Assembly (NCBI GenBank): GCA_937996685.1
Contig: CALKUP010000001.1
Span: 45,322-109,321, forward strand
Direction: 5' to 3'
DNA: 64,000 nt
Source: an uncultured bacterium
GTDB taxonomy: Bacteria > Patescibacteriota > Patescibacteriia > UBA9570 > XYC2-FULL-38-9
In this document: positions 1 to 64,000 of the stretch, piece by piece
How positions within the stretch are numbered: the stretch's first letter is position 1
How the letters are laid out: every line of letters starts with the position of its first letter
Made by a program: the position numbers and the translations under genes
The notes under the pieces: model-generated
Database searches by the model: none
Told to the model about the DNA's origin: nothing
The model's input: the letters and a program-made list of their open reading frames with translations, nothing else

Positions 1-38
1 TGGTAGACTAATTGAGTCTAAAAGTACAGCTATTTTTT

Positions 39-1298
39 ATGAAGCAGAGTCAATTATTTCAACCCCAATTTGCACCTCTTACCGGAACAGCGACTCCAGC
101 AACCGAGCTCGACATCGCGCGCGTGACTCGCGGTCTTGTTGACATGATCCCAAAAGAGGAATTTTTGCGAAAATTACAAACCGGAGAGCGGATGCGGGTG
201 TATATTGGCGCGGACCCAACACGGCCTGATTTGCATATTGGCCATGCGGTGATTTTGCGCGCATTGCGAGGATTGCAAGACCTGGGGCATGAAGTGGTGT
301 TTTTAATTGGTGATTTCACTGGCCGAATTGGCGATCCAACGGGTAAGGATGCGGCTCGGACAGCGCTCAGCACAGAGCAAGTGATGGCGAATGCAGAAAC
401 CTATCGCGAACAAGTCCAGAAAATTATTGATTTTAGTGATTCTGCAAAAACGCCAGCTATTATGGCATTTAACGCCGATTGGCTTGGAAAGTTGTCATTT
501 GAAGATGTGATTCAGCTTGCGAGTCAGTTTACTGTGCAACAAATGCTTGAGCGCGATATGTTCGAAAATCGGATGAAAGACGGGCAACCGATTTATGTCC
601 ACGAATTTTTTTATCCAATCATGCAAGGATATGATTCTGTTGCAATGGATGTTGATGTTGAAGTTGGCGGGACAGATCAATTATTTAATATGCTCGCAGG
701 CCGCAGCTTGCTTAAAACAGCGACAGGGAAAGAAAAAATTGTCTTGACCTTCGAATTGTTACTCGGACTTGATGGCCGCAAAATGAGCAAGTCGTATGAT
801 AATTATGTTGGTATCAATGACGCGCCAAATGAGATGTACGGCAAGTTGATGTCACTCGCAGATGAGTTGATTCCAAGTTATTGGAAATTGTGCACAGACG
901 TATCGGATGCCGAAATTGAGTCTGTAAAAGCTGATTTGGCGAATGGGGTATTACATCCACGTGATGCGAAAATGAATCTCGCGCGAGCGATTGTTGAGAT
1001 CTGCCATGACATTGCGGCGGCACAAGCTGCCCAAGACGCGTTCGTGAGTCAGTTCCAAAAGAAAGAGCGTCCAGATGATATTCCAGAAGTGCGCGTCGCA
1101 GGTGAGTTGAACGCGGTTGATTTGGTGGTAAATGCAGGTTGTGCAAATTCAAAAGGGGAGGCGCGTCGCTTGATTGAACAGGGTGGTGTGAAATTGAACG
1201 ATGAAAAACTGGCTGATATTACAGCAACTGTGTCTGTAAATAGTGGTGATGTATTGCAAGTCGGCAAACGCCGTTTCGCGAAGTTGATTGTTGAATAA
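39..1298 (+). CDS. tyrS: tyrosyl-tRNA synthetase
   Basis: Frame of track ORF 12..1298. Class I HIGH motif (PDLHIGHAV), KMSKS motif and C-terminal S4-like segment (GEARRLIEQGGVKLN). ATG at 39 chosen; a TTG start at 12 is possible. Confidence 0.85.
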   Translation: MKQSQLFQPQFAPLTGTATPATELDIARVTRGLVDMIPKEEFLRKLQTGERMRVYIGADPTRPDLHIGHAVILRALRGLQDLGHEVVFLIGDFTGRIGDPTGKDAARTALSTEQVMANAETYREQVQKIIDFSDSAKTPAIMAFNADWLGKLSFEDVIQLASQFTVQQMLERDMFENRMKDGQPIYVHEFFYPIMQGYDSVAMDVDVEVGGTDQLFNMLAGRSLLKTATGKEKIVLTFELLLGLDGRKMSKSYDNYVGINDAPNEMYGKLMSLADELIPSYWKLCTDVSDAEIESVKADLANGVLHPRDAKMNLARAIVEICHDIAAAQAAQDAFVSQFQKKERPDDIPEVRVAGELNAVDLVVNAGCANSKGEARRLIEQGGVKLNDEKLADITATVSVNSGDVLQVGKRRFAKLIVE

Positions 1299-1346
1299 AA
1301 AAAAGAGGCGAAGGCATCCGAAGTCGTGGACGCGGTTCCGCCTATA

Positions 1347-1382
1347 CAGCGACGCTATGCCGTGCGTCGCTGTTTGTTGTTT
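1347..1382 (+). terminator. rho-independent terminator after tyrS
   Basis: Perfect inverted repeat cagcgacgc...gcgtcgctg followed by tttgttgttt. Confidence 0.6.
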
Positions 1383-1413
1383 GGTGCAGAGAGCTTGAAG
1401 TCAGGAGGTTGGC

Positions 1414-1806
1414 TTACTGCACGTAGAGGACGCAGATCTTGAGCGTCTCGAGCGCTGCCAAGATCTCGTTCAGGTGCAGCTTAGGGTCCCGTCTCCGTGT
1501 CTGGCCCGTTGTTGGGGAGCTGTCCGGGACGTTCTTCCACGGAATGCTCGCGAGATCAAACGAGATCTCGACGTCAAAGACGAGCCTGTCTGTCCACCTG
1601 TCTCCAAGGCGCGTGTGAACTGAACGCCGAGAGCTCATATGTACCGCGATGAGCGCGCGGCCTATGCCTTGAGCGCCGTAGATCGCCTCCTGGACCTGCT
1701 GGTGCGTTACCAGCGGGACCTCAGGGTTGTCCTGAATGGTGAGCCTCAGCGTTTTCGCGAAGTACGGCCTTGCTGGTTTCGTGTCTTGATTTCCGTTCTC
1801 TACCAT
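1414..1806 (-). CDS. hypothetical protein in a moderately GC-rich islet
   Basis: 130-aa ORF with no recognisable motif. It lies in a GC-elevated segment between the tyrS terminator and uvrB. A competing + strand ORF 1639..1884 overlaps it. Confidence 0.3.
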   Translation of the reverse strand: MVENGNQDTKPARPYFAKTLRLTIQDNPEVPLVTHQQVQEAIYGAQGIGRALIAVHMSSRRSVHTRLGDRWTDRLVFDVEISFDLASIPWKNVPDSSPTTGQTRRRDPKLHLNEILAALETLKICVLYVQ

Positions 1807-1916
1807 CTTGTCCTCCGTGAAAAGTGCGTCGCCATTTTGTTCATTTTAGAGCTGTTTGTCAAATATCAATATGCCGTCTTGTGATTTTTTGGGTTTCGCA
1901 GTAAGCTGAAAGTTCT

Positions 1917-3962
1917 ATGAAATTCGAACTCGCAAGCAATTTTCAACCCTCTGGTGATCAGCCAACAGCGATTAAAACACTGGTGAATGCTGTGCAAACA
2001 GATGAAAAAGACGCTATTTTATTAGGCGTGACCGGTTCTGGAAAAACCTTCACCATGGCGAATGTGATCGCGCAGACTCAAAAACCAACGCTCATCATTT
2101 CACATAACAAAACGCTGGCGGCGCAACTTGCTGGCGAATTTCGAGAATTTTTTCCAAAAAACGCGGTTGAATATTTTGTGAGTTATTACGATTACTATCA
2201 ACCAGAAGCGTATATTGCGCGGAGTGATACCTACATCGAAAAAGAAACCGACATCAACGAAGAGATTGATCGTTTGCGGCACGCGGCTGTGCAATCGATT
2301 TTAACGCGGCGTGACACAATTATTGTCGCGAGTGTGTCATGTATTTATGGGCTCGGCAGTCCAGAGAGTTACAAGGCTGGAAGCAAGGATGTTTCAATTG
2401 GCTCATTGAATCGCGAGCAGTTGCTGATTGCGCTTGTCGACATGCAATATTCTCGCAATGATATTGATTTTCATCGCGGAAGTTTTCGGGTGCGTGGTGA
2501 TATTGTTGAAGTGTTTCAAACATCCAGTGAGCATCGGGCACTGCGGTTTGATTTTTTTGGAAATGACCTTGAAGCAATTTCAGAGTTTGATGTCTTAACT
2601 GGCGAGGTGTTCGGGAATTTTCAAACAGTGACTATTTTTCCAGCGACACTCTATCAAGCAGCAGACGAGCATTTTGCAAAAGCGGTCCAAAATATTCGCG
2701 CTGATATGGAGCGGGAAGTGGCGGCGTTTGAAAAGAAAGGGAAGCTGATTGAAGCGCAGCGCCTGGCGCAACGGACAAAGTTTGATTTGGAGATGATTGA
2801 AAACGTCGGCTATGTGAACGGGATTGAAAATTATTCGCGCTATTTTGATGGTCGCGAGCCAGGGTCGCCACCGTTTACATTAATGGATTATTTTGCGGAT
2901 GATTATTTATTGATTATTGATGAGTCGCACCAAACTATTCCGCAAATTGGTGCAATGTACGGCGGTGATCGCTCACGTAAAGAATCGCTGATTGATCACG
3001 GCTTTCGGGTGAGCGGGGCATACGATAACCGTCCACTTCAGTTTGCAGAATTTGAACAACGCATGCCGCAAACAATTTATGTCTCCGCAACTCCAGGGAA
3101 ATATGAAAAAGCGAAAACAAATGTAGTTGCTGAGCAGTTGATTCGCCCAACCGGAATTACTGAGCCGAAAATTATTGTGAAGCCTGTTGCGACGCAAGTG
3201 AAAGATGTGCTGGAGCGCGTGCGTGAGCGGATTGAAAATGGCCAAAGAGCGTTGATTACAACGCTGACAAAAAAGATGGCCGAAGAGCTGACGGAATATT
3301 TGAATGAGCAAGGCATTGCAGTGCAATATATCCATTCTGATGTTGATAATATGGAGCGTCTCGAGATTTTGCGCGATTTGCGGCTTGGGAAATATGACGT
3401 GTTGATCGGTATTAACTTATTGCGCGAAGGTTTAGACTTGCCTGAAGTGTCTCTTGTGGCAATTTTAGATGCAGACAAAGAAGGGTTTTTGCGTTCAGAA
3501 ACAGCACTGACACAAACCATGGGACGCGCTGCTCGACATTTGGAAGGCACGGCGATTTTGTATGCAGATGTGATTACCGGCTCAATGCAACGCGCGATGG
3601 ATGAAATTAATCGACGGCGCACACTGCAAGAGGAATATAATAAGGAGCACAATATTGTGCCGGCTGCGATTGTCAAAGCGATTCGAGACGACCGATTGTC
3701 TGGAATGAAAAAAGTTGAGGAAGTAGATGATTCGCTTATTGATCCAGAAATTACAGACAAGCTCGCTGAGCCAGAATTTGTGCGCGTGCTTGATGAACTT
3801 CGTGGACGAATGCATCTTGCTGCTGAGAATTTAGAGTTTGAAGAAGCCGCCCGTTTGCGGGATAATTTGGATGAGCTTGAAACAGTCTTTCGACAGAAGT
3901 TTGGTGATTTGAAAAAACTGGCGAAACAAGCCAAGTCCGGCAACAGAAAAAAACGTGGATAA
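1917..3962 (+). CDS. uvrB: excinuclease ABC subunit B
   Basis: Walker A motif GVTGSGKTFTMANVI, helicase motifs and a C-terminal UVR domain (EEAARLRDNLDELE); 681 aa. Confidence 0.9.
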   Translation: MKFELASNFQPSGDQPTAIKTLVNAVQTDEKDAILLGVTGSGKTFTMANVIAQTQKPTLIISHNKTLAAQLAGEFREFFPKNAVEYFVSYYDYYQPEAYIARSDTYIEKETDINEEIDRLRHAAVQSILTRRDTIIVASVSCIYGLGSPESYKAGSKDVSIGSLNREQLLIALVDMQYSRNDIDFHRGSFRVRGDIVEVFQTSSEHRALRFDFFGNDLEAISEFDVLTGEVFGNFQTVTIFPATLYQAADEHFAKAVQNIRADMEREVAAFEKKGKLIEAQRLAQRTKFDLEMIENVGYVNGIENYSRYFDGREPGSPPFTLMDYFADDYLLIIDESHQTIPQIGAMYGGDRSRKESLIDHGFRVSGAYDNRPLQFAEFEQRMPQTIYVSATPGKYEKAKTNVVAEQLIRPTGITEPKIIVKPVATQVKDVLERVRERIENGQRALITTLTKKMAEELTEYLNEQGIAVQYIHSDVDNMERLEILRDLRLGKYDVLIGINLLREGLDLPEVSLVAILDADKEGFLRSETALTQTMGRAARHLEGTAILYADVITGSMQRAMDEINRRRTLQEEYNKEHNIVPAAIVKAIRDDRLSGMKKVEEVDDSLIDPEITDKLAEPEFVRVLDELRGRMHLAAENLEFEEAARLRDNLDELETVFRQKFGDLKKLAKQAKSGNRKKRG

Positions 3963-3969
3963 TTGTAGA

Positions 3970-4362
3970 TATATGAAAACAGTACTCGCATTTGGAACCT
4001 ACGACGTCTTTCACAAAGGGCATGAATATTTTTTGCGTGAAGCTGCGAAATTAGGCGATCGGTTAGTGGTGGTTGTTGCGCGCGATGCGAATGTTGAGCG
4101 ACTGAAAGGTCGCAAGTCACACGACTCAGAAGATGTGCGTTTGCAGAACGTTGCGGCGTTTGAAGTGGTCGATGAAGCGCGGCTTGGATATGAAGAGTGG
4201 GGGAAGCACTTGCAGGTGCTTACTGATGTTGCGCCAGATGTGATCGCGCTTGGGTATGACCAAAAAGCGAAATTGCCGCAAGAGTGGGAAGCAAAAGCTG
4301 TGCGATTAGAATCGTTTGAACCAGAAATATACAAAAGCTCGAAGTTGCGACCACAGGAATAA
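3970..4362 (+). CDS. cytidylyltransferase-superfamily nucleotidyltransferase, archaeal RibL-like FMN adenylyltransferase
   Basis: Nucleotidyltransferase motif (H/T)xGH in GTYDVFHKGH, then VVVARDANVERLKGRK...VIALGYDQ, which follows the pattern of the archaeal FAD synthetase RibL. Family assignment is from memory. Confidence 0.55.
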   Translation, partial: YMKTVLAFGTYDVFHKGHEYFLREAAKLGDRLVVVVARDANVERLKGRKSHDSEDVRLQNVAAFEVVDEARLGYEEWGKHLQVLTDVAPDVIALGYDQKAKLPQEWEAKAVRLESFEPEIYKSSKLRPQE

Positions 4363-4396
4363 TGTAGTAACATTGCAAAACGTCAAGGAGGGCGTC

Positions 4397-4603
4397 ATGG
4401 CTTCGCGGGAAGAAGATGAGGTAGAAAGAATAAAAAAAGAGCTCCGTGGTCCGCAGGTGCCGCCTGTGTCGCCGCTTGCCGGCCCTGGCAGGTTCTCGTC
4501 CAGCATGAGGGGTCCCGCGGTCCACGGGCCGGGACCTGGAACATTGCACACAGACGAGGCTGATAGGTGGCCGACGCCACCCGGCTCAAAAAACCCATCC
4601 TGA
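4397..4603 (+). CDS. small Pro/Gly-rich hypothetical protein in a GC-rich islet
   Basis: ATG sits 6 nt after a strong SD (aggaggg). The 68-aa low-complexity product is MASREEDEVERIKKELRGPQVPP.... The segment is very GC-rich compared with its flanks. It could be a remnant. Confidence 0.3.
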   Translation: MASREEDEVERIKKELRGPQVPPVSPLAGPGRFSSSMRGPAVHGPGPGTLHTDEADRWPTPPGSKNPS

Positions 4604-4620
4604 GTCAGTTCCCCAGGTGC

Positions 4621-4664
4621 GCCTGCGAAATACGATTCTTCGTGTTCTTGCAGGCCGTTTTTCC
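4621..4664 (+). terminator. putative rho-independent terminator
   Basis: gcctgc...gcaggc stem with a long loop, followed by cgttttt. Confidence 0.4.
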
Positions 4665-4789
4665 AAAGAACAGCATGCGTGCTGAGTTTTGAAAAGATGT
4701 TTTGTTGATATGGTCTCACATATGCTTTATATTTAGTTAGGCTTACTAAATATAAAATAGCCCGGAGGCGTCTTTACGTAAGGGAATAT

Positions 4790-5206
4790 ATGAAAATTGA
4801 ACAAGATATCGCCCTGCAGATATATAGTCTCATGCGCCTCATGCGTAAAAATGTAACAAATACATTAACGCTCGCACATGAACTCAGTATGGTGCAGATA
4901 CAAGCATTGCAGCTTATTTCCGAAGGACACGAAACAATGCGCGTTCTCGCAAATGAGATGCATGTCAAAATGCCGACATTGACTACACATATCGATAAGC
5001 TTGAAAAAGCGGGATATGTAAAACGATCGCACGATTCAGATGATCGTCGAGTCATTCGTGTCACAATGACCGCAAAAGGAAAAACAGCTTGGAAAAAATC
5101 CATGGATGCAAAAATGGAGCGGATGCAAAAGATGCTCCAAAAAATGTCGCTCAAAGACAAAAAAGATTTACAACGAATTATTACAAACATTTCAAAAGGC
5201 CTATGA
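4790..5206 (+). CDS. MarR-family transcriptional regulator
   Basis: Winged-helix MarR pattern (LTLAHELSMVQIQALQLIS...VKRSHDSDDRRVIRVTMTAKGK). Its stop overlaps the start of the downstream MFS gene (ATGA). Confidence 0.8.
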   Translation: MKIEQDIALQIYSLMRLMRKNVTNTLTLAHELSMVQIQALQLISEGHETMRVLANEMHVKMPTLTTHIDKLEKAGYVKRSHDSDDRRVIRVTMTAKGKTAWKKSMDAKMERMQKMLQKMSLKDKKDLQRIITNISKGL

Positions 5207-6891
5207 TCATGTCCGAGCTTACAAAAAACCAGAAGATCAGTGTGATGGTTGGTGTTATCCTCGCGATGCTCCTGTCAGCGCTTGATCAAACCATCGTCGC
5301 AACAGCGATGCCGCGCATTGCACAAGAGCTGAATGGCTTTGAGCATTTGAGTTGGCTCTTTACTTCATACATGCTCGCGTCGACAATCATTGTCCCTATT
5401 TACGGTAAGTTGTCAGACATGTACGGCCGTAAATATTTCTATATCAGTGGTATTATTATTTTCTTAATCGGTTCTGCATTGTCTGGCGCGGCCCAGGATA
5501 TGACACAATTGATTATCTTTCGCGCGATTCAAGGCCTTGGCGGTGGTGCGATTATGGTGAATTCATTTGCGGTGATTGGCGATATTTTCCCACCAGCAGA
5601 GCGTAGTAAATGGCAGGGGCTCATTGGCGGTGTGTTTGGATTATCTAGTGTTGCTGGGCCACTTATTGGTGGCGCGCTGACAGACGCTGGAAACTGGCGT
5701 TGGGTGTTTTATGTCAACATCCCAGTAGGAATTATTGCACTTGCAGTTGTATGGTATGTCTTGCCGCGAATTGTCCCTGAGGCGCGCAAACGCAGTATTG
5801 ATGTTCTGGGTGCGTTGACAATGGCAGCTTCGTTGATTTGTTTGTTGCTTGCGTGCGTGTGGGGTGGAACAGAATATGCATGGGGATCTTCACAAATTAT
5901 CGGATTATTTGTTGGTGCTGCTCTGTCTCTTGCTGCGTTCATCTTCATTGAATCAAAAGCGAAGGAGCCGATTCTTCCGCTTGAATTATTCAAGTCCCGC
6001 GTGTTTGTGACATCCGTTGCGACAACATTTTTAATCGGCATGGGAATGTTTGGTGCGATTTCATACATCCCACTATTCGCGCAAACAGTGATCGGCGTGA
6101 ACGCGACTCGTTCTGGATTGATTTTGACACCAATGATGGTTGGAATGATTACTTCAAGTGTATTCACAGGGCAGTATATTTCTCGTGTTGGTACATACAA
6201 AAAACTAACAATCGTAGGACTTGCTGTCGGCTCTCTTGGAATGTTCTTGTTGTCACAAATGTCAGCAGACACAACTAATCTGCAATTGATTCGAAATATG
6301 GTGATTGTCGGACTTGGTCTCGGCGTCGGCATGCCAGTCTTTAATGTGATCGTGCAAAGTGCGTTTGATCACAGCAAGCTCGGTGTTGTGACAGCGTCTG
6401 TGCAATTGTTCCGTAGCATCGGAGGAAGTGTGGGTGTAGCAATTTTTGGAACAATCTTGAACAACCGTTTAGCGGGACATATTGACGAAGCAAAAGGAAA
6501 TGCGTTTTTGCAAAATGTTGGTTCGATCGCGCCGCAGTTTAATCCTGATACATTTAATGCGAACACGCTACAGCAAGTCTTAAGTTTTCAAGGAAAGGAA
6601 CGCATCTTTGCGATGTTGCATCAAGCGCCAGCGGCTATGCAAGGACAGTTGATTTCTGGGTTTGAGCAATTTGCAGAAATGATGCGTGTTGGACTTGCCG
6701 ATTCTATCACTGTTGCTTTTACGGGTTCTGCAATTGTAATGGGCGTTGCGTTTGTGATTACATGGTTCTTGCCGGAAATTGCGATCCGCAAAACACATAG
6801 CTCGGCGCTGTCAGAAGGTGGAGCGGAACTTGCCGTAGAGCTCGGTGAATTTGATGCGGCAGACGAGCCAGAACTTGGTCGCGTAAAATAA
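5203..6891 (+). CDS. MFS transporter, DHA2/EmrB-QacA-like 14-TMS drug:H+ antiporter
   Basis: Start MIMSELTKNQ overlaps the marR stop by 4 nt. It has the MFS signature GKLSDMYGRK, about 14 hydrophobic segments and 563 aa. Confidence 0.8.
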   Translation: MIMSELTKNQKISVMVGVILAMLLSALDQTIVATAMPRIAQELNGFEHLSWLFTSYMLASTIIVPIYGKLSDMYGRKYFYISGIIIFLIGSALSGAAQDMTQLIIFRAIQGLGGGAIMVNSFAVIGDIFPPAERSKWQGLIGGVFGLSSVAGPLIGGALTDAGNWRWVFYVNIPVGIIALAVVWYVLPRIVPEARKRSIDVLGALTMAASLICLLLACVWGGTEYAWGSSQIIGLFVGAALSLAAFIFIESKAKEPILPLELFKSRVFVTSVATTFLIGMGMFGAISYIPLFAQTVIGVNATRSGLILTPMMVGMITSSVFTGQYISRVGTYKKLTIVGLAVGSLGMFLLSQMSADTTNLQLIRNMVIVGLGLGVGMPVFNVIVQSAFDHSKLGVVTASVQLFRSIGGSVGVAIFGTILNNRLAGHIDEAKGNAFLQNVGSIAPQFNPDTFNANTLQQVLSFQGKERIFAMLHQAPAAMQGQLISGFEQFAEMMRVGLADSITVAFTGSAIVMGVAFVITWFLPEIAIRKTHSSALSEGGAELAVELGEFDAADEPELGRVK

Positions 6892-6908
6892 TAAAGCACA
6901 AAAAGAAA

Positions 6909-6946
6909 AACGCAGATGATTGCAACAAGCACGTCTGCGTTTTTTT
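6909..6946 (+). terminator. rho-independent terminator after the MFS gene
   Basis: Perfect 7-bp stem acgcaga/tctgcgt followed by T7. Confidence 0.7.
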
Positions 6947-7137
6947 AATAAAGAAAGGCCTGAGAACAGTAGTGTGTTTGGCAGCGTGGTGGACGGTTCG
7001 CCTCGTTGGTTTCAGAAAGCAGGGAGGTGACCTTCCAAGCGCACGGCACGTTCCAGTGTCACTACTTATTCTCAGGCGCAGGTGTTTTACACTATGTATT
7101 ACGTCTTGGTCAAGATAGTTGCAATTTTTATCGTTTT

Positions 7138-7166
7138 TTGATAGTGTTTTGAGGCTCTCAAATTAT
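7138..7166 (+). promoter_or_regulatory. putative sigma70-like promoter of rpsT
   Basis: TTGATA, a 17-nt spacer, then AATTAT, about 50 nt upstream of the rpsT start. Found by pattern inspection only. Confidence 0.3.
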
Positions 7167-7215
7167 ATACACAAATTGTCCCAAACAATTATTATCATTC
7201 TATTTATTCATTCTT

Positions 7216-7479
7216 ATGGCAAATAAAGCAGCAGCAAAAAAAGATTTGCGCCAAACCGCAAAACGTACAGCCCGCAATAACATCAAGCGAAAATCAATCA
7301 AAGAAGCAATGAAAATGCTTGAAAAAGCGTTGAAAGAAGGCGCGTCTGACGTTGAAGCATTGGTTGTGAAGGCGCAAAAGGCGCTTGATAAAGCAGCGAA
7401 AACAAATGTGATTCACAAAAACAAAGCATCTCGCTTGAAATCACAAGTTGCAAAAAAAGCTAAAGCAGTCAAAAAATAA
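7216..7479 (+). CDS. rpsT: 30S ribosomal protein S20
   Basis: MANKAAAKKDLRQTAKRTARNNIKRKSIKEA... is the typical S20 N-terminus; 87 aa. Confidence 0.9.
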   Translation: MANKAAAKKDLRQTAKRTARNNIKRKSIKEAMKMLEKALKEGASDVEALVVKAQKALDKAAKTNVIHKNKASRLKSQVAKKAKAVKK

Positions 7480-7493
7480 TACTGTTCCTACAA

Positions 7494-7526
7494 AAAAACC
7501 TCCAGTGCGGAGGTTTTTTATTTTGT
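7494..7526. terminator. bidirectional rho-independent terminator between convergent rpsT and holA
   Basis: Hairpin cctcc-agtgc-ggagg flanked by an A-run upstream and ttttttatttt downstream. Confidence 0.75.
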
Positions 7527-7540
7527 CCCGTTTTTCATTA

Positions 7541-8482
7541 CTACTCAGGCGTGCACAAGGTTGCAAAGAGTAGGAGAAAGCGACTTTCTGGATCCGGAAG
7601 TTTTCCGGTTTTACTGTCCGCGTCAATATGCGCTAGCTCATTCATCGCGTATTCAAGTTGTTCGACAGTAAATTTCGCGCCGCCTTCCTTGGCCTTTTTT
7701 GCGACAAATTCATGAACACCAGGCAGTGTCGCGTTTGGAGAGAGAGCGAACATCCGTAGTAAAACAAAATGTCGAAACAGAATTGTAGTGAGCAGTTGCA
7801 CTGCTGCGCCGCCGCTGACATGGGCGTGGAGTTCTTTCGCAATCGCTTGAATATTTTTACTACTCACTGCATCAGTGAGCGCAAAAAAGTTTTCCGGAGT
7901 TTCGTTGTTTTGTAATATTTCATCAACAACCGTTTTTGTAATGATTGCCGGATTTTTTTCTTGAGCCATAAACGCAAGCGACTTCACTGTGAGCGCGAGT
8001 TGCCATGTGTCAGCATGGAGCGCATTTGCAAGGTCGCGAGCAGCAGCATCTTCAATAGAGGCTCCCCAGCGAGTGGCTTCTTTTTCAACAAACGCTTTTG
8101 CTTCAAAGGCGGTGAGCGGCGCAAAGGTTTCTGTTTTTTGCGCGAGTTGCAATGCTTCTTTAAGCGTTGATTTTTTTGCGGGCATTGCATCAAGGGCGAC
8201 CAGGCAAATAACATCATCAGATAGGCTGCCGAGTGCGTGCGCGAGCGTCTCTTGATCTGTTTCTGCGAGAGCAAACGGGTCGCGAAGTACAACACATTTT
8301 TTTGTTGAAAACAAATCACCCGCAGTGAGAGCTTGTTTTATTTCGCCAATAGAAGCGACGTCGCATGAAAGGTCAGCAATTGCGCTGTCTGCTGTGTTAA
8401 ATTTTTGCACAAATGCATCACGCAAGACAGTGAGGCGTTGTCGTTTTCGAAAATGGTCTGCGCCAGTTAAAACAATGATCAT
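7541..8482 (-). CDS. holA: DNA polymerase III subunit delta
   Basis: 313-aa ORF directly downstream of polA on the same strand. N-terminus MIIVLTGADHFRKRQ... and overall size and pattern are HolA-like. Family call is from memory. Confidence 0.55.
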   Translation of the reverse strand: MIIVLTGADHFRKRQRLTVLRDAFVQKFNTADSAIADLSCDVASIGEIKQALTAGDLFSTKKCVVLRDPFALAETDQETLAHALGSLSDDVICLVALDAMPAKKSTLKEALQLAQKTETFAPLTAFEAKAFVEKEATRWGASIEDAAARDLANALHADTWQLALTVKSLAFMAQEKNPAIITKTVVDEILQNNETPENFFALTDAVSSKNIQAIAKELHAHVSGGAAVQLLTTILFRHFVLLRMFALSPNATLPGVHEFVAKKAKEGGAKFTVEQLEYAMNELAHIDADSKTGKLPDPESRFLLLFATLCTPE

Positions 8483-8500
8483 AGGGGTTCATTGTACGGA

Positions 8501-11236
8501 TTACGCGACGTCCGTCAATTCGCCCCAATTTTCTCCAACTTCAGCATCGACTGTTAACGGAACATTGAGTTCAACAGCGTGTTCCATGATTTTTTTAATT
8601 TTCGCAGTCTCTGATTTGACTTTGTCTTTTTTCACTTCAAACACAAGTTCATCGTGCACTTGCAGAATCATTGTTGCGTCAATATCGCCAGCGGCAATGG
8701 CTTTGCCAACTGCGATCATCGCGATTTTCATAATGTCTGCCGCTGTCCCTTGAACAGGCATGTTTACGGCCGCGCGTTCTGCGGCTGCTTTGAGCATCGG
8801 ATTTTTTCCTTGAATATCCGGCAGGTTGCGGCGGTGTCCAAATAATGTTTCGGCGTATCCGGATTGTTCTGTTTCCGCTTTAATGCGTTCGATGTATGTT
8901 TGAATGCCGGTGTGGACGGAAAAGTATTTATCAAGAAACACGCGCGCTTCGTCTCGGGAAATTCCGGAGTCACGCATAATGCCTTGCACGCCCATGCCGT
9001 AGAGAATGCCGAAGTTGATGGCTTTTGCAGCGCGACGCATATCTTTTGTCACCTTGTCCATTGGGACATCGTTTAATTCAGCGGCGGTTTTACTGTGAAT
9101 GTCCTCGCCATTTTGAAAGGCTTCTGTCATCACGGCATCGCCAGACAAGTGGGCAACAACCCGAAGTTCAATTTGTGAGTAATCAAGCGCGATGAGCAAA
9201 TTGCCTTTGTCTGCAATAAAGGCTTTGCGGATTTCACGGCCAAGCTCTGTGCGAATTGGAATGTTCTGCAAGTTTGGGTCTGTTGAGCTGAGGCGTCCGG
9301 TTGCGGCGATTGTTTGGTTAAATGACGTGTGAATGCGTCCTGTTTTTTGATTGATCAATGTCGGAAGTGAGTCGATGTAGGTTGATGTCAGTTTTTTTAA
9401 TTCACGAAATTCAGAAATTTTATCAATAATTGGATGCAGTCCGCGTAATTTTTCAAGTTCTGACGCCGCTGTCGAAAGACCAGTTTTTGTCTTTTTGATT
9501 TTGTCCGTTGAGATTTGCAATTTGTCGAATAAAATTTCGGCTAATTGCGCAGGACTTGCAACGTTAAATTCCGCACCAGCCATATCTTGAATTTCTCGAT
9601 TCACAATCGCAATACGTTTGTGTAGTTTTTTACTCATGTCGTGCAAAAATGGCACGTCAATTTTTACTCCCGCTTCTTCAACAGATACCAGGGTTCTCAG
9701 TGTTTCCATTTCAATGTCGAAGAATAATGTTTCATAGCCTTCGCTTGTGATACGTGGAGCAAATCGGTTATACAGGCGCAATGAAAAATCAGCATCTTCA
9801 GCGGCGTACCAGGCAACTTTTTCTACTGCGACATCTGCCATCGATAATTGGTTTTTGCCTTTGCCGATGAGCTCCTCAATGGATTGCATGGTGTAATCAA
9901 ATTCGGCAAACGCCAACGCGTCTAGTGAGTGTCCGCGTCCGCCACCGCTCAAAATGTATGATGCAAGCATGGTGTCGAAAGCGACTCCAGCAACAGCAAC
10001 GCCCGCGCCATGTAAAATTTCAACATCGTATTTAATGTTGTGGCCAGTTTTTTGAATCGCCGGATTTTCTAGAATCGCTTGAATATCTTTCGGAACACTA
10101 ACGGCGCCATTTTTTGTCATGCATGGAATATAGATGCCGTGGCCTTCTTCCCAGGCAATACTAATGCCAACAAGTTCTGCGGCCATTGCATCAACGCCGG
10201 TTGTTTCGGTGTCGATTGCTATCATTGATTGTTTTTCAATGATAGCGCAGACGTCTGCAATGTCTTCAGGAGTTTGAATAAGGCGATAGACAGAATCTTT
10301 ATCGACTGGTTTTTCGTTCACCGCCTCTTCCTCAATGCCGATCGCAAACAAACCTTCTTTTTTTGTAAACCCTGGAAGTGTTTCAATTGTTTTTAGTAAT
10401 GAATGAAATTCCCATGCCCGAAACAAATCGCGAATTTTTGCTTCGTTGTACTGTCCGATTTTTGCAGCACTTGCATCAAACTCAACCGGCGCGTCGCACA
10501 CAATGGTTGCGAGTTCACGCGACATTTCGGCTTGGTCTTGCTGTCCTTCAAGTGCCTTGCGATTCCGTCCGGTAATCTCTTCCAAGTGAGCGTAAATATT
10601 TTCAATTGTGCCAAATGCTTTGAGTAGTTCTGTCGCGCCTTTTTCGCCAATGCCTTTCACGCCTGGAATATTATCAGAGGTATCACCACGAAGTCCTTTG
10701 TATTCGATGACTTGTTCCGGTGTAAATTGATATGCCGCTTCAACAGACGCGCGATCAAATAATTCCATTTCCTTAACCCCTTTTTTCAACCGCAATACTT
10801 TTGTATGCGCGTCGACAAGCTGCAACAAATCCATGTCACCGGTCAAAATAATTGCTTCTTGTTTTTTTGTTTTGGTCGCTTGTTTTGCGATGGTTCCAAT
10901 AAGATCGTCTGCTTCAAATCCAGAGAGCTTGAATACTGGAAAGCCAAATGCTGCAACAACGTCTTCAACGAGCGGGAACTGCGTAATCAAGTCAGCGTCA
11001 GTTTCAGAGCGATTCGCCTTATAGTCTTTGAATTGTTTGTGACGAAATGTTGGGCCTTTTGAGTCAAAACAGACAACGACCTCGTCTGGTTTCATGTCCT
11101 TGAGGGCGTTGATTGTCATTAATAAAAAGCCGTAGACCGCTCCAACCGGTGTTCCGTCAGAAGAGGTAAGTGGAGGGAGGGCGTGATATGCACGGTGAAT
11201 GAGCGCGTGAGCGTCGATAATAAGGAGTTTTTTCAT
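8501..11236 (-). CDS. polA: DNA polymerase I
   Basis: 911 aa. It has an N-terminal 5'-3' exonuclease, a 3'-5' exo region and a C-terminal family A polymerase with motifs RRAAKAINFGILYGM and QVHDELVFE. Confidence 0.9.
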   Translation of the reverse strand: MKKLLIIDAHALIHRAYHALPPLTSSDGTPVGAVYGFLLMTINALKDMKPDEVVVCFDSKGPTFRHKQFKDYKANRSETDADLITQFPLVEDVVAAFGFPVFKLSGFEADDLIGTIAKQATKTKKQEAIILTGDMDLLQLVDAHTKVLRLKKGVKEMELFDRASVEAAYQFTPEQVIEYKGLRGDTSDNIPGVKGIGEKGATELLKAFGTIENIYAHLEEITGRNRKALEGQQDQAEMSRELATIVCDAPVEFDASAAKIGQYNEAKIRDLFRAWEFHSLLKTIETLPGFTKKEGLFAIGIEEEAVNEKPVDKDSVYRLIQTPEDIADVCAIIEKQSMIAIDTETTGVDAMAAELVGISIAWEEGHGIYIPCMTKNGAVSVPKDIQAILENPAIQKTGHNIKYDVEILHGAGVAVAGVAFDTMLASYILSGGGRGHSLDALAFAEFDYTMQSIEELIGKGKNQLSMADVAVEKVAWYAAEDADFSLRLYNRFAPRITSEGYETLFFDIEMETLRTLVSVEEAGVKIDVPFLHDMSKKLHKRIAIVNREIQDMAGAEFNVASPAQLAEILFDKLQISTDKIKKTKTGLSTAASELEKLRGLHPIIDKISEFRELKKLTSTYIDSLPTLINQKTGRIHTSFNQTIAATGRLSSTDPNLQNIPIRTELGREIRKAFIADKGNLLIALDYSQIELRVVAHLSGDAVMTEAFQNGEDIHSKTAAELNDVPMDKVTKDMRRAAKAINFGILYGMGVQGIMRDSGISRDEARVFLDKYFSVHTGIQTYIERIKAETEQSGYAETLFGHRRNLPDIQGKNPMLKAAAERAAVNMPVQGTAADIMKIAMIAVGKAIAAGDIDATMILQVHDELVFEVKKDKVKSETAKIKKIMEHAVELNVPLTVDAEVGENWGELTDVA

Positions 11237-11372
11237 GTATTGATACTAACAGACCGTGTGGATCCGTGCCAGCAATCATTTTTGTGGTGATATTTAGCAG
11301 AGAGTATCGACAAAATCCGCGACGTGCGGTACGGTTGCGGCAACACCGTACCTTACAGTATTGGAGGGTCAA

Positions 11373-12020
11373 ATGGGACGAGGACGCGAATTGCGTAAGC
11401 GCCGCCAGCGTACCCGTACAGGCTGGCAAAGTGTCCCTGTGAGCTGGTCGGAAAACAATGAGCACCACATCGTGCCTCGTTCTCGGATCTTTTACGATCC
11501 AGAACACGGAGACGAAAAACGGATTCAGGTTCTGTGCTACTTCTGGCATACGCTGTGCTGGCACAGACTGTTCGAAAATGCGTTGCCAGGAGAAGTTGTC
11601 GAGGTGTTGATGTTGGCTGCGAAGTCGGCAAAAGACATGACGTTTCGTGGGCAAGTTCATCAGCAGCGCTGGCGCTTGATCAAAGAGGCTCTGTGGCGAA
11701 CGCGTCAAAAAACAGATGCCTTCTTCCGAGCGCAGGGCCGCGCCGCCATCCGATTGCATTTGCGTGACCAAGACATCGAAGACCTGGACCTTGATTTTTC
11801 TTTGTTCCCAAAACGGGAGCAAAAGGATCTTGAGTTCCTTTTCGGAGACACGCTGCGGTCGACGCTCGGTATTCACTGGATGCTTGAGCAAGTAATGCCG
11901 GTCACAGCGATCAAGGCAATGCCGGCGCTGAATCTCCAAAATCTTCGTGACCTCGCAATGAGATGTCATCACAGAGTGATGGCGCATCGCGCAGCACGGA
12001 AGACCGGCCGGGCAGGATAA
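11373..12020 (+). CDS. hypothetical basic protein with an HNH-like nuclease motif, in a GC-rich islet
   Basis: ATG follows a strong SD (ggaggg). SENNEHHIVPRSR...VLCYFWHTLCWH resembles the HNH core (HH-I-x-P-R ... LC..H...H). The segment is GC-rich relative to its flanks. Confidence 0.4.
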   Translation: MGRGRELRKRRQRTRTGWQSVPVSWSENNEHHIVPRSRIFYDPEHGDEKRIQVLCYFWHTLCWHRLFENALPGEVVEVLMLAAKSAKDMTFRGQVHQQRWRLIKEALWRTRQKTDAFFRAQGRAAIRLHLRDQDIEDLDLDFSLFPKREQKDLEFLFGDTLRSTLGIHWMLEQVMPVTAIKAMPALNLQNLRDLAMRCHHRVMAHRAARKTGRAG

Positions 12021-12092
12021 CGGCCCACAACAACAGAGGGGGAACAAGAGGTGATCGGACGGGTCATCTCTTTTTCTTTATATATAGAGTGT

Positions 12093-14348
12093 TTATCGAC
12101 CACGCCGAAATTCATCAGACAGCGCATAAAATACACCGATATCGTCGATGATGTTCAGTGGCTGTAACGGTGGATTCGATGATGGTGTGTTCGATGATGG
12201 TGTGTTCACGTGTGTTGTGTCGAGTTGATCAAAGTCCCATTGTGGTTCTTGAGTCGATTGATGTATATTGCTAGGTGGTTGTGCCTGCTCTGTGCTCGGT
12301 AGTAGTTTGTAATTTTTGAGTACTTGAACGAGGCGTGCAATCCTTTTTCGTTTCAACAAGGCTTGCATTGTGTGATGTTGTTCGATGGTGTTCCAATAGT
12401 TGTAGATGCCAAGCAGTAAAAGGACAAGAAGTAGGATTGCGACAAGAGTTATTTGTATTGGGTGTGCGCGTACGGTATTCCACAAAGAACTGTTCGATTG
12501 AGAATCTTCAGCTGCTTGGTTGCTTGTTGCTGCGCGAAATTTGTTTTGCGCTGCTGTATGCGTTGCCTGGCTCTCAGGCGCACCGACTGTTGCGCTATTT
12601 GCTTGTTCCGTGTCTGCCTGCGCGGATTCTTGCGTGACATCTTGCGCGCTGCGAGGAATGATTTTCCGCACACCGCTGACCTGTTCGACAATTCCGGTCA
12701 CAGAAACACTGCTTCCTTCTTTAAAGTCTTTTGCGCTGACTCCGGCAGAGCTTTTCAGCGCTGCAGAAATTCCGTTTTCTAAATTCCAGGTTGTGCTGGA
12801 TTTGTCGGCAAGGACGCTGCTGGTTTGGACAAGAGTTCCATCGAGTGTTTCGTTGAGTTCGTCAACATTTTTTGGGGCCACCTCCGTTGTTTCTCCGGTG
12901 ATTTGAATGTCGCTGGCCTGGCTGATTTTCACCCGTTTTATACCTCGAGATTCTCCAAGCTCTCCAGAAACCGTTGCCTTGCTTCCAATAGCTAGCTCAG
13001 GAAACAGTTTTGCATATGAATAGATTTGAATGCCGCTGGTTGCGTCTTGCAACATAAAATATTGTGTTCCAAGTTGACCAGGCAGCGCGGTGACAGTTCC
13101 TGAAACGGTTACTTCAGCGCCGTCTTGCAATAGCTTTGCTGCTGCAATGGTTTGTGCAGTGTTTGATTGCAATACGGTTTTTGCTTGTGCGGGTGTAGCA
13201 GTGCTTGGTGTCACGGCTTTTGCAACACCGCCGCCTACCGCTGCTGCTGTTTTTTGTGTGACAACAGATGCCGCGTGGGCACTGTTTGCAGCGCCGGGTG
13301 TCGGGGTTGTTGTCCATGAAAAGCCTGAATGAAATCGAGCGTATGATTGTCCTTCAGCACTCGCAGTGTATTGCACGCTATCAATTGTGCTGCCGAAGGG
13401 GTCAGTAAGGGTAATTGTTTCGCCAGAGTTATTCAGTGAGATTTTCGTTGCGCTTGATTGCAATAACAATAATTCTCCTGCGCCGAGTATCGTGTCTTTT
13501 ATGGTGTAGGTTTTTGCGTCATCGCTCACGCTCCAGTCGCGCAACTGAATATCACTGTCACCGATGTTTGCCAATTCAATCCATTCAGCGTTAGTGTCTG
13601 AGCCGACGGGGTTTGGGAGAAGTTCGTTGATGACAATATCGCTTGATGTTTGTGTTGTTGTTTCTTGTGTGGTTGTTGTTGGGGTAGTGATCTCGGTTGA
13701 AGGAGTATTATTTGTGGGCGCGGTTGTTTCTGTTGTCGCGGCGACTGTGTCTTGCTGCGTGGTTGCTGCTGCAGCTGTAAAAATATTTGCGCTGCCAGCA
13801 GTCGGTGTCGGCGTGAATTCCCAGGTCGTTAATCCGTTTGGTTGCGCAAGGTGTTTTGACCATGACGCTCCGGACAGTGCGGTTTCGTACGTTGTTTGAT
13901 CAAGCGCAACTCCGGAAGCATTAGTTAATACAATCGTGTCGCCGCCGTTGTTTAAAAATATTTTCGTGACGCTAAACGGCAATGCAAGATATGAGTGCGC
14001 TGCGAGTGATGTTGACTCGACCGTGCTTTCTGAAAGCGTGAACGCTTTTCCAGAAGCGTCGGTGAGCGTGAGGTCAGAAATTGAAACAGCAGAATTATTC
14101 GGATTGTAGATTTCAATAAACTCTTCTTGTCCGGTTGTCGGAGCAGGGTAGAGTTCGCTGATTTGAATGGCGGTCGTTGTTTCTGTTGGGATAGCTGCAG
14201 ACTCAGTCGTTATTGGCGGAGTTTGGACAACAGCGCCAGTTGTTTCATCGACATACTGACATTGTAAAATAACAGCGCTGGCAGACGTTGGGATGCATGC
14301 GCCTATAATAATGAAGACTGCGAGCAGTTGCGCGACAGTGCGTTGCAT
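12093..14348 (-). CDS. cell-surface protein with two lamin-tail domains, a Thr-rich linker, an OB-fold-like segment and a C-terminal TM anchor
   Basis: Signal peptide MQRTVAQLLAVFIIIGACIPTSASA. The two LTD motifs are ISELYPAPTTGQEEFIEIYN and INELLPNPVGSDTNAEWIELAN. The linker is Thr-rich (TTETTAPTNNTPSTEITTPTTTTQETTTQT). VSGTVTALPGQLGTQYFMLQDATSGIQIY matches the OB-fold seen in extracellular nucleic-acid-binding proteins. There is a C-terminal TM helix and a cytoplasmic tail containing an NTPSS repeat. Confidence 0.7.
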   Translation of the reverse strand: MQRTVAQLLAVFIIIGACIPTSASAVILQCQYVDETTGAVVQTPPITTESAAIPTETTTAIQISELYPAPTTGQEEFIEIYNPNNSAVSISDLTLTDASGKAFTLSESTVESTSLAAHSYLALPFSVTKIFLNNGGDTIVLTNASGVALDQTTYETALSGASWSKHLAQPNGLTTWEFTPTPTAGSANIFTAAAATTQQDTVAATTETTAPTNNTPSTEITTPTTTTQETTTQTSSDIVINELLPNPVGSDTNAEWIELANIGDSDIQLRDWSVSDDAKTYTIKDTILGAGELLLLQSSATKISLNNSGETITLTDPFGSTIDSVQYTASAEGQSYARFHSGFSWTTTPTPGAANSAHAASVVTQKTAAAVGGGVAKAVTPSTATPAQAKTVLQSNTAQTIAAAKLLQDGAEVTVSGTVTALPGQLGTQYFMLQDATSGIQIYSYAKLFPELAIGSKATVSGELGESRGIKRVKISQASDIQITGETTEVAPKNVDELNETLDGTLVQTSSVLADKSSTTWNLENGISAALKSSAGVSAKDFKEGSSVSVTGIVEQVSGVRKIIPRSAQDVTQESAQADTEQANSATVGAPESQATHTAAQNKFRAATSNQAAEDSQSNSSLWNTVRAHPIQITLVAILLLVLLLLGIYNYWNTIEQHHTMQALLKRKRIARLVQVLKNYKLLPSTEQAQPPSNIHQSTQEPQWDFDQLDTTHVNTPSSNTPSSNPPLQPLNIIDDIGVFYALSDEFRRGR

Positions 14349-14468
14349 AAAAAAATATCCTTCTAGTGCGAGAAGCGCCTGAAGGATGTGTCGGGTCTAT
14401 TGTGCAATACTGTTTCGTGGCTGTCAATTGGTTGACGCTGGCCCGTGATCCATCTATTCTTGCAGATA

Positions 14469-16381
14469 TGTTGAATCATTCTTTTGTTCGTCGTGCGTCA
14501 TTTTTTCTTTCGGTGGTGTTTTTGATATCCGCGATTGCGCGCGTCGGGCTTTTTTGGAAAACAGAAATAGCGAATCAAGTCTTGGTTGGAGCATTAGTGC
14601 TTGGTTTATGCGCGGCGTTAATTGTCGGAAGAAAGCGTCAGATCACGATTCACATGCTACCAACGCTCTACGGCTTTGCGGTTCTTGAATTAGTGAACAC
14701 AGCTCGTGTGTTATGGCCGAGTCTGTTGCCACAAAAGCAGCTTATTGGGATGTTGCTTGGAACAACAGAGTCTGCTGGTATGTTGTCATTTCTTGGGGTG
14801 ACTGCGCTTGTGCTCGGAGTGTCGTACACACTGTCTGATGTTTTTATGCAGGTGTGTACAGGTGCGACGCCTCGCCGGTGGCTGACTGTGTTTCAGCGGC
14901 GCCCATTCTTTTTTGCTTTGCTCTTTTCGTTTGTGCTCACGAGTGTGTATAGCATTGACCTTGCGCTTCGACACGCAGCGTTTACAGCAACGGTCTATGA
15001 CTTCGGGATTTTTGATCAAGCGCTCTATATGCTATCGCGCGGTGCAACGGGTTCAACAACGCGTCAGTTTACAAACATCTTTTTTGACCACCAGCATTTT
15101 TCTTTAGTGCTGCTCACACCACTGTATTGGATCGGACGGGGACTACATGGATACACGCTGCAGATTCTAACGCCATTTTTGTTGATTTTTTTTCCATCTG
15201 TGGTGACTTTTTATATTGCGCAAACATTCGCAGCTCTGCGTGGGCTGGATATTAAAAAACCGTATTGGGTTATTCCGACGACGAGTCTGTTGTTGTGGTT
15301 GCATCCATATACGCAATCCGCGATCGGATTTTATTTTCATGAAAAATACCTCATGCCATTGGTATTCACTGGCTTTTTATATACAGTCGTCTCTTTTGTG
15401 CATGCGCCAACCTGGCGCTGGTTCGCTGGAATGTGCACATTCGCGCTTCTCTGGTCTGGGATAAAAGAAGATCAGTGGTTGTTTGTTTTTGTGTGTGTAT
15501 TGCAGTGCGGTGTTGCGACGTGGTTGCATGCAGGCGTTCGATCAGCCGTGAACCGTTTCCGTGTGCTAGGGGTCTCTGCAGTTGCTGTTGTGCCGCTTGT
15601 GTACGCCGGTTTTTTGAGTTGGTTTCACACCCAATCAACCAATGGCCAATATGTGCATTTGTATTCCCATCTTGGTCTTGCGGCTCGGCAGTGTTTTGTT
15701 GAATTGAATCCAGCAGCGGCGTTGCAGACATTAAAGCTCATGGATGATGTAAACATCTATCAATATCAACATTTATTGACGCTTGATCTATTCGGCGTAA
15801 TTGTCTTTCCGTTGAGTGTGCTCGGCAATTACGCGGAGCGGTTGCTTGCGGAAAGCCCTTCATTAAAAAATCCAATTTTTCATTATGGCGTTGATGTGCC
15901 AATCTATTCTGCTGTTGGGTTTGTGTTGCTTCTGTTGTTATTGCAAAAACATCTGCCCGCTCTATCACGCCGTGTCCATTTTTTTGGTATCACACTCGCA
16001 CTTGTTGGTTTTTCAGCGCTGCTTGGCTGGAACGCTATTTATTATCTCGTGCCAACAATGCAACGCGATGTTGTTCGATTTGTTGAAACTCGGTCAGAGC
16101 GAGTATCTGTTGCAGAGACAGCAAGGCGTATTCCTGCTGACGCATCGCTTGTGGTGTCTGATGGTTGGGCGACGCATTTCACGGCCCGCACGTCTGTTGC
16201 GCAATGGCCAGAAGTCTTGCAATTACCAGAAGGCACGCCTGGCAAAAATGCTCTCGCTACTTTTGATTATTGGCTTTTGCGTAGAAGTGACGCAACGACC
16301 GCGGCGCAAGTGCAGTTGCTGGTCGATTCAGGATATCAAATTATCGAAGAAACTGAATTTGCTTTTCTTGTGCAGCGATAG
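14469..16381 (+). CDS. DUF2079-family polytopic membrane protein, GT-C-like
   Basis: Many TM segments and the motif YDFGIFDQALYMLSRG that I associate with DUF2079. The start is uncertain; the track ORF begins at GTG 14366 and the first ATG in frame is at 14469. Confidence 0.6.
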
Positions 16382-16441
16382 CATTCTCTGTTTTGACGAA
16401 TTTGTGAAATCGCGATAGGCTGTTTGAACGTTTCCGCTTCT

Positions 16442-16526
16442 GCCGGAGTGGTGAAATTGGTATACACGCTTGCCTTAGGAGCATGTGGAGAAATCCGTGG
16501 AGGTTCGAGTCCTCTCTCCGGCACCA
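16442..16526 (+). tRNA. tRNA-Leu (anticodon UAG), long variable arm, CCA encoded
   Basis: Hand-folded cloverleaf. Acceptor is GCCGGAG/CTCCGGC. D-stem is GTG/CAC. The anticodon loop is CTTAGGA, and the anticodon stem has one U-U mismatch. The variable arm is GGA-GAAA-TCC and the T-loop is GGTTCGAGTCC. The antisense ORF translates to the typical PERGLEPP artefact. Confidence 0.8.
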
Positions 16527-16858
16527 AATATCGTACGCAGTATTGTAATAAAAAAACGAGCCTGAGCAATCGTCACGTTGTGGGTCTAGTAGGCTATGAG
16601 CCAATAGACGAACGCAATGATTACGCAGGCCAAGAAAGCGATGGTCTTTTTGTACTCCATCGCTTCAATGACGACGAGTCCAATAAAATTCAGAGCGAAC
16701 CACCCACACTGCTCAAGATCCTCAGAGGTCATGGGATTCTCCGTGTTGCTGCAAAGTGCGTCTGAAGGCATTTTCAGTTGGCGCGACTGTAGCAAAATCA
16801 GGCTAATTGTCAACTTCTTTTGTGAGCCGGATCTTGTGTCGTGTGGTATTATTTTTAT

Positions 16859-17398
16859 ATGAAATACGTCGCACTGCTCCGCGGAATTAACGTTGGAGGA
16901 AATAACAAGGTCGAGATGAAGAAATTGAAAGCACTTTTTGAGTCTCTTGGTTTTGATGATGTTGTGACCTATATCAATTCTGGCAATGTTGTATTTGGGT
17001 CAAAAAAGGTTAGTCCAAAAACCCTGGCGAAAAAAATTGAAACAGCGATTGAAAATGAATTTGGGTTTACGGTTGCTGTGCTCGTGCGTGACGAAAAAAA
17101 TATCGCAACGGTTGCAAAGAAGATTCCGGCGGCATGGGTGAATAATGCTGAAATGCGAACTGATGTATTATTTTTATGGAGCGAGATTGATAACCCAAAG
17201 ATTGTGAAAGAGTTTGAGGTGAACGCAGGTATCGAACATCTGAAATATATTGATGGGGCAGTGGTGTGGAATATCAAAAAGAAGGATTACAATAAAAGTC
17301 GCGTACCGAAAATCATGTTGCGGAAAGATGTCTATAAAAACATCACCATTCGAAATGTGAATACTCTGCGAAAGTTGAATGATTTGCTGGCGAAGTAA
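16859..17398 (+). CDS. DUF1697-family protein
   Basis: MKYVALLRGINVGGNNKVEMKKLKALFESLGFDDVVTYINSGNVVF matches the DUF1697 hallmark. Start is at the internal ATG of track ORF 16841..17398. Confidence 0.75.
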   Translation: MKYVALLRGINVGGNNKVEMKKLKALFESLGFDDVVTYINSGNVVFGSKKVSPKTLAKKIETAIENEFGFTVAVLVRDEKNIATVAKKIPAAWVNNAEMRTDVLFLWSEIDNPKIVKEFEVNAGIEHLKYIDGAVVWNIKKKDYNKSRVPKIMLRKDVYKNITIRNVNTLRKLNDLLAK

Positions 17399-17406
17399 AT
17401 AAAAAA

Positions 17407-17430
17407 CCCGGAACATGTCCGGGCTTTTTA
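17407..17430. terminator. bidirectional rho-independent terminator
   Basis: cccgga-acatg-tccggg hairpin with an A6 run upstream and T5 downstream, between convergent genes. Confidence 0.75.
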
Positions 17431-17447
17431 CAACGCCAAAGGCTGTA

Positions 17448-18146
17448 TTAAAACGCAAAACTTTTATAGAAGGCTTCAAAATCTTTGTCTGTTGCGCCGC
17501 CGTCCATAATTTCAAATGTCTTGCCGTTTTTTTCAAGATAAATCGCTGTTGTCTGCACTGCAGTGTCACCGCTAGTCACAGTCACCTTGGCTCCTTTTAA
17601 TGAGCCGACGGTGATGTCTTCTTTTTTTTCTTTACGGTCTTTTGCTGATTTTGATAATTCTGGAATCAGGTCAGCGGCTTTTTTTGAACTATAAATAGAA
17701 ACAAACCATTCGCCTTCATATCCGTCTTCATCTTTTGAGTCTGTGAGACCAAATGGATAAAAACCCAACTCTTCTTTGTCGCTCAAAAACTCTGTGCCTT
17801 TTGGAAGTTTCACAGAAAAGCCGTACTTGTCGTTTTTGTATGTACTACTCGCCGCTGTTTCTGTCGCGGTGTTTGTATTTTTATTCGCGTTGCTTGTTGT
17901 GTTGGTGTTTGCGTTGCTATTTTCGTTATCGTTTTTCGTGGTGTTTGTATTCTTGTTACTATTTTTATTCGCGTTCTTATTGCTGTTTTTATTTGTCACA
18001 TTGATCATGACGTCGTCGTTTGTGACATTTGTGTTACTTTTCGTGTCTGTGTCGCTGTTTTTGCCAATGAGTAAATATGCGATGACGCCAATCAATACAA
18101 CCATGACAAGTCCCATGATAATAAGAAGTGTTTTTTGATTCTTCAT
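17448..18146 (-). CDS. membrane-anchored Asn/Lys/Thr-rich low-complexity protein
   Basis: N-terminal TM or signal-anchor segment (LLIIMGLVMVVLIGVIAYLLIG). It is followed by about 90 aa of NKN/NTN repeats and then a C-terminal region of roughly 120 aa that looks globular. Confidence 0.55.
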   Translation of the reverse strand: MKNQKTLLIIMGLVMVVLIGVIAYLLIGKNSDTDTKSNTNVTNDDVMINVTNKNSNKNANKNSNKNTNTTKNDNENSNANTNTTSNANKNTNTATETAASSTYKNDKYGFSVKLPKGTEFLSDKEELGFYPFGLTDSKDEDGYEGEWFVSIYSSKKAADLIPELSKSAKDRKEKKEDITVGSLKGAKVTVTSGDTAVQTTAIYLEKNGKTFEIMDGGATDKDFEAFYKSFAF

Positions 18147-18261
18147 AAAATGATAAATAATTTTTCTTAGTATAGCATTAAATGGTCTTGCTGTAATAGA
18201 TGTTGCTTGTTTTGATATAAATGTGTTAAGAGATGTAATTGCACGTTAATAGGGGAAGGCA

Positions 18262-18684
18262 ATGGCCTTGTCATTTGTTAGGAATGAAACAACATTCGGC
18301 ACTTGTCCTCTTTGTCACAAAGGAAACAATAGTACTCGGTTGGTTGTGAGCAAGAAATATGGACAGAGGTGCTGTAGTGATTGTCGCGCTGGTAAGTCGA
18401 TAATCATTTGCGCACGCTGCGCCGCCGATGCCCGAATCGCTGGGAGCGGTGTCCGTGGTCCCGTCTGCTTTGCCTGCTACAAGCGGTTTGACCAGCCGAA
18501 ACAACAGTGCTTTTGTTGTGGTGAAGTTCAGATCCTGAAAGACACGAGTCGGAGGCTCTGCAAAAAATGCCTCACCAAAAAAAACGTGGTGTGCATCACC
18601 TGCGAGAAGGTACGGCCAGATGCAGGCCACGGCATGTGCGGACCGTGCTCTCGCCGTCGGTTGCGTCATCAGTCTACCGCATAA
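18262..18684 (+). CDS. cysteine-rich protein with four tandem zinc ribbons (hypothetical)
   Basis: Eight CxxC-type pairs within 140 aa (CPLC, CSDC, CARC, CFAC, CFCC, CKKC, CITC, CGPC). The segment is somewhat GC-elevated. Confidence 0.5.
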   Translation: MALSFVRNETTFGTCPLCHKGNNSTRLVVSKKYGQRCCSDCRAGKSIIICARCAADARIAGSGVRGPVCFACYKRFDQPKQQCFCCGEVQILKDTSRRLCKKCLTKKNVVCITCEKVRPDAGHGMCGPCSRRRLRHQSTA

Positions 18685-18723
18685 TGTATGCGACGCCGGA
18701 CTTGATGTATGCAACCTTTTTTC

Positions 18724-19728
18724 TTATGAAATTTTTGTTGACATATCGCGATACAGCGCAATCATGCCAATAGCGCGAGCGATGTTGTGATCACGACGAG
18801 AAGTATACCGTGTGTCGTCCCACCCAAAATAATTATCGTTGACAATATCAGTAGCAAAGCGAGCTGCGAGCTCAAGGGTGATCATTTTAACAGCTTGAGG
18901 GATGAGTTTCTGTTCTTCTTCTGACAACTGAATTGACTCTAATATTCCTTCAAGCGCCGCAGTGTAATGCTCGAGATGAAATGTATTATTCGGGTCGTCT
19001 TCTTGCCCACCGCACCATGAGCGCAATGCATCGCCAATATCAACCAGCGGTGTATGCACCATCGTTGTATCAAAGTCGATCATGCAGGTTTCAGTGTCAT
19101 CAGTTGCAAATAAAATATTGGAAATTTTTGGATCACCATGCACAACGCGGGTTGGAAGATTTTTTGGGAGAAGATTTTTTTCGAGTTCAGGTGCGATGGT
19201 TTGTAATAATTCCCACTGACTGTCATGTACAAGAGCGCGTGCCTGTGCTTCAACCGCTCGCCATTCATCTAGAATGTCTGCTGTTTGATGCATTTTAAAA
19301 GAGCTGGTAAGTTCACCTGCGTCAAAATTTTTCATTCCGGCAAGAAACTGCCCCAGCGTTTCCCCGGCACGCCGTGCAATGTCAGCAGACGGAACAACGT
19401 GATATGTTTCACCTGGAATCGCGACCATAAGCTGCCAAAGATATTCTTGCGCGTCGATAAAAAATGGCACCTCTTGTGAAGAAGGAACGAGTGTAATGGT
19501 TGGAATACCTTCTGAGCGCAAATGTGTAACAACGCGATTAGCGTCGATAATCGTTTCCTTGCCAAAAATTTTTGCCATGCGTTGCAAGATGTATGTGCTG
19601 TCTTGTGCATGAACCACAAATGACCGATTGATTAAACTCAGCGGAATCGGTTCAATGGATTGAATGTTTTGAATACCAAATTCTGGGAGAATGGTTTGCT
19701 GGAGGTAGTCTTGAAGTGTTTGATCCAT
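18724..19728 (-). CDS. phosphotransferase-family protein, APH/choline-kinase-like
   Basis: Brenner motif VVHGDPKISNILF and the metal-binding MIDFDT. Internal ATG start (MDQTLQDY); the track ORF extends to a GTG at 19812. Confidence 0.65.
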   Translation of the reverse strand: MDQTLQDYLQQTILPEFGIQNIQSIEPIPLSLINRSFVVHAQDSTYILQRMAKIFGKETIIDANRVVTHLRSEGIPTITLVPSSQEVPFFIDAQEYLWQLMVAIPGETYHVVPSADIARRAGETLGQFLAGMKNFDAGELTSSFKMHQTADILDEWRAVEAQARALVHDSQWELLQTIAPELEKNLLPKNLPTRVVHGDPKISNILFATDDTETCMIDFDTTMVHTPLVDIGDALRSWCGGQEDDPNNTFHLEHYTAALEGILESIQLSEEEQKLIPQAVKMITLELAARFATDIVNDNYFGWDDTRYTSRRDHNIARAIGMIALYRDMSTKIS

Positions 19729-19821
19729 AGAACTACAGCATACTGGATTTTTGCTATTTACCAAAATAAGAAAAATGGTGCCACGTCTTTTGAAAAACGC
19801 AGCACCGAGCACAAGAGAGGG

Positions 19822-20475
19822 CTACAACCGGAATTGGTAGCCGGCGTAGACGATGGGGGTGTCGAGCAGGTTCACATGTGCGTAGAACCCGCCGATGGAG
19901 ATTCGCGGTCCAACGCGCGGGCCGTAGGTGTTCTCCCAGAAGACGCCAAGTTGCGGGCCTTTCTTCCACGGTCCAGCAGCAGCATACCCTTCGTAGTAGT
20001 AGCTGACCGGACGATCCTCGCTGAATCCCAGCGAGTGGATGGTCAGTGCACTGACTCGTCCGCCGGCTGCCGACAAGAGCGCGCTGTACCCAATCTGCGG
20101 CTGCACGCCCGTGCCAGGAAAGAAGGCAATCACGCCAATATTCAGGTTCTGCCGAACCGTGAGGCTTTTACCTTCCCATGACCAGTGGATGCCAGCGCGC
20201 CCAGCAGTCCAGCCGCTGATGCTTTGGTCATCGCTCCAGTGGACGTCGATGCCGGACTGGGCGAAGACACTCACCCCGAGCCAGTGGCAGTCGCAGGCGC
20301 CGAAGTGCCTGTTTGGTCCGATCGCGCTGACGGTCGTCAGCTTCACCCGGCCGAGTTCCGGAGAGGCTGCGAGTTGCACGTCTCCGAAGGTGTTGTGCGC
20401 AATCGCGGTGTGTTCAGGCTCCTGTCCAGCAAAAGCGCTGGAAAGGGCGGCGGCGAGCAAAAGAGCAGGGAACAT
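19822..20475 (-). CDS. secreted beta-strand-rich hypothetical protein in a high-GC islet, outer-membrane beta-barrel-like
   Basis: Cleavable signal peptide MFPALLLAAALSSAFA. Strands alternate hydrophobic and polar residues. The C-terminus YAGYQFRL is aromatic-rich. The segment is strongly GC-rich and several spurious ORFs cross it in other frames. Confidence 0.4.
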   Translation of the reverse strand: MFPALLLAAALSSAFAGQEPEHTAIAHNTFGDVQLAASPELGRVKLTTVSAIGPNRHFGACDCHWLGVSVFAQSGIDVHWSDDQSISGWTAGRAGIHWSWEGKSLTVRQNLNIGVIAFFPGTGVQPQIGYSALLSAAGGRVSALTIHSLGFSEDRPVSYYYEGYAAAGPWKKGPQLGVFWENTYGPRVGPRISIGGFYAHVNLLDTPIVYAGYQFRL

Positions 20476-20704
20476 GAGGACTCCAACGGGGTCGTGTTCG
20501 TCGCGTCATGCGAACGAACAGAGTAATCTGCGCCTGAATTCAATAAAATAAAAGCCGTTAGAACGTGTTGCGTTGACCTGTACCAGAAAAAGAGGGTGTT
20601 TTGTTGTGGTTTTGCGCAATCAGCTATCCACTGACTTGATTTTTATAGGTATTTTTGTTATCATAAAAAAGATGACAGAATAATTTTGTGAAAAACAATA
20701 GAAA

Positions 20705-21886
20705 ATGAGCCCTCATTCATTGTCAGAAAAACTTGTACAGCTCGGTTTAACGCATAATCAAGCGGCGGTTTACGAAGCGTTGCTTCAACATGGTCAATCA
20801 AAAGCGGCGGTTCTTATTAAAGAAACGGGATTGCATCGCAATATTGTTTATGAAGCACTGGATGCGCTTGAAAAGCGGCTGTTGATTTTTAAAACAACTC
20901 AAGGCGGTGTGGCGCTGTTTCAGTTGTCTGACCCTGATTCACTGCTTACTGAGGCAAATCAACGATTATCGCTCGCTCAAGCTATTGTCACCGAAGTGAA
21001 TATTTCACGTAGTCGTTCAAATCATGAAGTGAAGTTATATGAAGGGATGAGTGGGCTGCAGGCGCATAGACAATCGCTGTTGTCTGATCTTGAAGAGTCA
21101 AAAGAGGAACATTATATTATTGCAGGCTCACATAAACAGAAAGAGTTATACGATCTTGTGTTTCAGGGGTATGACCAACAGCGCATACAGAAACAATTGC
21201 CAGCGAAGATTTTGTTTTCGAATACGGACATGGCATATGCTGAGGTGGTCGGAGGTCTTGAATATACCGCTGCGAAAATTTTGCCGCAGCACATGCAAGC
21301 GCCTGTCATGATTGATATTTGGAAAGATCACGTCGCATTTATGACGAATGATGAAGAGCCGTTTGTTGTTTCGATTCGTAATGCGCAGATGTTTGAGTCA
21401 TTTCGTGAATATTTTCAAACGCTATGGCAACAAGATGTTGAAACGATTACCGGTTTGTCCGTCATTCAGACGTCGTTTTTGCGTTGGATGTATGAAATGA
21501 AGCCAGGGGAGGAGTATATGGTGATTGGTGCAAATTACGGCGAAGAAGAATCAGCGAATATCATGAGACCGTGGTTCGTGAAATACCACAAAAAACGCTT
21601 GCAGTATGGCGTGCGGGCTCGGTTGTTGACGTTGTCTGGCAGCATACAAGCAGTGGTTGATGAAATTGTTGAAGCAAACGATCCTGAAATGAAGCTGACT
21701 GAGCTGCGTGTGATGCAAAAAGAATTAACATCACCAATGCAAATAAACATCTATCCAACTGCTGTGCGATTTATTTATTGGGACGTTGAAGAAAAAGCTG
21801 TTGCAATTGATATACGACGAAAAGATATTCGTGATGCAATGGTGCAATATTTTACAGCGCTCTGGAATGCGAGCGACAAAGTATAG
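20705..21886 (+). CDS. TrmB-like winged-helix transcriptional regulator
   Basis: N-terminal HTH LGLTHNQAAVYEALLQHGQSKAAVLIKETGLHRNIVYEALDALEKRLL is typical of the TrmB family; 393 aa. Confidence 0.5.
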   Translation: MSPHSLSEKLVQLGLTHNQAAVYEALLQHGQSKAAVLIKETGLHRNIVYEALDALEKRLLIFKTTQGGVALFQLSDPDSLLTEANQRLSLAQAIVTEVNISRSRSNHEVKLYEGMSGLQAHRQSLLSDLEESKEEHYIIAGSHKQKELYDLVFQGYDQQRIQKQLPAKILFSNTDMAYAEVVGGLEYTAAKILPQHMQAPVMIDIWKDHVAFMTNDEEPFVVSIRNAQMFESFREYFQTLWQQDVETITGLSVIQTSFLRWMYEMKPGEEYMVIGANYGEEESANIMRPWFVKYHKKRLQYGVRARLLTLSGSIQAVVDEIVEANDPEMKLTELRVMQKELTSPMQINIYPTAVRFIYWDVEEKAVAIDIRRKDIRDAMVQYFTALWNASDKV

Positions 21887-21897
21887 GATGTTTCGTG

Positions 21898-21980
21898 TAC
21901 CGTGGGAGAGACTCGAACTCTCACAACTGTGAAGTTACTGGCACCTGAAGCCAGCGCGTCTACCATTCCGCCACCACGGC
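21898..21980 (-). tRNA. tRNA-Leu (anticodon CAG), long variable arm, CCA not encoded
   Basis: Reverse complement folds as acceptor GCCGTGG/CCACGGT, anticodon stem CTGGC/GCCAG with loop TTCAGGT, and T-loop GAGTTCGAGTCTC. Coordinates are accurate to about 2 nt. Confidence 0.75.
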
Positions 21981-22172
21981 ATATACATATATATGTATGC
22001 CAAAATATCCTAGCAATGAATAGATGAAGTCGCAAGAATGTGGGATTTGCTTTTTTTGAGGAGCATCCGTAAGATTTGCGCATTGATTGTTCAAAAAGGG
22101 CGATCATGCTTTTTGAGAACATCAACAGTGCTCATGCCACCAGGTCCCAAGAGGCCTATAGAAGGAGGGCGC

Positions 22173-23441
22173 ATGCCGGTCACAGCAGTTGTCGGAGCGC
22201 AATACGGAGATGAAGGGAAGGGTCGCATCGTCGACTACCTCGCCCAGCACGCGGACATGATCATCCGGTACCAGGGCGGCGACAACGCCGGCCACACCGT
22301 GATCAACCAGTACGGCAAGTTCGCTCTGCACATGGTGCCGTCGGGTGTGTTCAACCCCGTCGCCAAGTGCATCGTTGGCGCGGGCTGCGTCGTCAACCCT
22401 GAGAACCTGCTCGCCGAGCTTGCGCAGATCGAAGCTGCGGGTGTGCTGACGGGCAACCTGATGCTGAGCGAGCGCGCTCACATCGTCATGCCGTACCACC
22501 CGATGATCGACGGGCTCCAGGAGAGCAACCGGTCGGGCAAGGAGGTCATCGGCACGACCAAGCGCGGGATCGGACCGACCTACGCTGACAAGGCGGCTCG
22601 TTGGGGCCTGCGCCTCGGCGACCTGCTCCACCCTGACTGGTTCCGTGAGCGCCTCAGCAACGTGCTTCCGCACAAGAACCGCGAGATCACGGAGTTCGGC
22701 GGCCAGCCGTTCGAGATGAGCGAGTTGCTCGCCACCGCCGAGGTTTGGCGCGCCAAGCTCGGCCACCGCATCGTCGACACCATGCCGATCGTGCAGGCGG
22801 CGGTCAGCCAGGACCTCAACGTGTTGCTCGAAGGCCAGCTCGGCGTGATGCGCGACATCGACTGGGGTATCTACCCGTACGTCACGTCGTCCAACCCGAT
22901 CTCGGGCGCGGCGTCGGCGGGTGCGGGCCTGCCGCCCCAGGCGATCAAGAACGTGCTCGGCGTGGTCAAGGCCTACGCCACTGCGGTCGGCGCTGGTCCG
23001 TTCCCGGTTGAGCTCACCGACGAGGTGGGTGAGCGCCTGTGCGACATCGGCAAGGAATACGGCGCGACGACTGGTCGTAAGCGTCGCTGCGGCTGGTTTG
23101 ATGCCGTTGCCTTGCGCTACGCCGCGTGGCTCAACGGCTTCACCAGCCTCGCGATCACCAAGCTCGACGTGCTCGACACCTTCGAGGAGATCAAGGTCTG
23201 CATCGGCTACCGCTGGCGCGACCGCGTTTTCACGCACGTGCCTGATGCCGCGATCTACGGTGAGTGCGAACCGGTGTACGAGACGTGGCCGGGCTGGAAC
23301 GAGTCCACCTGCGACGTCCGCACCTGGGACGACCTGCCCAAGCCCGCGCGCCTCTATCTGCGCCGCTTGAGCCAGCTCGTGGGCGTGCGCATCCAGTTCA
23401 TTTCGGTGGGCCCCGAGCGCGAACAGCTCATTGTGATGTGA
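22173..23441 (+). CDS. purA: adenylosuccinate synthetase, high-GC and likely horizontally acquired
   Basis: Motifs [32 protein letters not shown] and [16 protein letters not shown] sits 6 nt after ggaggg. Codon third positions are overwhelmingly G/C, unlike the neighbouring genes. Confidence 0.85.
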
Positions 23442-24087
23442 TGCGGACGGCGTCACGACACAGTTCTCAGTGCTCAATGCACTATTGAGCACCAGCGGCG
23501 CGTTGTGCGTGGATTTTATCCCGTACAACCCGCTGCTTTTTTCTTTATAGAATCGAAAGCGTACTTATCCCCATTTTTATCCACTTATACACAGAGTTGT
23601 CCCAGGATAGGGGTTTGACATGAAAGTGCCTTTCACGTATAGTGTTTTAGCTCTCTGAAATTTTAATTTTACGCGGCATACGACGCTAAAGCAACGAAAA
23701 AACTCTGTGGACCCTTTGTTTATTGATTCGTTGTTCAGCCAATGCCATTTCACGATGACAATCGTTACCACAACAAACAACACAAGCAACTAAGCCGATA
23801 GCACAATCTGTGTGTACCGGAGTCGCTTGTAAGCGATTTTTTTGAACCCTTTCCAACTCACTTCACCTTCACAGACCTGTTTTTTCTCTAATATTTAGAA
23901 AAAAGTAGACCTGTGCCGATGAATTCTCGAACCTGACAGCACGAACGTTGACAACTGAATAGATCAAGATCTGCAATAGATAAAAAAATTGTAATTTTCG
24001 TTGATTCCGTAACAAGAATCTCAACAATTCTCATATAACATACAATGTTCAAATATATGTGTTCAAAATGTATAGTCTCAACTATAC

Positions 24088-26996
<2,909 letters not shown>

Positions 26997-27209
26997 ATGG
27001 TCTTGACGTATAGTTGATACTATACCGCGTGCAAGACGCACGCTCTACGTTTCAGTTTGTATAAAAGCAAACAAGAGAAGAAACAACGCAGAAATATTTT
27101 GATCTATTCAGTTAAGTAACGTTTTATCGCAAGAGAGGTGATGCTCTCCTGTGATGAAAGCGGTTAGAGTCACCAGAGTTGTGATGCGAAACAGATTCGC
27201 GTAACAATT

Positions 27210-27314
27210 CTGGTGGTTCTAGCGACACGGAAACACCTGTTCCCATTCCGAACACAGCAGTTAAGCGTGTCAGCGCCGATGATAGCCTTCGGGTGAAAGT
27301 AGGTCACCGCCAGT
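27210..27314 (+). rRNA. rrf: 5S ribosomal RNA
   Basis: tctggtggttctagcgacacgg...gttcccattccgaacacagcagttaagc...gtaggtcaccgccag is typical 5S. Ends are approximate. Confidence 0.8.
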
Positions 27315-27326
27315 TTATCGATCTAA

Positions 27327-27349
27327 GCGTCCCTTCGGGGGCGCTTTTT
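27327..27349 (+). terminator. rho-independent terminator of the rRNA unit
   Basis: gcgtccc-ttcg-ggggcgc hairpin with one G-U pair, followed by T5. Confidence 0.7.
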
Positions 27350-27431
27350 CGTTTTTATTAGTAGAAATAATACCTATAACCCGGTTGCATATTTTTCCCA
27401 GTTCGGTAGGGTGTATGCAGGAGGTGTTTTG

Positions 27432-27923
27432 ATGACCAATACAAACCAAGTCTTGTCCGTTCAAGTACCGAAGAGCTCTAAACTTCGTCGGAGGTTTACA
27501 ACACAGGATCGCGACAGACTAATGTCCTTTGTCATTGAATGGGCACGCCTTGCAGGTGCGATCCAAGAGCAGTTGCAATACGTTGCGTACCTGGTTTTGA
27601 AAGACAATAGTCAGAGCCTTGCAGTCGCGGCTCACGCTCTTGTAGATCATCGGGGTTGCTTGGGGTGTGATGCTCATTGGGTGCCCGGGATAAGTAACGA
27701 GCTGGATTGCCTGGCGTTGTTTCTCGACTTCAAGGCGAGGCGGCGACCTGCTCCGCGTACGGAAGAGGAGGACGATCCAGGAGGTGGTGAACAGTGGGGT
27801 TGCTACGACCTCGCGATTCTTGTGTACTACGGTCACGATGGAAAATTCGTTTTCGCACGGGTTGACCTCGCGCTCGATTTCGAGCACAAAATAGCGGAGG
27901 AGTTCTTCGCTCCGGATGCGTAA
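27432..27923 (+). CDS. hypothetical protein in a GC-rich islet
   Basis: ATG follows a strong SD (gcaggagg). The 163-aa product has no recognised motif. It is GC-rich relative to flanks and sits immediately downstream of the rRNA terminator. Confidence 0.4.
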   Translation: MTNTNQVLSVQVPKSSKLRRRFTTQDRDRLMSFVIEWARLAGAIQEQLQYVAYLVLKDNSQSLAVAAHALVDHRGCLGCDAHWVPGISNELDCLALFLDFKARRRPAPRTEEEDDPGGGEQWGCYDLAILVYYGHDGKFVFARVDLALDFEHKIAEEFFAPDA

Positions 27924-28069
27924 TCTCGCGCCAGGCCACCTCAGGTCACAACATCATTCTGACGTGGCAACAGGGAGGGGTGTTTCACAAAGCGCCCTTC
28001 CTTATTTCTTATTTGATATATGCTACGTGGTAGTTTTTTTAGAGTGATACATGTGCTAGGCTAGAGCGT

Positions 28070-29365
28070 ATGAAAACCATTATTGATCTCCACATGCACT
28101 CGCATTATTCGCGAGCGACCAGCAAGCAACTGACGCCGTTTGGGATTGTTCGCGCTGCGGCGCTGAAGGGCGTTGATGTGATTGCGACAGGCGATATCAC
28201 GCATCCGCAATGGCTCGATGAAATTGAACGCGATTGCATTGAAGATGGTAGTGGATTTTTGACGTTGAAGCCTGAAGTGATTGAACGAAACTGGAAAGCG
28301 GAAGATCCGTATTGGATGCGCGAGGCAATGACTCGAGTGCGGCTCATTTTGTTTGGTGAGGTGAGTAATATCTATAGACGCGATGACAAAACACGTCGAG
28401 TACATATGTTGTTCGGCGTTTCTTCGCTCGCAGCAGCGCGTGCGGTCAACACTGAGTTGCAGGATCGTGGATATAACATTCTGTATGACGGGCGACCAAT
28501 TATCGGGATGGATGTTCGCGAGCTAATGAAAATGTATTTGGACGTAGATCCGAATGCGCTTGTGATCCCGGCGCATATTTGGACGCCATGGTTTGCATTG
28601 TTTGGCAGCAAGTCGGGCTTTGATTCTTTAGAAGAGTGTTTTGGCGACATGACGCCGCATATTTTTGCTATTGAAACAGGCTTGTCGTCTGACCCGGCAA
28701 TGAACGTGCGAGTAAGCTCCTTGAACAACGTGTTGATTACCAGTCACTCTGACGCCCATTCAACAGAAAAAGTTGGGCGAGAAGCAACCGTGATGGAATT
28801 GCCAGAACGCACATACACCGCCTTGCATACAGCAATGAAAAATCGAGAAGGCCCGCTCTGTACAATTGAGTTTTATCCGGAAGAAGGGAAGTATCACATG
28901 GATGGCCACAGAGCGTGCAATGTTCGACTCACCCCAAAAGAAACCTTGAAAAATAACGGCTTGTGTCCGGTGTGCAAATTACCAGTGGTAGTCGGAGTCA
29001 TGAATCGCGTGGAGCAAATCGCGGATCAAACGGCGGACGAGCGACCAAAAAATGTCAGCGCACCATTTCAATCAATCGTTCCGCTTCCAGAAATTATTGC
29101 ATCAGCCTTTGGTGTGAAAAGTGTGACAAGCAAGCGCGTGCAAGCAGAATTCATGTCGCTGATTCACGCACTTGGTAATGAGTTTTTTATTTTACTTGAT
29201 GCGCCAATTAAAGACATTGCTCGTGTTGCGCATCCGCTCGTTGCGGAAGGGGTCAAGCGAGTGCGCGAAGGAACAATTCACATTGAACCAGGCTATGACG
29301 GAGCATTTGGTGTTGTCGAGGTCTTTACGCAAGATGAGCGCGCGCAATACAAACAGCGCTCGTAG
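28070..29365 (+). CDS. PHP-domain protein, endonuclease Q-like
   Basis: PHP N-terminus DLHMHSHYSRATS with further metal-binding His and Asp residues. An internal CPVCKLP zinc-finger-like motif sits about two thirds of the way along. At 431 aa it matches the size and architecture of EndoQ/TIGR00375-type proteins as I recall them. Confidence 0.5.
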   Translation: MKTIIDLHMHSHYSRATSKQLTPFGIVRAAALKGVDVIATGDITHPQWLDEIERDCIEDGSGFLTLKPEVIERNWKAEDPYWMREAMTRVRLILFGEVSNIYRRDDKTRRVHMLFGVSSLAAARAVNTELQDRGYNILYDGRPIIGMDVRELMKMYLDVDPNALVIPAHIWTPWFALFGSKSGFDSLEECFGDMTPHIFAIETGLSSDPAMNVRVSSLNNVLITSHSDAHSTEKVGREATVMELPERTYTALHTAMKNREGPLCTIEFYPEEGKYHMDGHRACNVRLTPKETLKNNGLCPVCKLPVVVGVMNRVEQIADQTADERPKNVSAPFQSIVPLPEIIASAFGVKSVTSKRVQAEFMSLIHALGNEFFILLDAPIKDIARVAHPLVAEGVKRVREGTIHIEPGYDGAFGVVEVFTQDERAQYKQRS

Positions 29366-29386
29366 CTCTTTGTAGTTTCGCGACTG

Positions 29387-30070
29387 TTATTCAATAACGC
29401 GAATCATGTCAGCAGATGAACGGCGCATTTTCGCGAGGTGTGCGTATTTGTCGTCTTCTGCGTGATATCCGATTGCAAGGGCAACTTCTGCGTGATATCC
29501 AGTGCCACGCAGGCCAAGGGCTTTATTGAAACCGGGTTCCATAAATCCCCCCATTGGACACGCGTCTACACCCAATAGCGCTGCTGTTTCAAGCATAAAG
29601 CCAAGGCTGATATAGGCCTGTTTTGCTGCCCATTCGTGGTCTTTTCGGCCAGCCGGCGTCCATTTTGCAAGTCCTGGAAACCAGCGAACAAAGCGAGTGA
29701 TTTTGACATAGAGCATCACGCTTTTTCGAAAGCCAGCGAGTGAAGAAACGTCAATGTTGCGGGCCGCTGCAATGCGTTCCATCGCAGCGTCAACGTCATC
29801 CACGGTCAAGACATTTTTGATAGAAAAAACAATCAAATGAGATGCATCAGTAATTTGTGATTGACCCATCGCCGGCTTCAAGAGTTCTTTGCGTATTTCT
29901 GGATTCTTGACGACGATAATATCAAACGGTTGCAAACCAAGACTGCTTGGGGCAAGTCGTCCGGCTTCAAGAATAGTTTGCAGATATTCTTCTGATACTT
30001 TTTTTGTTGGGTCAAATCGTTTGACTGCATAACGATGTTGTAAGGCATCGAGAATTGTTGATGTGTTCAT
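29387..30070 (-). CDS. nitroreductase-family NAD(P)H:FMN oxidoreductase
   Basis: MNTSTILDALQHRYAVKRFDPTKKVSEEYLQTILEAGRLAPSSLGLQPF is the classic nitroreductase N-terminus; 227 aa. Confidence 0.75.
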   Translation of the reverse strand: MNTSTILDALQHRYAVKRFDPTKKVSEEYLQTILEAGRLAPSSLGLQPFDIIVVKNPEIRKELLKPAMGQSQITDASHLIVFSIKNVLTVDDVDAAMERIAAARNIDVSSLAGFRKSVMLYVKITRFVRWFPGLAKWTPAGRKDHEWAAKQAYISLGFMLETAALLGVDACPMGGFMEPGFNKALGLRGTGYHAEVALAIGYHAEDDKYAHLAKMRRSSADMIRVIE

Positions 30071-30091
30071 ATGTGTGAGAAATACTATATA

Positions 30092-30418
30092 TTAACGAGA
30101 GTGTTTTTTGCCCCAGGCTCGAAATGAGTCAAGAATTGGGTCAACAGCTTTAGCTTTTTTTGTGAGTGTATATTCTACTTTTGGAGGAATAACCGGATAG
30201 GCTTTGCGAGTAATGAGTCCTGCAAATTCCAGCTCTTCTAATCGCTCGGTCAGGGTTTTTGTTGAAATTCCATGGACTGATTTGAGTAGCTCGCCGAAGC
30301 GTTTTTTGCCAGTTTGCAAGTCGCGCAGAATGAGTAGGGTGTATTTTTTCCCGAGCAAGGCAAGGGCATGCTCGATCGGACAGGCGTCCCCAGGTTGTAT
30401 TTTTTTATCCACAGCCAT
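30092..30418 (-). CDS. HxlR-family transcriptional regulator
   Basis: CPIEHALALLGKKYTLLILRDLQTGKKRFGELLKSVHGISTKTLTERLEELEFAGLITRKAY. It is paired with a nitroreductase, which is typical for this family. Confidence 0.8.
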   Translation of the reverse strand: MAVDKKIQPGDACPIEHALALLGKKYTLLILRDLQTGKKRFGELLKSVHGISTKTLTERLEELEFAGLITRKAYPVIPPKVEYTLTKKAKAVDPILDSFRAWGKKHSR

Positions 30419-30527
30419 AATCTTTACTTTACTATATGAAACTACTTTACAAAAGAAAGTATAAAACGTATCCTATAGATTGTCAATGCAATTGACGTTA
30501 TTTAATACGCAAAGAATAAAAAGAGTT

Positions 30528-30887
30528 ATGGAATTACAAGAACTCAAAGCAATCGTTGAAGAACACAACGCAATGCTTTCAACAGGAAAAATCGTTGATA
30601 CATACACAAAGTACTACGGTGAAAATGTGAGCATGCAAGAAAACTTGGATGCGCCAACTGTTGGTTTTGAAGCAAACCTTGAACGTGAAAAAGCGTTTGA
30701 AGGTAGCATTGTTGCTGTGCACGAAATCACTCCAGTGGCTGTTGCATACGGAGAAAACGGTCTCGTCATGTCACAATGGGTGTACAAGTTTACTCACAAA
30801 GAATGGGGTGAAGTAACAATGGCACAAGTTGCTGTTCAACAATGGGAAAATGGAAAAATTGTTAAAGAACAATTCTTCCACGCATAA
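30528..30887 (+). CDS. NTF2/SnoaL-like small protein
   Basis: About 120 aa with a ketosteroid-isomerase-like pattern (ending ...KEQFFHA). Start is at the internal ATG; the assignment is weak. Confidence 0.4.
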   Translation: MELQELKAIVEEHNAMLSTGKIVDTYTKYYGENVSMQENLDAPTVGFEANLEREKAFEGSIVAVHEITPVAVAYGENGLVMSQWVYKFTHKEWGEVTMAQVAVQQWENGKIVKEQFFHA

Positions 30888-30940
30888 AGAGAGGTCTCTT
30901 TAGAAAAAAGCCGTACAAGAGTGTGCGGCTTTTTTTGTGT

Positions 30941-31579
30941 TTACGAATTTTCTTGGTCGCGCCTTTTTTTGAATATATAGATAAATATCGCAATGATCAG
31001 CAGGAGAATAATTCCGTATCCAATAGTTTCAAAGCTGTCTAAGTCATTATTGATATTTTCGAGAGCTTGAGTTCCGGTAAATCCTAAATAGAGATAAAAA
31101 ATATTACGCACCCATAATCCTGCTGCACTACTGATGAGGTATGTTTTGAGGTCTAATTGTAATATTCCGGCCGCAAACGAAACTGGCGCGGTTGGAACAA
31201 TTGGAGTCGCGCGCAGTAAAAATAATGCGACAGCATCTTTCGGGCCCTGCCCTAATTTTTCACTCATTGCAAGAATTTGCTTTTGACTGACGCCAATGTA
31301 TTTACCCCATTGTCCGACAAGAACGGCGTTCAGCAAATGTGCGAATTTATAAATAATATACCCACCGATGCTTTTTCCAACAGCACCAACGAAGGCAAGA
31401 AAAAAGAGGAGTACGTACGCATGGCCTTGTGATTTTGCGAGTGAGCCGCCAAGTGTCATGACTAATGGTGACGGAATTGGTGCGATCAACTCTTCAATAA
31501 ACGCCCCGCTAAAAACAAATAGAGGTAGCGGAATTATTTCGGAGAGTGAATAGAGGTTTGTAATGAAAAAATCAATCAT
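30941..31579 (-). CDS. DedA/TVP38-family membrane protein
   Basis: EIIPLPLFVFSGAFIEELIAPIPSPLVMTLGGSLA... matches the DedA motif pattern and the protein has several TM helices. Start is at the internal ATG (MIDFFITNLY). Confidence 0.7.
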   Translation of the reverse strand: MIDFFITNLYSLSEIIPLPLFVFSGAFIEELIAPIPSPLVMTLGGSLAKSQGHAYVLLFFLAFVGAVGKSIGGYIIYKFAHLLNAVLVGQWGKYIGVSQKQILAMSEKLGQGPKDAVALFLLRATPIVPTAPVSFAAGILQLDLKTYLISSAAGLWVRNIFYLYLGFTGTQALENINNDLDSFETIGYGIILLLIIAIFIYIFKKRRDQENS

Positions 31580-31705
31580 AGTATATATTATTGTAACACA
31601 CTGTACAGCACTTTTTCCGTACACACAATATTGTTTTCTTTGGTAAATCCCGCTAGGATGAATAAACACACTGAATCAATAGTGTGCTCATTCCAAGGAC
31701 AAAGC

Positions 31706-32398
31706 ATGACAAATGAATTGCCACAGTGGGACCCGAGCGTGACGGTGTTTTCGCGTTCGCAGCGCCCGACTCGTGACGAGGTTGAGGCAATGGCCCAGAT
31801 GATGGGCCTGGGCTTTCAGAGCTCTCGCTTGATGCAGCATTGGGCTGGCGACACGAGCGTTTCCGGCATCGTCGAGTTGATGCGGATGACGTTGTGGGCG
31901 GGTCTTCGATATGGCTGGGTCGCGACGACCTGGGACGACAGTGTCCCGACGGCGGTTTCTGTCTGGATTCCGCCGGGCGTGCGTGTGCCTGCGTGGTGGC
32001 AGGCGAGCTTGCTTCCGAGCATGGTCCGACAGTTTGGACTCACTCAAGCCTGCTTGATCCTCCGAGACCTCATCGTTTTAGACGGTGTGCATTCCGCGGC
32101 TGATCGGGAGATCGGAGAGCATGCCTATCTGCTCACGATTGTCACGCATCCGGGCTATCGACGCCAAGGACACTTCGCGCGCCTGATGATGCCGGTGGTG
32201 GACTGGTGCGATCACGTGGGCTGCGCTGCGTACCTCGAGTCCGATGACACCGGCGAGTCTGATCCTGATAAATGGAACAGATATCGTTACAGGAACTTCG
32301 GTTTTCGGTTGTACGGCAACGGAATTCCAGTTAGCGCAGAAGCACTGCGCTTGCTCTACCCGGCAATGATTCGCCCGAAACGCCCACAGCATTCCTGA
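31706..32398 (+). CDS. GNAT-family N-acetyltransferase, GC-rich and likely horizontally acquired
   Basis: Acetyl-CoA binding motif A LLTIVTHPGYRRQGHFARLM. The segment is clearly GC-rich relative to flanks and abuts tRNA-Ser. Confidence 0.6.
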   Translation: MTNELPQWDPSVTVFSRSQRPTRDEVEAMAQMMGLGFQSSRLMQHWAGDTSVSGIVELMRMTLWAGLRYGWVATTWDDSVPTAVSVWIPPGVRVPAWWQASLLPSMVRQFGLTQACLILRDLIVLDGVHSAADREIGEHAYLLTIVTHPGYRRQGHFARLMMPVVDWCDHVGCAAYLESDDTGESDPDKWNRYRYRNFGFRLYGNGIPVSAEALRLLYPAMIRPKRPQHS

Positions 32399-32441
32399 TG
32401 AGGGGTGTGGTTGTTCCGGGTTCTTTTTTTATTCAAATATG

Positions 32442-32526
32442 CGGAGAGGGAGGGATTCGAACCCTCGGTATCTTGCGATACAACGCTTTTCGAGAGCGCC
32501 ACATTCAACCGCTCTGCCACCTCTCC
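32442..32526 (-). tRNA. tRNA-Ser (anticodon CGA), long variable arm, CCA not encoded
   Basis: Reverse complement reads GGAGAGG-TG-GCAGAGCGGTTGAATGTG-GCGCT-CTCGAAA-AGCGT-variable arm-GAGGGTTCGAATCCCTC-CCTCTCC-G. Frame checked against the antisense track ORF. Confidence 0.8.
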
Positions 32527-32600
32527 ATGTTCACGCGGTTTATACAGACTAACGCCCAGGCGCGGTTGCGTCAAATAGTGAAATTACGTAGTATAGGTGC

Positions 32601-32945
32601 ATGAAAAAACAACAACCATTAAAAGGTGTGAAAAACGTTGTCGGTGGATTTTTTGAGTTCATCCGAGAACAAGGCGTTGTCAGTCTTGCTGTTGGTTTTA
32701 TTCTCGGTGGCTCAATCACAAAACTTGTGACTGCACTTGTGAACGATATTATTACTCCAACAATTGGTATTTTTATCGGCTCAGTCAAAACATTAAATGA
32801 TGCAAAGTGGATAGTTGGGAACGCGGAAATTCTCTGGGGAAATTTTGCAGCAACAACGATTGATTTTATCGTCGTCGCATTTGTTGTGTATGTTGGGGTA
32901 AAGATTTTCGGCATTGATAAAATCGATAAGAAAAAAGAAAAATAA
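32601..32945 (+). CDS. mscL: large-conductance mechanosensitive channel
   Basis: FFEFIREQGVVSLAVGFILGGSITKLVTALVNDIITP is the MscL signature; 114 aa. Confidence 0.85.
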   Translation: MKKQQPLKGVKNVVGGFFEFIREQGVVSLAVGFILGGSITKLVTALVNDIITPTIGIFIGSVKTLNDAKWIVGNAEILWGNFAATTIDFIVVAFVVYVGVKIFGIDKIDKKKEK

Positions 32946-32946
32946 G

Positions 32947-33501
32947 ATGAGTACACAGACTGATTGGGCAGTGCGAATGCATGACCAGTATACACATCAG
33001 TATCCGGAGGTTGTTGCAAGCGTGCAGCGGGTGTTACGTGATATTTCAGCGACTTCTCATTTTTATGACCACGTAAAATTTTGTTATTGGGTCGGCAAGT
33101 CAAACGGCGAGCAGTTACAAGAAGATATCGACGTCCTTGATATTGTCCAAAATATATTGATTGTTGAATTTTTATTTCGAGAATGTGAGTTGTTGCCAAT
33201 GGTTGCGGACGAAGCAGCGGAAGATAGAACGGGAGCGTTGGTTGAATATCAAGAAGTGATGAATGCGTCTCCATGGGCTCGTTCGCAAACCGGTTGGATG
33301 TCGATTGATGATGAGTCATATGCGGCATTGCATTTGTTTCCGGAGGTATTACGCGATGGTGTGGTTGCACCGTTATTGCCAAAAGACGCAGACCAGCAGG
33401 AGTATGATCACGTCGACGGTTTTTTTATTGCGTACGGTTCTGATCAGCCAGTAAAAAAAGGACTCACACTGAGTGAGTGGGAGTCCTGGATGGTACAATA
33501 A
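32947..33501 (+). CDS. hypothetical protein
   Basis: 184-aa ORF immediately after mscL with no recognised motif. Confidence 0.4.
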   Translation: MSTQTDWAVRMHDQYTHQYPEVVASVQRVLRDISATSHFYDHVKFCYWVGKSNGEQLQEDIDVLDIVQNILIVEFLFRECELLPMVADEAAEDRTGALVEYQEVMNASPWARSQTGWMSIDDESYAALHLFPEVLRDGVVAPLLPKDADQQEYDHVDGFFIAYGSDQPVKKGLTLSEWESWMVQ

Positions 33502-33504
33502 ATA

Positions 33505-35871
33505 TTAAGAAGTTCTCGGTTTTGCCTTGGTAATTCTGATACTCAAACCAGTGCGCAGCGTGTGCTTTGGTGGTGTGTGTTGTCGGCTACGAGTTTTGTC
33601 GCCGCCCCCGACTCGATGTCGATAGATGTTGCGAAGATCTTCTCCATACACTGAAACAGGGAATAAGGCTTCCATTGCAGATCGAACCCCTTGGGTGTCA
33701 AATAAGCGTCGCATGGAGCGAGTTTTGTCGTCTTCTTTTTTGTCTTCAAAGTCATCTTCGCCGCCATAGAACTCTAAGGTTTCTGTGTCTCTTGTTTCTT
33801 CAATGACACGCATGCCTGGAACAAAAATTTGGTACTCCTTGTATTGTTTTTTGCCATCTGGCCGAGTGACTTCAAGGTCAAATTTTGCCATACGAATTTT
33901 TCCTTTACCTCCTCCGCCCGAACTGTCAAAGCCTTCACCAGGAAGTGGCAGGGGCTTGTAGTTGATAATCCGCGCAGGTATGCCTTTTTCATTTGCAACG
34001 CGCAACATCCCTTCAATAAGATAGGCAATTTGTTTTTGAGTCTTTATTTTTTCTAGTGGGTTATTACGCGCATCAAGTACCTTGCCGCCTGTTTGAATTG
34101 TTACGTATTCAATATTGCTAATATTGTCTTCTGGAACAATGTCAAAGACATAGGCTGATCGATTCGCGTCGTCTAAAAATTCCTGAGCTGTGCGATTGTC
34201 CCCGCGAGATCGATCTCGTGCGATTACTTTTCGCAGTGCTTGAGCGAGGCTTTTTGGTGGGCTCCACATTTGCACTGGGAATTCTTCGCGTCGAGGTCCG
34301 AGCACTAGCGCACGAGCGCCGCGACCAGAATCAGTGGCCACTTTCAAGAGGCTTTGTTCAATTGTGCGAAAAAGTTGCGTGCCAAGAGCGACGATTTCTT
34401 GTTGCGCTTGGTCTACTTCTGTCATGAGAAGCATTAAAATCAGTTTGCGTTTGGCTTCCCACAAGACAACGCCTCGATTTTCAGCGGACGGGAGGTGGGA
34501 GAGTGCTATTTCTGGCTGAAAGATAATTTCTAGCAATTGATCAACGTCCAGGCCACGAATTTCTTCTGCAACCGAGATAACAACTGGTTCACTGCCTGCT
34601 ACTTCAACGCCTGACGCTTGTTGTTGGAGCATCTCAAAAAATCCATCAACATCATTTGTGTGTCGATTAATGTCTGCCAATCGGTTGGTTGGCAGGAGTC
34701 CGCGATCATATAGCTCTTGAGTGAGTTGCTGTCCATTGCCATAATGTTTCGATGTTGTGTCTAGCGTATATGCGCGCACTGTCCCGACAATTTTTAATAA
34801 CCGAGCAGCTTGTGGGTTTTTTAATAAAATCCGCAGCTCTGTTGTGTCGAGCTTTTTGTCACCTGCAAGGAGTGGAAAAATCAGACTAATTGATGGAATG
34901 CCTTTGCCGGATTCAATGTCAAAATGCTCCGCAACGTTCTCGAGCACGCCCTCTGTATTTGAGTATTCCAGTGCTTGTCGAATATCTTGAATGTCAGCGT
35001 CTGTTGTTTCAATAATCTCGCTCCATAGCTCCTTTGTTTGGTGTATTGCGGCCACCGTGTCGTTATCGAGCGATGTCTCTGAACCAGCGAGCAGTGTTTT
35101 TAGCAGTGCCTTTGCTTCCGGCATTCGAGTGCGCGCCGCCGCAAGTGCGGGCCGAAGCGCGTCATTTTTCATTCGTGAATCTTCCGGTCGTGTTCCATAC
35201 AAAAGATAGTCGAGTACTTTCAGTTTTTTAATCGCTTCCATGCGAGCAAAATAATAACTTGCAAGCTGATGAACTTCGTGAACGGAATCGTCTTCAGTTG
35301 TGACGTCAGCTCGATTGTCTGCGTTGTATTGCATATGTTCAACCAGTGATACTTCTCGTCCATTGAGTGCAACTGAACCATTGATAACGAGGTCTTTGTA
35401 TTGCGACGGGGTGAGATAGGCAAAGCTCGCAATTTTATCTTCTGCTTGATCGAGTGGATACATGCTGTCTCCAGGAAGCAGTCGGCCGAGACAGTAACGA
35501 GCAACTTGCGTTCGCCGCTCTTCGGTCGCTTTATGGGTAAACGTGTATTGTTGTTCTACGGGAAGTTCAACCAGTCGATCCCGCTTTGTTTTTGCATGGG
35601 TTTCTTCAATCATTTCTCGAAGTGCCGCATCGATTACAGATTCACTGAATTGACCGTTTGGTTTTCGTTCGCGACCACCGCCAACGGGCATTAACAGTCC
35701 ATTTGCGTTTGCGCCACCCTTGATTGTCATGACCATTCGAGTGAGCTCTACTGTTTTTGGATCCGCGTCATCAGGAAGCATGTCTGGATTTGCTGATTGA
35801 AATAACAATACACGCACAACTTCATTTGGTGTTGGCTCTGTTTCAATTGGTTTGCGTTTTTCGAGTGACAT
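33505..35871 (-). CDS. large hypothetical protein, about 789 aa, with an N-terminal NUDIX-like motif
   Basis: GQFSESVIDAALREMIEETHA fits the E-x7-REUxEE core of the NUDIX box. The remaining ~650 aa are unassigned. Start is at the internal ATG (MSLEKRKP). Confidence 0.45.
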   Translation of the reverse strand: MSLEKRKPIETEPTPNEVVRVLLFQSANPDMLPDDADPKTVELTRMVMTIKGGANANGLLMPVGGGRERKPNGQFSESVIDAALREMIEETHAKTKRDRLVELPVEQQYTFTHKATEERRTQVARYCLGRLLPGDSMYPLDQAEDKIASFAYLTPSQYKDLVINGSVALNGREVSLVEHMQYNADNRADVTTEDDSVHEVHQLASYYFARMEAIKKLKVLDYLLYGTRPEDSRMKNDALRPALAAARTRMPEAKALLKTLLAGSETSLDNDTVAAIHQTKELWSEIIETTDADIQDIRQALEYSNTEGVLENVAEHFDIESGKGIPSISLIFPLLAGDKKLDTTELRILLKNPQAARLLKIVGTVRAYTLDTTSKHYGNGQQLTQELYDRGLLPTNRLADINRHTNDVDGFFEMLQQQASGVEVAGSEPVVISVAEEIRGLDVDQLLEIIFQPEIALSHLPSAENRGVVLWEAKRKLILMLLMTEVDQAQQEIVALGTQLFRTIEQSLLKVATDSGRGARALVLGPRREEFPVQMWSPPKSLAQALRKVIARDRSRGDNRTAQEFLDDANRSAYVFDIVPEDNISNIEYVTIQTGGKVLDARNNPLEKIKTQKQIAYLIEGMLRVANEKGIPARIINYKPLPLPGEGFDSSGGGGKGKIRMAKFDLEVTRPDGKKQYKEYQIFVPGMRVIEETRDTETLEFYGGEDDFEDKKEDDKTRSMRRLFDTQGVRSAMEALFPVSVYGEDLRNIYRHRVGGGDKTRSRQHTPPKHTLRTGLSIRITKAKPRTS

Positions 35872-35928
35872 GTAAAAAAATGATGATCTTATTGCTTTTT
35901 TACCATATTTTCGGCAGTATAACAATGA

Positions 35929-37179
35929 ATGAAAAAACATAATCTCATTATTATTGGCGGCGGCGCATCTGGCTTGATGGCGGCTGTTGTGGTTGCTCGG
36001 CGAGGACAGCGCGTTTTGATTTTGGAAAAGAACGCCGTTGTTGGGCAAAAGCTCGCGATTACTGGCGGTGGGCGCTGTAACATTACAAATCTGCAAACAG
36101 ATCGACATGCGCTGCTAGCAAATTACGGCGCAGCGAGTAAATTTTTATTTTCTCCGTTCGCGCAGTTTTCAAATGAAGATACCGTTGAATTTTTTGAAGA
36201 GCTTGGACTCCCAATAAAAGTCGAGGCCAACAATCGTGCCTTCCCAGTTTCGGAATCCGCGCCAGATGTTGTTCGTGTGCTCAAAGAAGAGTGTGTGCGG
36301 CTCGGTGTCGAAATTCGGACACACGCGACTGTGAAACAGATTGAAAGTGCAAACGGCGCAATCACAGGAGTTGTGTGCGGCGGAGAAGTGCTGGTTGCAG
36401 ATTCGTATCTGCTTGCGACAGGCGGAAATTCACGCCCGGAAACAGGGTCAACCGGTGATGGATTTGCATGGTTGAAAGACCTTGAGCACACCGTTGTTGC
36501 GCCAACTCCAACGCTGGTGCCGTGGCTTTGTGCGGATAGCTGGACGAAACAAGCCTCTGGAGTGACACTAGAAAATGCCGCGCTGACAGTATTTGTGAAT
36601 GGTGCGAAAAAGGTTCGCAAAGTGGGGAATATATTGTGTACACACCAGGGCTTGTCTGGTCCGCTGATTTTGAATACATCCGGAGAGATTGCGCAGCCGC
36701 TTGCAGCTGGCGCAGCGGTCTCAGCGACAATTGATTTGTTTCCGACACTCGATCATGGAGCGCTTGATGCACAGCTTCTTGAATTGTTTGCGCTCGCGCC
36801 AAGCAAGCAAGTAAAAAATATTTTGACCGGACTTATTCCAGCGACACTTGTTCCGTCGGTGTTGTCGTTACTTGCAGCGAAGCAGACAGAAGATATCGCA
36901 GCCTTGACTGCAAGTGTGCTGCATCGCGAACAGCGTCGTGCGCTTGTGCAATTACTGAAGGCGATGCCAGTGACGGTTTCTGGCTTGGCAGGTTTTGAAA
37001 AGGCGATTGTGGCTGACGGTGGAGTCGCGCTAGAAGAAATTGATATGAAAACGATGCGCTCTAAAAAAATCAGCAATTTGTTTGTGACTGGAGATTTGTT
37101 ACATATCAATCGACCATCTGGTGGTTTTTCGTTGCAACTGTGTTGGACAACCGGTTTTGTTGCGGGGACGCATTGTTGA
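35929..37179 (+). CDS. HI0933-family flavoprotein (BaiN/aminoacetone-oxidase-like FAD enzyme)
   Basis: GGGASGLMAAV Rossmann motif, then EKNAVVGQKLAITGGGRCNITN, which is typical of the HI0933-like family; 416 aa. Confidence 0.75.
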   Translation: MKKHNLIIIGGGASGLMAAVVVARRGQRVLILEKNAVVGQKLAITGGGRCNITNLQTDRHALLANYGAASKFLFSPFAQFSNEDTVEFFEELGLPIKVEANNRAFPVSESAPDVVRVLKEECVRLGVEIRTHATVKQIESANGAITGVVCGGEVLVADSYLLATGGNSRPETGSTGDGFAWLKDLEHTVVAPTPTLVPWLCADSWTKQASGVTLENAALTVFVNGAKKVRKVGNILCTHQGLSGPLILNTSGEIAQPLAAGAAVSATIDLFPTLDHGALDAQLLELFALAPSKQVKNILTGLIPATLVPSVLSLLAAKQTEDIAALTASVLHREQRRALVQLLKAMPVTVSGLAGFEKAIVADGGVALEEIDMKTMRSKKISNLFVTGDLLHINRPSGGFSLQLCWTTGFVAGTHC

Positions 37180-37239
37180 ATAGAATAAGAAAATGTTCGG
37201 GCCGCCGACGGTGAAGTCAGCAGCCCGGGTGAGCGAGGG

Positions 37240-37539
37240 TCAGTCCTTGAACTCGACCCAGCCAACGCCAGTGTTGGCGTTGTAGTAGGCGGTATAGCCC
37301 GGCTCGGGCACAACACGCTCCGCCGTCATCCAGCCGGTGCCCTCGAACAAAAACATGCCGGGCGAACCAGACTCGTACGCCAGCTCCATGATGCGGAGGG
37401 AAGCAGGACCGGCCGAGGTCATGAAAACCACTGCGCCGGGGGTAGGTGCGTAGGCTTCGAGAAAGCCGAACGCGACTCCCTGAGCCGGGGGGTTGTGGAG
37501 ACTTGAGACAATGTTGAGTCGTGTCAATGGGCACCTCAT
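37240..37539 (-). CDS. hypothetical protein in a GC-rich islet
   Basis: ORF in a strongly GC-rich approximately 400-bp segment between the HI0933 gene and proS. No motif was found and the start is uncertain (track ORF 37240..37602). Confidence 0.25.
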   Translation of the reverse strand: MRCPLTRLNIVSSLHNPPAQGVAFGFLEAYAPTPGAVVFMTSAGPASLRIMELAYESGSPGMFLFEGTGWMTAERVVPEPGYTAYYNANTGVGWVEFKD

Positions 37540-37658
37540 TACGGTTTGTTGTGATCGTCTGGCACCGTAAAACCAGACCGCTGAAAATACCATATTTTCC
37601 ATAAAAGGTCAATGCATTTGGGTTGAACTCTGGCGAAAACGTGGTAGTATGAATTTCT

Positions 37659-39089
37659 ATGAAAAAGACAACAATTACTCCTCAAAGTGACAATTTTGCT
37701 GACTGGTATCAAGATGTGGTGCGAGAAGCGGATTTGGCTGAAAGTTCAGAAGTGCGCGGTTGTGGCATTGTGAAGCCCTATGGCTATAAAATCTGGGATT
37801 TAATGCGCGCTGAAATGGCTCGGTTAATCGAATCAACAGGCGCAGAAAATGTGTATTTTCCAATTTTTGTGCCGATGGCAAATTTAGAAGCTGAAGAAGA
37901 TCATGTGGAAGGCTTTGCTCCTGAGCTCGCAGTTGTGACACATGGTGGAGGCAAAGAGCTTAAAGAAAAGCTCGCAGTGCGCCCAACGTCTGAAGCAGCG
38001 ATGTACCCGACCTATGCAAAATGGATTCAAAGTTATCGTGATTTACCACTCCGTTTAAATCAATGGTGCAATGTCGTGCGGTGGGAAAAACGACCTCGCG
38101 CATTTATTCGTTGGAGTGAGTTCCAATGGCAAGAAGGCCACAGTGCATTTGCGACCGAAGCGGAAGCTCGTGCTGAGGTGTGGCAGATGTTGGATTTATA
38201 TGAGCAGGTCTATAAATTTATGGCTATTCCTGTGTTTCAAGGTCGAAAATCTGAAGTAGAAAAATTTGCTGGCGCAGAAATGACAACAACCGTTGAAATT
38301 ATGGTTCGTGACGGAAAAGCAATTCAAGGTGCGACGAGTCATTATCTTGGAACAAATTTTGCAAAAGTCTTCGACGTGAAATATCGTGGTGAAGATGAGC
38401 AAGATCATTTTGCACATCAAACCAGCTGGGGATTTGCCTGGCGGGCAGTTGGTGCGGTGATTATGGCGCATGGCGATGATCACGGTTTGCGTTTGCCGCC
38501 AAATGTCGCGCCGATTCAAATTGTGATTGTGCCGATTTACAAAGAAGAGAACAAAGATGTTGTGTTGAAATACGCGAGTGATGTTGAGGCGCAGTTGAAA
38601 GCAGCAGGAAATTTCCGTGTGAAAGTTGATCTGCGTGACAACATGAGTCCGGGTTTCAAATTCAACGAATGGGAAGTCAAAGGCGTGCCAGTGCGATTAG
38701 AAATTGGCGGCAAAGAAGCGGAAGCGGGGACAGTGACGTTGTTCCGTCGTGATTTAAATACAAAAGAAAATCTCACAGCCGACGCAGCAGTTAGCGGTAT
38801 GCAGCAATTAATGGCAGATATTCACGAGACATTATGGAATCAATTATCTGAATTCCAGGGCACACATGTTCATCGGATCGAAAGCATTGATGAGATTGGT
38901 GATCAAGTTGGTTTTTTTGAAGCCAGTTGGTCTGAAGATGTCGCGTCTGAAAAATTGTTGAAAGAAAAATATTCAATGGTGTCACGCGTGTTGCCGAAAG
39001 ACAAGATGGACGCCGCTCCAAAAAACGCGAAGTGCTTTATTACGGGCAAGGAAGCAAAACATGATTGGTTGTTTGCGAAAAGCTACTAA
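37659..39089 (+). CDS. proS: prolyl-tRNA synthetase, archaeal/eukaryotic-type
   Basis: The 476-aa class II aaRS has the archaeal-type N-terminus SDNFADWYQDVVREADL and no bacterial-type INS editing domain. It has the C-terminal Zn-binding-type extension. Confidence 0.85.
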   Translation: MKKTTITPQSDNFADWYQDVVREADLAESSEVRGCGIVKPYGYKIWDLMRAEMARLIESTGAENVYFPIFVPMANLEAEEDHVEGFAPELAVVTHGGGKELKEKLAVRPTSEAAMYPTYAKWIQSYRDLPLRLNQWCNVVRWEKRPRAFIRWSEFQWQEGHSAFATEAEARAEVWQMLDLYEQVYKFMAIPVFQGRKSEVEKFAGAEMTTTVEIMVRDGKAIQGATSHYLGTNFAKVFDVKYRGEDEQDHFAHQTSWGFAWRAVGAVIMAHGDDHGLRLPPNVAPIQIVIVPIYKEENKDVVLKYASDVEAQLKAAGNFRVKVDLRDNMSPGFKFNEWEVKGVPVRLEIGGKEAEAGTVTLFRRDLNTKENLTADAAVSGMQQLMADIHETLWNQLSEFQGTHVHRIESIDEIGDQVGFFEASWSEDVASEKLLKEKYSMVSRVLPKDKMDAAPKNAKCFITGKEAKHDWLFAKSY

Positions 39090-39168
39090 GCAATTTGCAT
39101 ACGTTTGAAAAAGTACAAATAAAAGGTAGACTAGATCTATCTTTTATTTTACCTATCGCACATAACGT

Positions 39169-40002
39169 ATGATCTCTATGAATCACAATAAAACAGTGTT
39201 TATTACCGGCGCATCTAGCGGTATTGGCAAAGCTGCTGCCGAAGAATTTTTAAAAAATGGTTGGAACGTTGTCGCGACAATGCGCTCGAAAGAGAAGGGC
39301 GCAGAGCTCGCCGCGCACCCAAATTGCTTGATTGTTGAGCTTGATGTTGGCCGCGCCGACACTGTGACGGCCGGCGTTGCTGCAGCCATTGAGCGATTCC
39401 AAAAGATTGATGTGCTGGTGAATAACGCGGGGTATGCGCTCACCGGTCCATTTGAAACCATGGATGATGCCGCGATTGCGCAACAGTTTGATACGAATGT
39501 GCTCGGGCTGATGCGGATGACAAAAGCAGTGTTGCCGCAGATGCGCGCAAACGGCGGCGGCATAATTATCAATATCGCATCAATGGGCGGACGAGTAACG
39601 TTTCCGCTCTATAGTGTCTATCATGGAACAAAATTTGCGGTCGAAGGTTTTACGGAATCGTTGCAATTTGAACTTGCGCCTCAAAACATTCGTGTGAAAT
39701 TGATCGAGCCGGGTGCGATTAAAACGGATTTTTATTCACGCTCAATGGCGCATTCAAACGCTGATGGTATTGCAGAATATGAAGCTCTCTTAGCAAAAGC
39801 CATGCCAGTGTTAAATACCGCGGGCGCAAACGGCACAAGCCCAAGTGTTGTCGCACAAACTATTGTCCAGGCAGCAAACGACAATTCTCAAAAATTACGC
39901 TACCCAGTTGGTCAAAATTCTCGCTTATTATTATTTGTTCACGCAATTGTTCCGCAGCGTCTGTACGCAGCGCTTATCCGTTTGTATTTTCGAATTTCAT
40001 AA
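39169..40002 (+). CDS. short-chain dehydrogenase/reductase (SDR)
   Basis: TGASSGIGKA cofactor motif, NNAG and YxxxK (YHGTKFAVEG). Confidence 0.8.
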   Translation: MISMNHNKTVFITGASSGIGKAAAEEFLKNGWNVVATMRSKEKGAELAAHPNCLIVELDVGRADTVTAGVAAAIERFQKIDVLVNNAGYALTGPFETMDDAAIAQQFDTNVLGLMRMTKAVLPQMRANGGGIIINIASMGGRVTFPLYSVYHGTKFAVEGFTESLQFELAPQNIRVKLIEPGAIKTDFYSRSMAHSNADGIAEYEALLAKAMPVLNTAGANGTSPSVVAQTIVQAANDNSQKLRYPVGQNSRLLLFVHAIVPQRLYAALIRLYFRIS

Positions 40003-40015
40003 TAGATAGACACAT

Positions 40016-40567
40016 ATGATGACAGATGCAGAATTAACTTGGAAAAAAGTGAGTGAAGAAGCCTATCTGGCTCGCGGTGGATTTCGTCGTTTGATGACAC
40101 GGAATTTTCTATTACCAAATGGAAAAGAAGTGGTAATGGACATCACAAATACACAAACTGTTGTGCAGGTGATTGCGTTTACGGATGATGAGCATTTGTT
40201 GATCGTTGATCAATACCGACCAGGTCCCGAGGCAATCATGTCGGATATTCCAGGTGGATATGTTGAAGATTCAGAAGACGTTGCTGTTGCTGCTGAGCGT
40301 GAACTTCTTGAAGAGACGGGCTACGTGCCGTCACAAATTAAGCTCATTGGTGAAACAAGGCCAGATGGGTATTCAACATTGCGTAAATATACATTTCTCG
40401 CAACAGGCTGCAAAAAGGTTTCTGAGCAATCGTTAGATGACAATGAATTTTTGCGAGTTCGAGAAATTTCATTGACTGATTATGTGGCAATAGCAGCTCA
40501 GGCGCAAACAAGTAGCAGTGTTGATGGGCTGTTCCACTATTTTCATTATATCGGAAAAATTCTATGA
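40016..40567 (+). CDS. NUDIX hydrolase
   Basis: Canonical NUDIX box PGGYVEDSEDVAVAAERELLEETGYV. Confidence 0.8.
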   Translation: MMTDAELTWKKVSEEAYLARGGFRRLMTRNFLLPNGKEVVMDITNTQTVVQVIAFTDDEHLLIVDQYRPGPEAIMSDIPGGYVEDSEDVAVAAERELLEETGYVPSQIKLIGETRPDGYSTLRKYTFLATGCKKVSEQSLDDNEFLRVREISLTDYVAIAAQAQTSSSVDGLFHYFHYIGKIL

Positions 40568-41289
40568 CAACTGCTGCAGATATCAAAAACGCCCTTGCTG
40601 CACAAGCGTCGCCAGAAAAAGCCGCGAAGTCGATGTGGTTTTTTAAAACAGGCAAAGGGGAATATAGCGCGCACGATCAATTCATTGGTGTGACTGTCCC
40701 GGAGCAGCGCGCTATCGCAAAGCAGTTTCGAGATGCGTCGATGACGGTGCTCGCGCAATTACTGAAATCAAAAATCCACGAACATCGCTTAACAGCGCTG
40801 ATTATTTTGACTGATCGTTTTCCAAAAGCTGACAGCGAAACAAAGCAGGCAATCTATGATTTTTACATGAGTCACATACAGGCTGTGAACAATTGGGACT
40901 TGGTTGATACATCTGCTGGAAAAATTGTTGGCGGATTTTTATATACAGAATCTCGCGCAGAGCAAAAGCGCGTTCTTCTGAAGCTCGCACGAAGTCGTGA
41001 TCTGTGGGAGCAACGGATTGCGATCATTGCAACGCAGTATTTTATCGCACACGATGATTTTGTTTGGACGCAAACAATTGCAGATATGCTGATGAATCAT
41101 CCGCATGACTTGATTCATAAAGCAACGGGCTGGATGCTGCGTGAAATGGGGAAGCGCGGTGGTGACGATATTTTGGAAACGTATTTGAAATCGCGATACA
41201 CAACAATGCCGCGAACGATGTTGCGGTATGCGATTGAGCGTTTACCAGAAACGCGCCGAAAGCAGTATTTACACGGAACTATTTCGTAG
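40564..41289 (+). CDS. DNA alkylation repair protein, AlkD/AlkC HEAT-like family
   Basis: N-terminus AAQASPEKAAKSMWFFKTGKGEYSAHDQFIGVTVPEQRAIAKQF follows the AlkD pattern. It overlaps the NUDIX stop by 4 nt. Confidence 0.65.
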   Translation: MTTAADIKNALAAQASPEKAAKSMWFFKTGKGEYSAHDQFIGVTVPEQRAIAKQFRDASMTVLAQLLKSKIHEHRLTALIILTDRFPKADSETKQAIYDFYMSHIQAVNNWDLVDTSAGKIVGGFLYTESRAEQKRVLLKLARSRDLWEQRIAIIATQYFIAHDDFVWTQTIADMLMNHPHDLIHKATGWMLREMGKRGGDDILETYLKSRYTTMPRTMLRYAIERLPETRRKQYLHGTIS

Positions 41290-41767
41290 TTTTTTTTGAC
41301 CAGGCTGCAAATTCATCCATGGATTTTTCCATGCTCGGTTCAAAGCTGATTTTAGCGGCTGCGGTGCTGATGCCGCTAATAAGCGTCAGGATCATTTTCA
41401 TACTTAATGAAACGCCGTAGCAGACAATATGTGCTGACATTTCATGGTTCGCAGTTTCAGCGTAGAGCTTGATCGCTTCTTTGGTTGGAAATTCACTGTC
41501 ATCAATTTGAGAAAAGTCTGCAATCGCAAACAACGGGTGGCCAGCTTTTTTGTAGGCGTCAAGACAAGAGTCACGCAACCACTCCGCTTCTTTCACGGTA
41601 ATTTCATCATTCCACGTTGGTTTGCCAAAGTGGATATGGATGAGATTTTTTTCCGGAAACCAACTAATAATATTATCAAGTTGTTCGTAAAAATAATATT
41701 CAACCGCACCATCAGGATTTGCGCAGTGTGTGCATTTGAGTTGTTGAATAACTGTTGCTTTATCCAT
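41279..41767 (-). CDS. hypothetical protein
   Basis: 162-aa ORF with no recognised motif. It is convergent with alkD and overlaps it slightly. Confidence 0.4.
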   Translation of the reverse strand: MDKATVIQQLKCTHCANPDGAVEYYFYEQLDNIISWFPEKNLIHIHFGKPTWNDEITVKEAEWLRDSCLDAYKKAGHPLFAIADFSQIDDSEFPTKEAIKLYAETANHEMSAHIVCYGVSLSMKMILTLISGISTAAAKISFEPSMEKSMDEFAAWSKKTTK

Positions 41768-41812
41768 AGGTATTTACACTACCATTCATTCTAAAAGGGG
41801 GCAAACACGATC

Positions 41813-42796
41813 TTATTCTTCCTCTGAATAGGAGTTGCTGCGACTCGCGCGTTTTTTCCCAAACAGTTGGGTTGCGCTCGCTCTGCCGCCGTTATACACA
41901 AACAACACAATCGCAGAAGCGACAATCGGGAGGTGTCCGAGGACTTCGTGAGGCCCGAGAATAGTTGCGGTAATTCCAAAGACTACGGCAATAGCAACAA
42001 GTGTTGGGCGAACAAGAATGCCAGTGAAGAGGAGTGTTCCAAGCAAGAGTTCTGTCATGCCGGCAGACAAAATAAATAAACGATCAGAAAACCAGTCAAA
42101 GCCGTAGAGTTCCATGAAATTCCAATTGTGTTCTGTTAAAAAGGCGGCGGACAGGCCGGGGTGAAATAATTTTTCTGATAAGGCAAGAGTGATAAAAGAA
42201 ATTCCGGCGGTCACACGAATAGCAGTGACGCTATAACCAGCAAAACGATGCAGTGGATTTTTTGTTCCGCCGTCTTGAATAAAAATAGCCAGTCCAATAC
42301 CAAAGACATGCGCGTGTTCAAGAAGTTCAAGAATCCCAAACTGCCAGGCTGTTGCGATATATCCCGCCATAAGCAATAAGCTTGCAATTCGAACAAAAAA
42401 TCCGGTAATAAATAAAATACCCGCAACCAGTAGTCCGCCGCGAATCACTTGTGTAACAATGTCAGAGACAGGAAACACAGGCGCGATGATGCTATTATCG
42501 ATGCTGCTGATAATGAGCCATAGACCAACCATTGCTTGAAAGAGCCGAGAAATACTCGCGCTCCACCGTTTGCGATTGCGGCCCTTTGGTGTGAAGCGTT
42601 TATCAAGAAAAAAGCCGCATAATACAATGGCTGCGATAATAAAAATCCAGACAACAACGGCGGATTCTGTTACATCAAATGGCTCAATTGCAACTTCTTT
42701 TTCAGCAAACCATTTCACGTGCGCGCTGGCTGCGATTGGCAGCGCTGCAGCAAGTGTTGTCATTATTGCGGTGACAAAAGGTGCGCGATGTTTCAT
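41813..42796 (-). CDS. polytopic membrane protein (hypothetical, DoxX-like segments)
   Basis: Signal-like N-terminus and at least eight hydrophobic helices; 327 aa. Confidence 0.5.
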   Translation of the reverse strand: MKHRAPFVTAIMTTLAAALPIAASAHVKWFAEKEVAIEPFDVTESAVVVWIFIIAAIVLCGFFLDKRFTPKGRNRKRWSASISRLFQAMVGLWLIISSIDNSIIAPVFPVSDIVTQVIRGGLLVAGILFITGFFVRIASLLLMAGYIATAWQFGILELLEHAHVFGIGLAIFIQDGGTKNPLHRFAGYSVTAIRVTAGISFITLALSEKLFHPGLSAAFLTEHNWNFMELYGFDWFSDRLFILSAGMTELLLGTLLFTGILVRPTLVAIAVVFGITATILGPHEVLGHLPIVASAIVLFVYNGGRASATQLFGKKRASRSNSYSEEE

Positions 42797-43101
42797 AAAG
42801 CGTTTTCAATAGCGGCTTTCCAGCGCTTGCGTGACCACACAGAAAAATGGTGAATAACACCTTCTGTGTCGTGAACCCAAATCCCATGACTAAATAGTCC
42901 GAGATTATTGCGATAGCTGACTTGGGTGATGTTCGATAATGCAATTTCAAAATCGTACTGTTTAAAATTGTGCAGATGCGCAATAAAGACCAGGCGTTGA
43001 TTTGTGAGAAAAAGCTTCCCAATCATTAAGGTTTTGTCAATGTAATGATTGGCTTCTGTTTCGCGAAGTAAGACTTCGTTTGTGAGGAGAGTGAGTTTCA
43101 T
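42793..43101 (-). CDS. bacterial PH/GRAM-like domain protein
   Basis: 102 aa. LTNQRLVFIAHLHNFKQYDFEIALSNITQVSY resembles the YokE/bPH fold pattern. It has a 4-nt overlap with the downstream membrane protein. Confidence 0.4.
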   Translation of the reverse strand: MKLTLLTNEVLLRETEANHYIDKTLMIGKLFLTNQRLVFIAHLHNFKQYDFEIALSNITQVSYRNNLGLFSHGIWVHDTEGVIHHFSVWSRKRWKAAIENAL

Positions 43102-43191
43102 ACGTTGTATCTATTGTAGTCCTGAAAACGGTGAATTTCAAGGGGTGGGCCCTATTTGTGAATGCTGCCCATTCTCATATATAATCATTCT

Positions 43192-43614
43192 ATGAATATT
43201 ACTCTTCTTTCTATTGGAAAAACGAGCCTTGCGGGGTGTACTGAAACAGAGCAGGTATACATAAAGCGATTGCAGGGGTTGTTTCGTGTGCAGACGCAGT
43301 ATGTCAAAACAGAAAAGGATTTTCTTGAGATTGTGCAAAAACATCAAGGTGTTGTTGTGCTGTTAGATGAAGGCGGACTGCAGATGAATTCACATGAATT
43401 CGCAGCATATATGGAGTCGATGTTGCTGCGCACACAGCATGTATTGTTAGTGATTGGGGATGCTGCGGGACTGCCGGCAGAATTGCGTGCAGCAGGACAC
43501 GCGGTCATTGGATTATCGCCACTAACATTTCCGCATGATATTGCGCGGGTTGTATTGCTAGAGCAGTTATATCGCGCGCAAACAATCATTCAAAACCATC
43601 CATACCACAAATAA
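43192..43614 (+). CDS. rlmH: 23S rRNA (pseudouridine1915-N3)-methyltransferase
   Basis: MNITLLSIGK... and the C-terminal ...EQLYRAQTIIQNHPYHK are typical of the SPOUT RlmH/YbeA family. Confidence 0.75.
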   Translation: MNITLLSIGKTSLAGCTETEQVYIKRLQGLFRVQTQYVKTEKDFLEIVQKHQGVVVLLDEGGLQMNSHEFAAYMESMLLRTQHVLLVIGDAAGLPAELRAAGHAVIGLSPLTFPHDIARVVLLEQLYRAQTIIQNHPYHK

Positions 43615-43678
43615 AATCGTTTGATTGTTTGTCTTTTCTGTGGTATAATACAGTCTCCAATTGAGATAATCTATTTTT

Positions 43679-44545
43679 ATGGTAACAACTGCTGTTATTC
43701 CAGTCGCAGGTCTCGGTACTCGTTTCTTGCCGCAAACAAAATCTGTCCCAAAAGAGTTGCTTCCCGTCGTTGATAAGCCAGTTATTCAGTATATTGTTGA
43801 AGAGGCGGTTGCGAGTGGTTTAACAAACATTATTTTTGTATTGTCCCCAGATAAAGAGGCGATTCGCGGCCACTTTTTTGAAAATGTAAAATTACAAGAT
43901 GAGTTAGTCAAAAAAGGAAAGCATACAGAACTCGCAACAATTTCTTCTTTGCATTCAATGGCAACGTTTCATTATGCAATTCAAGAAGAGCCACGTGGAC
44001 TTGGTGATGCGATTTTGAAAGCTCGTCCATTTATTCCAGAAGGTGAGGCGTGTGTTGTGTTTGGTGGTGATGATATTGTAGAAGGTGATGTGCCAGCAGC
44101 AAAACAGCTGATGGATGTGTATGAGCAATATCACGCGCCAGTCATTGGTGTAACAAATGTTGCAAAAGAAGATGTGGTTCGATATGGGATCATTGATCCA
44201 AAAGAATCATTAGACAATGCAGTGTTTTCATTGGATACCATCGTTGAAAAACCAGCTGTTGCAGATGCTCCGTCAACGCTTGGGGTTGGTGGTCGTTGGT
44301 TGATTACCGCTGATGTCCTTGATGAACTTGCGCGGACTCCAGAAGATGCGAGTGGTGAAATTCAAATCACAAAAGCTTTACAAACATTGGCTGAAACACA
44401 AACATTGTACGCAAAACAATATGAGGGTGTCTATCGTGATTGTGGAAATAAAATTGAGTATTTGAAAACGGTTATTACTTTTGCGTTAAAAAATCCAGAG
44501 ACACGTGATCAAATCGCTTCTTATATTCGACAACTTGATATATAA
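43679..44545 (+). CDS. galU: UTP--glucose-1-phosphate uridylyltransferase
   Basis: AVIPVAGLGTRFLPQTKSVPKELLPVVDKPVIQYIVEEA is the GalU signature. Confidence 0.85.
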   Translation: MVTTAVIPVAGLGTRFLPQTKSVPKELLPVVDKPVIQYIVEEAVASGLTNIIFVLSPDKEAIRGHFFENVKLQDELVKKGKHTELATISSLHSMATFHYAIQEEPRGLGDAILKARPFIPEGEACVVFGGDDIVEGDVPAAKQLMDVYEQYHAPVIGVTNVAKEDVVRYGIIDPKESLDNAVFSLDTIVEKPAVADAPSTLGVGGRWLITADVLDELARTPEDASGEIQITKALQTLAETQTLYAKQYEGVYRDCGNKIEYLKTVITFALKNPETRDQIASYIRQLDI

Positions 44546-44552
44546 TTATTTC

Positions 44553-45941
44553 ATGAAACGCTTTCGAGCATTGCTTACTCACACTCGGTCACGCGCCGCG
44601 CTGCTTGCTGTTATTTTGTTGTCGACACTTTCTTTGTCTGGCGCAAGTTGTGGCGGCACAGCGCTAACTGCCCCAGACCCGGTTGTATTAAAAGTATGGC
44701 GCTCAGAAGACAGTCAAGAAAATTTCCAAGCAGCAATGACTGCGTACACTGCGCAGTATCCACATGTGTCGTTTGAATATCGCGTCTTTCAACCAGAGGA
44801 GTATGAAGCGGCGCTGCTGTCTGCCTGGGCAAAGGGAGAGGGGCCGGACATTTTTTCTATTCCAAATAATGAAGTTGGCAATTTTCAGCAGTACATTGCG
44901 CCGATGCCAAAAAATGCATCATTTGCATATTCGTATACAAAAAAATCATTTGGCCGCACACAAACTGTCGTTGCGCAGCGTGATGTGACATTTTTAGTTC
45001 CGTCACAAATTCGTGATCAGTTTGCTCCAGCGGTTGGTTCTGATGTGATCATTGATAATGCTGTATATGGTTTGCCATATGCGCTTGATACAATGGTGTT
45101 GTATTACAACCGCGACATGCTTTCAAAAGCGCAGGTAGCTGTTCCGCCCGCAACCTGGGAAGACTATCGAAATGCCGTGCAAACAATCACACGTCGTGAT
45201 GAACAAAAAAATATTTTGCAAGCCGGGGGTTCAATTGGCACAGCCAATAATGTCCCGTATTTTTTCGATATTATTTCAGCGATCATGATGCAAAATGGCA
45301 CACAAATGGTGACGCCGTCTGGTCAAGTTGCCTTTGCTGAGGAGGTTAATGGAAATTTACGTGGTGCGGAAACAGTTGATTTTTACACAAAGTTTGCCAA
45401 TCCAGAGTGGCAAACGTACACATGGAATGCAACAGAGCCTGATAGTCGTTCAGCATTTATTGACGGCCGGACTGCCTTATTTTTTGGCTACGGACGTGAT
45501 CAAAAACGCATTCAACAACAAGCGCCAAATTTAAATTTTTCTTATAGCGCTTTACCGCAAATTGATTTGAATAATCGTGTTGATTATGCGTCCTACATGG
45601 TTGAAGTAGTGCATCTTGGATCAAAAAATCCAGAACATGCGTGGAATTTTATTCAAACAATCGCAACAACAGACCAAGGAAAAGTGTTTGCGGATGCAAT
45701 TGGCAGAACGCCAGCTCGTTTAGTTGATATTGCTGCGTTAAAAGATGATCCAGATCGTGGTGTCTTTGCAAAATCAGCACTGACTGCTCGAACGTGGTAT
45801 CACGGACAAGATTCTGGAGCGGCGGTCGCAGCGTTTAAGGAGTTGGTGGAAAATGTGCTTGCAAAAACCGGAACTGTTCAAGATTTAGTGAATATTGCCG
45901 CGCAAAAAGTCGCGCTTTCATGGCAAGCAAAAACAGAATAA
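44553..45941 (+). CDS. ABC-transporter extracellular solute-binding protein, family 1 sugar-type, probable lipoprotein
   Basis: Signal peptide with a Cys-containing lipobox-like LSGASCGG. The family 1 SBP pattern is present. No cognate permease or ATPase is adjacent. Confidence 0.65.
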   Translation: MKRFRALLTHTRSRAALLAVILLSTLSLSGASCGGTALTAPDPVVLKVWRSEDSQENFQAAMTAYTAQYPHVSFEYRVFQPEEYEAALLSAWAKGEGPDIFSIPNNEVGNFQQYIAPMPKNASFAYSYTKKSFGRTQTVVAQRDVTFLVPSQIRDQFAPAVGSDVIIDNAVYGLPYALDTMVLYYNRDMLSKAQVAVPPATWEDYRNAVQTITRRDEQKNILQAGGSIGTANNVPYFFDIISAIMMQNGTQMVTPSGQVAFAEEVNGNLRGAETVDFYTKFANPEWQTYTWNATEPDSRSAFIDGRTALFFGYGRDQKRIQQQAPNLNFSYSALPQIDLNNRVDYASYMVEVVHLGSKNPEHAWNFIQTIATTDQGKVFADAIGRTPARLVDIAALKDDPDRGVFAKSALTARTWYHGQDSGAAVAAFKELVENVLAKTGTVQDLVNIAAQKVALSWQAKTE

Positions 45942-45945
45942 GTAT

Positions 45946-46980
45946 ATGAATAGGATTACTCGCTCATTGTTCTCTGTCCGCCTTCTTTCGCTGGCGCTAT
46001 TAGGGTTTGTAAGTCTTGCTGTATTTACACCAAGTGTTGCATATGCAGATCAGGAAAGTGATTGTATTTCAAGTTGTGAGTCTGCATTTCCATCTGCGAC
46101 ATATACTCCTGACCCAGGAGATCCAAGAACGCCTCAGCAACAGGCAAGTTACGATAATTACCACACGTGTGTGAATGCGTGCATTGACCAATTTGGAGAT
46201 CAAGCACAGGCCGCTGCAGACGCGAATCAGGCAGCTGCAGACGCCGCTGCGGCTGCGGCTGATGCATTAGGAAATGCCGCTGCAGACGGCGGCAATACAA
46301 CAACTGGCAATGGCGCGACAACACCAACTGTGACAAATCCAACAGGAGGAACTACGCCGTCAGGTAAAGTGACGAATCCTGGAGCAACTGCTGACAGGGC
46401 GTTGCCAACTCTTTTGCCAGAATGTGCAACAACAACCGGTTCTTGTGGAATTTGTGATGTATTTGCAATGTTTGGAAATATCGCTGAAATTTTACTCGAT
46501 CTTATTTCTGGAGTTGTTATTTTAATGGTGATTGTTGGTGGGTTCTTCTGGATTAGTTCTGCCGGGAGTTCTGATCGTATTGATCGTGGAAAGCAGATTT
46601 TGATCGGCGCATTTATGGGCTCTATCTTTGTGTTTGCTGGTTTTGTACTTGTAAATCTCACAATGATCGCGTTGCTGGGCGGCTCTGGAAAAGCTGGGAA
46701 CTATGGAATTGTATCGCCGTTTGGTAATACGGAATGGAACAAGATATGCTCTGAAACCTCTGCGGTTGTACCACCTGCCGTTAATAACACGGCGACCGGG
46801 CAAAATCCAGCCCCAGCTCCGGTGCCGGTACCAGCTGGGTCTACATGTTATATTTTAGCCTCAGGTGGAGATGGTCGGCCATGTAAAGAGTCCACGTGCA
46901 ATGACGTGAATACATGTGTGTGTAAAGGAGTTCTTGACCCATCCTCTGGTTCAACGAGTTATTCTTGTGTGGCAAAATAA
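45946..46980 (+). CDS. long Cys-rich paralog of the TrbC/VirB2-like pilin family
   Basis: Signal-anchor segment. The extracellular regions are Cys-rich (CISSCES...CVNACIDQF and a C-terminal CNDVNTCVCKG). The central core LISGVVILMVIVGGFFWISSAGSSDRIDRGKQILIGAFMGSIFVFAGFVL aligns with the four short paralogs downstream. Confidence 0.6.
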   Translation: MNRITRSLFSVRLLSLALLGFVSLAVFTPSVAYADQESDCISSCESAFPSATYTPDPGDPRTPQQQASYDNYHTCVNACIDQFGDQAQAAADANQAAADAAAAAADALGNAAADGGNTTTGNGATTPTVTNPTGGTTPSGKVTNPGATADRALPTLLPECATTTGSCGICDVFAMFGNIAEILLDLISGVVILMVIVGGFFWISSAGSSDRIDRGKQILIGAFMGSIFVFAGFVLVNLTMIALLGGSGKAGNYGIVSPFGNTEWNKICSETSAVVPPAVNNTATGQNPAPAPVPVPAGSTCYILASGGDGRPCKESTCNDVNTCVCKGVLDPSSGSTSYSCVAK

Positions 46981-47057
46981 AAACAAGCACCTTTTGTTCT
47001 GTAAAATTTAGTCAAAAATAGCATGACATTGCAGCATGTCGTAATGATTGATATAGT

Positions 47058-47435
47058 ATGCATATGAAAAAATATTTTCGTTTTATCGCAATTGGAGCTG
47101 CGGTGTTCTTGCCGGTAATGGTGCAAGCAGCAACAAACACAGCTTCATTAATCAACCCAATTGGCGGTTCAACAACCAGTCCAAACGGCGTGACTGATCC
47201 AAATGTGTTGATCGCAAACATCATTCGGTCTGTATTGGGCGTTGTTGCAGTAATCGCACTGGTGGTGATTATTTACGGCGGTGTTGAAATGTTGATTTCA
47301 GCGGGAAATGAAGAGCGCGTGAAACGTGGTCGCGATTCATTGATGTGGGCGTTTATTGGTTTATTGATTGTTTTTGGAAGTTACGCGATTATCCGAGCAG
47401 CGTTCCAGGTATTAGGAGGAGAGACAATTACATAA
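47058..47435 (+). CDS. TrbC/VirB2-like pilin-family small membrane protein, paralog 1
   Basis: Signal peptide (VQA-ATNT), then two TM helices joined by the conserved loop ISAGNEERVKRG; 125 aa. Confidence 0.65.
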   Translation: MHMKKYFRFIAIGAAVFLPVMVQAATNTASLINPIGGSTTSPNGVTDPNVLIANIIRSVLGVVAVIALVVIIYGGVEMLISAGNEERVKRGRDSLMWAFIGLLIVFGSYAIIRAAFQVLGGETIT

Positions 47436-47454
47436 ATACCATGTTTGCAGTATT

Positions 47455-47486
47455 AAAAAAACTCTTGGAAATCCCAAGAGTTTTTT
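47455..47486. terminator. bidirectional rho-independent terminator
   Basis: Perfect hairpin ctcttgg-aaatc-ccaagag flanked by A7 upstream and T6 downstream, between convergent pilin genes. Confidence 0.75.
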
Positions 47487-47503
47487 GTAGTATACGTAAG
47501 TTT

Positions 47504-47857
47504 TTAAATAAATTGACCAAAGAGCAATAAGATGCTGAAAGAAGAGAAAATGATAATAAGGCCAATAATTGCCCATAGCAAAATTTGTCGACCAGTTTTA
47601 ATTTTGTCTTCGTTGCCAGCAGATGTCAGGATAGTAAACCCAGCGTAAATAATGAGCACTAACGCAACAACAGCAAGAACGCCGAGGCCGCTTTTAATGA
47701 TATTAAAAATATAATCAAGCAAACTTGTTTTTGGGAGTCCTGCGCCAGAAGCAACTCTGCCACCTGGGTCAAAGTATTGGGATGGTGATTGCGCAAGGGC
47801 TTGCACTGGGCTGCCGAGAGCAAGAGCGCCGAGGACGAGAAAAAAGGCATTTTTCAT
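47504..47857 (-). CDS. TrbC/VirB2-like pilin-family small membrane protein, paralog 2
   Basis: Start MKNAFFLVLGALALGSPVQALA is a signal peptide. Core is FTILTSAGNEDKIKTGRQILLWAIIGLIIIF. Confidence 0.65.
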   Translation of the reverse strand: MKNAFFLVLGALALGSPVQALAQSPSQYFDPGGRVASGAGLPKTSLLDYIFNIIKSGLGVLAVVALVLIIYAGFTILTSAGNEDKIKTGRQILLWAIIGLIIIFSSFSILLLFGQFI

Positions 47858-47874
47858 AGAAATAGCGTATGTCA

Positions 47875-48258
47875 TTATTGTGCGCCAGAGCCAGTTGCGC
47901 TGCCGATAGTGCCGAATAAATAGAGTGTGATTCCCCATGAAGCAAGAACAATCACAAGGCCAATTGCCGCAGCTGCGAGTGTGCTCTTTGCGGTTTTGAT
48001 TTTGTCTTCATTACCAGCGGCGGTCATCCATGTAAACCCAGCCCATAAAAATAATCCTAATGCAACAAGTGCCAAAAAGCTGAGCGCAACGTTCAAGACG
48101 TTGCCGACAATTGTTGTTGGACTATTTGTTCCAAGTCCAGTTTTTCCAATATCTGCTTCTAAGGTAGAGCTGATAAATGGAGCAGCAAAGGTTTTTGTTG
48201 GAAGGGTTGTGACAAGTAATCCGCCTACTGCGTACAAAAGATTTTTTATTTTCATCAT
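47875..48258 (-). CDS. TrbC/VirB2-like pilin-family small membrane protein, paralog 3
   Basis: Signal peptide ...TKTFA-APF. Core is FTWMTAAGNEDKIKTAKSTLAAAAIGLVIVLASWGI. It lies 17 nt upstream of paralog 2 on the same strand. Confidence 0.65.
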   Translation of the reverse strand: MMKIKNLLYAVGGLLVTTLPTKTFAAPFISSTLEADIGKTGLGTNSPTTIVGNVLNVALSFLALVALGLFLWAGFTWMTAAGNEDKIKTAKSTLAAAAIGLVIVLASWGITLYLFGTIGSATGSGAQ

Positions 48259-48350
48259 ATGAAAAGAATTATATTTAGACGTTCAATTTATAAAATCCTA
48301 ACATAAAGGACTCTTTGCGTCTATTCTGTTCCTGTTATGTTGTAGAGTGT

Positions 48351-48379
48351 TTGGCAAAAGATTCGTCTCGTGCTATTCT
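48351..48379 (+). promoter_or_regulatory. putative sigma70-like promoter of pilin paralog 4, in a divergent intergenic region
   Basis: TTGGCA, a 17-nt spacer, then TATTCT, about 35 nt upstream of a strong SD (aaaggaggtg) and the ATG at 48415. Confidence 0.45.
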
Positions 48380-48414
48380 GCAAGTACATATTATTCCAGA
48401 AAGGAGGTGACGAC

Positions 48415-48792
48415 ATGAAGAAACTCGCACGATTATTATCATCATTTGGTTTCACAGCGATGGGCTTGCTTGCTGCAAATCCCGTTTCTGCGCAATTGAA
48501 GACCAGCTTTTCAGGTTCTGAAGTTCCAGCACTTGGAACTCGAACTCCACAAGCGATCATCGGACAAGTAATCAACGTAGCGCTTGGTTTCTTGGCATTC
48601 GTTGCTGTTATCCTTATCCTATATGGTGGTTTTTTGTGGATGACTGCTGCCGGAAATGAAGATCGCGTTGAACAAGCGAAGAAATTATTAACAGCCGCTA
48701 TTATCGGTTTGGTAATTATTTTAGCTGCTTGGGGAATTTCCCTGTACGCTATTGGTACTCTTGCAACCGCTACTGGAACATCTGTCAAATAA
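48415..48792 (+). CDS. TrbC/VirB2-like pilin-family small membrane protein, paralog 4
   Basis: Strong SD. Signal peptide ...ANPVSA-QLK. Core is FLWMTAAGNEDRVEQAKKLLTAAIIGLVIILAAWGI. Confidence 0.7.
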   Translation: MKKLARLLSSFGFTAMGLLAANPVSAQLKTSFSGSEVPALGTRTPQAIIGQVINVALGFLAFVAVILILYGGFLWMTAAGNEDRVEQAKKLLTAAIIGLVIILAAWGISLYAIGTLATATGTSVK

Positions 48793-48810
48793 AAAACAGA
48801 CCAGTCAAAA

Positions 48811-48840
48811 AGGCGTCCGTTTATCGGGCGTCTTTTTTTT
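48811..48840 (+). terminator. probable terminator after pilin paralog 4
   Basis: Imperfect hairpin ggcgtccg...cgggcgtc followed by T8. Confidence 0.45.
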
Positions 48841-48869
48841 ATTCCGATTGTTTGGTATTCTCTACAAGA

Positions 48870-50936
48870 ATGAAAGCTATACATCGTTTACGATTTTTTT
48901 TGTTACAAGACTTTTTGTCTGTCCCGCGCCTGCTATGGTTCTGGATGATTGGAGTCTGCTGTGTTGTGATTGGAATCTGCGTCGTATCGTATACGCAATT
49001 TCAATATGCAGGCCTTGATCTTGGAATTTACAATCAAGTTCTATGGAATACAGCGCATGGTCGTTTATTTGAGTTTACATTTAATGAATCATCATATCTT
49101 GTTGATCACCGTGAATGGTTGTTGATTTTGTTGACGCCGATCTACTGGGTTGTAAATCAACCGCTTGTGTTGGTGGTAATTCAGTCAGTGATTGTGAACA
49201 GCGTTGTGATTCCGATGTATTTGCTTGCGCGAACAGTCTTTGACGGAATGGTGCCGCATCCAAAAAAAGCTGCGCTATTTGTTGCGGCAGCGGTATTATT
49301 GCATCCAACAATCTTAAATATGCAGCTGTTTGAGTTTCATGTCCTTGCGCTCACAGCACCGCTCGCTGTCTGGTGGTGGTATGGCATTGTGACGCAGCGC
49401 CGCTTTCGTTGGGTCTTTTTTATCATCCTGCTACTCATGCGTGAAGATGTTGCTATTACAACTGCTGGCGTCGGTGTGCTGCTGTATATAACAGAACAAA
49501 AACGTTGGAAGGAAGCGGCGGTGATTGTGATCGCGAGTGTTATGTGGTTTGCAGCGATGGTTTGGGCTGGAGGGTATTTTTCCGTTGAAGATAATCCATT
49601 ATTTTTCTCGTTGTATTCATGGATGGGAACCACGCCACTCAACGTGCTTCAGTACATGGCGCTGCATCCGCTGGCTGTGTTGCGACATGTGTTATCGGCT
49701 GGGAATATATTTTTGTTTTTATTATTTTTAATGAGCACGGCCTTTTTGCCGCTCCTTGCATTTCGTCGTTTGTTTCCGGCACTGCTCGGTTTGAGTGTCT
49801 ATTTTTTCATGGGCAGTATTAAAATTGGCATGGATATTTTTCTGTATCATTACGGAGTATTGATTACAATTTGGACATGTATCGCCGCGCTCTATGGATA
49901 CAGAAGATTATTTGATGATACAAAAAAATGGAAAGTGCCATTTTTTACACAGAAGGACATGCATTATTTTGCGGCGCCAATCGTGATGGTCGTATTGTTT
50001 TCAACCTGGGTATTTTTTGGGCTTCATTGGGCATTGCTTGATATTGTAAAACTGCATTCAGAAGATCGCAGTGGTTTGCGGGCGGTGATGCAAGATATTC
50101 CAGCAGACGCTTCGGTAATGGCGTCTGATCGAGTGTATCCATATCTTTCAAGTCGACAATTTTTGTATTCAACAAAATATATCAATAGCGGGTTAAAGCA
50201 CTATTCATCTCTTGCGTATCAATTTCGCTCCTTTGATTGGCTGGTGATGACTGATGAAGTGGCGCGGATGCAAAACGGTAGTTCAATTCAAACAAAAGCG
50301 AACTCGGTTAAGCGCTTGCGATACCAGTTGCAAAAAAACGCGCTTGTGCCAGTCCGCCTTTTTGAGCAAGGCGTGTTGTATGGACCGGCTGCTGCAGCAC
50401 CTGCTCCGTCAGAGCCTGTGCGGTCTGCCGTTGGTTTTGTGTCGCAGGTTCATGCAAATCAACGGGTGCATCCGACGGCACGCTTGGATGGATATACGTA
50501 TGATGATGCAACGCGTCAATTTTCTCTCCAACTGACACGTATGAACGATGATCAGGCGATAGCGTTTCGGGCTGATCATGAAGATGATCAAGAGCTCTTT
50601 GTTCGGGTGTTGTGGCACACGCGTTATGGTCTGCCAGCATCAACGCAATATCGATTGCTCGGTAGCGCAACAGATCCAATGTATCTCTGGGGGAATGACG
50701 AGTCGCGGGTTATGCAGCTGCCATGGATTTTTCCAGAAGGAGCAACGGATGTTCGGTTAGAATTTGGTAGTTTGTATTTACCGCCGCAGCACCTTGCTGT
50801 CACTCAAACAATGCCGCTTATGCGAAAGCCATTGCCGCTTGAATATACTGACGTTACGCCAATAGTGGCTGTTGATGAGCGTTGTAAAATCACCCCTACT
50901 CAAGAGCTTGGTTCTTGTAGCGTAAACACGAAATAG
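48870..50936 (+). CDS. DUF2079-family polytopic membrane protein, GT-C-like, paralog of the 14469..16381 gene
   Basis: Same motif class (AGLDLGIYNQVLWNTAHGRLFE) and multi-TM architecture as the gene at 14469..16381. Start is at the internal ATG (MKAIHRL). Confidence 0.6.
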   Translation: MKAIHRLRFFLLQDFLSVPRLLWFWMIGVCCVVIGICVVSYTQFQYAGLDLGIYNQVLWNTAHGRLFEFTFNESSYLVDHREWLLILLTPIYWVVNQPLVLVVIQSVIVNSVVIPMYLLARTVFDGMVPHPKKAALFVAAAVLLHPTILNMQLFEFHVLALTAPLAVWWWYGIVTQRRFRWVFFIILLLMREDVAITTAGVGVLLYITEQKRWKEAAVIVIASVMWFAAMVWAGGYFSVEDNPLFFSLYSWMGTTPLNVLQYMALHPLAVLRHVLSAGNIFLFLLFLMSTAFLPLLAFRRLFPALLGLSVYFFMGSIKIGMDIFLYHYGVLITIWTCIAALYGYRRLFDDTKKWKVPFFTQKDMHYFAAPIVMVVLFSTWVFFGLHWALLDIVKLHSEDRSGLRAVMQDIPADASVMASDRVYPYLSSRQFLYSTKYINSGLKHYSSLAYQFRSFDWLVMTDEVARMQNGSSIQTKANSVKRLRYQLQKNALVPVRLFEQGVLYGPAAAAPAPSEPVRSAVGFVSQVHANQRVHPTARLDGYTYDDATRQFSLQLTRMNDDQAIAFRADHEDDQELFVRVLWHTRYGLPASTQYRLLGSATDPMYLWGNDESRVMQLPWIFPEGATDVRLEFGSLYLPPQHLAVTQTMPLMRKPLPLEYTDVTPIVAVDERCKITPTQELGSCSVNTK

Positions 50937-52522
50937 TCGCTGTCTGCAAAAATTTCAATAAATCGCGGGTCAGCTTTGATGAGTCGAAGCATTCCGTTGT
51001 TTGATGTCTCGACAATTACGGCTTTTGCATGAAAGTCATCGCGAATGTGTTCGAAGACGTTGTCTTTTTGTGTGCCAAGCGTGATGTCATGCCAGAGCCA
51101 GTAGCGCGCTGGATCTTGGTGGTAGAGAAATGTTGGATCCAGTCCGACGATGTAGTGGTTTTGCCGATTCCAATAAAACAATTGCGGGAACATATCCCAG
51201 TCACTGTGAAACACAATATCACCAGGTTGTGTGTGCGCGGCAATCGCTTGAGAGGCTGCTTTTGTATCTGAGTAGACAAATCCAGATTGCAGATCAGCGT
51301 GAACATTTGTGATGTTTTGGATGCCGATGATTGCAATCAGTAAGATAGAAAGAATTGCAATTGCTCCATGGTTTGCGTATAGAATGACTGATTTTGGTGT
51401 TTGGATATATCGAGTCATTCGTTGTTCGATGGTTTCTAGGAATATCGATAACGATGCTCTGTGTGTGGATTCGTTGCGAACGGTGTCTCGGAGTAGAAAA
51501 GCACCACTGATAACCGCCCATGGAATCAGGTATTCAATGTATCGCTGAGATTTCAATGTAAATACCAGTAAAATGGAGCTGTACAAGAATAGTCCAATTG
51601 TTTCTCCAGATAGTCGTTTATAGCGCGTGAGTGCAAATATGCTACTGAGTAGCCAGGGGATCAGGACAATACTGTCTCGTAGTAACATGTTCGAAACAGC
51701 AATCGGATACCACTCTCTGCCGACGCCAATAACGTCTTGTGCGTTTAAGATACCGATCACAATCAGTTGTTGCCAGATGAGTGCAAAATGATCAGGGAAT
51801 GACGGATGGATCAGTAGTCCGCTGGCTGTGCCGATGAGAATAATGCCGAATGCTTTGAGGAGTGAGATTGCTTGTGTACGACGTTCCGTTGTTCGATTAA
51901 TAAGCCACGCGCCAGCGCCGCCAAGGGACAAGCATGCAGCAAGGAGTGGGAGGACGATAAATCCGCCGTAACTCCAGACAAAGAAAAAGCTCACAAGCAG
52001 TAAAAAGCGATGCCAACGTGGCTGCAGAAGCAGCATGACGCTGACAATTAAAAAGAGTGCGCTTGTGCTTGGAGCTTTGACGAGCCCCATGCGAAATAAA
52101 AAGCTGCTTGAAAGCAGCAAGGCAAGTATCCAGAGTTCTGAAAATGGCGCTTTGTTTTTTACGAGCAATGCATAGATGCCGACAATAACAAGGCTCGCTA
52201 AAATAATTGTCAGAATTTTTGCACCAAGAAATGGAGGCAAAAGCGTGACAAAGGGAATCAGTAAAACGTGATAGAGAAAATGATGGTCGGTGTAGTGTGT
52301 GCCGAGAGAGGTGTATGGTAGCCAAGAAAATGTGTGCGGAATATTGTGTGTGTCCCGAATTATTTCGGCCATTGCGATATGGTAGAAGGAGTCTGGGTCA
52401 GTAAAGCGTTCGCTATTGAGCGACCAGCTGTACAACGCAACACTGAGGCAAAATAGCAAAAGCCCAATAAGCAGTCGAGGAGCAAGATGTGAGTGGCGTT
52501 GATGCCAGGGAGTCTGCGTCAT
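50900..52522 (-). CDS. GT-C-fold-like polytopic membrane protein (putative glycosyltransferase)
   Basis: About 13 N-terminal TM helices plus a C-terminal soluble domain. The acidic loop motif FTDPDSFYH in the first extracytoplasmic loop is reminiscent of ArnT/PMT-type GT-C enzymes. The assignment is inferential. Confidence 0.45.
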   Translation of the reverse strand: MTQTPWHQRHSHLAPRLLIGLLLFCLSVALYSWSLNSERFTDPDSFYHIAMAEIIRDTHNIPHTFSWLPYTSLGTHYTDHHFLYHVLLIPFVTLLPPFLGAKILTIILASLVIVGIYALLVKNKAPFSELWILALLLSSSFLFRMGLVKAPSTSALFLIVSVMLLLQPRWHRFLLLVSFFFVWSYGGFIVLPLLAACLSLGGAGAWLINRTTERRTQAISLLKAFGIILIGTASGLLIHPSFPDHFALIWQQLIVIGILNAQDVIGVGREWYPIAVSNMLLRDSIVLIPWLLSSIFALTRYKRLSGETIGLFLYSSILLVFTLKSQRYIEYLIPWAVISGAFLLRDTVRNESTHRASLSIFLETIEQRMTRYIQTPKSVILYANHGAIAILSILLIAIIGIQNITNVHADLQSGFVYSDTKAASQAIAAHTQPGDIVFHSDWDMFPQLFYWNRQNHYIVGLDPTFLYHQDPARYWLWHDITLGTQKDNVFEHIRDDFHAKAVIVETSNNGMLRLIKADPRFIEIFADSDYFVFTLQEPSS

Positions 52523-52708
52523 AGTGGCTAGAGTGTATCACGGCAGCCCTGGTGTTCTCAACTCAGAAACAATAAAACCTCGTCTTCAAGCATGGGTCAG
52601 GCGAGGTTTTATTCGTTCTTGATTTTGCAAAATCTACTGACAACTTATCACATTTTTTTAGCCTGTCAAGTTGACCAAAAATACCCCCCTTTGGTAGGAT
52701 GAACTCCT

Positions 52709-53431
52709 ATGTCAGGACATTCCAAATGGGCAACCATCAAACGAAAAAAAGAGGCTCTTGATTCACGTCGTGGAGCTGTTTTTACCAAGCTGAGTAAGAA
52801 TATTTCTATTGCCGCCAAAAACGGCAAAGATCCAGATATGAATCCGACGCTCCGCACAGCAATTGAAAATGCTCGAGCAGCGAACATGCCAAAGGATAAT
52901 ATCGAGAAGGCGATTTTAAAAGGTGCAGGTGAAGTTCCGGGAGCGATTTATGAAGAATTGCGGTATGAGGCGTATGGTCCGGGTGGTGTTGCGATGATTA
53001 TCGAGTGCGTCACCGACAACACAAACCGAACCGTGTCGTTTGTGCGCAGTACGCTGACAAAAAACGGCTGCAGTCTCGGAAGTTCCGGCAGTGTATTATT
53101 TCAATTTGAACAAAAAGGAGTAATTCAAATTCCGGCGAGTAACTTGTCTGGAGTGGATCGCGAAGAATTGGAGCTTGCATGTATTGATGCTGGAGCGGAA
53201 GATATTGATGACAGTGTTGACGGGATGTTTGTGACAACTTCACGTGAAGCGTTTCATGCGGTTCAGCAGTTTTTGGCTGAACAAAACGTGTCGCCAGCAA
53301 ATGCCGCGCTTGAATGGATTGCCGGGCAAACTGTTGCACTCGATAATGCAACGCAAACAAAGTTGGACAATTTGATTGATATTTTAGAAAGCGACGACGA
53401 TGTGGTATCTGTCCACACGAACGCTGCATAA
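52709..53431 (+). CDS. yebC: YebC/PmpR-family transcriptional regulatory protein
   Basis: MSGHSKWATIKRKKEALDSRRGAVFTKLSKNISIAAKNG is the YebC signature. It is in the usual position upstream of ruvC. Confidence 0.85.
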   Translation: MSGHSKWATIKRKKEALDSRRGAVFTKLSKNISIAAKNGKDPDMNPTLRTAIENARAANMPKDNIEKAILKGAGEVPGAIYEELRYEAYGPGGVAMIIECVTDNTNRTVSFVRSTLTKNGCSLGSSGSVLFQFEQKGVIQIPASNLSGVDREELELACIDAGAEDIDDSVDGMFVTTSREAFHAVQQFLAEQNVSPANAALEWIAGQTVALDNATQTKLDNLIDILESDDDVVSVHTNAA

Positions 53432-53440
53432 TTGGTGTAT

Positions 53441-53944
53441 ATGAAAATTCTTGGCATCGACCCCGGCCTTCATCGTGTCGGAATTGCGGTTGCTGATATT
53501 ACCGCTGGTCGCTACCAGCTTATTCAATGTGGTGTGATTACGACGCCATCTGAATTATCGCTTTCTGTGCGGTTAGTGCAGCTCCGTGATGATCTGACTG
53601 CATTTATCGCGCAACATCCGGATATTGCAGTGTGCGGCATTGAAGAATTGTTTTTTTCAAAAAACGTGACAACCGCTCCAATGGTCTATCAAGCGCGTGG
53701 GGTTATTTTGGAGTTGCTGGAACGCGTTGGTGTGCAATCGGTTATTTCGGTGAAGCCCCAGCATGTCAAACAATATGTCACAGGATCAGGCAGTGCTGAT
53801 AAGCGCGAGGTGCAAGAAATGGTGCGACATACGTTTCATTTGGATGCTGTACCGAAGCCGGATGATGCGGCTGATGCGGCGGCGATTGCGATTGCTGCAG
53901 AGGCGATATTTCGAAGCCAAGGGCACCAAAAAAACGCGTCATAG
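53441..53944 (+). CDS. ruvC: crossover junction endodeoxyribonuclease RuvC
   Basis: MKILGIDPGLHRVGIAVADI plus the catalytic acidic residues; 167 aa. Confidence 0.85.
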   Translation: MKILGIDPGLHRVGIAVADITAGRYQLIQCGVITTPSELSLSVRLVQLRDDLTAFIAQHPDIAVCGIEELFFSKNVTTAPMVYQARGVILELLERVGVQSVISVKPQHVKQYVTGSGSADKREVQEMVRHTFHLDAVPKPDDAADAAAIAIAAEAIFRSQGHQKNAS

Positions 53945-53950
53945 ACTCTT

Positions 53951-53979
53951 GATTTTTTGCTCCGTTTGTGGTATATTGA
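53951..53979 (+). promoter_or_regulatory. putative sigma70-like promoter of the inserted 7TM/ATP-grasp module
   Basis: TTGATT, a 17-nt spacer, then TATATT, immediately after the ruvC stop and about 18 nt upstream of the ATG at 53997. Confidence 0.5.
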
Positions 53980-53996
53980 GTAGGAATAATTTTCCT

Positions 53997-55571
53997 ATGA
54001 AACACTTTTTTCTTTTTAGCGTTTTGTGTGCAACGCTGACGCTGTTTGCGCCACACATTACGTTTGCTCAAGATGTCACGGCAGATCAAGCAGCTCCTGA
54101 GCCACTGGTGGTAAACGCAGGAACAGACGCGGCAGTTGTTGCTGGTCGATCTGTTCGTTTGGCGGCAACTGGCTCCACAAAGCCGGTGAATGTCGAAAAC
54201 CCGGAAATCGTGTACACCTGGGATTTTGGCGACGGATCAACCGATTCTGGGTTTGAAGTAAACCATGTTTATAAAGAAAGTGGTCGATATCGTGCCGTTG
54301 TCACAGGCAAGCGAATCGCAAACGGTGCGAGCGAAGAGATGTCTGATAGTGTTGAAGTGATTGTTCAAGACCGTTTGGCGTTATTAATTGTTGATAAAAC
54401 AATTTCAGCTGAACAAATTGCGCAATTGAAAAATTATGGCGCAACACAAGGGACGCTTGTGAGTGTTATTCAATCTGCCGGCGCGCCGCAAGAATCAGCA
54501 ATGGTGCAAGAACTCGCGCAAGAATTGTTGAAAGCGGAAGATGATGTGCGTTTGGCAAATGTTATTATTACATGGACATCTGGCAATACAGGTATTAACA
54601 CGTTGATTGAGTTGTCTCGTATTTTGGCGTTAAACGGAACGCCGTCAGATCAATACAATTTTGAAGACAAGGCGATTGTGAGTATTTCGGACAATCAGCC
54701 AATTTCAACAAGTGCTCGTTTAGCACAAAATGTGTTTCAAGGGTTGAACCCGGGCTTCATTGTCGTTGCTGATCGTGTGGTGATGAATCCGGCGATTAAA
54801 GCGGAATCTCCAACACAATTGGAAGAAGCGTTGCGATATAGTGATGCACAATATCAAATCATCACTCCATACACCGCGCGTGGCATCGGAAAGTTGTCGC
54901 CGGCAAACTTCTTGTCATTCACAATGAATTACATGGTGAATAACGGAGTTCCGGTTAATTCCTTGTATTTGATTCTCATGCTTCCAGTGCTAGCGACGAT
55001 TGTTGCGGCAACTCGCCAATTGGTTGGTATTAAAGCCTTTGGTATTTTTGTCCCAACCGTGCTTGCGTTGTCGTTTCTTGGAACTGGATTGAAATATGGT
55101 CTGACGATTTTTGTGAGTCTTGTGATTTTGGGTTCGATTGCGCGTCTGCTGGCTCGCAAATTGAAAATCGCCTATTTACCACGCATGGCAATTGTAATTT
55201 CTTTGCTTGCGTTTTGTATTTTCACAATGTTTTTTGTTGGCGCGCTGTTTAACAAAACAGGCTTTATCGCAGTGTCAGTGTTCCCAATTTTGATCATGAC
55301 TGTGATTACTGAGCATTTTATTACCGAGCAAATTGAGCAAGGCTGGAAAAGTGCAATGAAGCTCTCGATTGAGACATTGATTTTGGCATTGATTGGTTTC
55401 TCAATTGCTGATTGGACATGGTTCAAAAGTGTTGTCTTGGCATTCCCGGAATTGATCTTGCTCACTTTTGTCATTAATTATGGTATTGGTAAATTTACTG
55501 GTTTGCGTTTGACTGAATATATCCGATTCCGTCACGTCTTTAAACATATCCGCAATGCTGAAAAGTCTTAA
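53997..55571 (+). CDS. secreted PKD-domain protein with a C-terminal 7-TM domain (7TM component of a RimK-like ATP-grasp/retropepsin system)
   Basis: Signal peptide MKHFFLFSVLCATLTLFAPHITFA. PKD-like segment YTWDFGDGSTDSGFEVNHVYKESGRYRAVV. An extracellular region of about 250 aa follows, then seven hydrophobic helices in the last ~250 aa. The stop overlaps the next gene. Confidence 0.65.
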   Translation: MKHFFLFSVLCATLTLFAPHITFAQDVTADQAAPEPLVVNAGTDAAVVAGRSVRLAATGSTKPVNVENPEIVYTWDFGDGSTDSGFEVNHVYKESGRYRAVVTGKRIANGASEEMSDSVEVIVQDRLALLIVDKTISAEQIAQLKNYGATQGTLVSVIQSAGAPQESAMVQELAQELLKAEDDVRLANVIITWTSGNTGINTLIELSRILALNGTPSDQYNFEDKAIVSISDNQPISTSARLAQNVFQGLNPGFIVVADRVVMNPAIKAESPTQLEEALRYSDAQYQIITPYTARGIGKLSPANFLSFTMNYMVNNGVPVNSLYLILMLPVLATIVAATRQLVGIKAFGIFVPTVLALSFLGTGLKYGLTIFVSLVILGSIARLLARKLKIAYLPRMAIVISLLAFCIFTMFFVGALFNKTGFIAVSVFPILIMTVITEHFITEQIEQGWKSAMKLSIETLILALIGFSIADWTWFKSVVLAFPELILLTFVINYGIGKFTGLRLTEYIRFRHVFKHIRNAEKS

Positions 55572-57054
55572 TAAAGTTTTAGGCATTAACGCTCGAAACC
55601 GAGTGTATTTGCGAGCCAATAAAAAACACGCTCGCAATATTGCCGATGATAAGCTTGCAACCAAAAAAATCCTCATTGATAACAGCATTGGAACTGCTGA
55701 TTTGCTGGCGGTGATTCATAATACAAATGATATTCGTGAGTTTGATTGGGAGTCCTTGCCGTCAACATTTGTCATTAAGCCAAACAAAGGTTTTGGCGGG
55801 CAAGGTATTTTGGTGATTTTTAATCGTTTGAAAAACGGGAATTGGATTACAACCAACAAAAAACAACTAACGGTCAATGATCTGCAAGAGCATATTCGTA
55901 ATATTTTAGATGGTAATTTTTCGTTATTGAATACAGCAGATACGGCGATTATTGAGTCTCGTCTTTCAATGAGTCCGTTTTTCAAAGTGTTTTCAACCCA
56001 AGGAATCCCAGATATCCGTGTGGTGGTATACAACGGTGTGCCGGTTATGGCGATGATTCGGGTTCCGACCAAAAAGTCTGAAGGCAAGGCAAATCTCGCG
56101 CAAGGAGGTATCGCGATCGGCATTGATATTGCGACCGGCCGGACAACCTATGCTGTTGTGAAGTCATGGCTCTATGAAAAAGAAATTGAGTTTCACCCAG
56201 ACACAGGAGCACAGTTGCGCGGGAAGCAGATTCCGTTATGGAACGATATTTTGCTGACTGCAGTGCGAGCAGCGCAGGCAACAGGCATGCGATATGCTGG
56301 CGTTGATGTGTCAGTTGATAAAGTAATCGGACCGGTTGTATTAGAATTAAATGCGCGACCAGGACTGGGCATTCAAGTGGCAAACATGTTGCCGCTTCGA
56401 GATCGATTGCAACGCATTCGAGGATTGAAAGTAAAATCCCCAGAAAGTGGCATTGCGCTCGCAAAAGAATTATTTGCCGGGCCATTTGATGCCGAAGTAG
56501 AAAATATTACAGGCCGACAAGTGATTGGATTGCAAGAGCCTGTTTCTGTGTGGGCTGATTCAGCTCAAAAAGTGGAAACGTTTGCAAAGATTGATTCTGG
56601 CGCAAAGACAAGTTCGATTGATGAAGCGCTGGCTCGTCAACTTGGGTTTGGCCCTGAGCTGGATCTATTTGCACAGTCTGCAAAACAGAATTTTGCAACA
56701 AAAGTAGAAGCTCATGTGCATGCAGAGCAATTGAAAAAAACACTCAGTGCTCAATCAGAGAAGATTGCTGACGTGAGTGTTGTCACCTCATCTCATGGAA
56801 TGTCGATCCGAATGCATGTCCGGATTACAGTGGTGCTTTCTGGACGGGAAATGATCATTACCCCAAATGTCTATAATCGAGAAAATCTGACATATCCTAT
56901 TTTAGTGGGTGTGACAGATCTTGGATTTTATTTGCTTGATCCGAGTAAAGCAGCGTCTGCAGAAGTGAAGGCCTTTCGGGCAGAGCGCAAAAAAACCATC
57001 GAGGAAAAAGTGCATCACGAAGTAGATATTGCAGAAATCGACGCAGCAGAGTAA
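55555..57054 (+). CDS. RimK-like ATP-grasp ligase (alpha-L-glutamate-ligase-related) fused to a C-terminal retropepsin-like (clan AA, DSGA) protease domain
   Basis: The N-terminal LGINARNRVYLRANKKHARNIADDKLATKKIL...PNKGFGGQGILVI and ...VVLELNARPGLGIQ follow the ATP-grasp/RimK-related pattern. The C-terminal FAKIDSGAKTSSID carries the D-S/T-G-A aspartyl-protease signature. It overlaps the upstream gene by 17 nt. Confidence 0.65.
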   Translation: MLKSLNKVLGINARNRVYLRANKKHARNIADDKLATKKILIDNSIGTADLLAVIHNTNDIREFDWESLPSTFVIKPNKGFGGQGILVIFNRLKNGNWITTNKKQLTVNDLQEHIRNILDGNFSLLNTADTAIIESRLSMSPFFKVFSTQGIPDIRVVVYNGVPVMAMIRVPTKKSEGKANLAQGGIAIGIDIATGRTTYAVVKSWLYEKEIEFHPDTGAQLRGKQIPLWNDILLTAVRAAQATGMRYAGVDVSVDKVIGPVVLELNARPGLGIQVANMLPLRDRLQRIRGLKVKSPESGIALAKELFAGPFDAEVENITGRQVIGLQEPVSVWADSAQKVETFAKIDSGAKTSSIDEALARQLGFGPELDLFAQSAKQNFATKVEAHVHAEQLKKTLSAQSEKIADVSVVTSSHGMSIRMHVRITVVLSGREMIITPNVYNRENLTYPILVGVTDLGFYLLDPSKAASAEVKAFRAERKKTIEEKVHHEVDIAEIDAAE

Positions 57055-57065
57055 GTTGTATTTAT

Positions 57066-57650
57066 ATGATTGCATTTTTAACGGGAACGATTCATTCCAT
57101 TGATGAATTGAGTATTATTTTATTGGTCAACGGGATCGGATATCGCGTCTATTGTCCGTCAACAACAATCAGTGATATTCACCTTGGTGAAAACATTGAG
57201 TTGTATATCCATCACCATATTCGTGATGATGCGCAAGAGTTATTTGGTGTGCGCGGGCAAGACGAGCATCAATTTTTACAATTAGTATTAAAAGTGTCTG
57301 GCGTTGGTCCAAAAATGGCCTTAACAATGTTGTCGCAATTCACTCCGGCGCAGCTGTATAATGCGGTGATGAGCCAAGATGTCGCGCTATTAACGAGTAT
57401 TTCTGGTATCGGTAAAAAAACAGCAGAGCGGATTGTTTTAGAGTTAAAGGATTCAACCGTGGCAATTTTTTCTGCAGGGACAGCGCCAGCTGCCGCGGTT
57501 GTGCCAAGTGCTGATTCGCTTGTTGTGTCTGCGTTGCAAGGACTTGGGTATCAACAGCAAGAAATTCAAGAAGTGCTTGCGCGGATCGATACAACTCTTG
57601 AACCAGAAGAGCAAATTCGTGCTGCCTTATCAGTATTCGCGCGATCATGA
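57066..57650 (+). CDS. ruvA: Holliday junction DNA helicase subunit RuvA
   Basis: MIAFLTGTIHSIDELSIILLVNGIGYRVYCP, HhH motifs (SGVGPKMAL, SGIGKKTAERI) and a C-terminal domain III; 194 aa. Confidence 0.85.
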   Translation: MIAFLTGTIHSIDELSIILLVNGIGYRVYCPSTTISDIHLGENIELYIHHHIRDDAQELFGVRGQDEHQFLQLVLKVSGVGPKMALTMLSQFTPAQLYNAVMSQDVALLTSISGIGKKTAERIVLELKDSTVAIFSAGTAPAAAVVPSADSLVVSALQGLGYQQQEIQEVLARIDTTLEPEEQIRAALSVFARS

Positions 57651-58720
57651 GTGAATTTCAGATTGAATACGAACATGATTCAGAGGACTTATGGGACAGT
57701 GGTCGTGCTTCGGCATATTTCCCGAGTCCCTTGGAGTCTTGGGATTGGAAGGCTGTGCAAGAAGGTGTTGGGAGAGTTTGTCATACAGTGCGAGTGCTGA
57801 CGAATAGCGGGGAATTGCTTGCGAGTACGCTTCTTGTTGAGATGCGCGGATCATTCGGCTTGTATTACTTGTTATCACCGCGGGGTCCTGTGTTAACGCA
57901 TGCGGCTCGGCTTGATTCAGCGCTGTGTGAGCGCATGATGCAAGCATTGCGAGGCGGTATTGCGGCGCATTTTCCAAAAGCATTATTTTGGCGTACAGAG
58001 CCTGATGCTCCTGTTGTGGTTCCGGTGTCTGGAATTCATTTTCAACCTGCGCCATGGAAAACATTCGCAGCCTTTCGGGTGCATGATGTACAGCCGGCGT
58101 GGACTCGCGTGTTGTCATTGCGTGGCGTGAGCGCAGAACAGCTACTTTCCCAAATGAAGCAGAAAACACGGTACAATATCCGCCTCGCTGAAAAGAAGGG
58201 GGTTGTTGTGCGGCAGGTGTTTCGAGATGCTGTGAGCGATGTGGAATGGAACGCGGTTGTCGATCAATGGATTGCATTGCAAGACGAAACAGCGCAACGA
58301 CATGGGATTCAGCATCATGGCGCGGATTATTATCGCGGGCTTGCTGGGGCGCAGTGGCGTGGTCGTTTTGTGTCGTTTGTTGAAGCGTCATACAACGGAG
58401 AAGTGATCGCAATGGCAGTTCTGTTGTCTGATGCAGGCGCCCAAACAGTGACGTATCTCTTCGGAGCCTCAAGTGGTCAATATATGAACGTGATGGCGCC
58501 CTATGCAGTGCAATGGCATGCAATTCAATATGCCTTGCAAGCTGGTTTCGGACAATATGATTTTTACGGCATTGCGCCACAAGGAGCTGCGGATACACAT
58601 TCGCTCGCAGCAGTGAGTCGCTTTAAAGAAGGATTTGGCGGTGAGGTGTTTGTCTATCCAGGAACCTACGATTTCCCCATTCGGCCATTTTTGTATAGTC
58701 TGTATAGACTAAAACGATAA
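57647..58720 (+). CDS. FemAB/FemX-family peptidoglycan interpeptide-bridge aminoacyltransferase
   Basis: Overall FemX pattern, notably YMNVMAPYAVQWHAIQYALQAGFGQYDFYGI (compare FemX ...YYAPYAVQ...IQWAL...YDLGGI). It overlaps ruvA by 4 nt and is moderately GC-elevated. Confidence 0.7.
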   Translation: MSEFQIEYEHDSEDLWDSGRASAYFPSPLESWDWKAVQEGVGRVCHTVRVLTNSGELLASTLLVEMRGSFGLYYLLSPRGPVLTHAARLDSALCERMMQALRGGIAAHFPKALFWRTEPDAPVVVPVSGIHFQPAPWKTFAAFRVHDVQPAWTRVLSLRGVSAEQLLSQMKQKTRYNIRLAEKKGVVVRQVFRDAVSDVEWNAVVDQWIALQDETAQRHGIQHHGADYYRGLAGAQWRGRFVSFVEASYNGEVIAMAVLLSDAGAQTVTYLFGASSGQYMNVMAPYAVQWHAIQYALQAGFGQYDFYGIAPQGAADTHSLAAVSRFKEGFGGEVFVYPGTYDFPIRPFLYSLYRLKR

Positions 58721-58724
58721 ACGT

Positions 58725-59657
58725 ATGACAAAACGGATTGTAACGATTGGCGGAGGTTCCGGACAACCTGAATTATTACGCGCTTTAAAACAATACCCAT
58801 ATCGACTGTCGGCGATTGTGTCGATGATGGACAACGGGGGATCGTCTGGGATATTGCGCGATGAAGAAGGCGTGCTGCCTCCTGGAGATTTGCGACGCAG
58901 CATCACCGCGCTTGCGGACGAGAGTGTCGCAGCTGACATGAGCACTGCCTGGGAAGAGCGAGACGAGGCAGGTCACGCGGCAGGGAATATTGCGTTGGTT
59001 GAAAAAACGCATGAATTTGGTGATATGCAATTGGCGGCTGACTGGTTTTTACAAGAGGCGCAATCAGAGCACGAAGCAATTTGTTCAACGCTTGAACCAA
59101 CGGATTTGGTGGCTGATTTTTCTGATGGAACACGTGTGTTCGGTGAACATGAAATTGATGTGCCAGAGGCGTCACGTCGTGATCCCAATGCACGTATTGA
59201 ATATTTGAGTTTAGAGCCTGTTGTATCAGCCGCGCCGCGTGCATTCCAGGCAATTAAATCAGCAGACGCGATTGTGTTATCAATGGGTGATGTGTTTACG
59301 AGCGTGATTCCGGTGTTGCTGCTTGAAGGGCTCAACGAGGCAATTGCAGATCGTCAGGCACTCGCGCGTATTCCTGTGATTGCGGTGTGTAATCGAACAA
59401 CAAAATTGGGAGAAACACATGGATTTTCAATGAAGCAATTACTTGATACATTTGCGCTCTATCTTGAGCCAGGAATACTAACTCATGCAATTGTTGATTC
59501 ATATAGTGTACCAGTGCCCGAAACCGCAGAAGCGTTTTCTGTAGAAGATATGGACACACCAATCTCAATATCTCGGGTTGATTTAAGTGATGAAAATAAT
59601 GCGGCAGTTGTCAGTGGATCGAAGGCCGCAAAAGCGATTCATGCAATTGTTCAATAA
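58725..59657 (+). CDS. YvcK/CofD-like (UPF0052) gluconeogenesis-factor family protein
   Basis: IVTIGGGSGQPELLRAL...SMMDNGGSSGILRDE is the UPF0052 hallmark. Confidence 0.75.
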   Translation: MTKRIVTIGGGSGQPELLRALKQYPYRLSAIVSMMDNGGSSGILRDEEGVLPPGDLRRSITALADESVAADMSTAWEERDEAGHAAGNIALVEKTHEFGDMQLAADWFLQEAQSEHEAICSTLEPTDLVADFSDGTRVFGEHEIDVPEASRRDPNARIEYLSLEPVVSAAPRAFQAIKSADAIVLSMGDVFTSVIPVLLLEGLNEAIADRQALARIPVIAVCNRTTKLGETHGFSMKQLLDTFALYLEPGILTHAIVDSYSVPVPETAEAFSVEDMDTPISISRVDLSDENNAAVVSGSKAAKAIHAIVQ

Positions 59658-59659
59658 GT

Positions 59660-60277
59660 ATGAAAAAACTCGTTATTGATTTTGACTACACAGTATTTAA
59701 CACAACGGCAATGCGACAGGCGTTTGTCGATGTTCTTGTAGCAAACCACGATATCTCACCAGAGATGTATCACGCAGCGGAACGGCAGATTGTTGAGACG
59801 CACGGCGGCTATCTACTAGATGCTCATCTCGCAGCACTAGCGGTTGATGCTGAGGAGCAAGCGATTATGATGCGTCATTGCTTGGAAGTTCTCAAGGGTG
59901 CTGGACAGTGGATCTATTCAGATGTGAAAGTGGCGCTAGAAGCGGCGCGTGAGAGTGGAGTGCATGTGACATTACTGTCGTTAGGGGATCCGCAATGGCA
60001 AGAATTAAAGATTGATGCGTCGGGTATTGCGCAGTGGTGTGATGAAGTGCTTGTGACGGCGAGTCCGAAGGTTGAGCAAGCGGCTGTGTTTGTTGGCGAC
60101 GACATTGTGTGTGTAAATGACAAGGGCGCAGAAATTGATGAAATTGCTGGAAAATATCCAGATATTCAGTGGTTTTGGGTGACGCGCCCGGAAGCGCCAT
60201 ATATTCACTTCATCCCAAAAACAACGCATGTGCAAGTCTCGAGTTTTTCTGAGATTTCTGCTATACTGACTGCATAA
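59660..60277 (+). CDS. HAD-superfamily hydrolase (putative)
   Basis: The N-terminal LVIDFDYTVFNT is the HAD motif I (DxD); 205 aa. Confidence 0.5.
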   Translation: MKKLVIDFDYTVFNTTAMRQAFVDVLVANHDISPEMYHAAERQIVETHGGYLLDAHLAALAVDAEEQAIMMRHCLEVLKGAGQWIYSDVKVALEAARESGVHVTLLSLGDPQWQELKIDASGIAQWCDEVLVTASPKVEQAAVFVGDDIVCVNDKGAEIDEIAGKYPDIQWFWVTRPEAPYIHFIPKTTHVQVSSFSEISAILTA

Positions 60278-60280
60278 TCA

Positions 60281-60541
60281 TTGAAATATCAACGATATAT
60301 GTCAGATCTGCAGTCACATAAAACCAATCGGATTGAAGCACTTGGAGCGCGTTTGACGTTTTCGTACTCAGAAGGTGTGTCTCGCACGGTTCTTGAAGAG
60401 CTTGAGGCGGCGATTAAAGAAGATCCGCATTTTTTCACAAATTTGTCAGCGGTTACGCCAATGCGCTGGACATCGACGCATACATATAAAGCGTATCATT
60501 TATTGCGTAAAGGAAATTACGAGTTAATTATTGAAGCATAA
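60281..60541 (+). CDS. small hypothetical protein
   Basis: 86-aa ORF between the HAD gene and xseA. The start may be the ATG at 60299. Confidence 0.35.
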   Translation: MKYQRYMSDLQSHKTNRIEALGARLTFSYSEGVSRTVLEELEAAIKEDPHFFTNLSAVTPMRWTSTHTYKAYHLLRKGNYELIIEA

Positions 60542-60544
60542 ATC

Positions 60545-61717
60545 ATGCGCATTTATTCGGTTTCAGAATACCGGGAAGAAGTCAACGAGCTTCTTGCGCA
60601 GGTGACGGTGGCAATTGAGGGTGAAATTTCGTCATACAATATGTCGCAAAATCGATTTGTGTGGTTTTCGTTATCTGACGGAACAACGCTGATTGATTGT
60701 TTTATGATGGCGTTTGCGTTGAAAGTCCCGCTGGCGGAAGGGATGCGCGTCCGGATTGTTGGAAGCCCAACCATGTTTAAAAAAGGCAAATTGGTGTTTC
60801 AGCCGCGACAAGTGGAATTGGTGGGCGATGGAGATTTGCAAAAATCGTTTGAGTTATTAAAAGCGCAACTTGAGAAAGAAGGATTGTTTAATGAATCGCG
60901 CAAACGTGCGTTGCCGCGTTTTCCAGAGCATATCGGTCTTGTAACCAGTCGTGACGCAGCGGCGTACACAGATATTATTCGTGTTCTCACAAATCGGTTC
61001 CCTGCATTGCGTGTGACCGTTGTGCATGTTCAGGTGCAAGGTAGCAGTGCTGTGGGGTCAGTTGTTGCGGGTCTGGAAAAACTGTACGCATTTGCAAAAA
61101 CAACACCATTAGACTGCATTGTGATTTCACGCGGTGGCGGCTCGATGGAAGACTTGCAAGCGTTTAATGCAGAAGAGGTTGTGCGTGCCGTGTTCCAATC
61201 GCCAGTGCCGACTGTTGCAGCAATTGGGCATGAGCGGGATACAACGCTCATTGATTTGGTTGCAGATGTGCGAGCCGCAACACCAAGTAATGCTGCGGAG
61301 CTGCTAACACCGCAAATTGATGACGTGATTGAAACGGTAGACGCATGGACAACGAAGGCGCAAAAAACCGTAATCTACCAATTGCAGACAATTGCACATC
61401 GTTTGGATATGATAGAGCAGCAATGCGTGCGCATCGCGAGTGCTCCAATGCAGCGTATGACACAGCTTGAAACACGATTACGCAATGCAGTGCAGCTCAT
61501 TCGGCAACAGATTGCGAGTAGTCAACAGCGAGTGGGAGATTTTGAATCATTGCTGCGACAGCTACATCCAGAGCAATTGTTGAAAAAAGGGTTCACAATC
61601 ACCCGCGACGCAAATGGCCGTATTATCAAAAGCGCGGCAGTTGCGCAAAAACAGGCGAGTGTCACCGTGCAGTTTGCGGATGGTTCTATTTCGACACGTC
61701 CGACAGTTGACCAATAA
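60545..61717 (+). CDS. xseA: exodeoxyribonuclease VII large subunit
   Basis: N-terminal OB-fold (VTVAIEGEISSYN...), then GLVTSRDAAAYTDIIRVLTNRFP and RGGGSMEDLQAFN, all typical XseA motifs. Confidence 0.85.
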   Translation: MRIYSVSEYREEVNELLAQVTVAIEGEISSYNMSQNRFVWFSLSDGTTLIDCFMMAFALKVPLAEGMRVRIVGSPTMFKKGKLVFQPRQVELVGDGDLQKSFELLKAQLEKEGLFNESRKRALPRFPEHIGLVTSRDAAAYTDIIRVLTNRFPALRVTVVHVQVQGSSAVGSVVAGLEKLYAFAKTTPLDCIVISRGGGSMEDLQAFNAEEVVRAVFQSPVPTVAAIGHERDTTLIDLVADVRAATPSNAAELLTPQIDDVIETVDAWTTKAQKTVIYQLQTIAHRLDMIEQQCVRIASAPMQRMTQLETRLRNAVQLIRQQIASSQQRVGDFESLLRQLHPEQLLKKGFTITRDANGRIIKSAAVAQKQASVTVQFADGSISTRPTVDQ

Positions 61718-61754
61718 TCATTAGTTTCCTAGGATAGGAAGAACAGTATTTTTT

Positions 61755-61985
61755 ATGCCAAAAACACCAGCCAAAAAAGGAGTCAAAAAAACCAGCGATG
61801 ATTTTCATATTGGAAAAGAAATGGAGGCACTGGAGCAAGCGATTGACGCGATTGAAAGTGAAGACGGTGATATTGATGCGTCTATTGAGCAGCTGACAAT
61901 TGCAATGGAAAAAGCCAAGCTCATTCGTGCGCATTTGAAACAAGCGCAATTACGAGTTGATGAATTAACAAGTAGTGATCTATGA
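61755..61985 (+). CDS. xseB: exodeoxyribonuclease VII small subunit
   Basis: FHIGKEMEALEQAIDAIESEDGDIDASIEQLTIAMEKAKLIRAHLKQAQLRVDEL is a typical XseB coiled coil; 76 aa. Confidence 0.85.
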   Translation: MPKTPAKKGVKKTSDDFHIGKEMEALEQAIDAIESEDGDIDASIEQLTIAMEKAKLIRAHLKQAQLRVDELTSSDL

Positions 61986-62938
61986 AAAAAATAGTAACAG
62001 TATTGTTTTTATACAGTGGAGATGATTGGGAGAAATCGGCCCCTTTTTTACAAACACCTTTTCAAGACAATGGATATCGAAATTTTTATACACGCGGCCT
62101 CAATGAATTCGGCATACTTTGTGTGCGAGCGTCTATTGATTGGTATCAAAACGGTGTCTGGCAAAAATATTGGACATTTGATGGTGAGCAATGGGTCAAG
62201 CATGACGAGTCTATTCGCCCAGATATTGTTGTTGATAAATCAGGTTTGTATTTCCCTTCGTATCAGAAGCTGCAGGACATGCAGCAACATGTGGTTTTGT
62301 TAAATGCATGGGAATTAAAAATGATCGCTTCTGATAAATTGATTACATCCGTTGTCTTTCAGGACTTGATGCCACAATCAAAATTAGTGTATACGACAGA
62401 TCAGCTGATTCAAGCAATCACGGGTATGGAATCGGCAGATATTGTAATCAAGCCGCAGCATGGCTTTGGTGGAAATGGGATTGTTATCTTGCCGGCAGAA
62501 GAAGCAAAGCAAGTAGAAATCCATGAGCCGTGTATTGTACAACCATTTATTGATACATCCGGTGGTATTCATGGCATTGTCCAAGGGTACCATGATTTAC
62601 GCGTTGTTGTGATGGGTGATAATCCGGCATATTCTTTTGTTCGTACTCCCGCTCCAGGTTCAAAGTTGTGTAATTTAGCACAAGGTGGCAGCGCGCTCTA
62701 TGTTCCGCTTGCTGATGTCCCATCCGCGGTCATGGATCTTATTACCCGTGTGCGACGTCAATTACAAACGTTTCCGCACTCGATTTATTCCGTTGATTTT
62801 TTGTTTGACGAACATCAAAAGCCGTGGATTGTTGAAATGAATGCCACGACCGGCCTTGATTATCGTGATGAGTCACCTGAGTTGAAGCAATTTGGTTACG
62901 ATGCGCATTTTCGTTATTTCCTTTCATTGGTAAAATAG
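61982..62938 (+). CDS. ATP-grasp domain protein (RimK/glutathione-synthetase-like ligase, unassigned)
   Basis: IVIKPQHGFGGNGIVIL, HDLRVVVMGD, NLAQGGSALYVP and PWIVEMNATTGLD follow the ATP-grasp pattern. The start overlaps the xseB stop by 4 nt. Confidence 0.6.
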   Translation: MKKIVTVLFLYSGDDWEKSAPFLQTPFQDNGYRNFYTRGLNEFGILCVRASIDWYQNGVWQKYWTFDGEQWVKHDESIRPDIVVDKSGLYFPSYQKLQDMQQHVVLLNAWELKMIASDKLITSVVFQDLMPQSKLVYTTDQLIQAITGMESADIVIKPQHGFGGNGIVILPAEEAKQVEIHEPCIVQPFIDTSGGIHGIVQGYHDLRVVVMGDNPAYSFVRTPAPGSKLCNLAQGGSALYVPLADVPSAVMDLITRVRRQLQTFPHSIYSVDFLFDEHQKPWIVEMNATTGLDYRDESPELKQFGYDAHFRYFLSLVK

Positions 62939-62959
62939 TGGCTCACGCATGTTATTGAT

Positions 62960-63778
62960 ATGATAAAAATTTTCTTTTCAATTATCGGAGTATGTATTGC
63001 CTTTTTGATTGGAGTGTTGTTTTTTTTATACATTACCGCGCCATCTCATTACACGGTATTAGTGATTGGTTCTGATCAACGCGGTGACGAACGGGCGCGA
63101 TCTGATGTCATGTTTGTGGTCAGTATTCCAAAATCCGGAGACAAGCAGCCGGTATTTTTGAGTGTGCCGCGTGACACGAAAGTGGAAGACAAAGAACACG
63201 GTTTGCAAAAAATGACGCATTTTTATGCGATGGGAGACCGAACGGATCCAAACAAAAAACTCGGCAACCGAACGCTCACACAAGAAAAAGTAGAAGATCT
63301 CCTTGATATTAAGGTCGACGGAACACTTGAAGTGACATTTGATTCTTTCCAAGAAATTATTGATAGCGTTGATGGTGTGTCATTAGAAGGAAAAAACACA
63401 ACTGGCTCACAAGCATTGGCGCGGATTCGTGATCGCTTCACAGAAGGTCGCTCTGATTTTGATCGTCAAGCAAATGAGCGTGAAGTCTTTCGGGGGATTT
63501 TAACAAAAATCAAAAGTCCAACAAAAGCACGTGCACTGTATGATTATTTTCAGACGTCGGATAAAGCCAATCTTGAAATCAACAAAGTTAAGCTGGCTCG
63601 ATTCGCTTTTGGAGCTGGAATTGCTCGGGGCGGTGACGTGAGTATTGGTGAAATGAAAGAATTAGAAGTTCCAGGAAAGGGTGAAAAAATCTACACACCA
63701 TCCTTTGGAAAGGCGTTATATTATTGGGTTGTTGACGAACCAGAGCTCAAAAAAATCGTGGACGAAAACTTAAAATAG
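62960..63778 (+). CDS. LytR-CpsA-Psr (LCP) family cell-wall glycopolymer transferase
   Basis: N-terminal TM anchor, then LVIGSDQRGDERARSDVMFVVSIP...LSVPRDTKVE, which is the LCP hallmark. Confidence 0.8.
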   Translation: MIKIFFSIIGVCIAFLIGVLFFLYITAPSHYTVLVIGSDQRGDERARSDVMFVVSIPKSGDKQPVFLSVPRDTKVEDKEHGLQKMTHFYAMGDRTDPNKKLGNRTLTQEKVEDLLDIKVDGTLEVTFDSFQEIIDSVDGVSLEGKNTTGSQALARIRDRFTEGRSDFDRQANEREVFRGILTKIKSPTKARALYDYFQTSDKANLEINKVKLARFAFGAGIARGGDVSIGEMKELEVPGKGEKIYTPSFGKALYYWVVDEPELKKIVDENLK

Positions 63779-63821
63779 TGCTATAATATCAGAAATTCAG
63801 TTTATTTTTAGCTATTTTTGT

Positions 63822-64000
63822 ATGTCCGAAAAAATAACCCACCCTGCAGAGGTGGAACCGGCTATTGAGGGTTCGGAAGTTGGTCGGGAGATATTTGATG
63901 CGCAGTGGTACGCTGAATTTGTAGAGCTCGGCTCATTTCAAGCGTATGAATATTTTGATGACAGTAAAGCATCTGTAGAACAACCAGAAAAAACTCGACG
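63822..64000 (+). CDS. hypothetical protein, 5' fragment that runs off the window
   Basis: ORF beginning MSEKITHPAEVEPAIEGSEVGREIFDAQWYAEF... with no stop before the window end. Confidence 0.3.
   Translation, partial: MSEKITHPAEVEPAIEGSEVGREIFDAQWYAEFVELGSFQAYEYFDDSKASVEQPEKTR

Follow-up and report, generated by a model that had tools for sequence, protein, structure and literature searches.

Candidate foreign single-gene cassettes in intergenic slots of a Kerfeldbacteria-like bacterium, one of them an imported purA

INTRODUCTION

Horizontal gene gain in Patescibacteria has been described as individually transferred genes and small islands that are mostly exchanged between members of the group, with competence as the proposed route (PMC12455944), and transformation has been associated with gene gains that are small and evenly spread (PMC12359135). 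Events of this type are already known. Here, we analyzed a 64,000-nucleotide stretch of DNA (the window; 46.0% G+C) from a Kerfeldbacteria-like member of Patescibacteria (CPR), a small bacterium of the symbiotic type, whose native genes in the window are AT biased and start without a Shine-Dalgarno (SD) sequence. A preliminary description had reported about ten short G+C-rich islets with a single ORF each and attributed them to repeated uptake of foreign, possibly host, DNA. Nine such segments (i1 to i9) were found where it had placed them, and their composition, translation signals, slots, and relatives are presented below.

RESULTS

Islets differ from native genes in composition and in SD sequences

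The nine segments are listed here with their G+C contents (GC and, by codon position, GC1, GC2, and GC3) and GC z-scores.

i1, 1414 to 1806 (islet span, about 1301 to 1860), minus strand: 130-aa ORFan cassette in slot 1 (TyrRS/UvrB); GC 0.583, GC1/2/3 0.60/0.41/0.74, z = 3.7; GGAGG 6 nt upstream of ATG
i2, 4376 to 4630, plus strand: G+C-rich cassette in slot 2, after a cytidylyltransferase-like gene, with a possible 68-aa P/G-rich ORF (4397 to 4603); GC 0.587, z = 3.5; AAGGAGGG 5 nt upstream of ATG
i3, 11373 to 12020, plus strand: 215-aa protein in slot 3 (PolA/LTD protein), terminator at 12046 to 12072; GC 0.54, GC3 0.59, z = 3.4; SD GGAGG
i4, 18262 to 18684, plus strand: 140-aa protein with eight CxxC pairs (multi-zinc-ribbon-like) in slot 4 (232-aa gene/APH kinase); GC 0.52, z = 2.1
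i5, 19822 to 20475, minus strand: 217-aa secreted protein, divergent from TrmB (slot 5), terminator at 19806 to 19777; GC 0.616, GC3 0.73, z = 5.9
i6, 22160 to 23441 (islet span, 22101 to 23525; CDS, 22173 to 23441), plus strand: purA, adenylosuccinate synthetase, 422 aa; GC 0.65, GC3 0.84, z = 9.2
i7, 27432 to 27923, plus strand: 163-aa ORFan between 5S rRNA and a PHP-domain (EndoQ-like) gene; GC1/2/3 0.64/0.40/0.55, z = 2.9; SD AGGAGG
i8, 31706 to 32398, plus strand: 230-aa GNAT acetyltransferase between a VTT-domain gene and tRNA-Ser(CGA); GC 0.57 to 0.59, GC3 0.66, z = 4.8
i9, 37240 to 37602, minus strand: ORF of 95 to 120 aa between an HI0933-like flavoprotein gene and ProRS; GC 0.58 to 0.61, GC3 0.68 to 0.74, z = 4.1; no SD

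Each islet was compared with native chunks of equal length for GC and dinucleotide signature. In G+C, eight islets surpass even the richest native chunk, i7 barely so, and only i4 falls inside the native range. Six islets (i1, i2, i5, i6, i7, and i8) are outliers in dinucleotide signature (P < 0.04), i9 is borderline, and i3 and i4 are native-like. GC3 of the islet ORFs ranges from 0.54 to 0.84 versus 0.26 to 0.49 in native genes. The first two codon positions (GC1 and GC2) are also shifted. A codon-position G+C pattern is present in i1, i3, i5, i6, i7, i8, and i9; i2 has no codon periodicity (0.59/0.60/0.57), so its 68-aa ORF is uncertain and the segment may be non-coding. The earlier picture of single-ORF islets of outlying composition thus holds for most of the set, except for the composition of i4 and the ORF of i2. 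At i9, a longer ORF of 131 aa in another frame looks spurious and was rejected.

As had been described, the islets are dispersed, each of them, with one plausible ORF, lies between native AT-biased genes that are intact, and long antisense ORFs occur (e.g., 22122 to 23528 on the minus strand, opposite purA). Adjacency to tRNA or rRNA genes, also pointed out before, is true of i6, i7, and i8, an enrichment that is not significant (P = 0.09). Positions 40 to 64 kb of the window hold no comparable segment, and the probability of all nine lying within the first 38 kb by chance is about 0.009.

The SD sequences gave a second signal, new and independent of composition. Pairing with the anti-SD at −6 kcal/mol or better was found for six of the nine islet ORFs, five of which carry GGAGG, versus 2 of 45 native genes (Mann-Whitney P = 1.4e-4), a stronger contrast than the "often strong" SD noted previously. 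At six related loci, an ascertained sample retrieved via homologues of islet proteins, an SD precedes 11/16 GC3-rich genes versus 7/64 others (odds ratio, 18; Fisher P = 8e-6), and this association recurs in every relative looked at.

Intergenic slots vary in content between close relatives

The window was aligned with its closest relative, the JGI contig L089. Collinear blocks of 74 to 90% identity are broken exactly at slots 1, 2, 3, 4, and 5, and conserved terminator-like elements mark the borders of slots 2 and 3. Three further features of the window are needed here.

4631 to 4699, plus strand: hairpin/terminator-like element of 69 nt that closes slot 2
4700 to 6942, plus strand: two-gene insertion (Pfam MarR and MFS_1); GC about 0.455, native composition
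14277 to 16405, plus strand: DUF2079 membrane-protein gene (Pfam match); GC 0.47, native composition, absent from L089

In slot 1, similarity ends at window position 1298 and restarts at 1879; L089 lacks i1 and has an unrelated 158-aa gene of native composition there. HMMER searches of 1.84 billion representative proteins found no homologue of i1 beyond itself. Slot 2 of L089 contains a different G+C-rich segment of 373 bp that has a 90-aa ORF and shows no similarity to i2 in sequence. The 69-nt element, which contains two hairpins (ACGA-TTCT-TCGT and CAGCA-TGCG-TGCTG) and, after them, a T-rich run, is 93% identical to L089 positions 5342 to 5410, while the cassettes immediately upstream of it have nothing in common. 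At the place of the MarR-MFS insertion L089 has 27 bp; this insertion displays the same pattern of slot variation and is not a G+C islet. The i4 gene, for which Pfam and further profile searches returned no family, is absent from L089, where its flanking genes are 113 nt apart, and slot 5 of L089 is filled by unrelated G+C-rich genes of 220 and 87 aa. The comparison with a close relative proposed in the preliminary description therefore revealed presence/absence differences (i1 and i4) as well as replacement (slots 2 and 5).

No integrase or transposase was detected among the scanned ORFs of the window, PHROG and PADLOC gave no matches, and comparison of the islet flanks uncovered neither flanking repeats nor any other repeat common to the islets, in agreement with the first reading of the sequence. 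Nor were competence genes found in the window.

purA was imported from a high-G+C lineage

The purA gene is flanked by tRNA-Leu(CAG) and 23S rRNA, is preceded by a donor-type SD (AGAAGGAGGG), and its product matches PF00709 along the full length (E = 7e-168). Its nearest non-self relatives are on contigs of 70 to 72% G+C, within purQ-purA-purB operons. The window copy is 86% identical in amino acids and 83% in nucleotides to one of them (P0002, contig L087, 70% G+C) and 82% identical in amino acids to another (P0005, contig L081, 71.6% G+C). Similarity to the donors is confined to position −10 through the stop codon and begins at the donor TAGGAGG; the SD thus arrived with the gene.

In a neighbour-joining tree, both CPR copies (window and L089) are nested in the high-G+C clade, and the donor lineage is sampled at 99.5% amino acid identity among representative proteins. 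Changes from S to W outnumber the reverse by 46:5 on the window branch and by 17:2 on the L089 branch, versus about 1:1 on the donor branches. This GC-to-AT drift of about 9:1 in both CPR copies fits residence in an AT-biased genome. These data demonstrate that purA was imported from a Myxococcota-like lineage of about 70% G+C, in which it is a native member of the pur operon; the origin and the direction of this transfer bear out, for this islet, the proposed uptake of foreign high-GC, possibly host, DNA. L089 carries purA in the same slot, with 96.1% nucleotide identity to the L087 copy, a value that no native gene reaches between the window and L089 (maximum, 90%).

Other islet families are restricted to CPR relatives or are ORFans

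The i3 family (P0127, P0128, and P0130/P0204; 39 to 45% identity) has conserved motifs. Its slot is identical in L085, L089, and L082, the gene lies near PolA in L086, and it is PolA adjacent in five genomes overall. Its members are G+C rich in the relatives too. Identities of i3 roughly follow those of the PolA flank; in the comparison with L085, near-identical flanks and a conserved terminator accompany an ORF that is about 40% identical. Neither Pfam nor a PDB profile search matched i3 to an HNH or any other profile, and the structure model gave the former label "HNH-like" no support either. Judged from sequence comparison, i3 belongs to a fast-evolving family, found so far only in this CPR clade, that adjoins PolA.

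Members of the i5 family (P0134, P0136, P0137, and P0141; 26 to 34% identity, conserved motifs) adjoin TrmB in L082, L086, and L090, thus in four genomes with the window, and are G+C rich each time. An AF2 model (pLDDT 82) predicted a 12-strand beta-barrel of outer-membrane type, and all Foldseek matches in PDB are outer-membrane barrels, the predicted fold resembling, e.g., OmpG and intimin/invasin (TM 0.45 to 0.52).

Among 1.84 billion representative proteins, homologues of i3 and i5 occur only on related Kerfeldbacteria-type contigs at the same loci, including relatives with PolA only about 60% identical. These two islets are therefore not recent, and the earlier reading of repeated uptake of host DNA is contradicted for them by a distribution that the preliminary description itself had named as speaking against it.

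The i8 protein matches PF00583 at 26.9 bits (cutoff, 20.7). Its closest relatives, P0129 (36%) and P0133 (about 30%), are encoded at other loci of the contigs L083/L084 and L091; all relatives with readable context are in CPR-type contigs and are G+C rich versus their own genome, with AAGGAGG upstream in L083/L084. By this distribution, i8 represents a family whose members known to date all come from related CPR genomes and would not be recent random host DNA. For i7, the same 1.84 billion representatives yielded only self-cluster matches; in L001, two FN3-like genes of native composition occupy the same 5S-EndoQ gap, and in L002 the gap has no ORF. One weak relative was found for i9 (P0161, 42%, E = 6e-5). 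Homology searches with the islet ORFs thus led to a high-G+C lineage for purA, only to CPR-type contigs for i3, i5, and i8, and to no homologue for i1 and i7. Repeated uptake of host DNA, as first suggested, is demonstrated for one islet of nine, the rest being lineage-restricted old residents and ORFans.

DISCUSSION

We put at roughly 0.55 the probability that the islets are single-gene cassettes of foreign origin, placed by recombination in a few permissive intergenic slots. A small set of such slots between housekeeping genes would hold cassettes of foreign character, G+C rich at all three codon positions and equipped with their own SD. Because no mobility gene or repeat accompanies the cassettes, their entry and turnover would most likely depend on recombination of externally acquired DNA. 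The first step could be illegitimate or homology-facilitated insertion, and a later one exchange or gene conversion, for which either the conserved flanks or the cassette itself would serve as guide. The uptake route is inferred from published work and from the lack of other machinery; the earlier proposal of natural-competence-type or illegitimate recombination agrees with the lack of mobility genes, and its uptake step may be correct. Cassette ages would differ, with i1, i2, i4, and i7 specific to the window lineage and i3 and i5 old residents tied to PolA and TrmB; i3, i5, and i8 appear to evolve fast and yet stay G+C rich.

Several observations speak against the cassette model. An outside donor is identifiable for purA only, the composition of i4 stays within native bounds, and i2 may be non-coding. 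Under a drift of about 9:1, the G+C content of the old residents should have decayed; it has not, and the model has no explanation for this.

It is possible, if rather unlikely, that the non-purA islets are instead native, vertically inherited, fast-evolving accessory CPR genes whose high G+C and SD are actively maintained, through either a separate SD-dependent expression mode or GC-biased gene conversion at recombination-active slots. The stable positions beside PolA (five genomes) and TrmB (four genomes) and the rough congruence of i3 with the PolA flank would fit such genes better than cassettes, and the confinement of the families to CPR-type contigs and the link between G+C richness and SD in all relatives looked at point the same way. 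Against it, the shift extends to GC1 and GC2, which points to a long history under GC bias and not to selection on synonymous sites alone, and slots 1, 2, and 5 of the closest relative hold unrelated genes. The GC3 excess of 0.2 to 0.4 is, to our knowledge, far above the effects ascribed to bacterial gene conversion. Furthermore, purA is a foreign gene of just such a signature that entered the slots, and a predicted outer-membrane-type barrel would be odd in a lineage regarded as monoderm (bioRxiv 10.1101/2021.05.31.446380).

That the islets are all separate and recent acquisitions of high-G+C host or other cellular DNA, through competence and illegitimate recombination, seems improbable to us. 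purA fits this account, the islets share a G+C-rich, SD-bearing character resembling that of its donor, and i1 and i4 are missing from L089. In the HMMER searches, however, purA was the only islet with a high-G+C cellular homologue, even though its donor lineage is sampled at 99.5% amino acid identity, and the account is already contradicted for i3 and i5 by their occurrence at the same loci in divergent relatives.

In AT-rich genomes, G+C-rich stretches between genes are classically taken to signal structured RNA, and high-G+C DNA gives long chance ORFs on both strands; i2, which folds slightly better than shuffled sequences on either strand (z only about −2.3), would suit a non-coding RNA. 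That the islets at large are structured RNAs with spurious ORFs is nonetheless very improbable: none matches an Rfam family even at E ≤ 1, and the codon-position G+C pattern of seven islets, together with protein homologues with conserved motifs for i3, i5, i6, and i8, excludes this identity for most of them. The confident i5 model and the Pfam matches of purA and the GNAT protein likewise mark the cassette ORFs as real genes. Wrong joining of high-G+C reads or contigs during assembly or binning is hardly credible even for a metagenomic sequence with purA-type donors present in other public assemblies (L087 and L081), since native sequence frames the islets on both sides within a 267-kb contig, independent assemblies from Logan and ENA encode islet proteins as well (P0001, P0199, and P0126), the order tRNA-Leu, purA, pre-23S is found in the independent contig L089, equivalent islets exist in L083 to L086 and L090, and the GC-to-AT drift is specific to the CPR copies of purA.

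Under the favored cassette model, purA would have entered the same slot on two or more separate occasions, or else a single introduction would have been followed by replacement with homologous DNA of the donor lineage. Either history would imply a lasting physical association with the donor organism, possibly the host, and the purA donor lineage may thus point to the host of this CPR bacterium.

Compositionally distinct islets in the window

When the window (46.0% G+C) was surveyed with sliding windows, nine G+C-rich segments were found, and no comparable segment was present in its 40- to 64-kb portion. The islets are listed below with their z-scores relative to equal-length native chunks and with the native genes on both sides, all of which are intact.

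G+C-rich islets, their flanking genes, and their G+C z-scores
i1, 1301-1800: between TyrRS and UvrB; z = 3.7
i2, 4376-4675: between a cytidylyltransferase-like gene and MarR; z = 3.5
i3, 11301-12050: between PolA and the LTD protein; z = 3.4
i4, 18351-18700: between a 232-aa gene and an APH kinase; z = 2.1
i5, 19776-20525: between the APH kinase and TrmB; z = 5.9
i6 (purA), 22101-23525: between tRNA-Leu and 23S rRNA; z = 9.2
i7, 27601-28000: between 5S rRNA and a PHP-domain gene; z = 2.9
i8, 31701-32325: between a VTT-domain gene and tRNA-Ser; z = 4.8
i9, 37151-37575: between an HI0933-like gene and ProRS; z = 4.1

All islets except i4 exceeded the highest equal-length native chunk in G+C content, and six of the nine (i1, i2, i5, i6, i7, and i8) were dinucleotide outliers (p < 0.04). 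On the latter test i3 was native-like, and i4 fell within the native range on both. The best islet ORFs showed GC3 values of 0.54 to 0.84 versus 0.26 to 0.49 for native genes, and their GC1 and GC2 were also higher. Codon periodicity was missing from i2, which may be non-coding; folding of this segment as RNA yielded only weak structure.

Of the window's ORFs that were scanned, none had an integrase or transposase domain, nor was any direct or inverted repeat found to flank the islets or to be common to them. Together with the composition and the intact flanks, these data bear out the preliminary description of dispersed, single-gene, foreign-looking inserts devoid of mobility genes. Its emphasis on RNA genes stood in part: three islets do adjoin tRNA or rRNA genes, but the association is not significant.

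Known element classes were then compared with the islets. As in tRNA-linked islands, composition is atypical and some islets sit beside RNA genes, and as in integron cassettes each unit is a single ORF; unlike either, the islets have no integrase, direct repeats, or attC-like common element and are dispersed rather than arrayed. A classical genomic island was rejected, since integrase and direct repeats are missing and the sizes are 0.3 to 1.4 kb rather than the expected >~10 kb, and so was an integron cassette, with neither an attC-like border repeat nor intI in islets scattered over 36 kb. The lack of common ends or repeats between islets counts against MITE-, IS-, or integron-type elements. 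With Rfam 15, the only matches above threshold were 23S rRNA, 5S rRNA, and three tRNAs, and no islet gave a match even at E <= 1, so that a known structured RNA was set aside; a phage or defence origin was dismissed for want of PHROG or PADLOC matches.

Shine-Dalgarno signals of islet and native genes

The native genes are essentially devoid of a Shine-Dalgarno (SD) sequence, their mean anti-SD pairing being -1.2 kcal/mol, with 2 of 45 reaching -6 kcal/mol. This value was attained by six of the nine islet ORFs (p = 1.4e-4 versus the 45 native genes), five of which carry GGAGG at 5 to 9 nt upstream of the ATG. At six related loci, an ascertained sample retrieved via islet-protein homologues in which SD status played no part in retrieval, an SD precedes 11 of 16 GC3-rich genes versus 7 of the remaining 64 (Fisher p = 8e-6). 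The SD contrast is a second signal, independent of composition.

Many native genes carry a TAnnnT-type box within ~10 nt of the ATG, e.g., at 37640-37661 (ProRS) and 11237-11260 (PolA), and SD-less native starts with such a box also occur in four related contigs (L082, L083, L089, and L091). This arrangement suggests that leaderless or very short-leader mRNAs may be the default in this clade.

Content of the islet positions in related genomes

The named relatives of the window's UvrB belong to Candidatus Kerfeldbacteria (67-68% identity), followed by other Patescibacteria, and synteny with the window is seen in Kerfeldbacteria L082 (a MAG, GCA_043813585.1) and L002 (AQU-08). Closest of all is the 37-kb JGI contig L089, which is collinear with window positions 1-24,000 and whose UvrB is 97% identical in amino acids and 89% in nucleotides to that of the window. 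Accordingly numbered intergenic sites between conserved native genes, here termed slots, are covered by this one close relative only for slots 1-6 and by none for slots 8 and 9. A genome-collection scan with the EndoQ-like protein returned distant relatives only, with L001 and L002 informative for slot 7 alone; the TrmB query gave no match in the metagenome scan, and exact look-ups of the window's PolA, purA (P0001), and i5 retrieved no record.

In the block map of the window against L089, the flanks are 74-90% identical in nucleotides, and slots 1, 2, and 5 hold unrelated genes. Slot 1 contains i1 in the window and, in L089, an unrelated gene of 158 aa whose composition is native; slot 2 contains a G+C-rich segment in both, the two being mutually unrelated; and slot 5 contains i5 in the window and, in L089, unrelated genes of 220 and 87 aa that are G+C-rich and SD-bearing. 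Slot 4, which harbors i4 in the window, is reduced to just 113 nt in L089. Thus, i1 and i4 are absent from L089, and i2 and i5 are replaced there by unrelated content. The i3 and purA families, by comparison, occupy the same slots in both genomes, the two i3-family proteins sharing 45% amino acid identity versus 79% for the adjoining PolA. The gap between 5S rRNA and EndoQ, which holds i7 in the window, has different content in L001 and L002.

Slot 2 is closed by a 69-nt element with two hairpins (window 4631-4699, L089 5342-5410) that is 93% identical between the two genomes and is bordered on each side by differing sequence; it may act as a terminator or mark the boundary of the slot. L089 lacks two insertions of native composition that the window carries, MarR-MFS (4700-6942) and a DUF2079 gene (14277-16405); therefore, small intergenic indels are general here and extend beyond G+C-rich DNA. 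Another DUF2079 gene is located at 48729-50936. Degenerate 12/24-nt T/G-rich repeats at 17870-17995 lie within the 5' region of the 232-aa gene, on the minus strand, and it is this region of the gene that has diverged from L089.

Several features of the rRNA genes were also recorded. The 23S rRNA of the window is exactly bracketed by a 28-nt inverted repeat (24070-24097 and 26998-27025, 96% complementary), presumably its processing stem. Since no 16S gene lies upstream of the 23S-5S pair within the window, the rRNA genes are seemingly unlinked. The 23S rRNA of AQU-08 (L002 5229-9125) is 3,897 nt long versus 2,918 nt in the window and matches the full Rfam model, so that it must harbor an insertion of ~1 kb (an intron or intervening sequence).

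Import of purA from a high-G+C organism

The product of i6 matches PF00709 over profile positions 1-416 of 416 (E = 7e-168; 559 bits versus a cut-off of 27) and is 82-86% identical to annotated adenylosuccinate synthases; it is therefore predicted to be a full-length enzyme of the PurA family. Its nearest non-self homologue (P0002, 86% amino acid identity) is encoded on L087, a contig of 70% G+C, with purQ upstream and purB downstream; the samples behind L087 and L089 are JGI 3300035681 and 3300042861. Two further homologues are 82% identical: P0003, which carries the NCBI label Myxococcota, and P0005, encoded in a purQ-purA-purB-purC-purF-purD-purM operon on L081 (71.6% G+C). The nucleotide similarity between the window's purA and the donor genes is confined to a stretch that begins ~10 nt before the ATG, at the SD of the donor gene itself, and ends with the stop codon. 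The donor taxon is indicated by one NCBI label and by contig composition.

In L089, purA resides in the same slot, in the order TrmB, tRNA-Leu, purA, pre-23S leader. This copy is 99.5% identical in amino acids and 96.1% in nucleotides to that of L087, which exceeds the identity of native genes between the window and L089 (<= 90% in nucleotides), and the window's purA is ~82% identical in nucleotides to both. In a neighbor-joining tree, the window's gene is sister to the pair of L089 and P0002, within the high-G+C clade. Branch-specific GC-to-AT versus reverse substitutions numbered 46:5 on the window branch and 17:2 on that of L089 and were balanced on the donor branches. Given the strong GC-to-AT bias on both CPR branches, the gene passed from a high-G+C organism into the CPR and ameliorated there; purA is a real import.

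Either at least two entries into the same slot, or one entry with later overwriting in the L089 lineage, fits this history. We favor a single entry, after which homologous donor DNA would have overwritten the gene in the L089 lineage, because the junctions are ORF-precise in both genomes. A sliding identity profile of the window's purA revealed no clear mosaic.

Properties of the other islet genes

The concatenated islet proteins were compared with 1.84 billion representatives in a full HMMER scan, which also returned the window's own proteins (from the 267-kb contig). Three homologues were found for i3 (39-45% identity) and four for i5 (26-34%); i8 belongs to a GNAT subfamily whose members are at most 39% identical, i9 gave a single weak match, and for i1 and i7 no non-self homologue was retrieved from these representatives. 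Only purA (PF00709) and the GNAT protein (PF00583) had Pfam matches among the islet proteins. The i3 and i5 families are real protein families, because their alignments show conserved motifs.

Both families are faithful to their slots. The i3 family adjoins PolA in the window and in four related contigs (L085, L089, L082, and L086), and the i5 family is divergently oriented from TrmB in L082, L086, and L090 as well as in the window; without exception these genes are G+C-rich relative to their own genome, and most copies carry an SD. Best matches of i3 and i5 were found only in CPR relatives at the same loci, a pattern that the preliminary description had named as telling against uptake; purA does not show it.

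L085 matches the window almost exactly in the PolA and LTD flanks and in the terminator, and its i3 ORF is ~40% identical. Disagreement between flanks and cassette was sought as a sign of cassette swapping; across five genomes, however, i3 identities broadly track those of PolA and so gave no sign of swapping for i3. Such congruence makes fast vertical evolution compatible with i3, and it speaks for the main rival explanation, namely, that most islets are native, fast-evolving genes whose composition is actively maintained. What this rival leaves unaccounted for is the persistence of high GC3 in the slot-faithful families, as the cassette model does too.

The label "HNH-like" given earlier to i3 did not survive: no Pfam, PHROG, or PADLOC match was obtained, and nothing below E = 0.47 emerged from the PDB profile search. 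An HNH or homing endonuclease is consequently unsupported, with no nuclease profile matched and an AF2 model that was helical and, at pLDDT 58, unusable. In viral-contig scans, a short HHIVPR...WH..F.N motif of i3 recurred weakly in one small viral ORF only, and i5 had no match. The 751-aa protein beside i3 (12093-14348) combines lamin-tail domains with an OB fold and is 49-56% identical in amino acids to its L089 counterpart, in a patchy manner; conceivably, it binds or cleaves DNA at the cell surface and so has a part in DNA uptake.

The AF2 model of i5 (pLDDT 82) comprises an N-terminal signal-peptide helix followed by ~12 long strands. All 25 Foldseek PDB matches with E <= 0.001 are outer-membrane barrels (OmpG, intimin/invasin), with TM scores of only 0.45-0.52. 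The C-terminus is aromatic (H-x-W) in four of the five family members, and the window copy ends in FRL. The outer-membrane-type barrel predicted by this model is unexpected for a CPR lineage regarded as monoderm (bioRxiv 10.1101/2021.05.31.446380).

With 26.9 bits against a cut-off of 20.7 for PF00583, over profile positions 57-111 of 116 only (the acetyl-CoA-binding core), i8 is a predicted GNAT acetyltransferase. Those of its relatives whose context could be read lie in CPR-type contigs, at other loci and again in G+C-rich islets; the one on L083 has a GC3 of 0.72 against a background of ~0.40 and AAGGAGG ahead of its start codon. On L084, two genes away from the GNAT islet, a 73-aa arginine-rich ORF (2057-2278; GC 0.65, GC3 0.82, GAGGAGG before the ATG) looks like another tiny G+C-rich cassette.

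Related contigs contain further genes of interest. On L082, the i5 homologue lies within a run of four G+C-rich ORFs (9122-12846; GC3 0.67-0.92). The run is broken by an IS1595-type transposase gene whose composition is native, and no other mobility gene was seen near a cassette. On the CPR-type contig L091, a UvrD helicase with Hint/intein domains is encoded at 6746-9919, and toxin-antitoxin pairs RelB/YafQ and BrnT/CopG (12381-13743) lie just past a TrmB-linked G+C-rich gene. In the window, the gene beside 5S rRNA (28070-29365) encodes a 431-aa PHP-domain protein with the motif DLHMHSHY, possibly endonuclease-Q-like, which has 45-50% identical relatives in KSB1, Desulfobacterota, Clostridia, Alphaproteobacteria, Bacteroidota, and other unrelated phyla; because identity is even across phyla, frequent transfer of this gene is hinted at.

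Discussion

We favor the interpretation that the islets are single-gene cassettes of foreign character and mixed ages, residing in a limited set of recombination-permissive slots, and that they would be gained and exchanged by recombination. As to the earlier proposal that the islets represent high-G+C foreign or host DNA, import holds for purA; as a blanket reading it fails for i3 and i5 and is unsupported for i8. The uptake route, the mechanism operating at the slots, and the identity of a host are what we infer from these patterns, and within the window no gene for competence was recognized.

The window and L089 present conserved flanks framing differing cassettes without mobility genes, the hallmark of minimal mobile elements and transformation hot spots. 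The Neisseria "minimal mobile elements" of Saunders and Snyder reportedly consist of conserved flanking genes that frame different one- or few-gene cassettes in each strain, and they are said to lack integrases and repeats and to be exchanged through transformation, with homologous recombination taking place in the flanks. The likeness extends to conserved flanks, varying cassettes, and missing integrases and repeats; however, the Neisseria cassettes move among members of one genus that are alike in composition, whereas here G+C content and translation signals contrast sharply.

Events of this kind are known from Patescibacteria (PMC12455944) and from transformable bacteria (PMC12359135). In the part of the former study (mSystems 2025) on which we draw, single genes and small islands are acquired horizontally in Patescibacteria, mostly within the phylum and sometimes from diverse outside donors, with competence and pili proposed as the transfer route. 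Our case concerns the same phylum and the same event type (small acquired regions, single genes); it differs from that part of the study in slots that are fixed across relatives, in the contrast between SD-bearing and SD-less genes, in one gene from one outside lineage found twice in one slot, and in old cassettes that are still G+C-rich. In the latter study (MBE 2025), gene gain via natural transformation at chromosomal hot spots of Acinetobacter and Legionella was measured experimentally and within species, whereas here transformation is only inferred, the purA donor belongs to a different phylum, and an ultra-small bacterium of symbiotic type received the gene.

The slot-faithful families lie 0.2-0.4 above their own genomes in GC3 despite the strong GC-to-AT drift of purA, which neither the cassette model nor native fast evolution explains. 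A bolder reading, to which we attach little credence, is that the whole SD-less, AT-biased Kerfeldbacteria-type clade actively keeps G+C-rich, SD-led genes in fixed slots, and that the cassettes record, and perhaps mediate, the pairing of CPR and host. If so, DNA of a long-term high-G+C partner, the purA donor, might continually overwrite the cassettes and reset their composition, or the cassette genes might be built for host-type expression signals or envelope, the i5 barrel, for instance, being destined for the outer membrane of a diderm host.

In practical terms, the contrast between SD-less and SD-bearing genes provides a cheap additional marker of foreign genes in these genomes, and SD-bearing cassettes may be overlooked, or given wrong starts, by gene callers whose training set was native genes. 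The persistent G+C-richness of old cassettes bears on the rate at which foreign DNA ameliorates in reduced genomes. To our knowledge, a host is known for hardly any CPR lineage. The purA gene that matches at 96% of nucleotides between a CPR and a Myxococcota-like genome (70% G+C), in a slot where a sister genome has an older purA of that donor clade, offers a concrete, testable host candidate, and it implies that a CPR genome can patch a missing step from IMP to AMP with borrowed DNA.

Follow-up and report, generated by a model that had tools for sequence, protein, structure and literature searches.

The locus at positions 43679 to 52522 of the window, the whole 64-kb stretch of DNA analyzed here from an ultra-small, Kerfeldbacteria-like member of the Patescibacteria, is probably a conserved module for extracytoplasmic glycosylation or surface decoration that is linked to an array of VirB2-like genes, whose products are candidate acceptors. 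This reading is considered probable because both membrane enzymes of the locus, a DUF2079 protein and a 540-aa protein outside any Pfam family, are predicted to fold like sugar transferases that work outside the membrane, and because the arrangement is kept class-wide. For the more explicit proposal of a lineage-conserved surface module that decorates exported proteins through a pathway of GalU, GT2, and GT-C enzymes, our estimate is a probability of about one half.

Gene content and the VirB2-like array

The nine genes named in a preliminary description of this DNA were all found at their positions, arranged in two convergent units. The plus-strand unit runs from GalU through a solute-binding protein (SBP) and the VirB2-like genes to DUF2079, with a promoter-like site ahead of the GalU gene at 43621-43649 (consensus match only), and the opposing unit ends in the 540-aa gene. 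The DUF2079 gene (48870..50936, plus strand) and the 540-aa gene (50900..52522, minus strand) overlap by 37 bp at their 3' ends. A consensus scan also places a terminator-like hairpin (a stem of 13 bp and then a run of T) at 48807..48837 on the plus strand, past the last pilin-like gene and ahead of DUF2079.

The first gene of the plus-strand unit (43679..44545) encodes a GalU-type UTP-glucose-1-phosphate uridylyltransferase of 288 aa that carries the signature GLGTRFLP.TK..PKELLP. It matches TIGR01099 with an E-value of 1.2e-82 and 277.4 bits, under the cutoff of 326.8 and about 100 bits above the next-best model, and NTP_transferase (PF00483) with 1.9e-26. The SBP gene follows on the same strand, its reading frame opening at 44505, with a likely ATG at 44553 and its end at 45941. 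Its product, a probable lipoprotein of 462 aa from that ATG, matches SBP_bac_8 (1.2e-25) and SBP_bac_1 (1.7e-17), and its best solved relatives are maltose, maltodextrin, and other sugar-binding proteins. The large ORFs scanned in the window include no ABC permease or ATPase for it, so that its earlier portrayal as an orphan is borne out at this scale.

The five pilin-like genes of the preliminary description are present, but their correct type is that of VirB2/TrbC homologs of type IV secretion systems (T4SS) and not that of type IV pilins. Like VirB2/TrbC, their products combine a signal peptide with a pair of hydrophobic helices, and four of them exceed the gathering score of PF18895 (T4SS_pilin), with 38.5, 27.9, 42.0, and 44.2 bits against 26.6. 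These four small proteins are encoded at 47058..47435 (plus strand, 125 aa; PF18895 1.2e-09, NF045849 7.6e-09), at 47504..47938 (minus strand, ORF of 144 aa with a likely start at 47875 or 47857; PF18895 2.5e-06, NF045849 1.4e-10, above its cutoff), at 47875..48258 (minus strand, 127 aa; PF18895 9.8e-11), and at 48415..48792 (plus strand, 125 aa from the ATG, the frame opening already at 48370; PF18895 2e-11, NF045849 6.7e-12), the last being the paralog adjacent to DUF2079. The fifth, large protein (45946..46980, plus strand, about 344 aa in an ORF of 361 aa) reaches only 15 bits with PF18895, at residues 195-254, whereas its positional orthologs beside the SBP pass with 30.4 and 36.5 bits. 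Behind its signal peptide come an outer region that is rich first in Cys and then in Ala/Gly/Thr, the VirB2-like core of two helices, and, at the C terminus, another Cys-rich outer region; its orthologs bear long, variable outer extensions, two of them with PG_binding_1. A type IV, PilA-like identity was ruled out by the PF18895/TrbC matches together with ordinary Sec-type signal peptides and the lack of a class III (G/FTLIE) signal. Moreover, Pfam and NCBIfam searches returned no type IV pilin family for any of these proteins.

VirB2-like pilin arrays have already been described in Patescibacteria as T4SS components, with 441 arrays of 2-11 genes, one of them essential in Ca. Southlakia epibionticum (PMC12102498). 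The present array belongs to the same family, PF18895, and likewise consists of tandem, divergent paralogs, some on opposite strands. Unlike those arrays, it is not near virB4 within the window, where no VirB4-type family occurs among the large ORFs scanned, and it is constantly flanked by GalU, SBP, and a GT-C enzyme; also, in 80 relatives, the surrounding +/-10 kb contains no recurring VirB4/VirB6 gene cluster. The GalU/SBP/GT-C context appears not to be described in PMC12102498, because in its text the term 'solute-binding' is absent and the single match to 'glycos' concerns glycosidases, which are unrelated.

The positive-inside rule, applied to the lysine-rich loop AGNEDKIKTAK between the two helices, would place both termini outside, as read from the sequence. 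In the product of 48415..48792, the exposed C-terminal tail is IGTLATATGTSVK, with the peptide ending in ...GTLATATGTSVK. A Thr or Ser occupies tail position 8 of this DUF2079-adjacent paralog in 38 of 45 relatives, 17 of which have it within N-x-T/S. The four small VirB2-like proteins of the window contain no N-x-S/T sequon and the large one contains two. Over all pilin tails, sequons number 42 of 166, where shuffling gave 29.8 on average (sd 4.0) and, in at least one of 1000 rounds, 43. A strict N-glycosylation reading was therefore not adopted, the enrichment across tails being only modest and the small pilins of the window having no sequon.

Folds and families of the two membrane enzymes

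On the basis of predicted structures, the DUF2079 protein and the 540-aa protein are both GT-C glycosyltransferases, in agreement with the GT-C-like character first proposed for them. The fold search ruled out that they are transporters.

The DUF2079 protein matches PF09852 with an E-value of 5e-50 and 171.3 bits over the frame 48729-50936, against a gathering cutoff of 28.2. Its most likely start is 48870, because the corresponding M1 is an invariant column in an alignment with six relatives. The enzyme then has 688 aa, its C-terminal part being an outer beta-sandwich domain. The model has a GT-C fold with an acidic residue conserved after helix 1; in a diverse alignment, H80 does not vary and D50 hardly does, and the close relatives all share E192. 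DUF2079 found no mention in the literature search. The 60 remoter DUF2079 loci beyond this lineage have no adjacent array, one of them having a lone pilin-like ORF about 4 kb off, and one Anaerolineae gene adjoins PMT_2. This lack of pilin association outside the lineage counts against a model of pilin glycosylation, although, but for the PMT_2 neighbor, the gene context there tells little.

In its model, the 540-aa protein crosses the membrane with 13 helices and ends in a globular domain on the outer side, and its predicted polytopic core can be superposed on solved GT-C enzymes. The loop FTDPDSFYH corresponds to residues 40-48, of which D42, P43, D44, Y47, and H48 are invariant among 73 homologs, with D42 and D44 lying 8-10 residues past helix 1 (13-34), in the first outer loop. 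H81, Y84, H85, E270, W271, R327, E330, W442, and D443 are also invariant in the 73 sequences, the last two as the W-D of the motif H439-S-D-W442-D443-x-F445-P446. Of the ArnT/PMT-like label once given to this protein, the acidic loop motif and the GT-C assignment hold, but the fold is nearer to STT3, AglB, and DPY19. In the fold search, the closest solved structures are the protein-modifying STT3, AglB, Pmt4, and DPY19, and the Foldseek ranking places ArnT 22nd and Pmt 26th.

At the sequence level, this family, with relatives at 362 places in species-representative genomes, stands apart. It corresponds to no Pfam family, none of the 73 members matching PMT (PF02366), PMT_2 (PF13231), or STT3, the last (PF02516) not even at E <= 1. 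Searches against PDB sequences gave no match with single sequences and, with the profile, nothing at E <= 10. The window's own protein matches nothing in NCBIfam and has no exact-protein record. By hhalign, the family shows no relation to DUF2079, and only the C-terminal stretch of about 190 columns matches a second 540-aa family of the relatives (97%).

Several features bring this enzyme close to the oligosaccharyltransferases (OST) STT3, AglB, and PglB (GT66), namely the 13 membrane helices with the N terminus inside and an outer globular C-terminal domain, the acidic D-x-D that opens the first outer loop, and the invariant W-D (HSDWDxFP) placed after a beta-strand, about 30 residues beyond the last membrane helix. 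This W-D presumably sits where WWDYG lies in oligosaccharyltransferases, a position taken from the order of secondary structure in the model and not from superposition. Also, the C-terminal outer domain is counted, from the predicted structure, as homologous to the OST core domain. On the other hand, the literal WWDYG motif is absent from the family, no sequence-level relation exists, and the C-terminal domain, at about 125 aa, is far smaller and of a type common to a neighboring family that is not OST-like. Moreover, the loop expected to hold the second acidic motif, placed by the helix order of the model and not by superposition, has an invariant Arg144 and Lys149. The likeness to ArnT, PMT, and PMT_2 (GT83, GT39) lies in the similar size of ArnT, in the label 'ArnT family glycosyltransferase' given by NCBI to one homolog (P0045), and in basic residues that the family appears to keep where a monophosphate donor could bind. 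It differs from them in that genuine PMT_2 genes are separate genes in the loci of relatives, scoring 1.4e-09 and 2e-14. In the literature search, Patescibacteria and oligosaccharyltransferase occurred together only in work on archaeal pili.

Gene order in relatives and alternative readings

Throughout ABY1-class Patescibacteria (Kerfeldbacteria and their relatives), the order of the genes is maintained at protein identities of 30-40%, and it recurs in dozens of species-level genomes, far beyond chance. The preliminary description had proposed conservation in relatives as a check, and the order is indeed kept. A pilin-like gene adjoins the SBP in 33 of 33 loci, and the SBP adjoins GalU in 19 of 23. 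Complete arrays (n = 28) hold 2-9 pilin-like genes each. An independent search anchored on DUF2079 led again to this cluster in the four metagenome loci closest to it. Of 56 loci with the 540-aa gene, 42 have the module no farther than 10 kb from it and only nine have the two side by side; the gene is linked to YebC-RuvC, on the side away from the module, in 60 of 63, and PGI lies directly upstream of it in 50 loci. The tight unit is GalU-SBP-pilins-DUF2079, and the 540-aa gene is more constantly tied to YebC-RuvC and PGI.

A minor but real possibility is that the GT-C enzymes serve to make or modify an envelope glycoconjugate other than a glycoprotein (for instance a lipoglycan, a polysaccharide of the wall, or a polymer resembling teichoic acid) outside the membrane, with the array and the SBP being neighbors as envelope functions. 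The window does encode an LCP (LytR_cpsA_psr) wall-polymer ligase, a FemAB enzyme, and a DedA/VTT protein, some of the large pilin-like neighbors carry a peptidoglycan-binding domain, and DUF2079 has no pilin context in other phyla. Nonetheless, a pilin gene lies within 1 kb of DUF2079 in 37 of 39 loci and DUF2079 is on the strand of the array in 21 of the 28 complete ones, a linkage tighter than mere co-location of envelope genes requires; moreover, the solved enzymes closest in fold to the 540-aa protein modify proteins.

It is unlikely that the genes share no pathway at all, that is, that sugar metabolism and uptake (GalU, SBP, PGI), the VirB2-like array of a T4SS encoded elsewhere, and housekeeping GT-C enzymes are held together by inherited order in small, slowly rearranging genomes. 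Under such a reading, the 0-9 kb of variable content that separates the 540-aa gene from the module and the YebC-RuvC pair on its other side would be expected, as would the description of Patescibacteria VirB2 arrays as T4SS components (PMC12102498). Alpha-glucan genes, namely glycogen synthase (GT5), GH57, and GH15, also adjoin in many relatives. However, the flanking 7TM-transglutaminase/ATP-grasp, RlmH, and GRAM-like genes are kept only in the closest relatives, whereas GalU-SBP-pilins-DUF2079 is still contiguous at about 30% identity where they are lost. For the SBP, the window offers no transporter partner, and the variable insert itself consists of glycosylation genes: between the two GT-C genes, relatives have GT87-like and PMT_2 GT-C genes, the second Pfam-less 540-aa polytopic family, a methyltransferase, and, in about 30 of 80 loci, GT2 enzymes of the lipid-sugar-synthase type. 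GalU, PGI, and the maltodextrin-type SBP could simply belong to carbohydrate metabolism, a point against the preferred reading.

Finally, it is very unlikely that the SBP joins the VirB2-like proteins in a sugar-recognizing surface device (a VirB2-type fiber bearing a lectin-like adhesin, or a scavenger of host glycans) that the GT-C enzymes would only mature or protect. Such a device has no known precedent, and VirB4/VirB6 assembly genes were found neither in the window nor in the +/-10 kb around the locus in relatives. In its favor are the invariable pairing of the large pilin-like gene with an SBP of the oligosaccharide-binding type, the absence of a permease or ATPase from the window, and the variable outer domains of the large proteins.

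Pathway and candidate acceptors

For the preferred reading, a decorating module for exported proteins, the known GT-C fold implies that both enzymes would work at the outer side of the membrane and would use polyprenyl-phosphate-linked sugar donors. GalU would supply UDP-glucose, a GT2 enzyme, either encoded elsewhere or missing in this genome, would put the sugar on the lipid carrier, and the GT-C enzymes would then decorate exported proteins. The likeliest acceptors would be the outward-facing ends, rich in Ser/Thr/Gly, of the VirB2-like proteins encoded in the locus, along with the Thr-rich linker of their large member. Surface glycosylation had been proposed for this locus before; the GT-C identity and the conserved co-location support it in part, and the pilin-like proteins are put forward here as putative acceptors.

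This scheme resembles three-component extracytoplasmic glycosylation, where a GT2 polyprenyl-phosphate-sugar synthase, a flippase, and a GT-C enzyme cooperate, for example in GtrA/B/V and CsbB/YfhO (general scheme in PMC11127046). As in such systems, GT-C enzymes are found here beside a gene of sugar-nucleotide supply, and about 30 relatives have GT2 enzymes between the two GT-C genes. The present locus differs in having neither GT2 nor flippase genes, in combining several GT-C families, and in being joined to a VirB2-like array and an SBP. In the whole window, neither a GT2 lipid-sugar synthase nor a dedicated flippase was found, and the same holds for the gap genes of the relatives (GT2, GT87, PMT_2, the second 540-aa family, and PGI), their methyltransferase being likewise absent; the DedA/VTT protein lies 12 kb from the locus.

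Pilins can be glycosylated by an enzyme encoded next to them, as by the GT-C arabinosyltransferase TfpW of Pseudomonas aeruginosa and by the PilO/PglL O-oligosaccharyltransferases, exposed Ser/Thr residues being modified. The present locus shares with these the membrane glycosyltransferase gene directly beside a filament-subunit gene, but they act on type IV pilins and the proteins here are of the VirB2 type. To our knowledge, no glycosylated VirB2-type pilin has been described. A bolder version must be considered doubtful, in which the 540-aa enzyme would be a minimal OST-like protein glycosyltransferase and, with DUF2079, would modify the VirB2 C-terminal tails (at the conserved Thr/Ser, or at Asn in the N-x-T lineages), giving a glycosylated fiber that carries the SBP. 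Such a fiber would be an organelle peculiar to Patescibacteria, used in contact with hosts or in scavenging and built at a distance from the T4SS ATPase genes.

Patescibacteria have tiny genomes and still retain the module throughout a clade of class rank, so it probably matters for the envelope or for host contact, and it may serve host attachment in a putative episymbiotic lifestyle. If the link is functional, VirB2-type proteins may be modified in these organisms, and one DUF2079 subfamily and a Pfam-less, STT3-like GT-C family would for the first time have a role and a context assigned to them. Candidate peptides for metaproteomes would then include the C-terminal tail of the paralog beside DUF2079 and the Thr-rich linker of the large protein. 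For the VirB2-like arrays of ABY1, the context differs from the virB4-linked arrays described so far.

Beyond the main locus, the second DUF2079 paralog noted in the preliminary description is real (PF09852 1.6e-11, 44.4 bits against the cutoff of 28.2). It lies at 14468..16381 on the plus strand, and its frame starts at 14468 or 14366, which corrects the start of 14469 given before. A metagenome scan with it returned no relatives. It adjoins, in divergent orientation, the gene of a 751-aa surface protein (12093..14348, minus strand) with LTD domains in two stretches (PF00932, 5.8e-33) and a low-complexity stretch that weakly matches Endomucin at residues 488-650. This second DUF2079 enzyme may likewise decorate the neighboring Thr-rich LTD protein.

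Gene content and identity of the pilin-like proteins

The span 43679-52522 holds nine genes. GalU (43679-44545, + strand) matches TIGR01099 (1.2e-82) and NTP_transferase, with a TIGR01099 score below the curated cutoff yet about 100 bits ahead of every other model. The sugar-type solute-binding protein (SBP), a probable lipoprotein, runs from the ATG at 44553 to 45941 and matches SBP_bac_8 and SBP_bac_1, its closest solved relatives being maltodextrin/sugar-binding proteins. For the DUF2079 gene (PF09852, 5e-50), the best start is 48870 because its first methionine is an invariant column in an alignment with six relatives. This gene is convergent with that of the 540-aa membrane protein (50900-52522, - strand), their 3' ends overlapping by 37 bp; a terminator-like hairpin with a 13-bp stem, a consensus match only, lies 3' of the DUF2079-proximal pilin-like paralog. 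The second DUF2079 gene proposed beside the LTD surface protein is real, with a frame from 14468 to 16381, and is divergent from the LTD gene (12093-14348, - strand), whose product has a low-complexity stretch.

The preliminary description was right on the presence of five pilin-like genes, but a type IV pilin identity is rejected. Behind a signal peptide, each protein carries a pair of hydrophobic helices connected through a loop rich in lysine (AGNE[DE]K-type). With Pfam T4SS_pilin (PF18895), four of the five score above the gathering threshold. Against the NCBIfam model of Mbov_0395-family pilin-like conjugal transfer proteins, two of these four exceed the cutoff and the other two fall just under it. 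The large paralog, a 361-aa ORF at 45946-46980, matches PF18895 weakly, and its positional orthologues in relatives pass. Given these matches, this layout and the passing orthologues, the five proteins are VirB2/TrbC-type. In relatives, the large SBP-adjacent paralogs carry long outer extensions, with a peptidoglycan-binding domain in two. In the window (47504-48258) and its subclade (L001, L003-L008, L086 and L087), two or three of the pilin-like genes run opposite to the others; the array is wholly on one strand in most other lineages.

PMC12102498 already describes arrays of 2-11 VirB2-like genes in Patescibacteria, reports one to be essential for Ca. Southlakia epibionticum and places ABY1 T4SS loci alongside comF, recG and radA. 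In that paper the term 'solute-binding' is absent and the sole 'glycos' match is unrelated, so the GalU/SBP/GT-C context is apparently not covered there. DUF2079 was mentioned in no paper of the literature searched.

The two membrane enzymes

By predicted structure, both membrane proteins, DUF2079 and the 540-aa protein, are GT-C enzymes, as had been proposed. For the latter, which has no family in Pfam or NCBIfam, an AlphaFold2 model built on 73 homologues (mean pLDDT 94.5) has a long first outer loop and 13 membrane helices, followed by a C-terminal alpha/beta domain. Foldseek is in independent agreement: the top nine matches are all STT3 (E 3e-10 to 5e-9, TM 0.58-0.68), with ArnT in 22nd and Pmt in 26th place. 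The family invariants are D42-P43-D44 (within FTDPDSFYH), Y47, H48, H81, Y84, H85, R144 and K149, followed by E270, W271, R327, E330, W442, D443 and G460-L461-D462-T464-F465. The D-P-D stands directly past helix 1, like the catalytic acid of GT-C enzymes, and the W-D follows a beta-strand about 30 residues beyond helix 13, by secondary-structure order the place of WWDYG in oligosaccharyltransferases. By architecture, the protein would thus work like an STT3/AglB-type GT-C. However, it lacks a literal WWDYG, none of the 73 family members matches Pfam STT3, PMT or PMT_2, and the family profile found nothing in the PDB; therefore, it is not filed as an oligosaccharyltransferase.

Gene order among relatives

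Named homologues of the 540-aa protein come from Candidatus Kerfeldbacteria or a Patescibacteria group bacterium, and a scan of species-representative genomes found relatives encoded in 362 stretches. The best 80 of these loci are mostly labelled Kerfeld-, Falkow-, Buchanan-, Kuenen- or Uhrbacteria, 'Patescibacteria group bacterium' or 'Candidatus Parcubacteria', the exceptions being a group of TPA assemblies under the title 'uncultured Gammaproteobacteria', plus a single Candidatus Microgenomatus and a single Vicinamibacterales bin.

ORFs called in these 80 loci and searched with the window's proteins bore out the expectation that gene order is kept. A pilin-like gene adjoins the SBP in 33/33 loci, the SBP adjoins GalU in 19/23, and DUF2079 lies <1 kb from a pilin-like gene in 37/39. 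The 28 complete arrays hold 2-9 pilin-like genes each; in 21 of them every gene shares its strand with DUF2079 and the SBP. The 540-aa gene is linked more loosely than DUF2079: among the 56 loci that extend 9 kb or more downstream of it, the GalU-SBP-pilins-DUF2079 module lies within 10 kb in 42 and directly adjoins it, as in the window, in only 9. Its opposite side is YebC-RuvC in 60/63 loci.

Where the two GT-C genes are separated, the gap is filled by genes that share the orientation of the 540-aa gene: another Pfam-less 540-aa polytopic family (51 loci), sharing with the first its C-terminal ~190 columns and nothing else (hhalign 97.3%), a GT87-like GT-C (34), a 415-aa membrane protein (18), two clusters of PMT_2 GT-C genes (13 and 6), several GT2 subfamilies (~30) and a SAM methyltransferase (17). 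In 50 loci, the gene immediately upstream of the 540-aa one encodes phosphoglucose isomerase (PGI). From this content, the wider locus is a glycosylation island of two convergent units, each headed by a sugar-phosphate enzyme. None of these gap genes is present in the window.

In metagenomes, a search anchored on DUF2079 found the full cluster again in the four loci nearest to it (identity of at least 30%). Of 60 remoter DUF2079 loci, none has an adjacent array, one having a single pilin-like ORF ~4 kb off, and three DUF2079 genes of other lineages have unrelated neighbours, save one beside a PMT_2 gene. Pilin linkage is therefore a trait of a single DUF2079 subfamily within a single lineage. 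Outside that lineage, in metagenome loci L094, L106, L122 and L134, DUF2079 often occurs in two or three nearby copies, several in tandem.

Function of the module and surrounding genes

Most likely, the module decorates exported surface components on the outward side of the membrane. Outer-face glycosylation by GT2, flippase and GT-C is an established scheme (PMC11127046). The surface glycosylation first proposed is supported in part, by its GT-C enzymes and conserved order; a lipid-sugar synthase is absent from the window, where the scanned large ORFs of the 64 kb include no GT2 enzyme, ABC permease/ATPase or VirB4, and the acceptor is one that we infer. Under the positive-inside rule, the VirB2-like proteins are predicted to have their lysine-rich loop in the cytoplasm and both termini outside. 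Their tails abound in Thr, Gly and Ser. In the DUF2079-proximal paralog, the eighth C-terminal tail residue is Thr/Ser in 38/45 relatives (within L009-L077), 17 of those 38 in N-x-T/S context, often T-x-N-V-T; the window's own copy (48415-48792) has ...ATATGTSVK, without a sequon. Over all tails, 42/166 carry a sequon vs 29.8 +/- 4.0 after shuffling, a modest excess. The window's small paralogs have none, and its large paralog has a Thr-rich linker carrying two.

Assembly of an envelope glycopolymer is a less probable reading, on which the FemAB-family, CofD-like and LytR_cpsA_psr (wall-polymer ligase) genes 5-11 kb downstream (57647-59657 and 62960-63778) bear. That the block is merely an inherited neighbourhood is unlikely: the window's other flanking genes (7TM-transglutaminase/ATP-grasp, RlmH and a GRAM-like gene) are retained in the closest relatives only, so the module's persistence is more than general synteny. 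Still more doubtful is a sugar-recognition device formed by the SBP and the pilin-like proteins.

In many relatives (L002-L079), a GT5 glycogen/starch synthase, a family judged GH57-like from sequence and a GH15 glucoamylase lie 2.5-5 kb past YebC-RuvC. Alpha-glucan metabolism is therefore well represented around the locus and could, with no role in glycosylation, account for the GalU, the PGI and an SBP of maltodextrin type.

Beyond the locus, 53763-57054 encodes a PKD-domain/7TM_transglut fusion and then a fusion of a 'sugar-transfer associated' ATP-grasp with a Zn-protease-like domain, a pair retained next to RuvC in the closest relatives alone (e.g. L001-L007, L052, L071); a second ATP-grasp follows at 61982-62938. 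A DedA/VTT-domain protein is encoded at 30941-31669 (- strand); this family is implicated in undecaprenyl phosphate recycling, a need of any GT-C pathway. An 867-aa ORF at 33505-36108 (- strand) has no Pfam match. The 23S and 5S rRNA genes lie at 24090-27315 with no 16S in the entire 64 kb (unlinked rRNA genes), and directly upstream, around the adenylosuccinate synthetase gene (22038-23441), a 2-kb stretch reaches 57% GC vs ~42-50% elsewhere in the window.

Follow-up and report, generated by a model that had tools for sequence, protein, structure and literature searches.

The window (the whole 64-kb stretch of DNA analysed here, part of a 267-kb contig) contains five adjacent genes for VirB2-like pilins. 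The array is an ordinary, chromosomal member of a class already known from the Patescibacteria (CPR), and we consider it reasonably likely that its products supply a pilus or conduit for host-cell contact that is built by a VirB4-driven, monoderm-type type IV secretion system (T4SS) encoded elsewhere in the genome. One feature for which no description was found in the literature searched is a long, cysteine-rich pilin that heads the array and always follows a gene for a solute-binding lipoprotein.

Features of the locus are summarized in Table 1. An earlier note on this DNA had placed five ORFs at 45946-48792; their coordinates and strands all proved correct, as did the arrangement that it described, in which A and B are convergent, C and B are in tandem (C lying 17 nt upstream of B), and C and D are divergent. 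The length of 361 aa given there for the product of L had to be revised to 344 aa: the longer figure belongs to a TTG-extended ORF starting at 45895, which overlaps the gene upstream of L, and the entry in the public protein collection (P0121) is the 344-aa form.

Table 1. Pilin genes, neighboring genes, and putative regulatory signals of the locus
Feature	Coordinates	Strand	Remarks
NTP_transferase (sugar-nucleotide pyrophosphorylase-like) gene	43679..44545	+	PF00483, 93.6 bits; frequent upstream neighbor
Solute-binding-protein-like gene (SBP_bac_1/8)	44553..45941	+	PF13416, 91.4 bits; PF01547, 64.8 bits
L, extended Cys-rich pilin gene	45946..46980	+	344 aa, 14 Cys
A, canonical pilin gene	47058..47435	+	125 aa; PF18895, 38.5 bits; L003 positional ortholog 70% identical
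Bidirectional intrinsic-terminator-like hairpin between A and B	47455..47486	.	A-run, 7-bp G+C-containing stem, T-run
B, canonical pilin gene	47504..47857	-	117 aa; PF18895, 29.1 bits; L003 ortholog 66% identical
C, canonical pilin gene	47875..48258	-	127 aa; PF18895, 42.0 bits; L003 ortholog 61% identical
Promoter-like element and Shine-Dalgarno upstream of D	48351..48409	+	TTGGCA-17-TATTCT with TG; Shine-Dalgarno AAAGGAGGTG, 48400-48409
D, canonical pilin gene	48415..48792	+	125 aa; PF18895, 44.5 bits; L003 ortholog 84% identical
Intrinsic-terminator-like hairpin after D	48807..48837	+	13-bp stem, then T-run; z -4.5 versus shuffles
DUF2079 polytopic membrane protein gene	48871..50936	+	PF09852, 171.3 bits; frequent downstream neighbor

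The clean terminators and promoter-like element reported previously could be confirmed in part. The hairpin between A and B (-20.6 and -17.9 kcal/mol; z -5.1 and -4.2) was equaled by none of 200 shuffles, and the hairpin after D also stands out, whereas that in the L-A spacer is no better than shuffles (z 0.17) and the promoter-like element upstream of D belongs to a set of matches that is not above chance (eight found, 6.6 +/- 3.0 expected). D is preceded by a good Shine-Dalgarno sequence and appears to be monocistronic. The base composition of the cluster is like that of the remaining window, housekeeping genes flank it, its synteny is conserved in relatives, and no relatives of the pilins were found among 72,556 PLSDB plasmids (tblastn) or in the IMG/VR phage collection; these observations speak against a mobile-element origin of the cluster.

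The short proteins A to D all exceed the gathering cutoff (26.6 bits) of the Pfam family PF18895 (T4SS_pilin), with E-values from 1e-6 to 2e-11, a similarity that greatly exceeds chance. Two of them, B (41.3 bits) and D (45.1 bits), also pass the 40-bit cutoff of the NCBIfam model NF045849 ("pilin-like conjugal transfer protein"), against which A and C score 35.1 and 35.3 bits and L has no match. The family assignment put forward in the earlier note holds, with L as a divergent member, but the cutoff of PF04956 (TrbC/VirB2 proper), 27.9 bits, is reached by none of the five (best match B, 16.3 bits, E 0.012). An HMM built from homologs and searched against the six-frame translation of the window matched exactly these five ORFs and no other at E<=10; some database homologs carry precomputed PF04956 matches. 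The paralogy proposed for the five is evident from their aligned cores: the short pilins are mutually 31-48% identical, and L shares 28-36% identity with them across 60-88 residues of its core. When 32 CPR pilins were compared with four annotated plasmid VirB2/TrbC proteins (hhalign), 55 columns aligned in register (53.7% probability, E 1.3e-4), with a common G-T-x-D-P motif before helix 1, a profile match to genuine Agrobacterium-type VirB2 that is only suggestive.

A signal peptide followed by two helices, the architecture suggested before, is predicted here by several methods. Kyte-Doolittle hydropathy identifies two hydrophobic helices in each of the five proteins; the N-terminus is hydrophobic as well in L, A, and B but stays under the 1.6 threshold in C and D. 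All five have a cleavage-type site of the form A/V/S-x-A (VQA-A, ALA-Q, TFA-A, VSA-Q, and AYA-D). The AlphaFold2 model of D has helices at residues 45-77 and 82-120, and most of its block means of pLDDT are about 90 or higher. Between the helices lies a short, charged loop (S/A-A-G-N-E-D-K/R), and the conserved motif ascribed to it is present in the alignment. The prepilin motif of type IV pilins (T4P, PilA-like; G-F/Y-T/S-L-I/V-E) is absent from all window ORFs of at least 50 aa.

Structure searches were uninformative: helical hairpins resemble so many folds that conjugative pilins did not stand out. One search returned only generic hairpins and pore-forming toxin helices, with non-significant scores. 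The top Foldseek match of the L model is the conjugation pilus of Aeropyrum pernix (8dfu), a VirB2-like hairpin pilin without detected sequence similarity, and is likewise non-significant (TM 0.67 on the target, 76 columns, E 1.6); a profile search over all PDB sequences gave no match at E<=10. Such structure matches, the small size, and the two hydrophobic helices would also suit membrane-active peptides unrelated to pili, for instance holin-like or bacteriocin-like ones. We regard this as highly improbable, since the proteins match curated pilin models and no holin or bacteriocin family at E<=1 (Pfam, NCBIfam), the neighborhood lacks genes for lysis, immunity, or export, phage collections contain no relatives, and PF18895 genes are essential within the T4SS cluster of Southlakia epibionticum.

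L scores 11.5 bits against PF18895, under its cutoff. The HMM of the short-pilin lineage matches it at E 1.1e-11, hhalign aligns L and its relatives with the 32 short pilins over 71 columns at 97.3% probability and E 2.2e-11, and of 40 proteins in the L subfamily, 29 match PF18895 (best E 9.3e-11). By these profile comparisons, L is a divergent member of the pilin family that is homologous to the short pilins in its core. The protein begins with a signal peptide, an N-terminal helical hairpin with twin CX3C motifs (C40/C44 and C75/C79), a low-complexity linker, and C-x6-C-x2-C; there follow two pilin helices (residues 169-204 and 209-243 in the AF2 model) joined by an SAGSSDR loop, then W-x3-C and a Cys-rich tail. 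All 14 cysteines lie outside the signal peptide, both helices, and the loop, and all fall in predicted outside segments, in agreement with the earlier picture of a pilin core between Cys-rich regions. The L subfamily consists of widespread extended pilins in which three conserved cysteines precede helix 1, a fourth follows helix 2, and the C-terminal region is Cys-rich; the number of cysteines is mostly even (117 even versus 35 odd; mode 16).

Agrobacterium T-pilin and RP4 TrbC are cyclized head to tail. A disulfide staple in L would, by analogy, be a functional counterpart of that cyclization. One tentative proposal, which we rate as possible rather than likely, is that L-type proteins form a distinct, hitherto undescribed minor-pilin class whose conserved cysteines staple the two outside ends of the subunit by a disulfide and whose variable Cys-rich regions form a host-binding tip. 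With the co-translated lipoprotein, they would then provide the adhesin or receptor-binding component that is missing from T4SS surveys in Patescibacteria, and they might also couple the pilus to the capture of host-derived sugars.

One-to-one positional orthologs exist for every paralog, even between genomes whose L proteins are only 34-48% identical. Positional orthologs are 48-84% identical compared with 31-48% between paralogs, and ortholog identity likewise exceeds paralog identity in the related loci L004 and L014. D is the most conserved paralog, and lineage-specific turnover is seen only in the C/D-type copies, which number two or three. Because each paralog has a positional ortholog in diverged relatives, the five copies are shown to be ancient paralogs that are not interchangeable, the duplications being old; the description of an old, maintained family is supported.

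This pattern bears on whether the paralogs are distinct structural parts or interchangeable variants for surface variation or host-range switching. Several divergent copies of one surface-exposed protein are present, in separate convergent and divergent transcription units whose own terminators make differential expression possible, and variation of this kind has been suggested for Patescibacteria arrays (PMC12102498). In Bartonella and Anaplasma, where the pilin gene is also multiplied in tandem, the VirB2 arrays are interpreted as serving antigenic or host-interaction variation (PMC12102498). Unlike those, the copies here are ancient and positionally orthologous across genomes, with orthologs more alike than paralogs, which is the signature of old subfunctionalized genes rather than of ongoing diversification, and turnover is restricted to one type of copy; interchangeable variants are thus quite unlikely.

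The gene before L encodes a solute-binding-like protein (SBP) with the N-terminus ...LSLSGAS-C, which is probably a lipoprotein; 4 nt separate its stop codon from the start codon of L. An SBP ortholog (36-70% identical over about 440 aa) is found directly upstream of the Cys-rich pilin in all seven loci with a visible upstream gene, at gaps of -11 to +8 nt; an eighth context was left out of this count, its contig beginning too near the pilin. The Cys-rich pilin gene precedes the other pilin genes in all eight contexts. The position before the SBP gene is taken by an NTP_transferase family gene in L004-L006, L014, and L015 and, in L008, by a gene that is, judged by eye, closely homologous to the NTP_transferase gene of the window; L016 has a UDPGP-family gene two genes upstream. 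The DUF2079 gene comes after the array in L003 and in L004-L006 and inside it in L015, and L014 lacks it; its product is probably not part of pilin function.

The statement in the earlier note that VirB4, VirB6, and VirD4 are missing from the window holds for every ORF scanned: none of these genes, nor PrgI, was found among about 50 ORFs, and the Walker-A motif is absent from window ORFs without family matches. No T4SS genes lie within 7-10 kb of the array in any related locus. We infer the link to a secretion machine from other Patescibacteria. In S. epibionticum, six PF18895 genes (SEML1_0014-0019) are clustered with genes for a DUF87/VirB4-like ATPase, PrgI, and TrbL/VirB6, and those shown scored as essential (PMC10633639). 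Of 3,035 Patescibacteria assemblies, 2,417 (about 80%) have VirB4, so that a T4SS core encoded elsewhere is the default expectation. Pilins occur in 1,948 VirB4-positive assemblies, but just 1,135 have them close to virB4, which makes detached arrays common (PMC12102498). A total of 441 VirB2-like pilin arrays of 2-11 genes have been published from 383 Patescibacteria assemblies, many of them away from virB4 (PMC12102498), and the cluster is accordingly not the unusual one that it had been taken for. In the literature consulted, the Patescibacteria pilus is described solely as predicted or potential.

The same neighborhood could be read without a secretion system, as a separate envelope assembly in which the SBP lipoprotein and the Cys-rich pilin-like protein join the small two-helix proteins, with a pilin fold borrowed from T4SS ancestry but no dependence on VirB4; such an assembly might be a surface structure anchored in the membrane or a complex related to uptake. 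The coupling of the SBP gene to the Cys-rich pilin gene in every visible context agrees with this, as do the conserved envelope and sugar genes nearby (NTP_transferase, DUF2079, PMT_2), the lack of T4SS genes in the window and related loci, and the lack of an ABC permease or ATPase partner for the SBP among window ORFs. No known system of such a kind is available for comparison, however, and the occurrence of PF18895 inside the S. epibionticum T4SS cluster and near virB4 in over a thousand assemblies, together with the prevalence of VirB4 in the phylum, makes this assembly an unlikely alternative.

In PF18895 membership, several divergent paralogs in a row, chromosomal location, a monoderm CPR host, and the signal peptide plus two-helix architecture, the locus resembles published Patescibacteria arrays (PMC10633639, PMC12102498). 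Those arrays are defined by at least two pilin genes in tandem or with one non-pilin gene between and by low identity of the copies, which averages 25% and reaches a maximum of 54% (PMC12102498); the five genes here are adjacent and their products 28-48% identical in pairs. Unlike the S. epibionticum cluster, this locus has no virB4, virB6, or prgI within the 64-kb window, and it differs from the published arrays in its mixed gene orientation and in the Cys-rich extended pilin at its head, putatively translationally coupled to the lipoprotein gene; we found no mention of either feature in the literature on Patescibacteria arrays.

VirB2/TrbC/TraA of diderm T4SS (PF04956) are similar to the pilins here in size, leader (predicted here), two-helix hairpin, short loop, and G-T-x-D-P motif, whereas the loop here is eight residues longer with acidic residues (AGNEDK), and the genes have neither adjacent virB genes nor a tblastn match in the plasmid collection. 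Mycoplasmas have a FATA-class T4SS and, like the host here, are monoderm. Their ICE pilin-like protein (Mbov_0395/MMCAP2_0565 family) defines NF045849, whose cutoff A and C fall just under; it is the product of a mobile-element (ICE) gene, whereas the five genes here form a chromosomal array whose synteny with housekeeping genes is conserved.

In our preferred reading, a pilus or conduit assembled by a T4SS from elsewhere in the genome, the pilins would be inserted by Sec, the signal peptide would then be removed, and the mature proteins would span the membrane, their loop facing the cytoplasm and their two ends the outside. The VirB4-driven machine would extract them, and they would polymerize into the structure that contacts the host cell. 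Being the best-conserved copy, with a Shine-Dalgarno sequence and a terminator to itself, D is the likely major subunit, whose non-redundant minor or co-polymerizing companions would be A, B, and C. L would be a minor pilin whose core fits the filament lattice and whose disulfide-bonded N- and C-terminal regions are exposed outside as a tip, cap, or adhesin, in line with the tip or adhesin-like role considered in the earlier note. It would be made together with the solute-binding lipoprotein, a possible partner.

Genetic work on Patescibacteria covers a single species, in which both the T4SS and its pilin array are essential when the cells grow on their host; the role of the Patescibacteria T4SS and the mode of host contact are not established (PMC11665869, PMC12857230). 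Taken alone, the locus is one more array, but it offers three leads for experiments. The old, non-redundant paralogs argue for a multi-subunit structure over surface variation; a widespread paralog class with disulfide-rich outside regions offers a definite candidate for the adhesin or tip that is still missing; and the constant pairing of the Cys-rich pilin class with one particular solute-binding lipoprotein points to a partner that can be tested. Should the module instead prove not to need VirB4, it would represent a new kind of envelope structure made from the pilin fold.

The pilin-like array comprises a long, cysteine-rich gene (L) followed by four short paralogs (A, B, C, and D), and all five ORFs lie exactly where the earlier note had placed them. 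The 361 amino acids proposed there for L result from an ORF extended to a TTG start, which runs into the upstream gene; the 344-residue form starting at ATG is the one in the public protein collection. Pairwise identity is 31-48% among the four short proteins and 28-36% between them and the core of L. All five proteins have features compatible with pilin topology, namely two strongly hydrophobic helices by hydropathy and a small-x-small cleavage-type site; a Kyte-Doolittle N-terminal hydrophobic stretch is found in L, A, and B, with C and D under the threshold there. The loop motif first read by eye is present in the alignment as Y-G/A-G-F-x-W/I-M/L-T/S-A/S-A-G-N-E-D/E-K/R-I/V ... A-I-I-G-L-V/I-I. 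AlphaFold2 modeling of D with 32 homologs gave two long helices (residues 45-77 and 82-120); block-mean pLDDT was mostly near 90 or higher. A homolog-built HMM run against the six-frame translation of the window matched these five ORFs and nothing else.

Coordinates of the pilin array and other features of the window, with amino acid identity of each pilin to its counterpart in L003, a contig of GCA_964492735.1
Feature	Position	Strand	Remarks	Identity
751-aa protein	12093-14348	-	leader; lamin-tail domains (PF00932, 114 bits); C-terminal hydrophobic anchor	
DUF2079 polytopic membrane protein	14366-16381	+		
tRNA gene	21898-21980			
purA	22173-23441	+	complete; PF00709, 559.6 bits	
23S and 5S rRNA genes	24090-27315			
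Long ORF	33505-36108	-	up to 867 aa; no Pfam or NCBIfam match	
416-aa ORF	35929-37179	+		
NTP_transferase gene	43679-44545		upstream flank of array	
Solute-binding-protein (SBP) gene	44553-45941	+	upstream flank of array	
L	45946-46980	+	ORF, 344 aa from ATG at 45946	48%
A	47058-47435	+	ORF	70%
Terminator-like hairpin	47455-47486	both	bidirectional; between convergent A and B	
B	47504-47857	-	ORF	66%
C	47875-48258	-	ORF	61%
TATAAT region	48259-48275	-	upstream of C	
D	48415-48792	+	ORF	84%
Terminator-like hairpin	48807-48837		3' of D	
DUF2079 polytopic membrane protein	48871-50936	+		
540-aa polytopic membrane protein	50900-52522	-	about 8 hydrophobic segments; no family match	
PKD/7TM_transglut membrane protein, then ATPgrasp_ST/Zn_protease fusion	53763-57054	+		
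Second ATP-grasp gene	61982-62938	+	5 kb beyond the fusion	

The pilin family assignment proposed from the sequence was right. B and D pass NF045849, the "pilin-like conjugal transfer protein" of Mycoplasma ICEs, a family on which the searchable literature yielded nothing useful. L scores only 11.5 bits on PF18895 (T4SS_pilin); however, 29 of 40 members of its subfamily match PF18895 on their own, a short-pilin HMM matches L at E 1.1e-11, and profile-profile comparison of L plus its three nearest relatives with 32 short pilins gave an alignment of 71 columns (97.3% probability, E 2.2e-11). Judged by these comparisons, L belongs to the pilin family despite its low PF18895 score. The TrbC/VirB2 affinity suggested in the earlier note fared less well on PF04956, where the score (16.3 bits) stays below the cutoff of 27.9. 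Profile comparison with four annotated VirB2/TrbC proteins from plasmid records gave an in-register alignment (53.7% probability, E 1.3e-4) with a common G-T-x-D-P motif before helix 1, and a search of PDB sequences with the pilin profile gave no matches, as did tblastn over plasmids; the tie of the array to classical VirB2/TrbC is thus remote. Type IV (PilA-type) pilins were rejected, as no prepilin motif is present. A holin or bacteriocin function, which would make these proteins something other than pilins, was likewise rejected; it finds no support in family matches or in gene context, and we regard it as highly improbable.

Published pilin arrays provide a frame for this one. Southlakia epibionticum carries six PF18895 genes (SEML1_0014-0019) in a T4SS cluster, adjoining a DUF87/VirB4-like ATPase, PrgI, and TrbL/VirB6 (Wang et al. 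2023, PMC10633639); those of the genes that are shown score as essential by Tn-seq. In the survey of Quinonero-Coronel et al. 2025 (PMC12102498), VirB4 was found in 2,417 of 3,035 Patescibacteria assemblies. Of these VirB4-positive assemblies, 1,948 have VirB2-like pilins (detected with PF18895, PF04956, and other profiles), and only 1,135 of the 1,948 have them close to virB4; the 441 arrays of 2-11 pilin genes average 25% identity. The related assemblies do not appear in the supplement of that study. A further example is the locus L001, where six PF18895 genes stand in tandem and no T4SS gene lies within 10 kb. A cluster of diverged VirB2-like pilins away from virB4 in a CPR genome is therefore a known kind of feature, already described as a class and of modest interest for that reason. 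According to a 2025 review, these systems are unique among monoderms in their potential to make conjugative pili (PMC12857230). The window contains FemAB and LytR-type wall genes, and outer-membrane genes are absent from it.

The earlier note also stated that VirB4, VirB6, and VirD4 genes are lacking from the window, and this holds: no VirB4, VirB6, VirD4, or PrgI occurs among the approximately 50 window ORFs scanned against Pfam or NCBIfam, and no Walker-A motif is present in window ORFs lacking family matches. The array has the base composition of the remaining window and ordinary flanking genes; downstream lie genes for a DUF2079 membrane protein, the 540-aa membrane protein, YebC, the PKD/7TM_transglut protein, an ATP-grasp protein, and RuvA. 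Searches by tblastn over 72,556 plasmids and a scan of viral contigs found no relatives, so that an origin on a plasmid or phage is less likely. Base composition and conserved housekeeping synteny speak against a mobile element or ICE, and this idea was rejected. The array is thus chromosomal and not on a recognizable mobile element.

Two terminator-like hairpins fold far better than shuffled sequences, in keeping with the terminators described earlier; promoter-like sites are no more numerous than expected by chance. A strong Shine-Dalgarno sequence precedes D. C has none, and a perfect TATAAT stands only about 8 nt before its ATG, which hints that the transcript of the C-B pair may be leaderless or have a very short leader.

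The records that supply the homologs are named "Patescibacteria group bacterium." Three contigs, L007 and L009 (CAZBLE01) and L008 (JBIIKE010000041.1), are titled "uncultured Gammaproteobacteria bacterium" or "Bdellovibrionales bacterium," yet carry the patescibacterial pilin module and synteny of the window; since titles and gene content disagree, these bins are probably mislabeled or contaminated.

In L003, the same five genes occur in the same order and orientation with the same downstream genes, and each window gene (5 of 5) is more similar to its L003 counterpart than to any paralog. In the more distant loci L004-L006 and L014, whose L proteins are 34-43% identical to that of the window, L-, A-, and B-type genes are kept one-to-one and C/D-type genes number two or three. 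From these identities and one-to-one relationships it follows that the duplications predate these lineages, each copy having been kept, and the view of an old, maintained family gains support from positional orthologs in diverged genomes. The paralogs might instead be an array for surface variation, an idea found in the literature; positional orthology weakens this reading, which we consider unlikely, and accords better with distinct structural roles.

When L and its relatives served as queries in an exhaustive HMM search, 5,905 cluster representatives scored E<=1e-3, of which 378 reached E<=1e-10. (A word-indexed search with the subfamily profile returned 6 proteins only, and we suspect that low-complexity words filled its candidate list; a genome-collection scan with a 4-sequence alignment gave 3 loci.) Among 152 proteins, the best 150 listed plus two earlier matches, 124 are at least 180 aa long and 140 have four or more cysteines, whereas cysteine is entirely absent from 93 of 120 homologs of D, a short pilin. 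Invariant in the subfamily alignment are P-x-C-A-x3-G-x-C-x2-C-D before helix 1 and F/L-G ... W-x3-C after helix 2; the C-terminal region has a conserved cysteine pattern, ending in C-P-x4-V-C-C in most members. The commonest form has about 230 aa and 16 cysteines. Compared with it, window L has a shortened C-terminal region with seven cysteines and, toward the N-terminus, an additional helical hairpin with twin CX3C (C40/C44, C75/C79; twin CX8C in close relatives), followed by an Ala/Thr/Gly-rich linker. The cysteines of L lie exclusively in "outside" segments. Pfam assigned no family to the isolated Cys-rich regions of L or of the protein P0123.

Cysteine counts in the subfamily are even in 117 proteins and odd in 35. 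Sixteen of the 152 have four cysteines in all, and in most short members listed, three of these lie before helix 1 and the fourth after helix 2. If all four were oxidized, one disulfide would have to join the N- and C-terminal outside segments. Such a link recalls the covalent head-to-tail cyclization of T-pilin and RP4 TrbC.

L is tightly coupled to the gene directly 5' of it. Eight distinct contexts were compared (the window, L003/L007, L004-L006, L008, L014, L015, L016, and L017). In seven, the distance between the stop of an SBP_bac_1/8 gene of about 460 codons and the start of the Cys-rich pilin gene is -11 to +8 nt; in the eighth, L003/L007, the contig begins so close to the pilin gene that its upstream neighbor is not visible. 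In all eight, an A-type gene follows 8-77 nt downstream, and then more PF18895 genes. The SBP proteins of related loci are 36-70% identical to that of the window over about 440 residues, and all have a lipoprotein-like cysteine at the leader end. The window has no ABC ATPase-like ORF, and a search of the supplement of PMC10633639 found no solute-binding protein in the S. epibionticum T4SS cluster.

The gene before the SBP gene is usually a sugar-nucleotide transferase, and in L004 a PMT_2 (GT-C-type) gene lies between those for DUF2079 and the conserved 540-aa protein, which in the window adjoin. Taken together, the NTP_transferase, DUF2079, 540-aa, and PMT_2 genes suggest a neighborhood of envelope glycosylation around the array. 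The PKD/7TM_transglut and ATPgrasp_ST/Zn_protease pair is kept 3' of the module in L003, and its first gene also in L004. Around the module, secretion genes are consistently missing and envelope and sugar genes consistently present; on this rests the main alternative, an SBP-pilin envelope assembly independent of any T4SS, to which we give a minor but appreciable chance.

Several other features of the window deserve mention. The purA gene (adenylosuccinate synthetase) sits between a tRNA gene and the 23S rRNA gene; its G+C content is 0.66 (window average, 0.46), with sharp composition boundaries at about 22100 and 23450, as if a purine-salvage gene had recently been acquired horizontally from a high-G+C donor. 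The 23S gene is preceded by a noncoding, A+T-rich stretch of about 650 bases; at Rfam gathering scores, the 64 kb yielded no 16S rRNA gene, so the rRNA genes appear unlinked. Minus-strand ORFs at 22122-23528 and 36123-37316 are spurious, the real genes being the plus-strand purA and flavoprotein-like ORF. The latter (416 aa) resembles FAD-binding flavoproteins at its N-terminus by eye only, and the long ORF that it overlaps on the opposite strand, which has a Nudix-box-like stretch by eye, probably starts further downstream for that reason. The 751-aa lamin-tail protein, with sub-threshold OB-fold matches, may be a surface nucleic-acid-binding protein.

We favor, as the probable explanation, a T4SS-type pilin array with L as a minor pilin. 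The pilins would be inserted by Sec, lose their leaders, and collect in the membrane, the loop facing the cytoplasm; a VirB4-type machine encoded elsewhere would then extract and polymerize them. D, the most conserved copy, with its own ribosome-binding site and terminator, would be the major subunit and A, B, and C non-redundant partners; L would place disulfide-stabilized regions on the outside or end of the filament, possibly acting with the SBP lipoprotein. We found no paper on Cys-rich pilins in Patescibacteria in the searchable literature, against which the extended Cys-rich subfamily, its invariable pairing with an SBP lipoprotein gene, and the positional orthology of the paralogs appear to be new. 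They offer concrete starting points for experiments on the T4SS of Patescibacteria, a system that is essential yet poorly understood.
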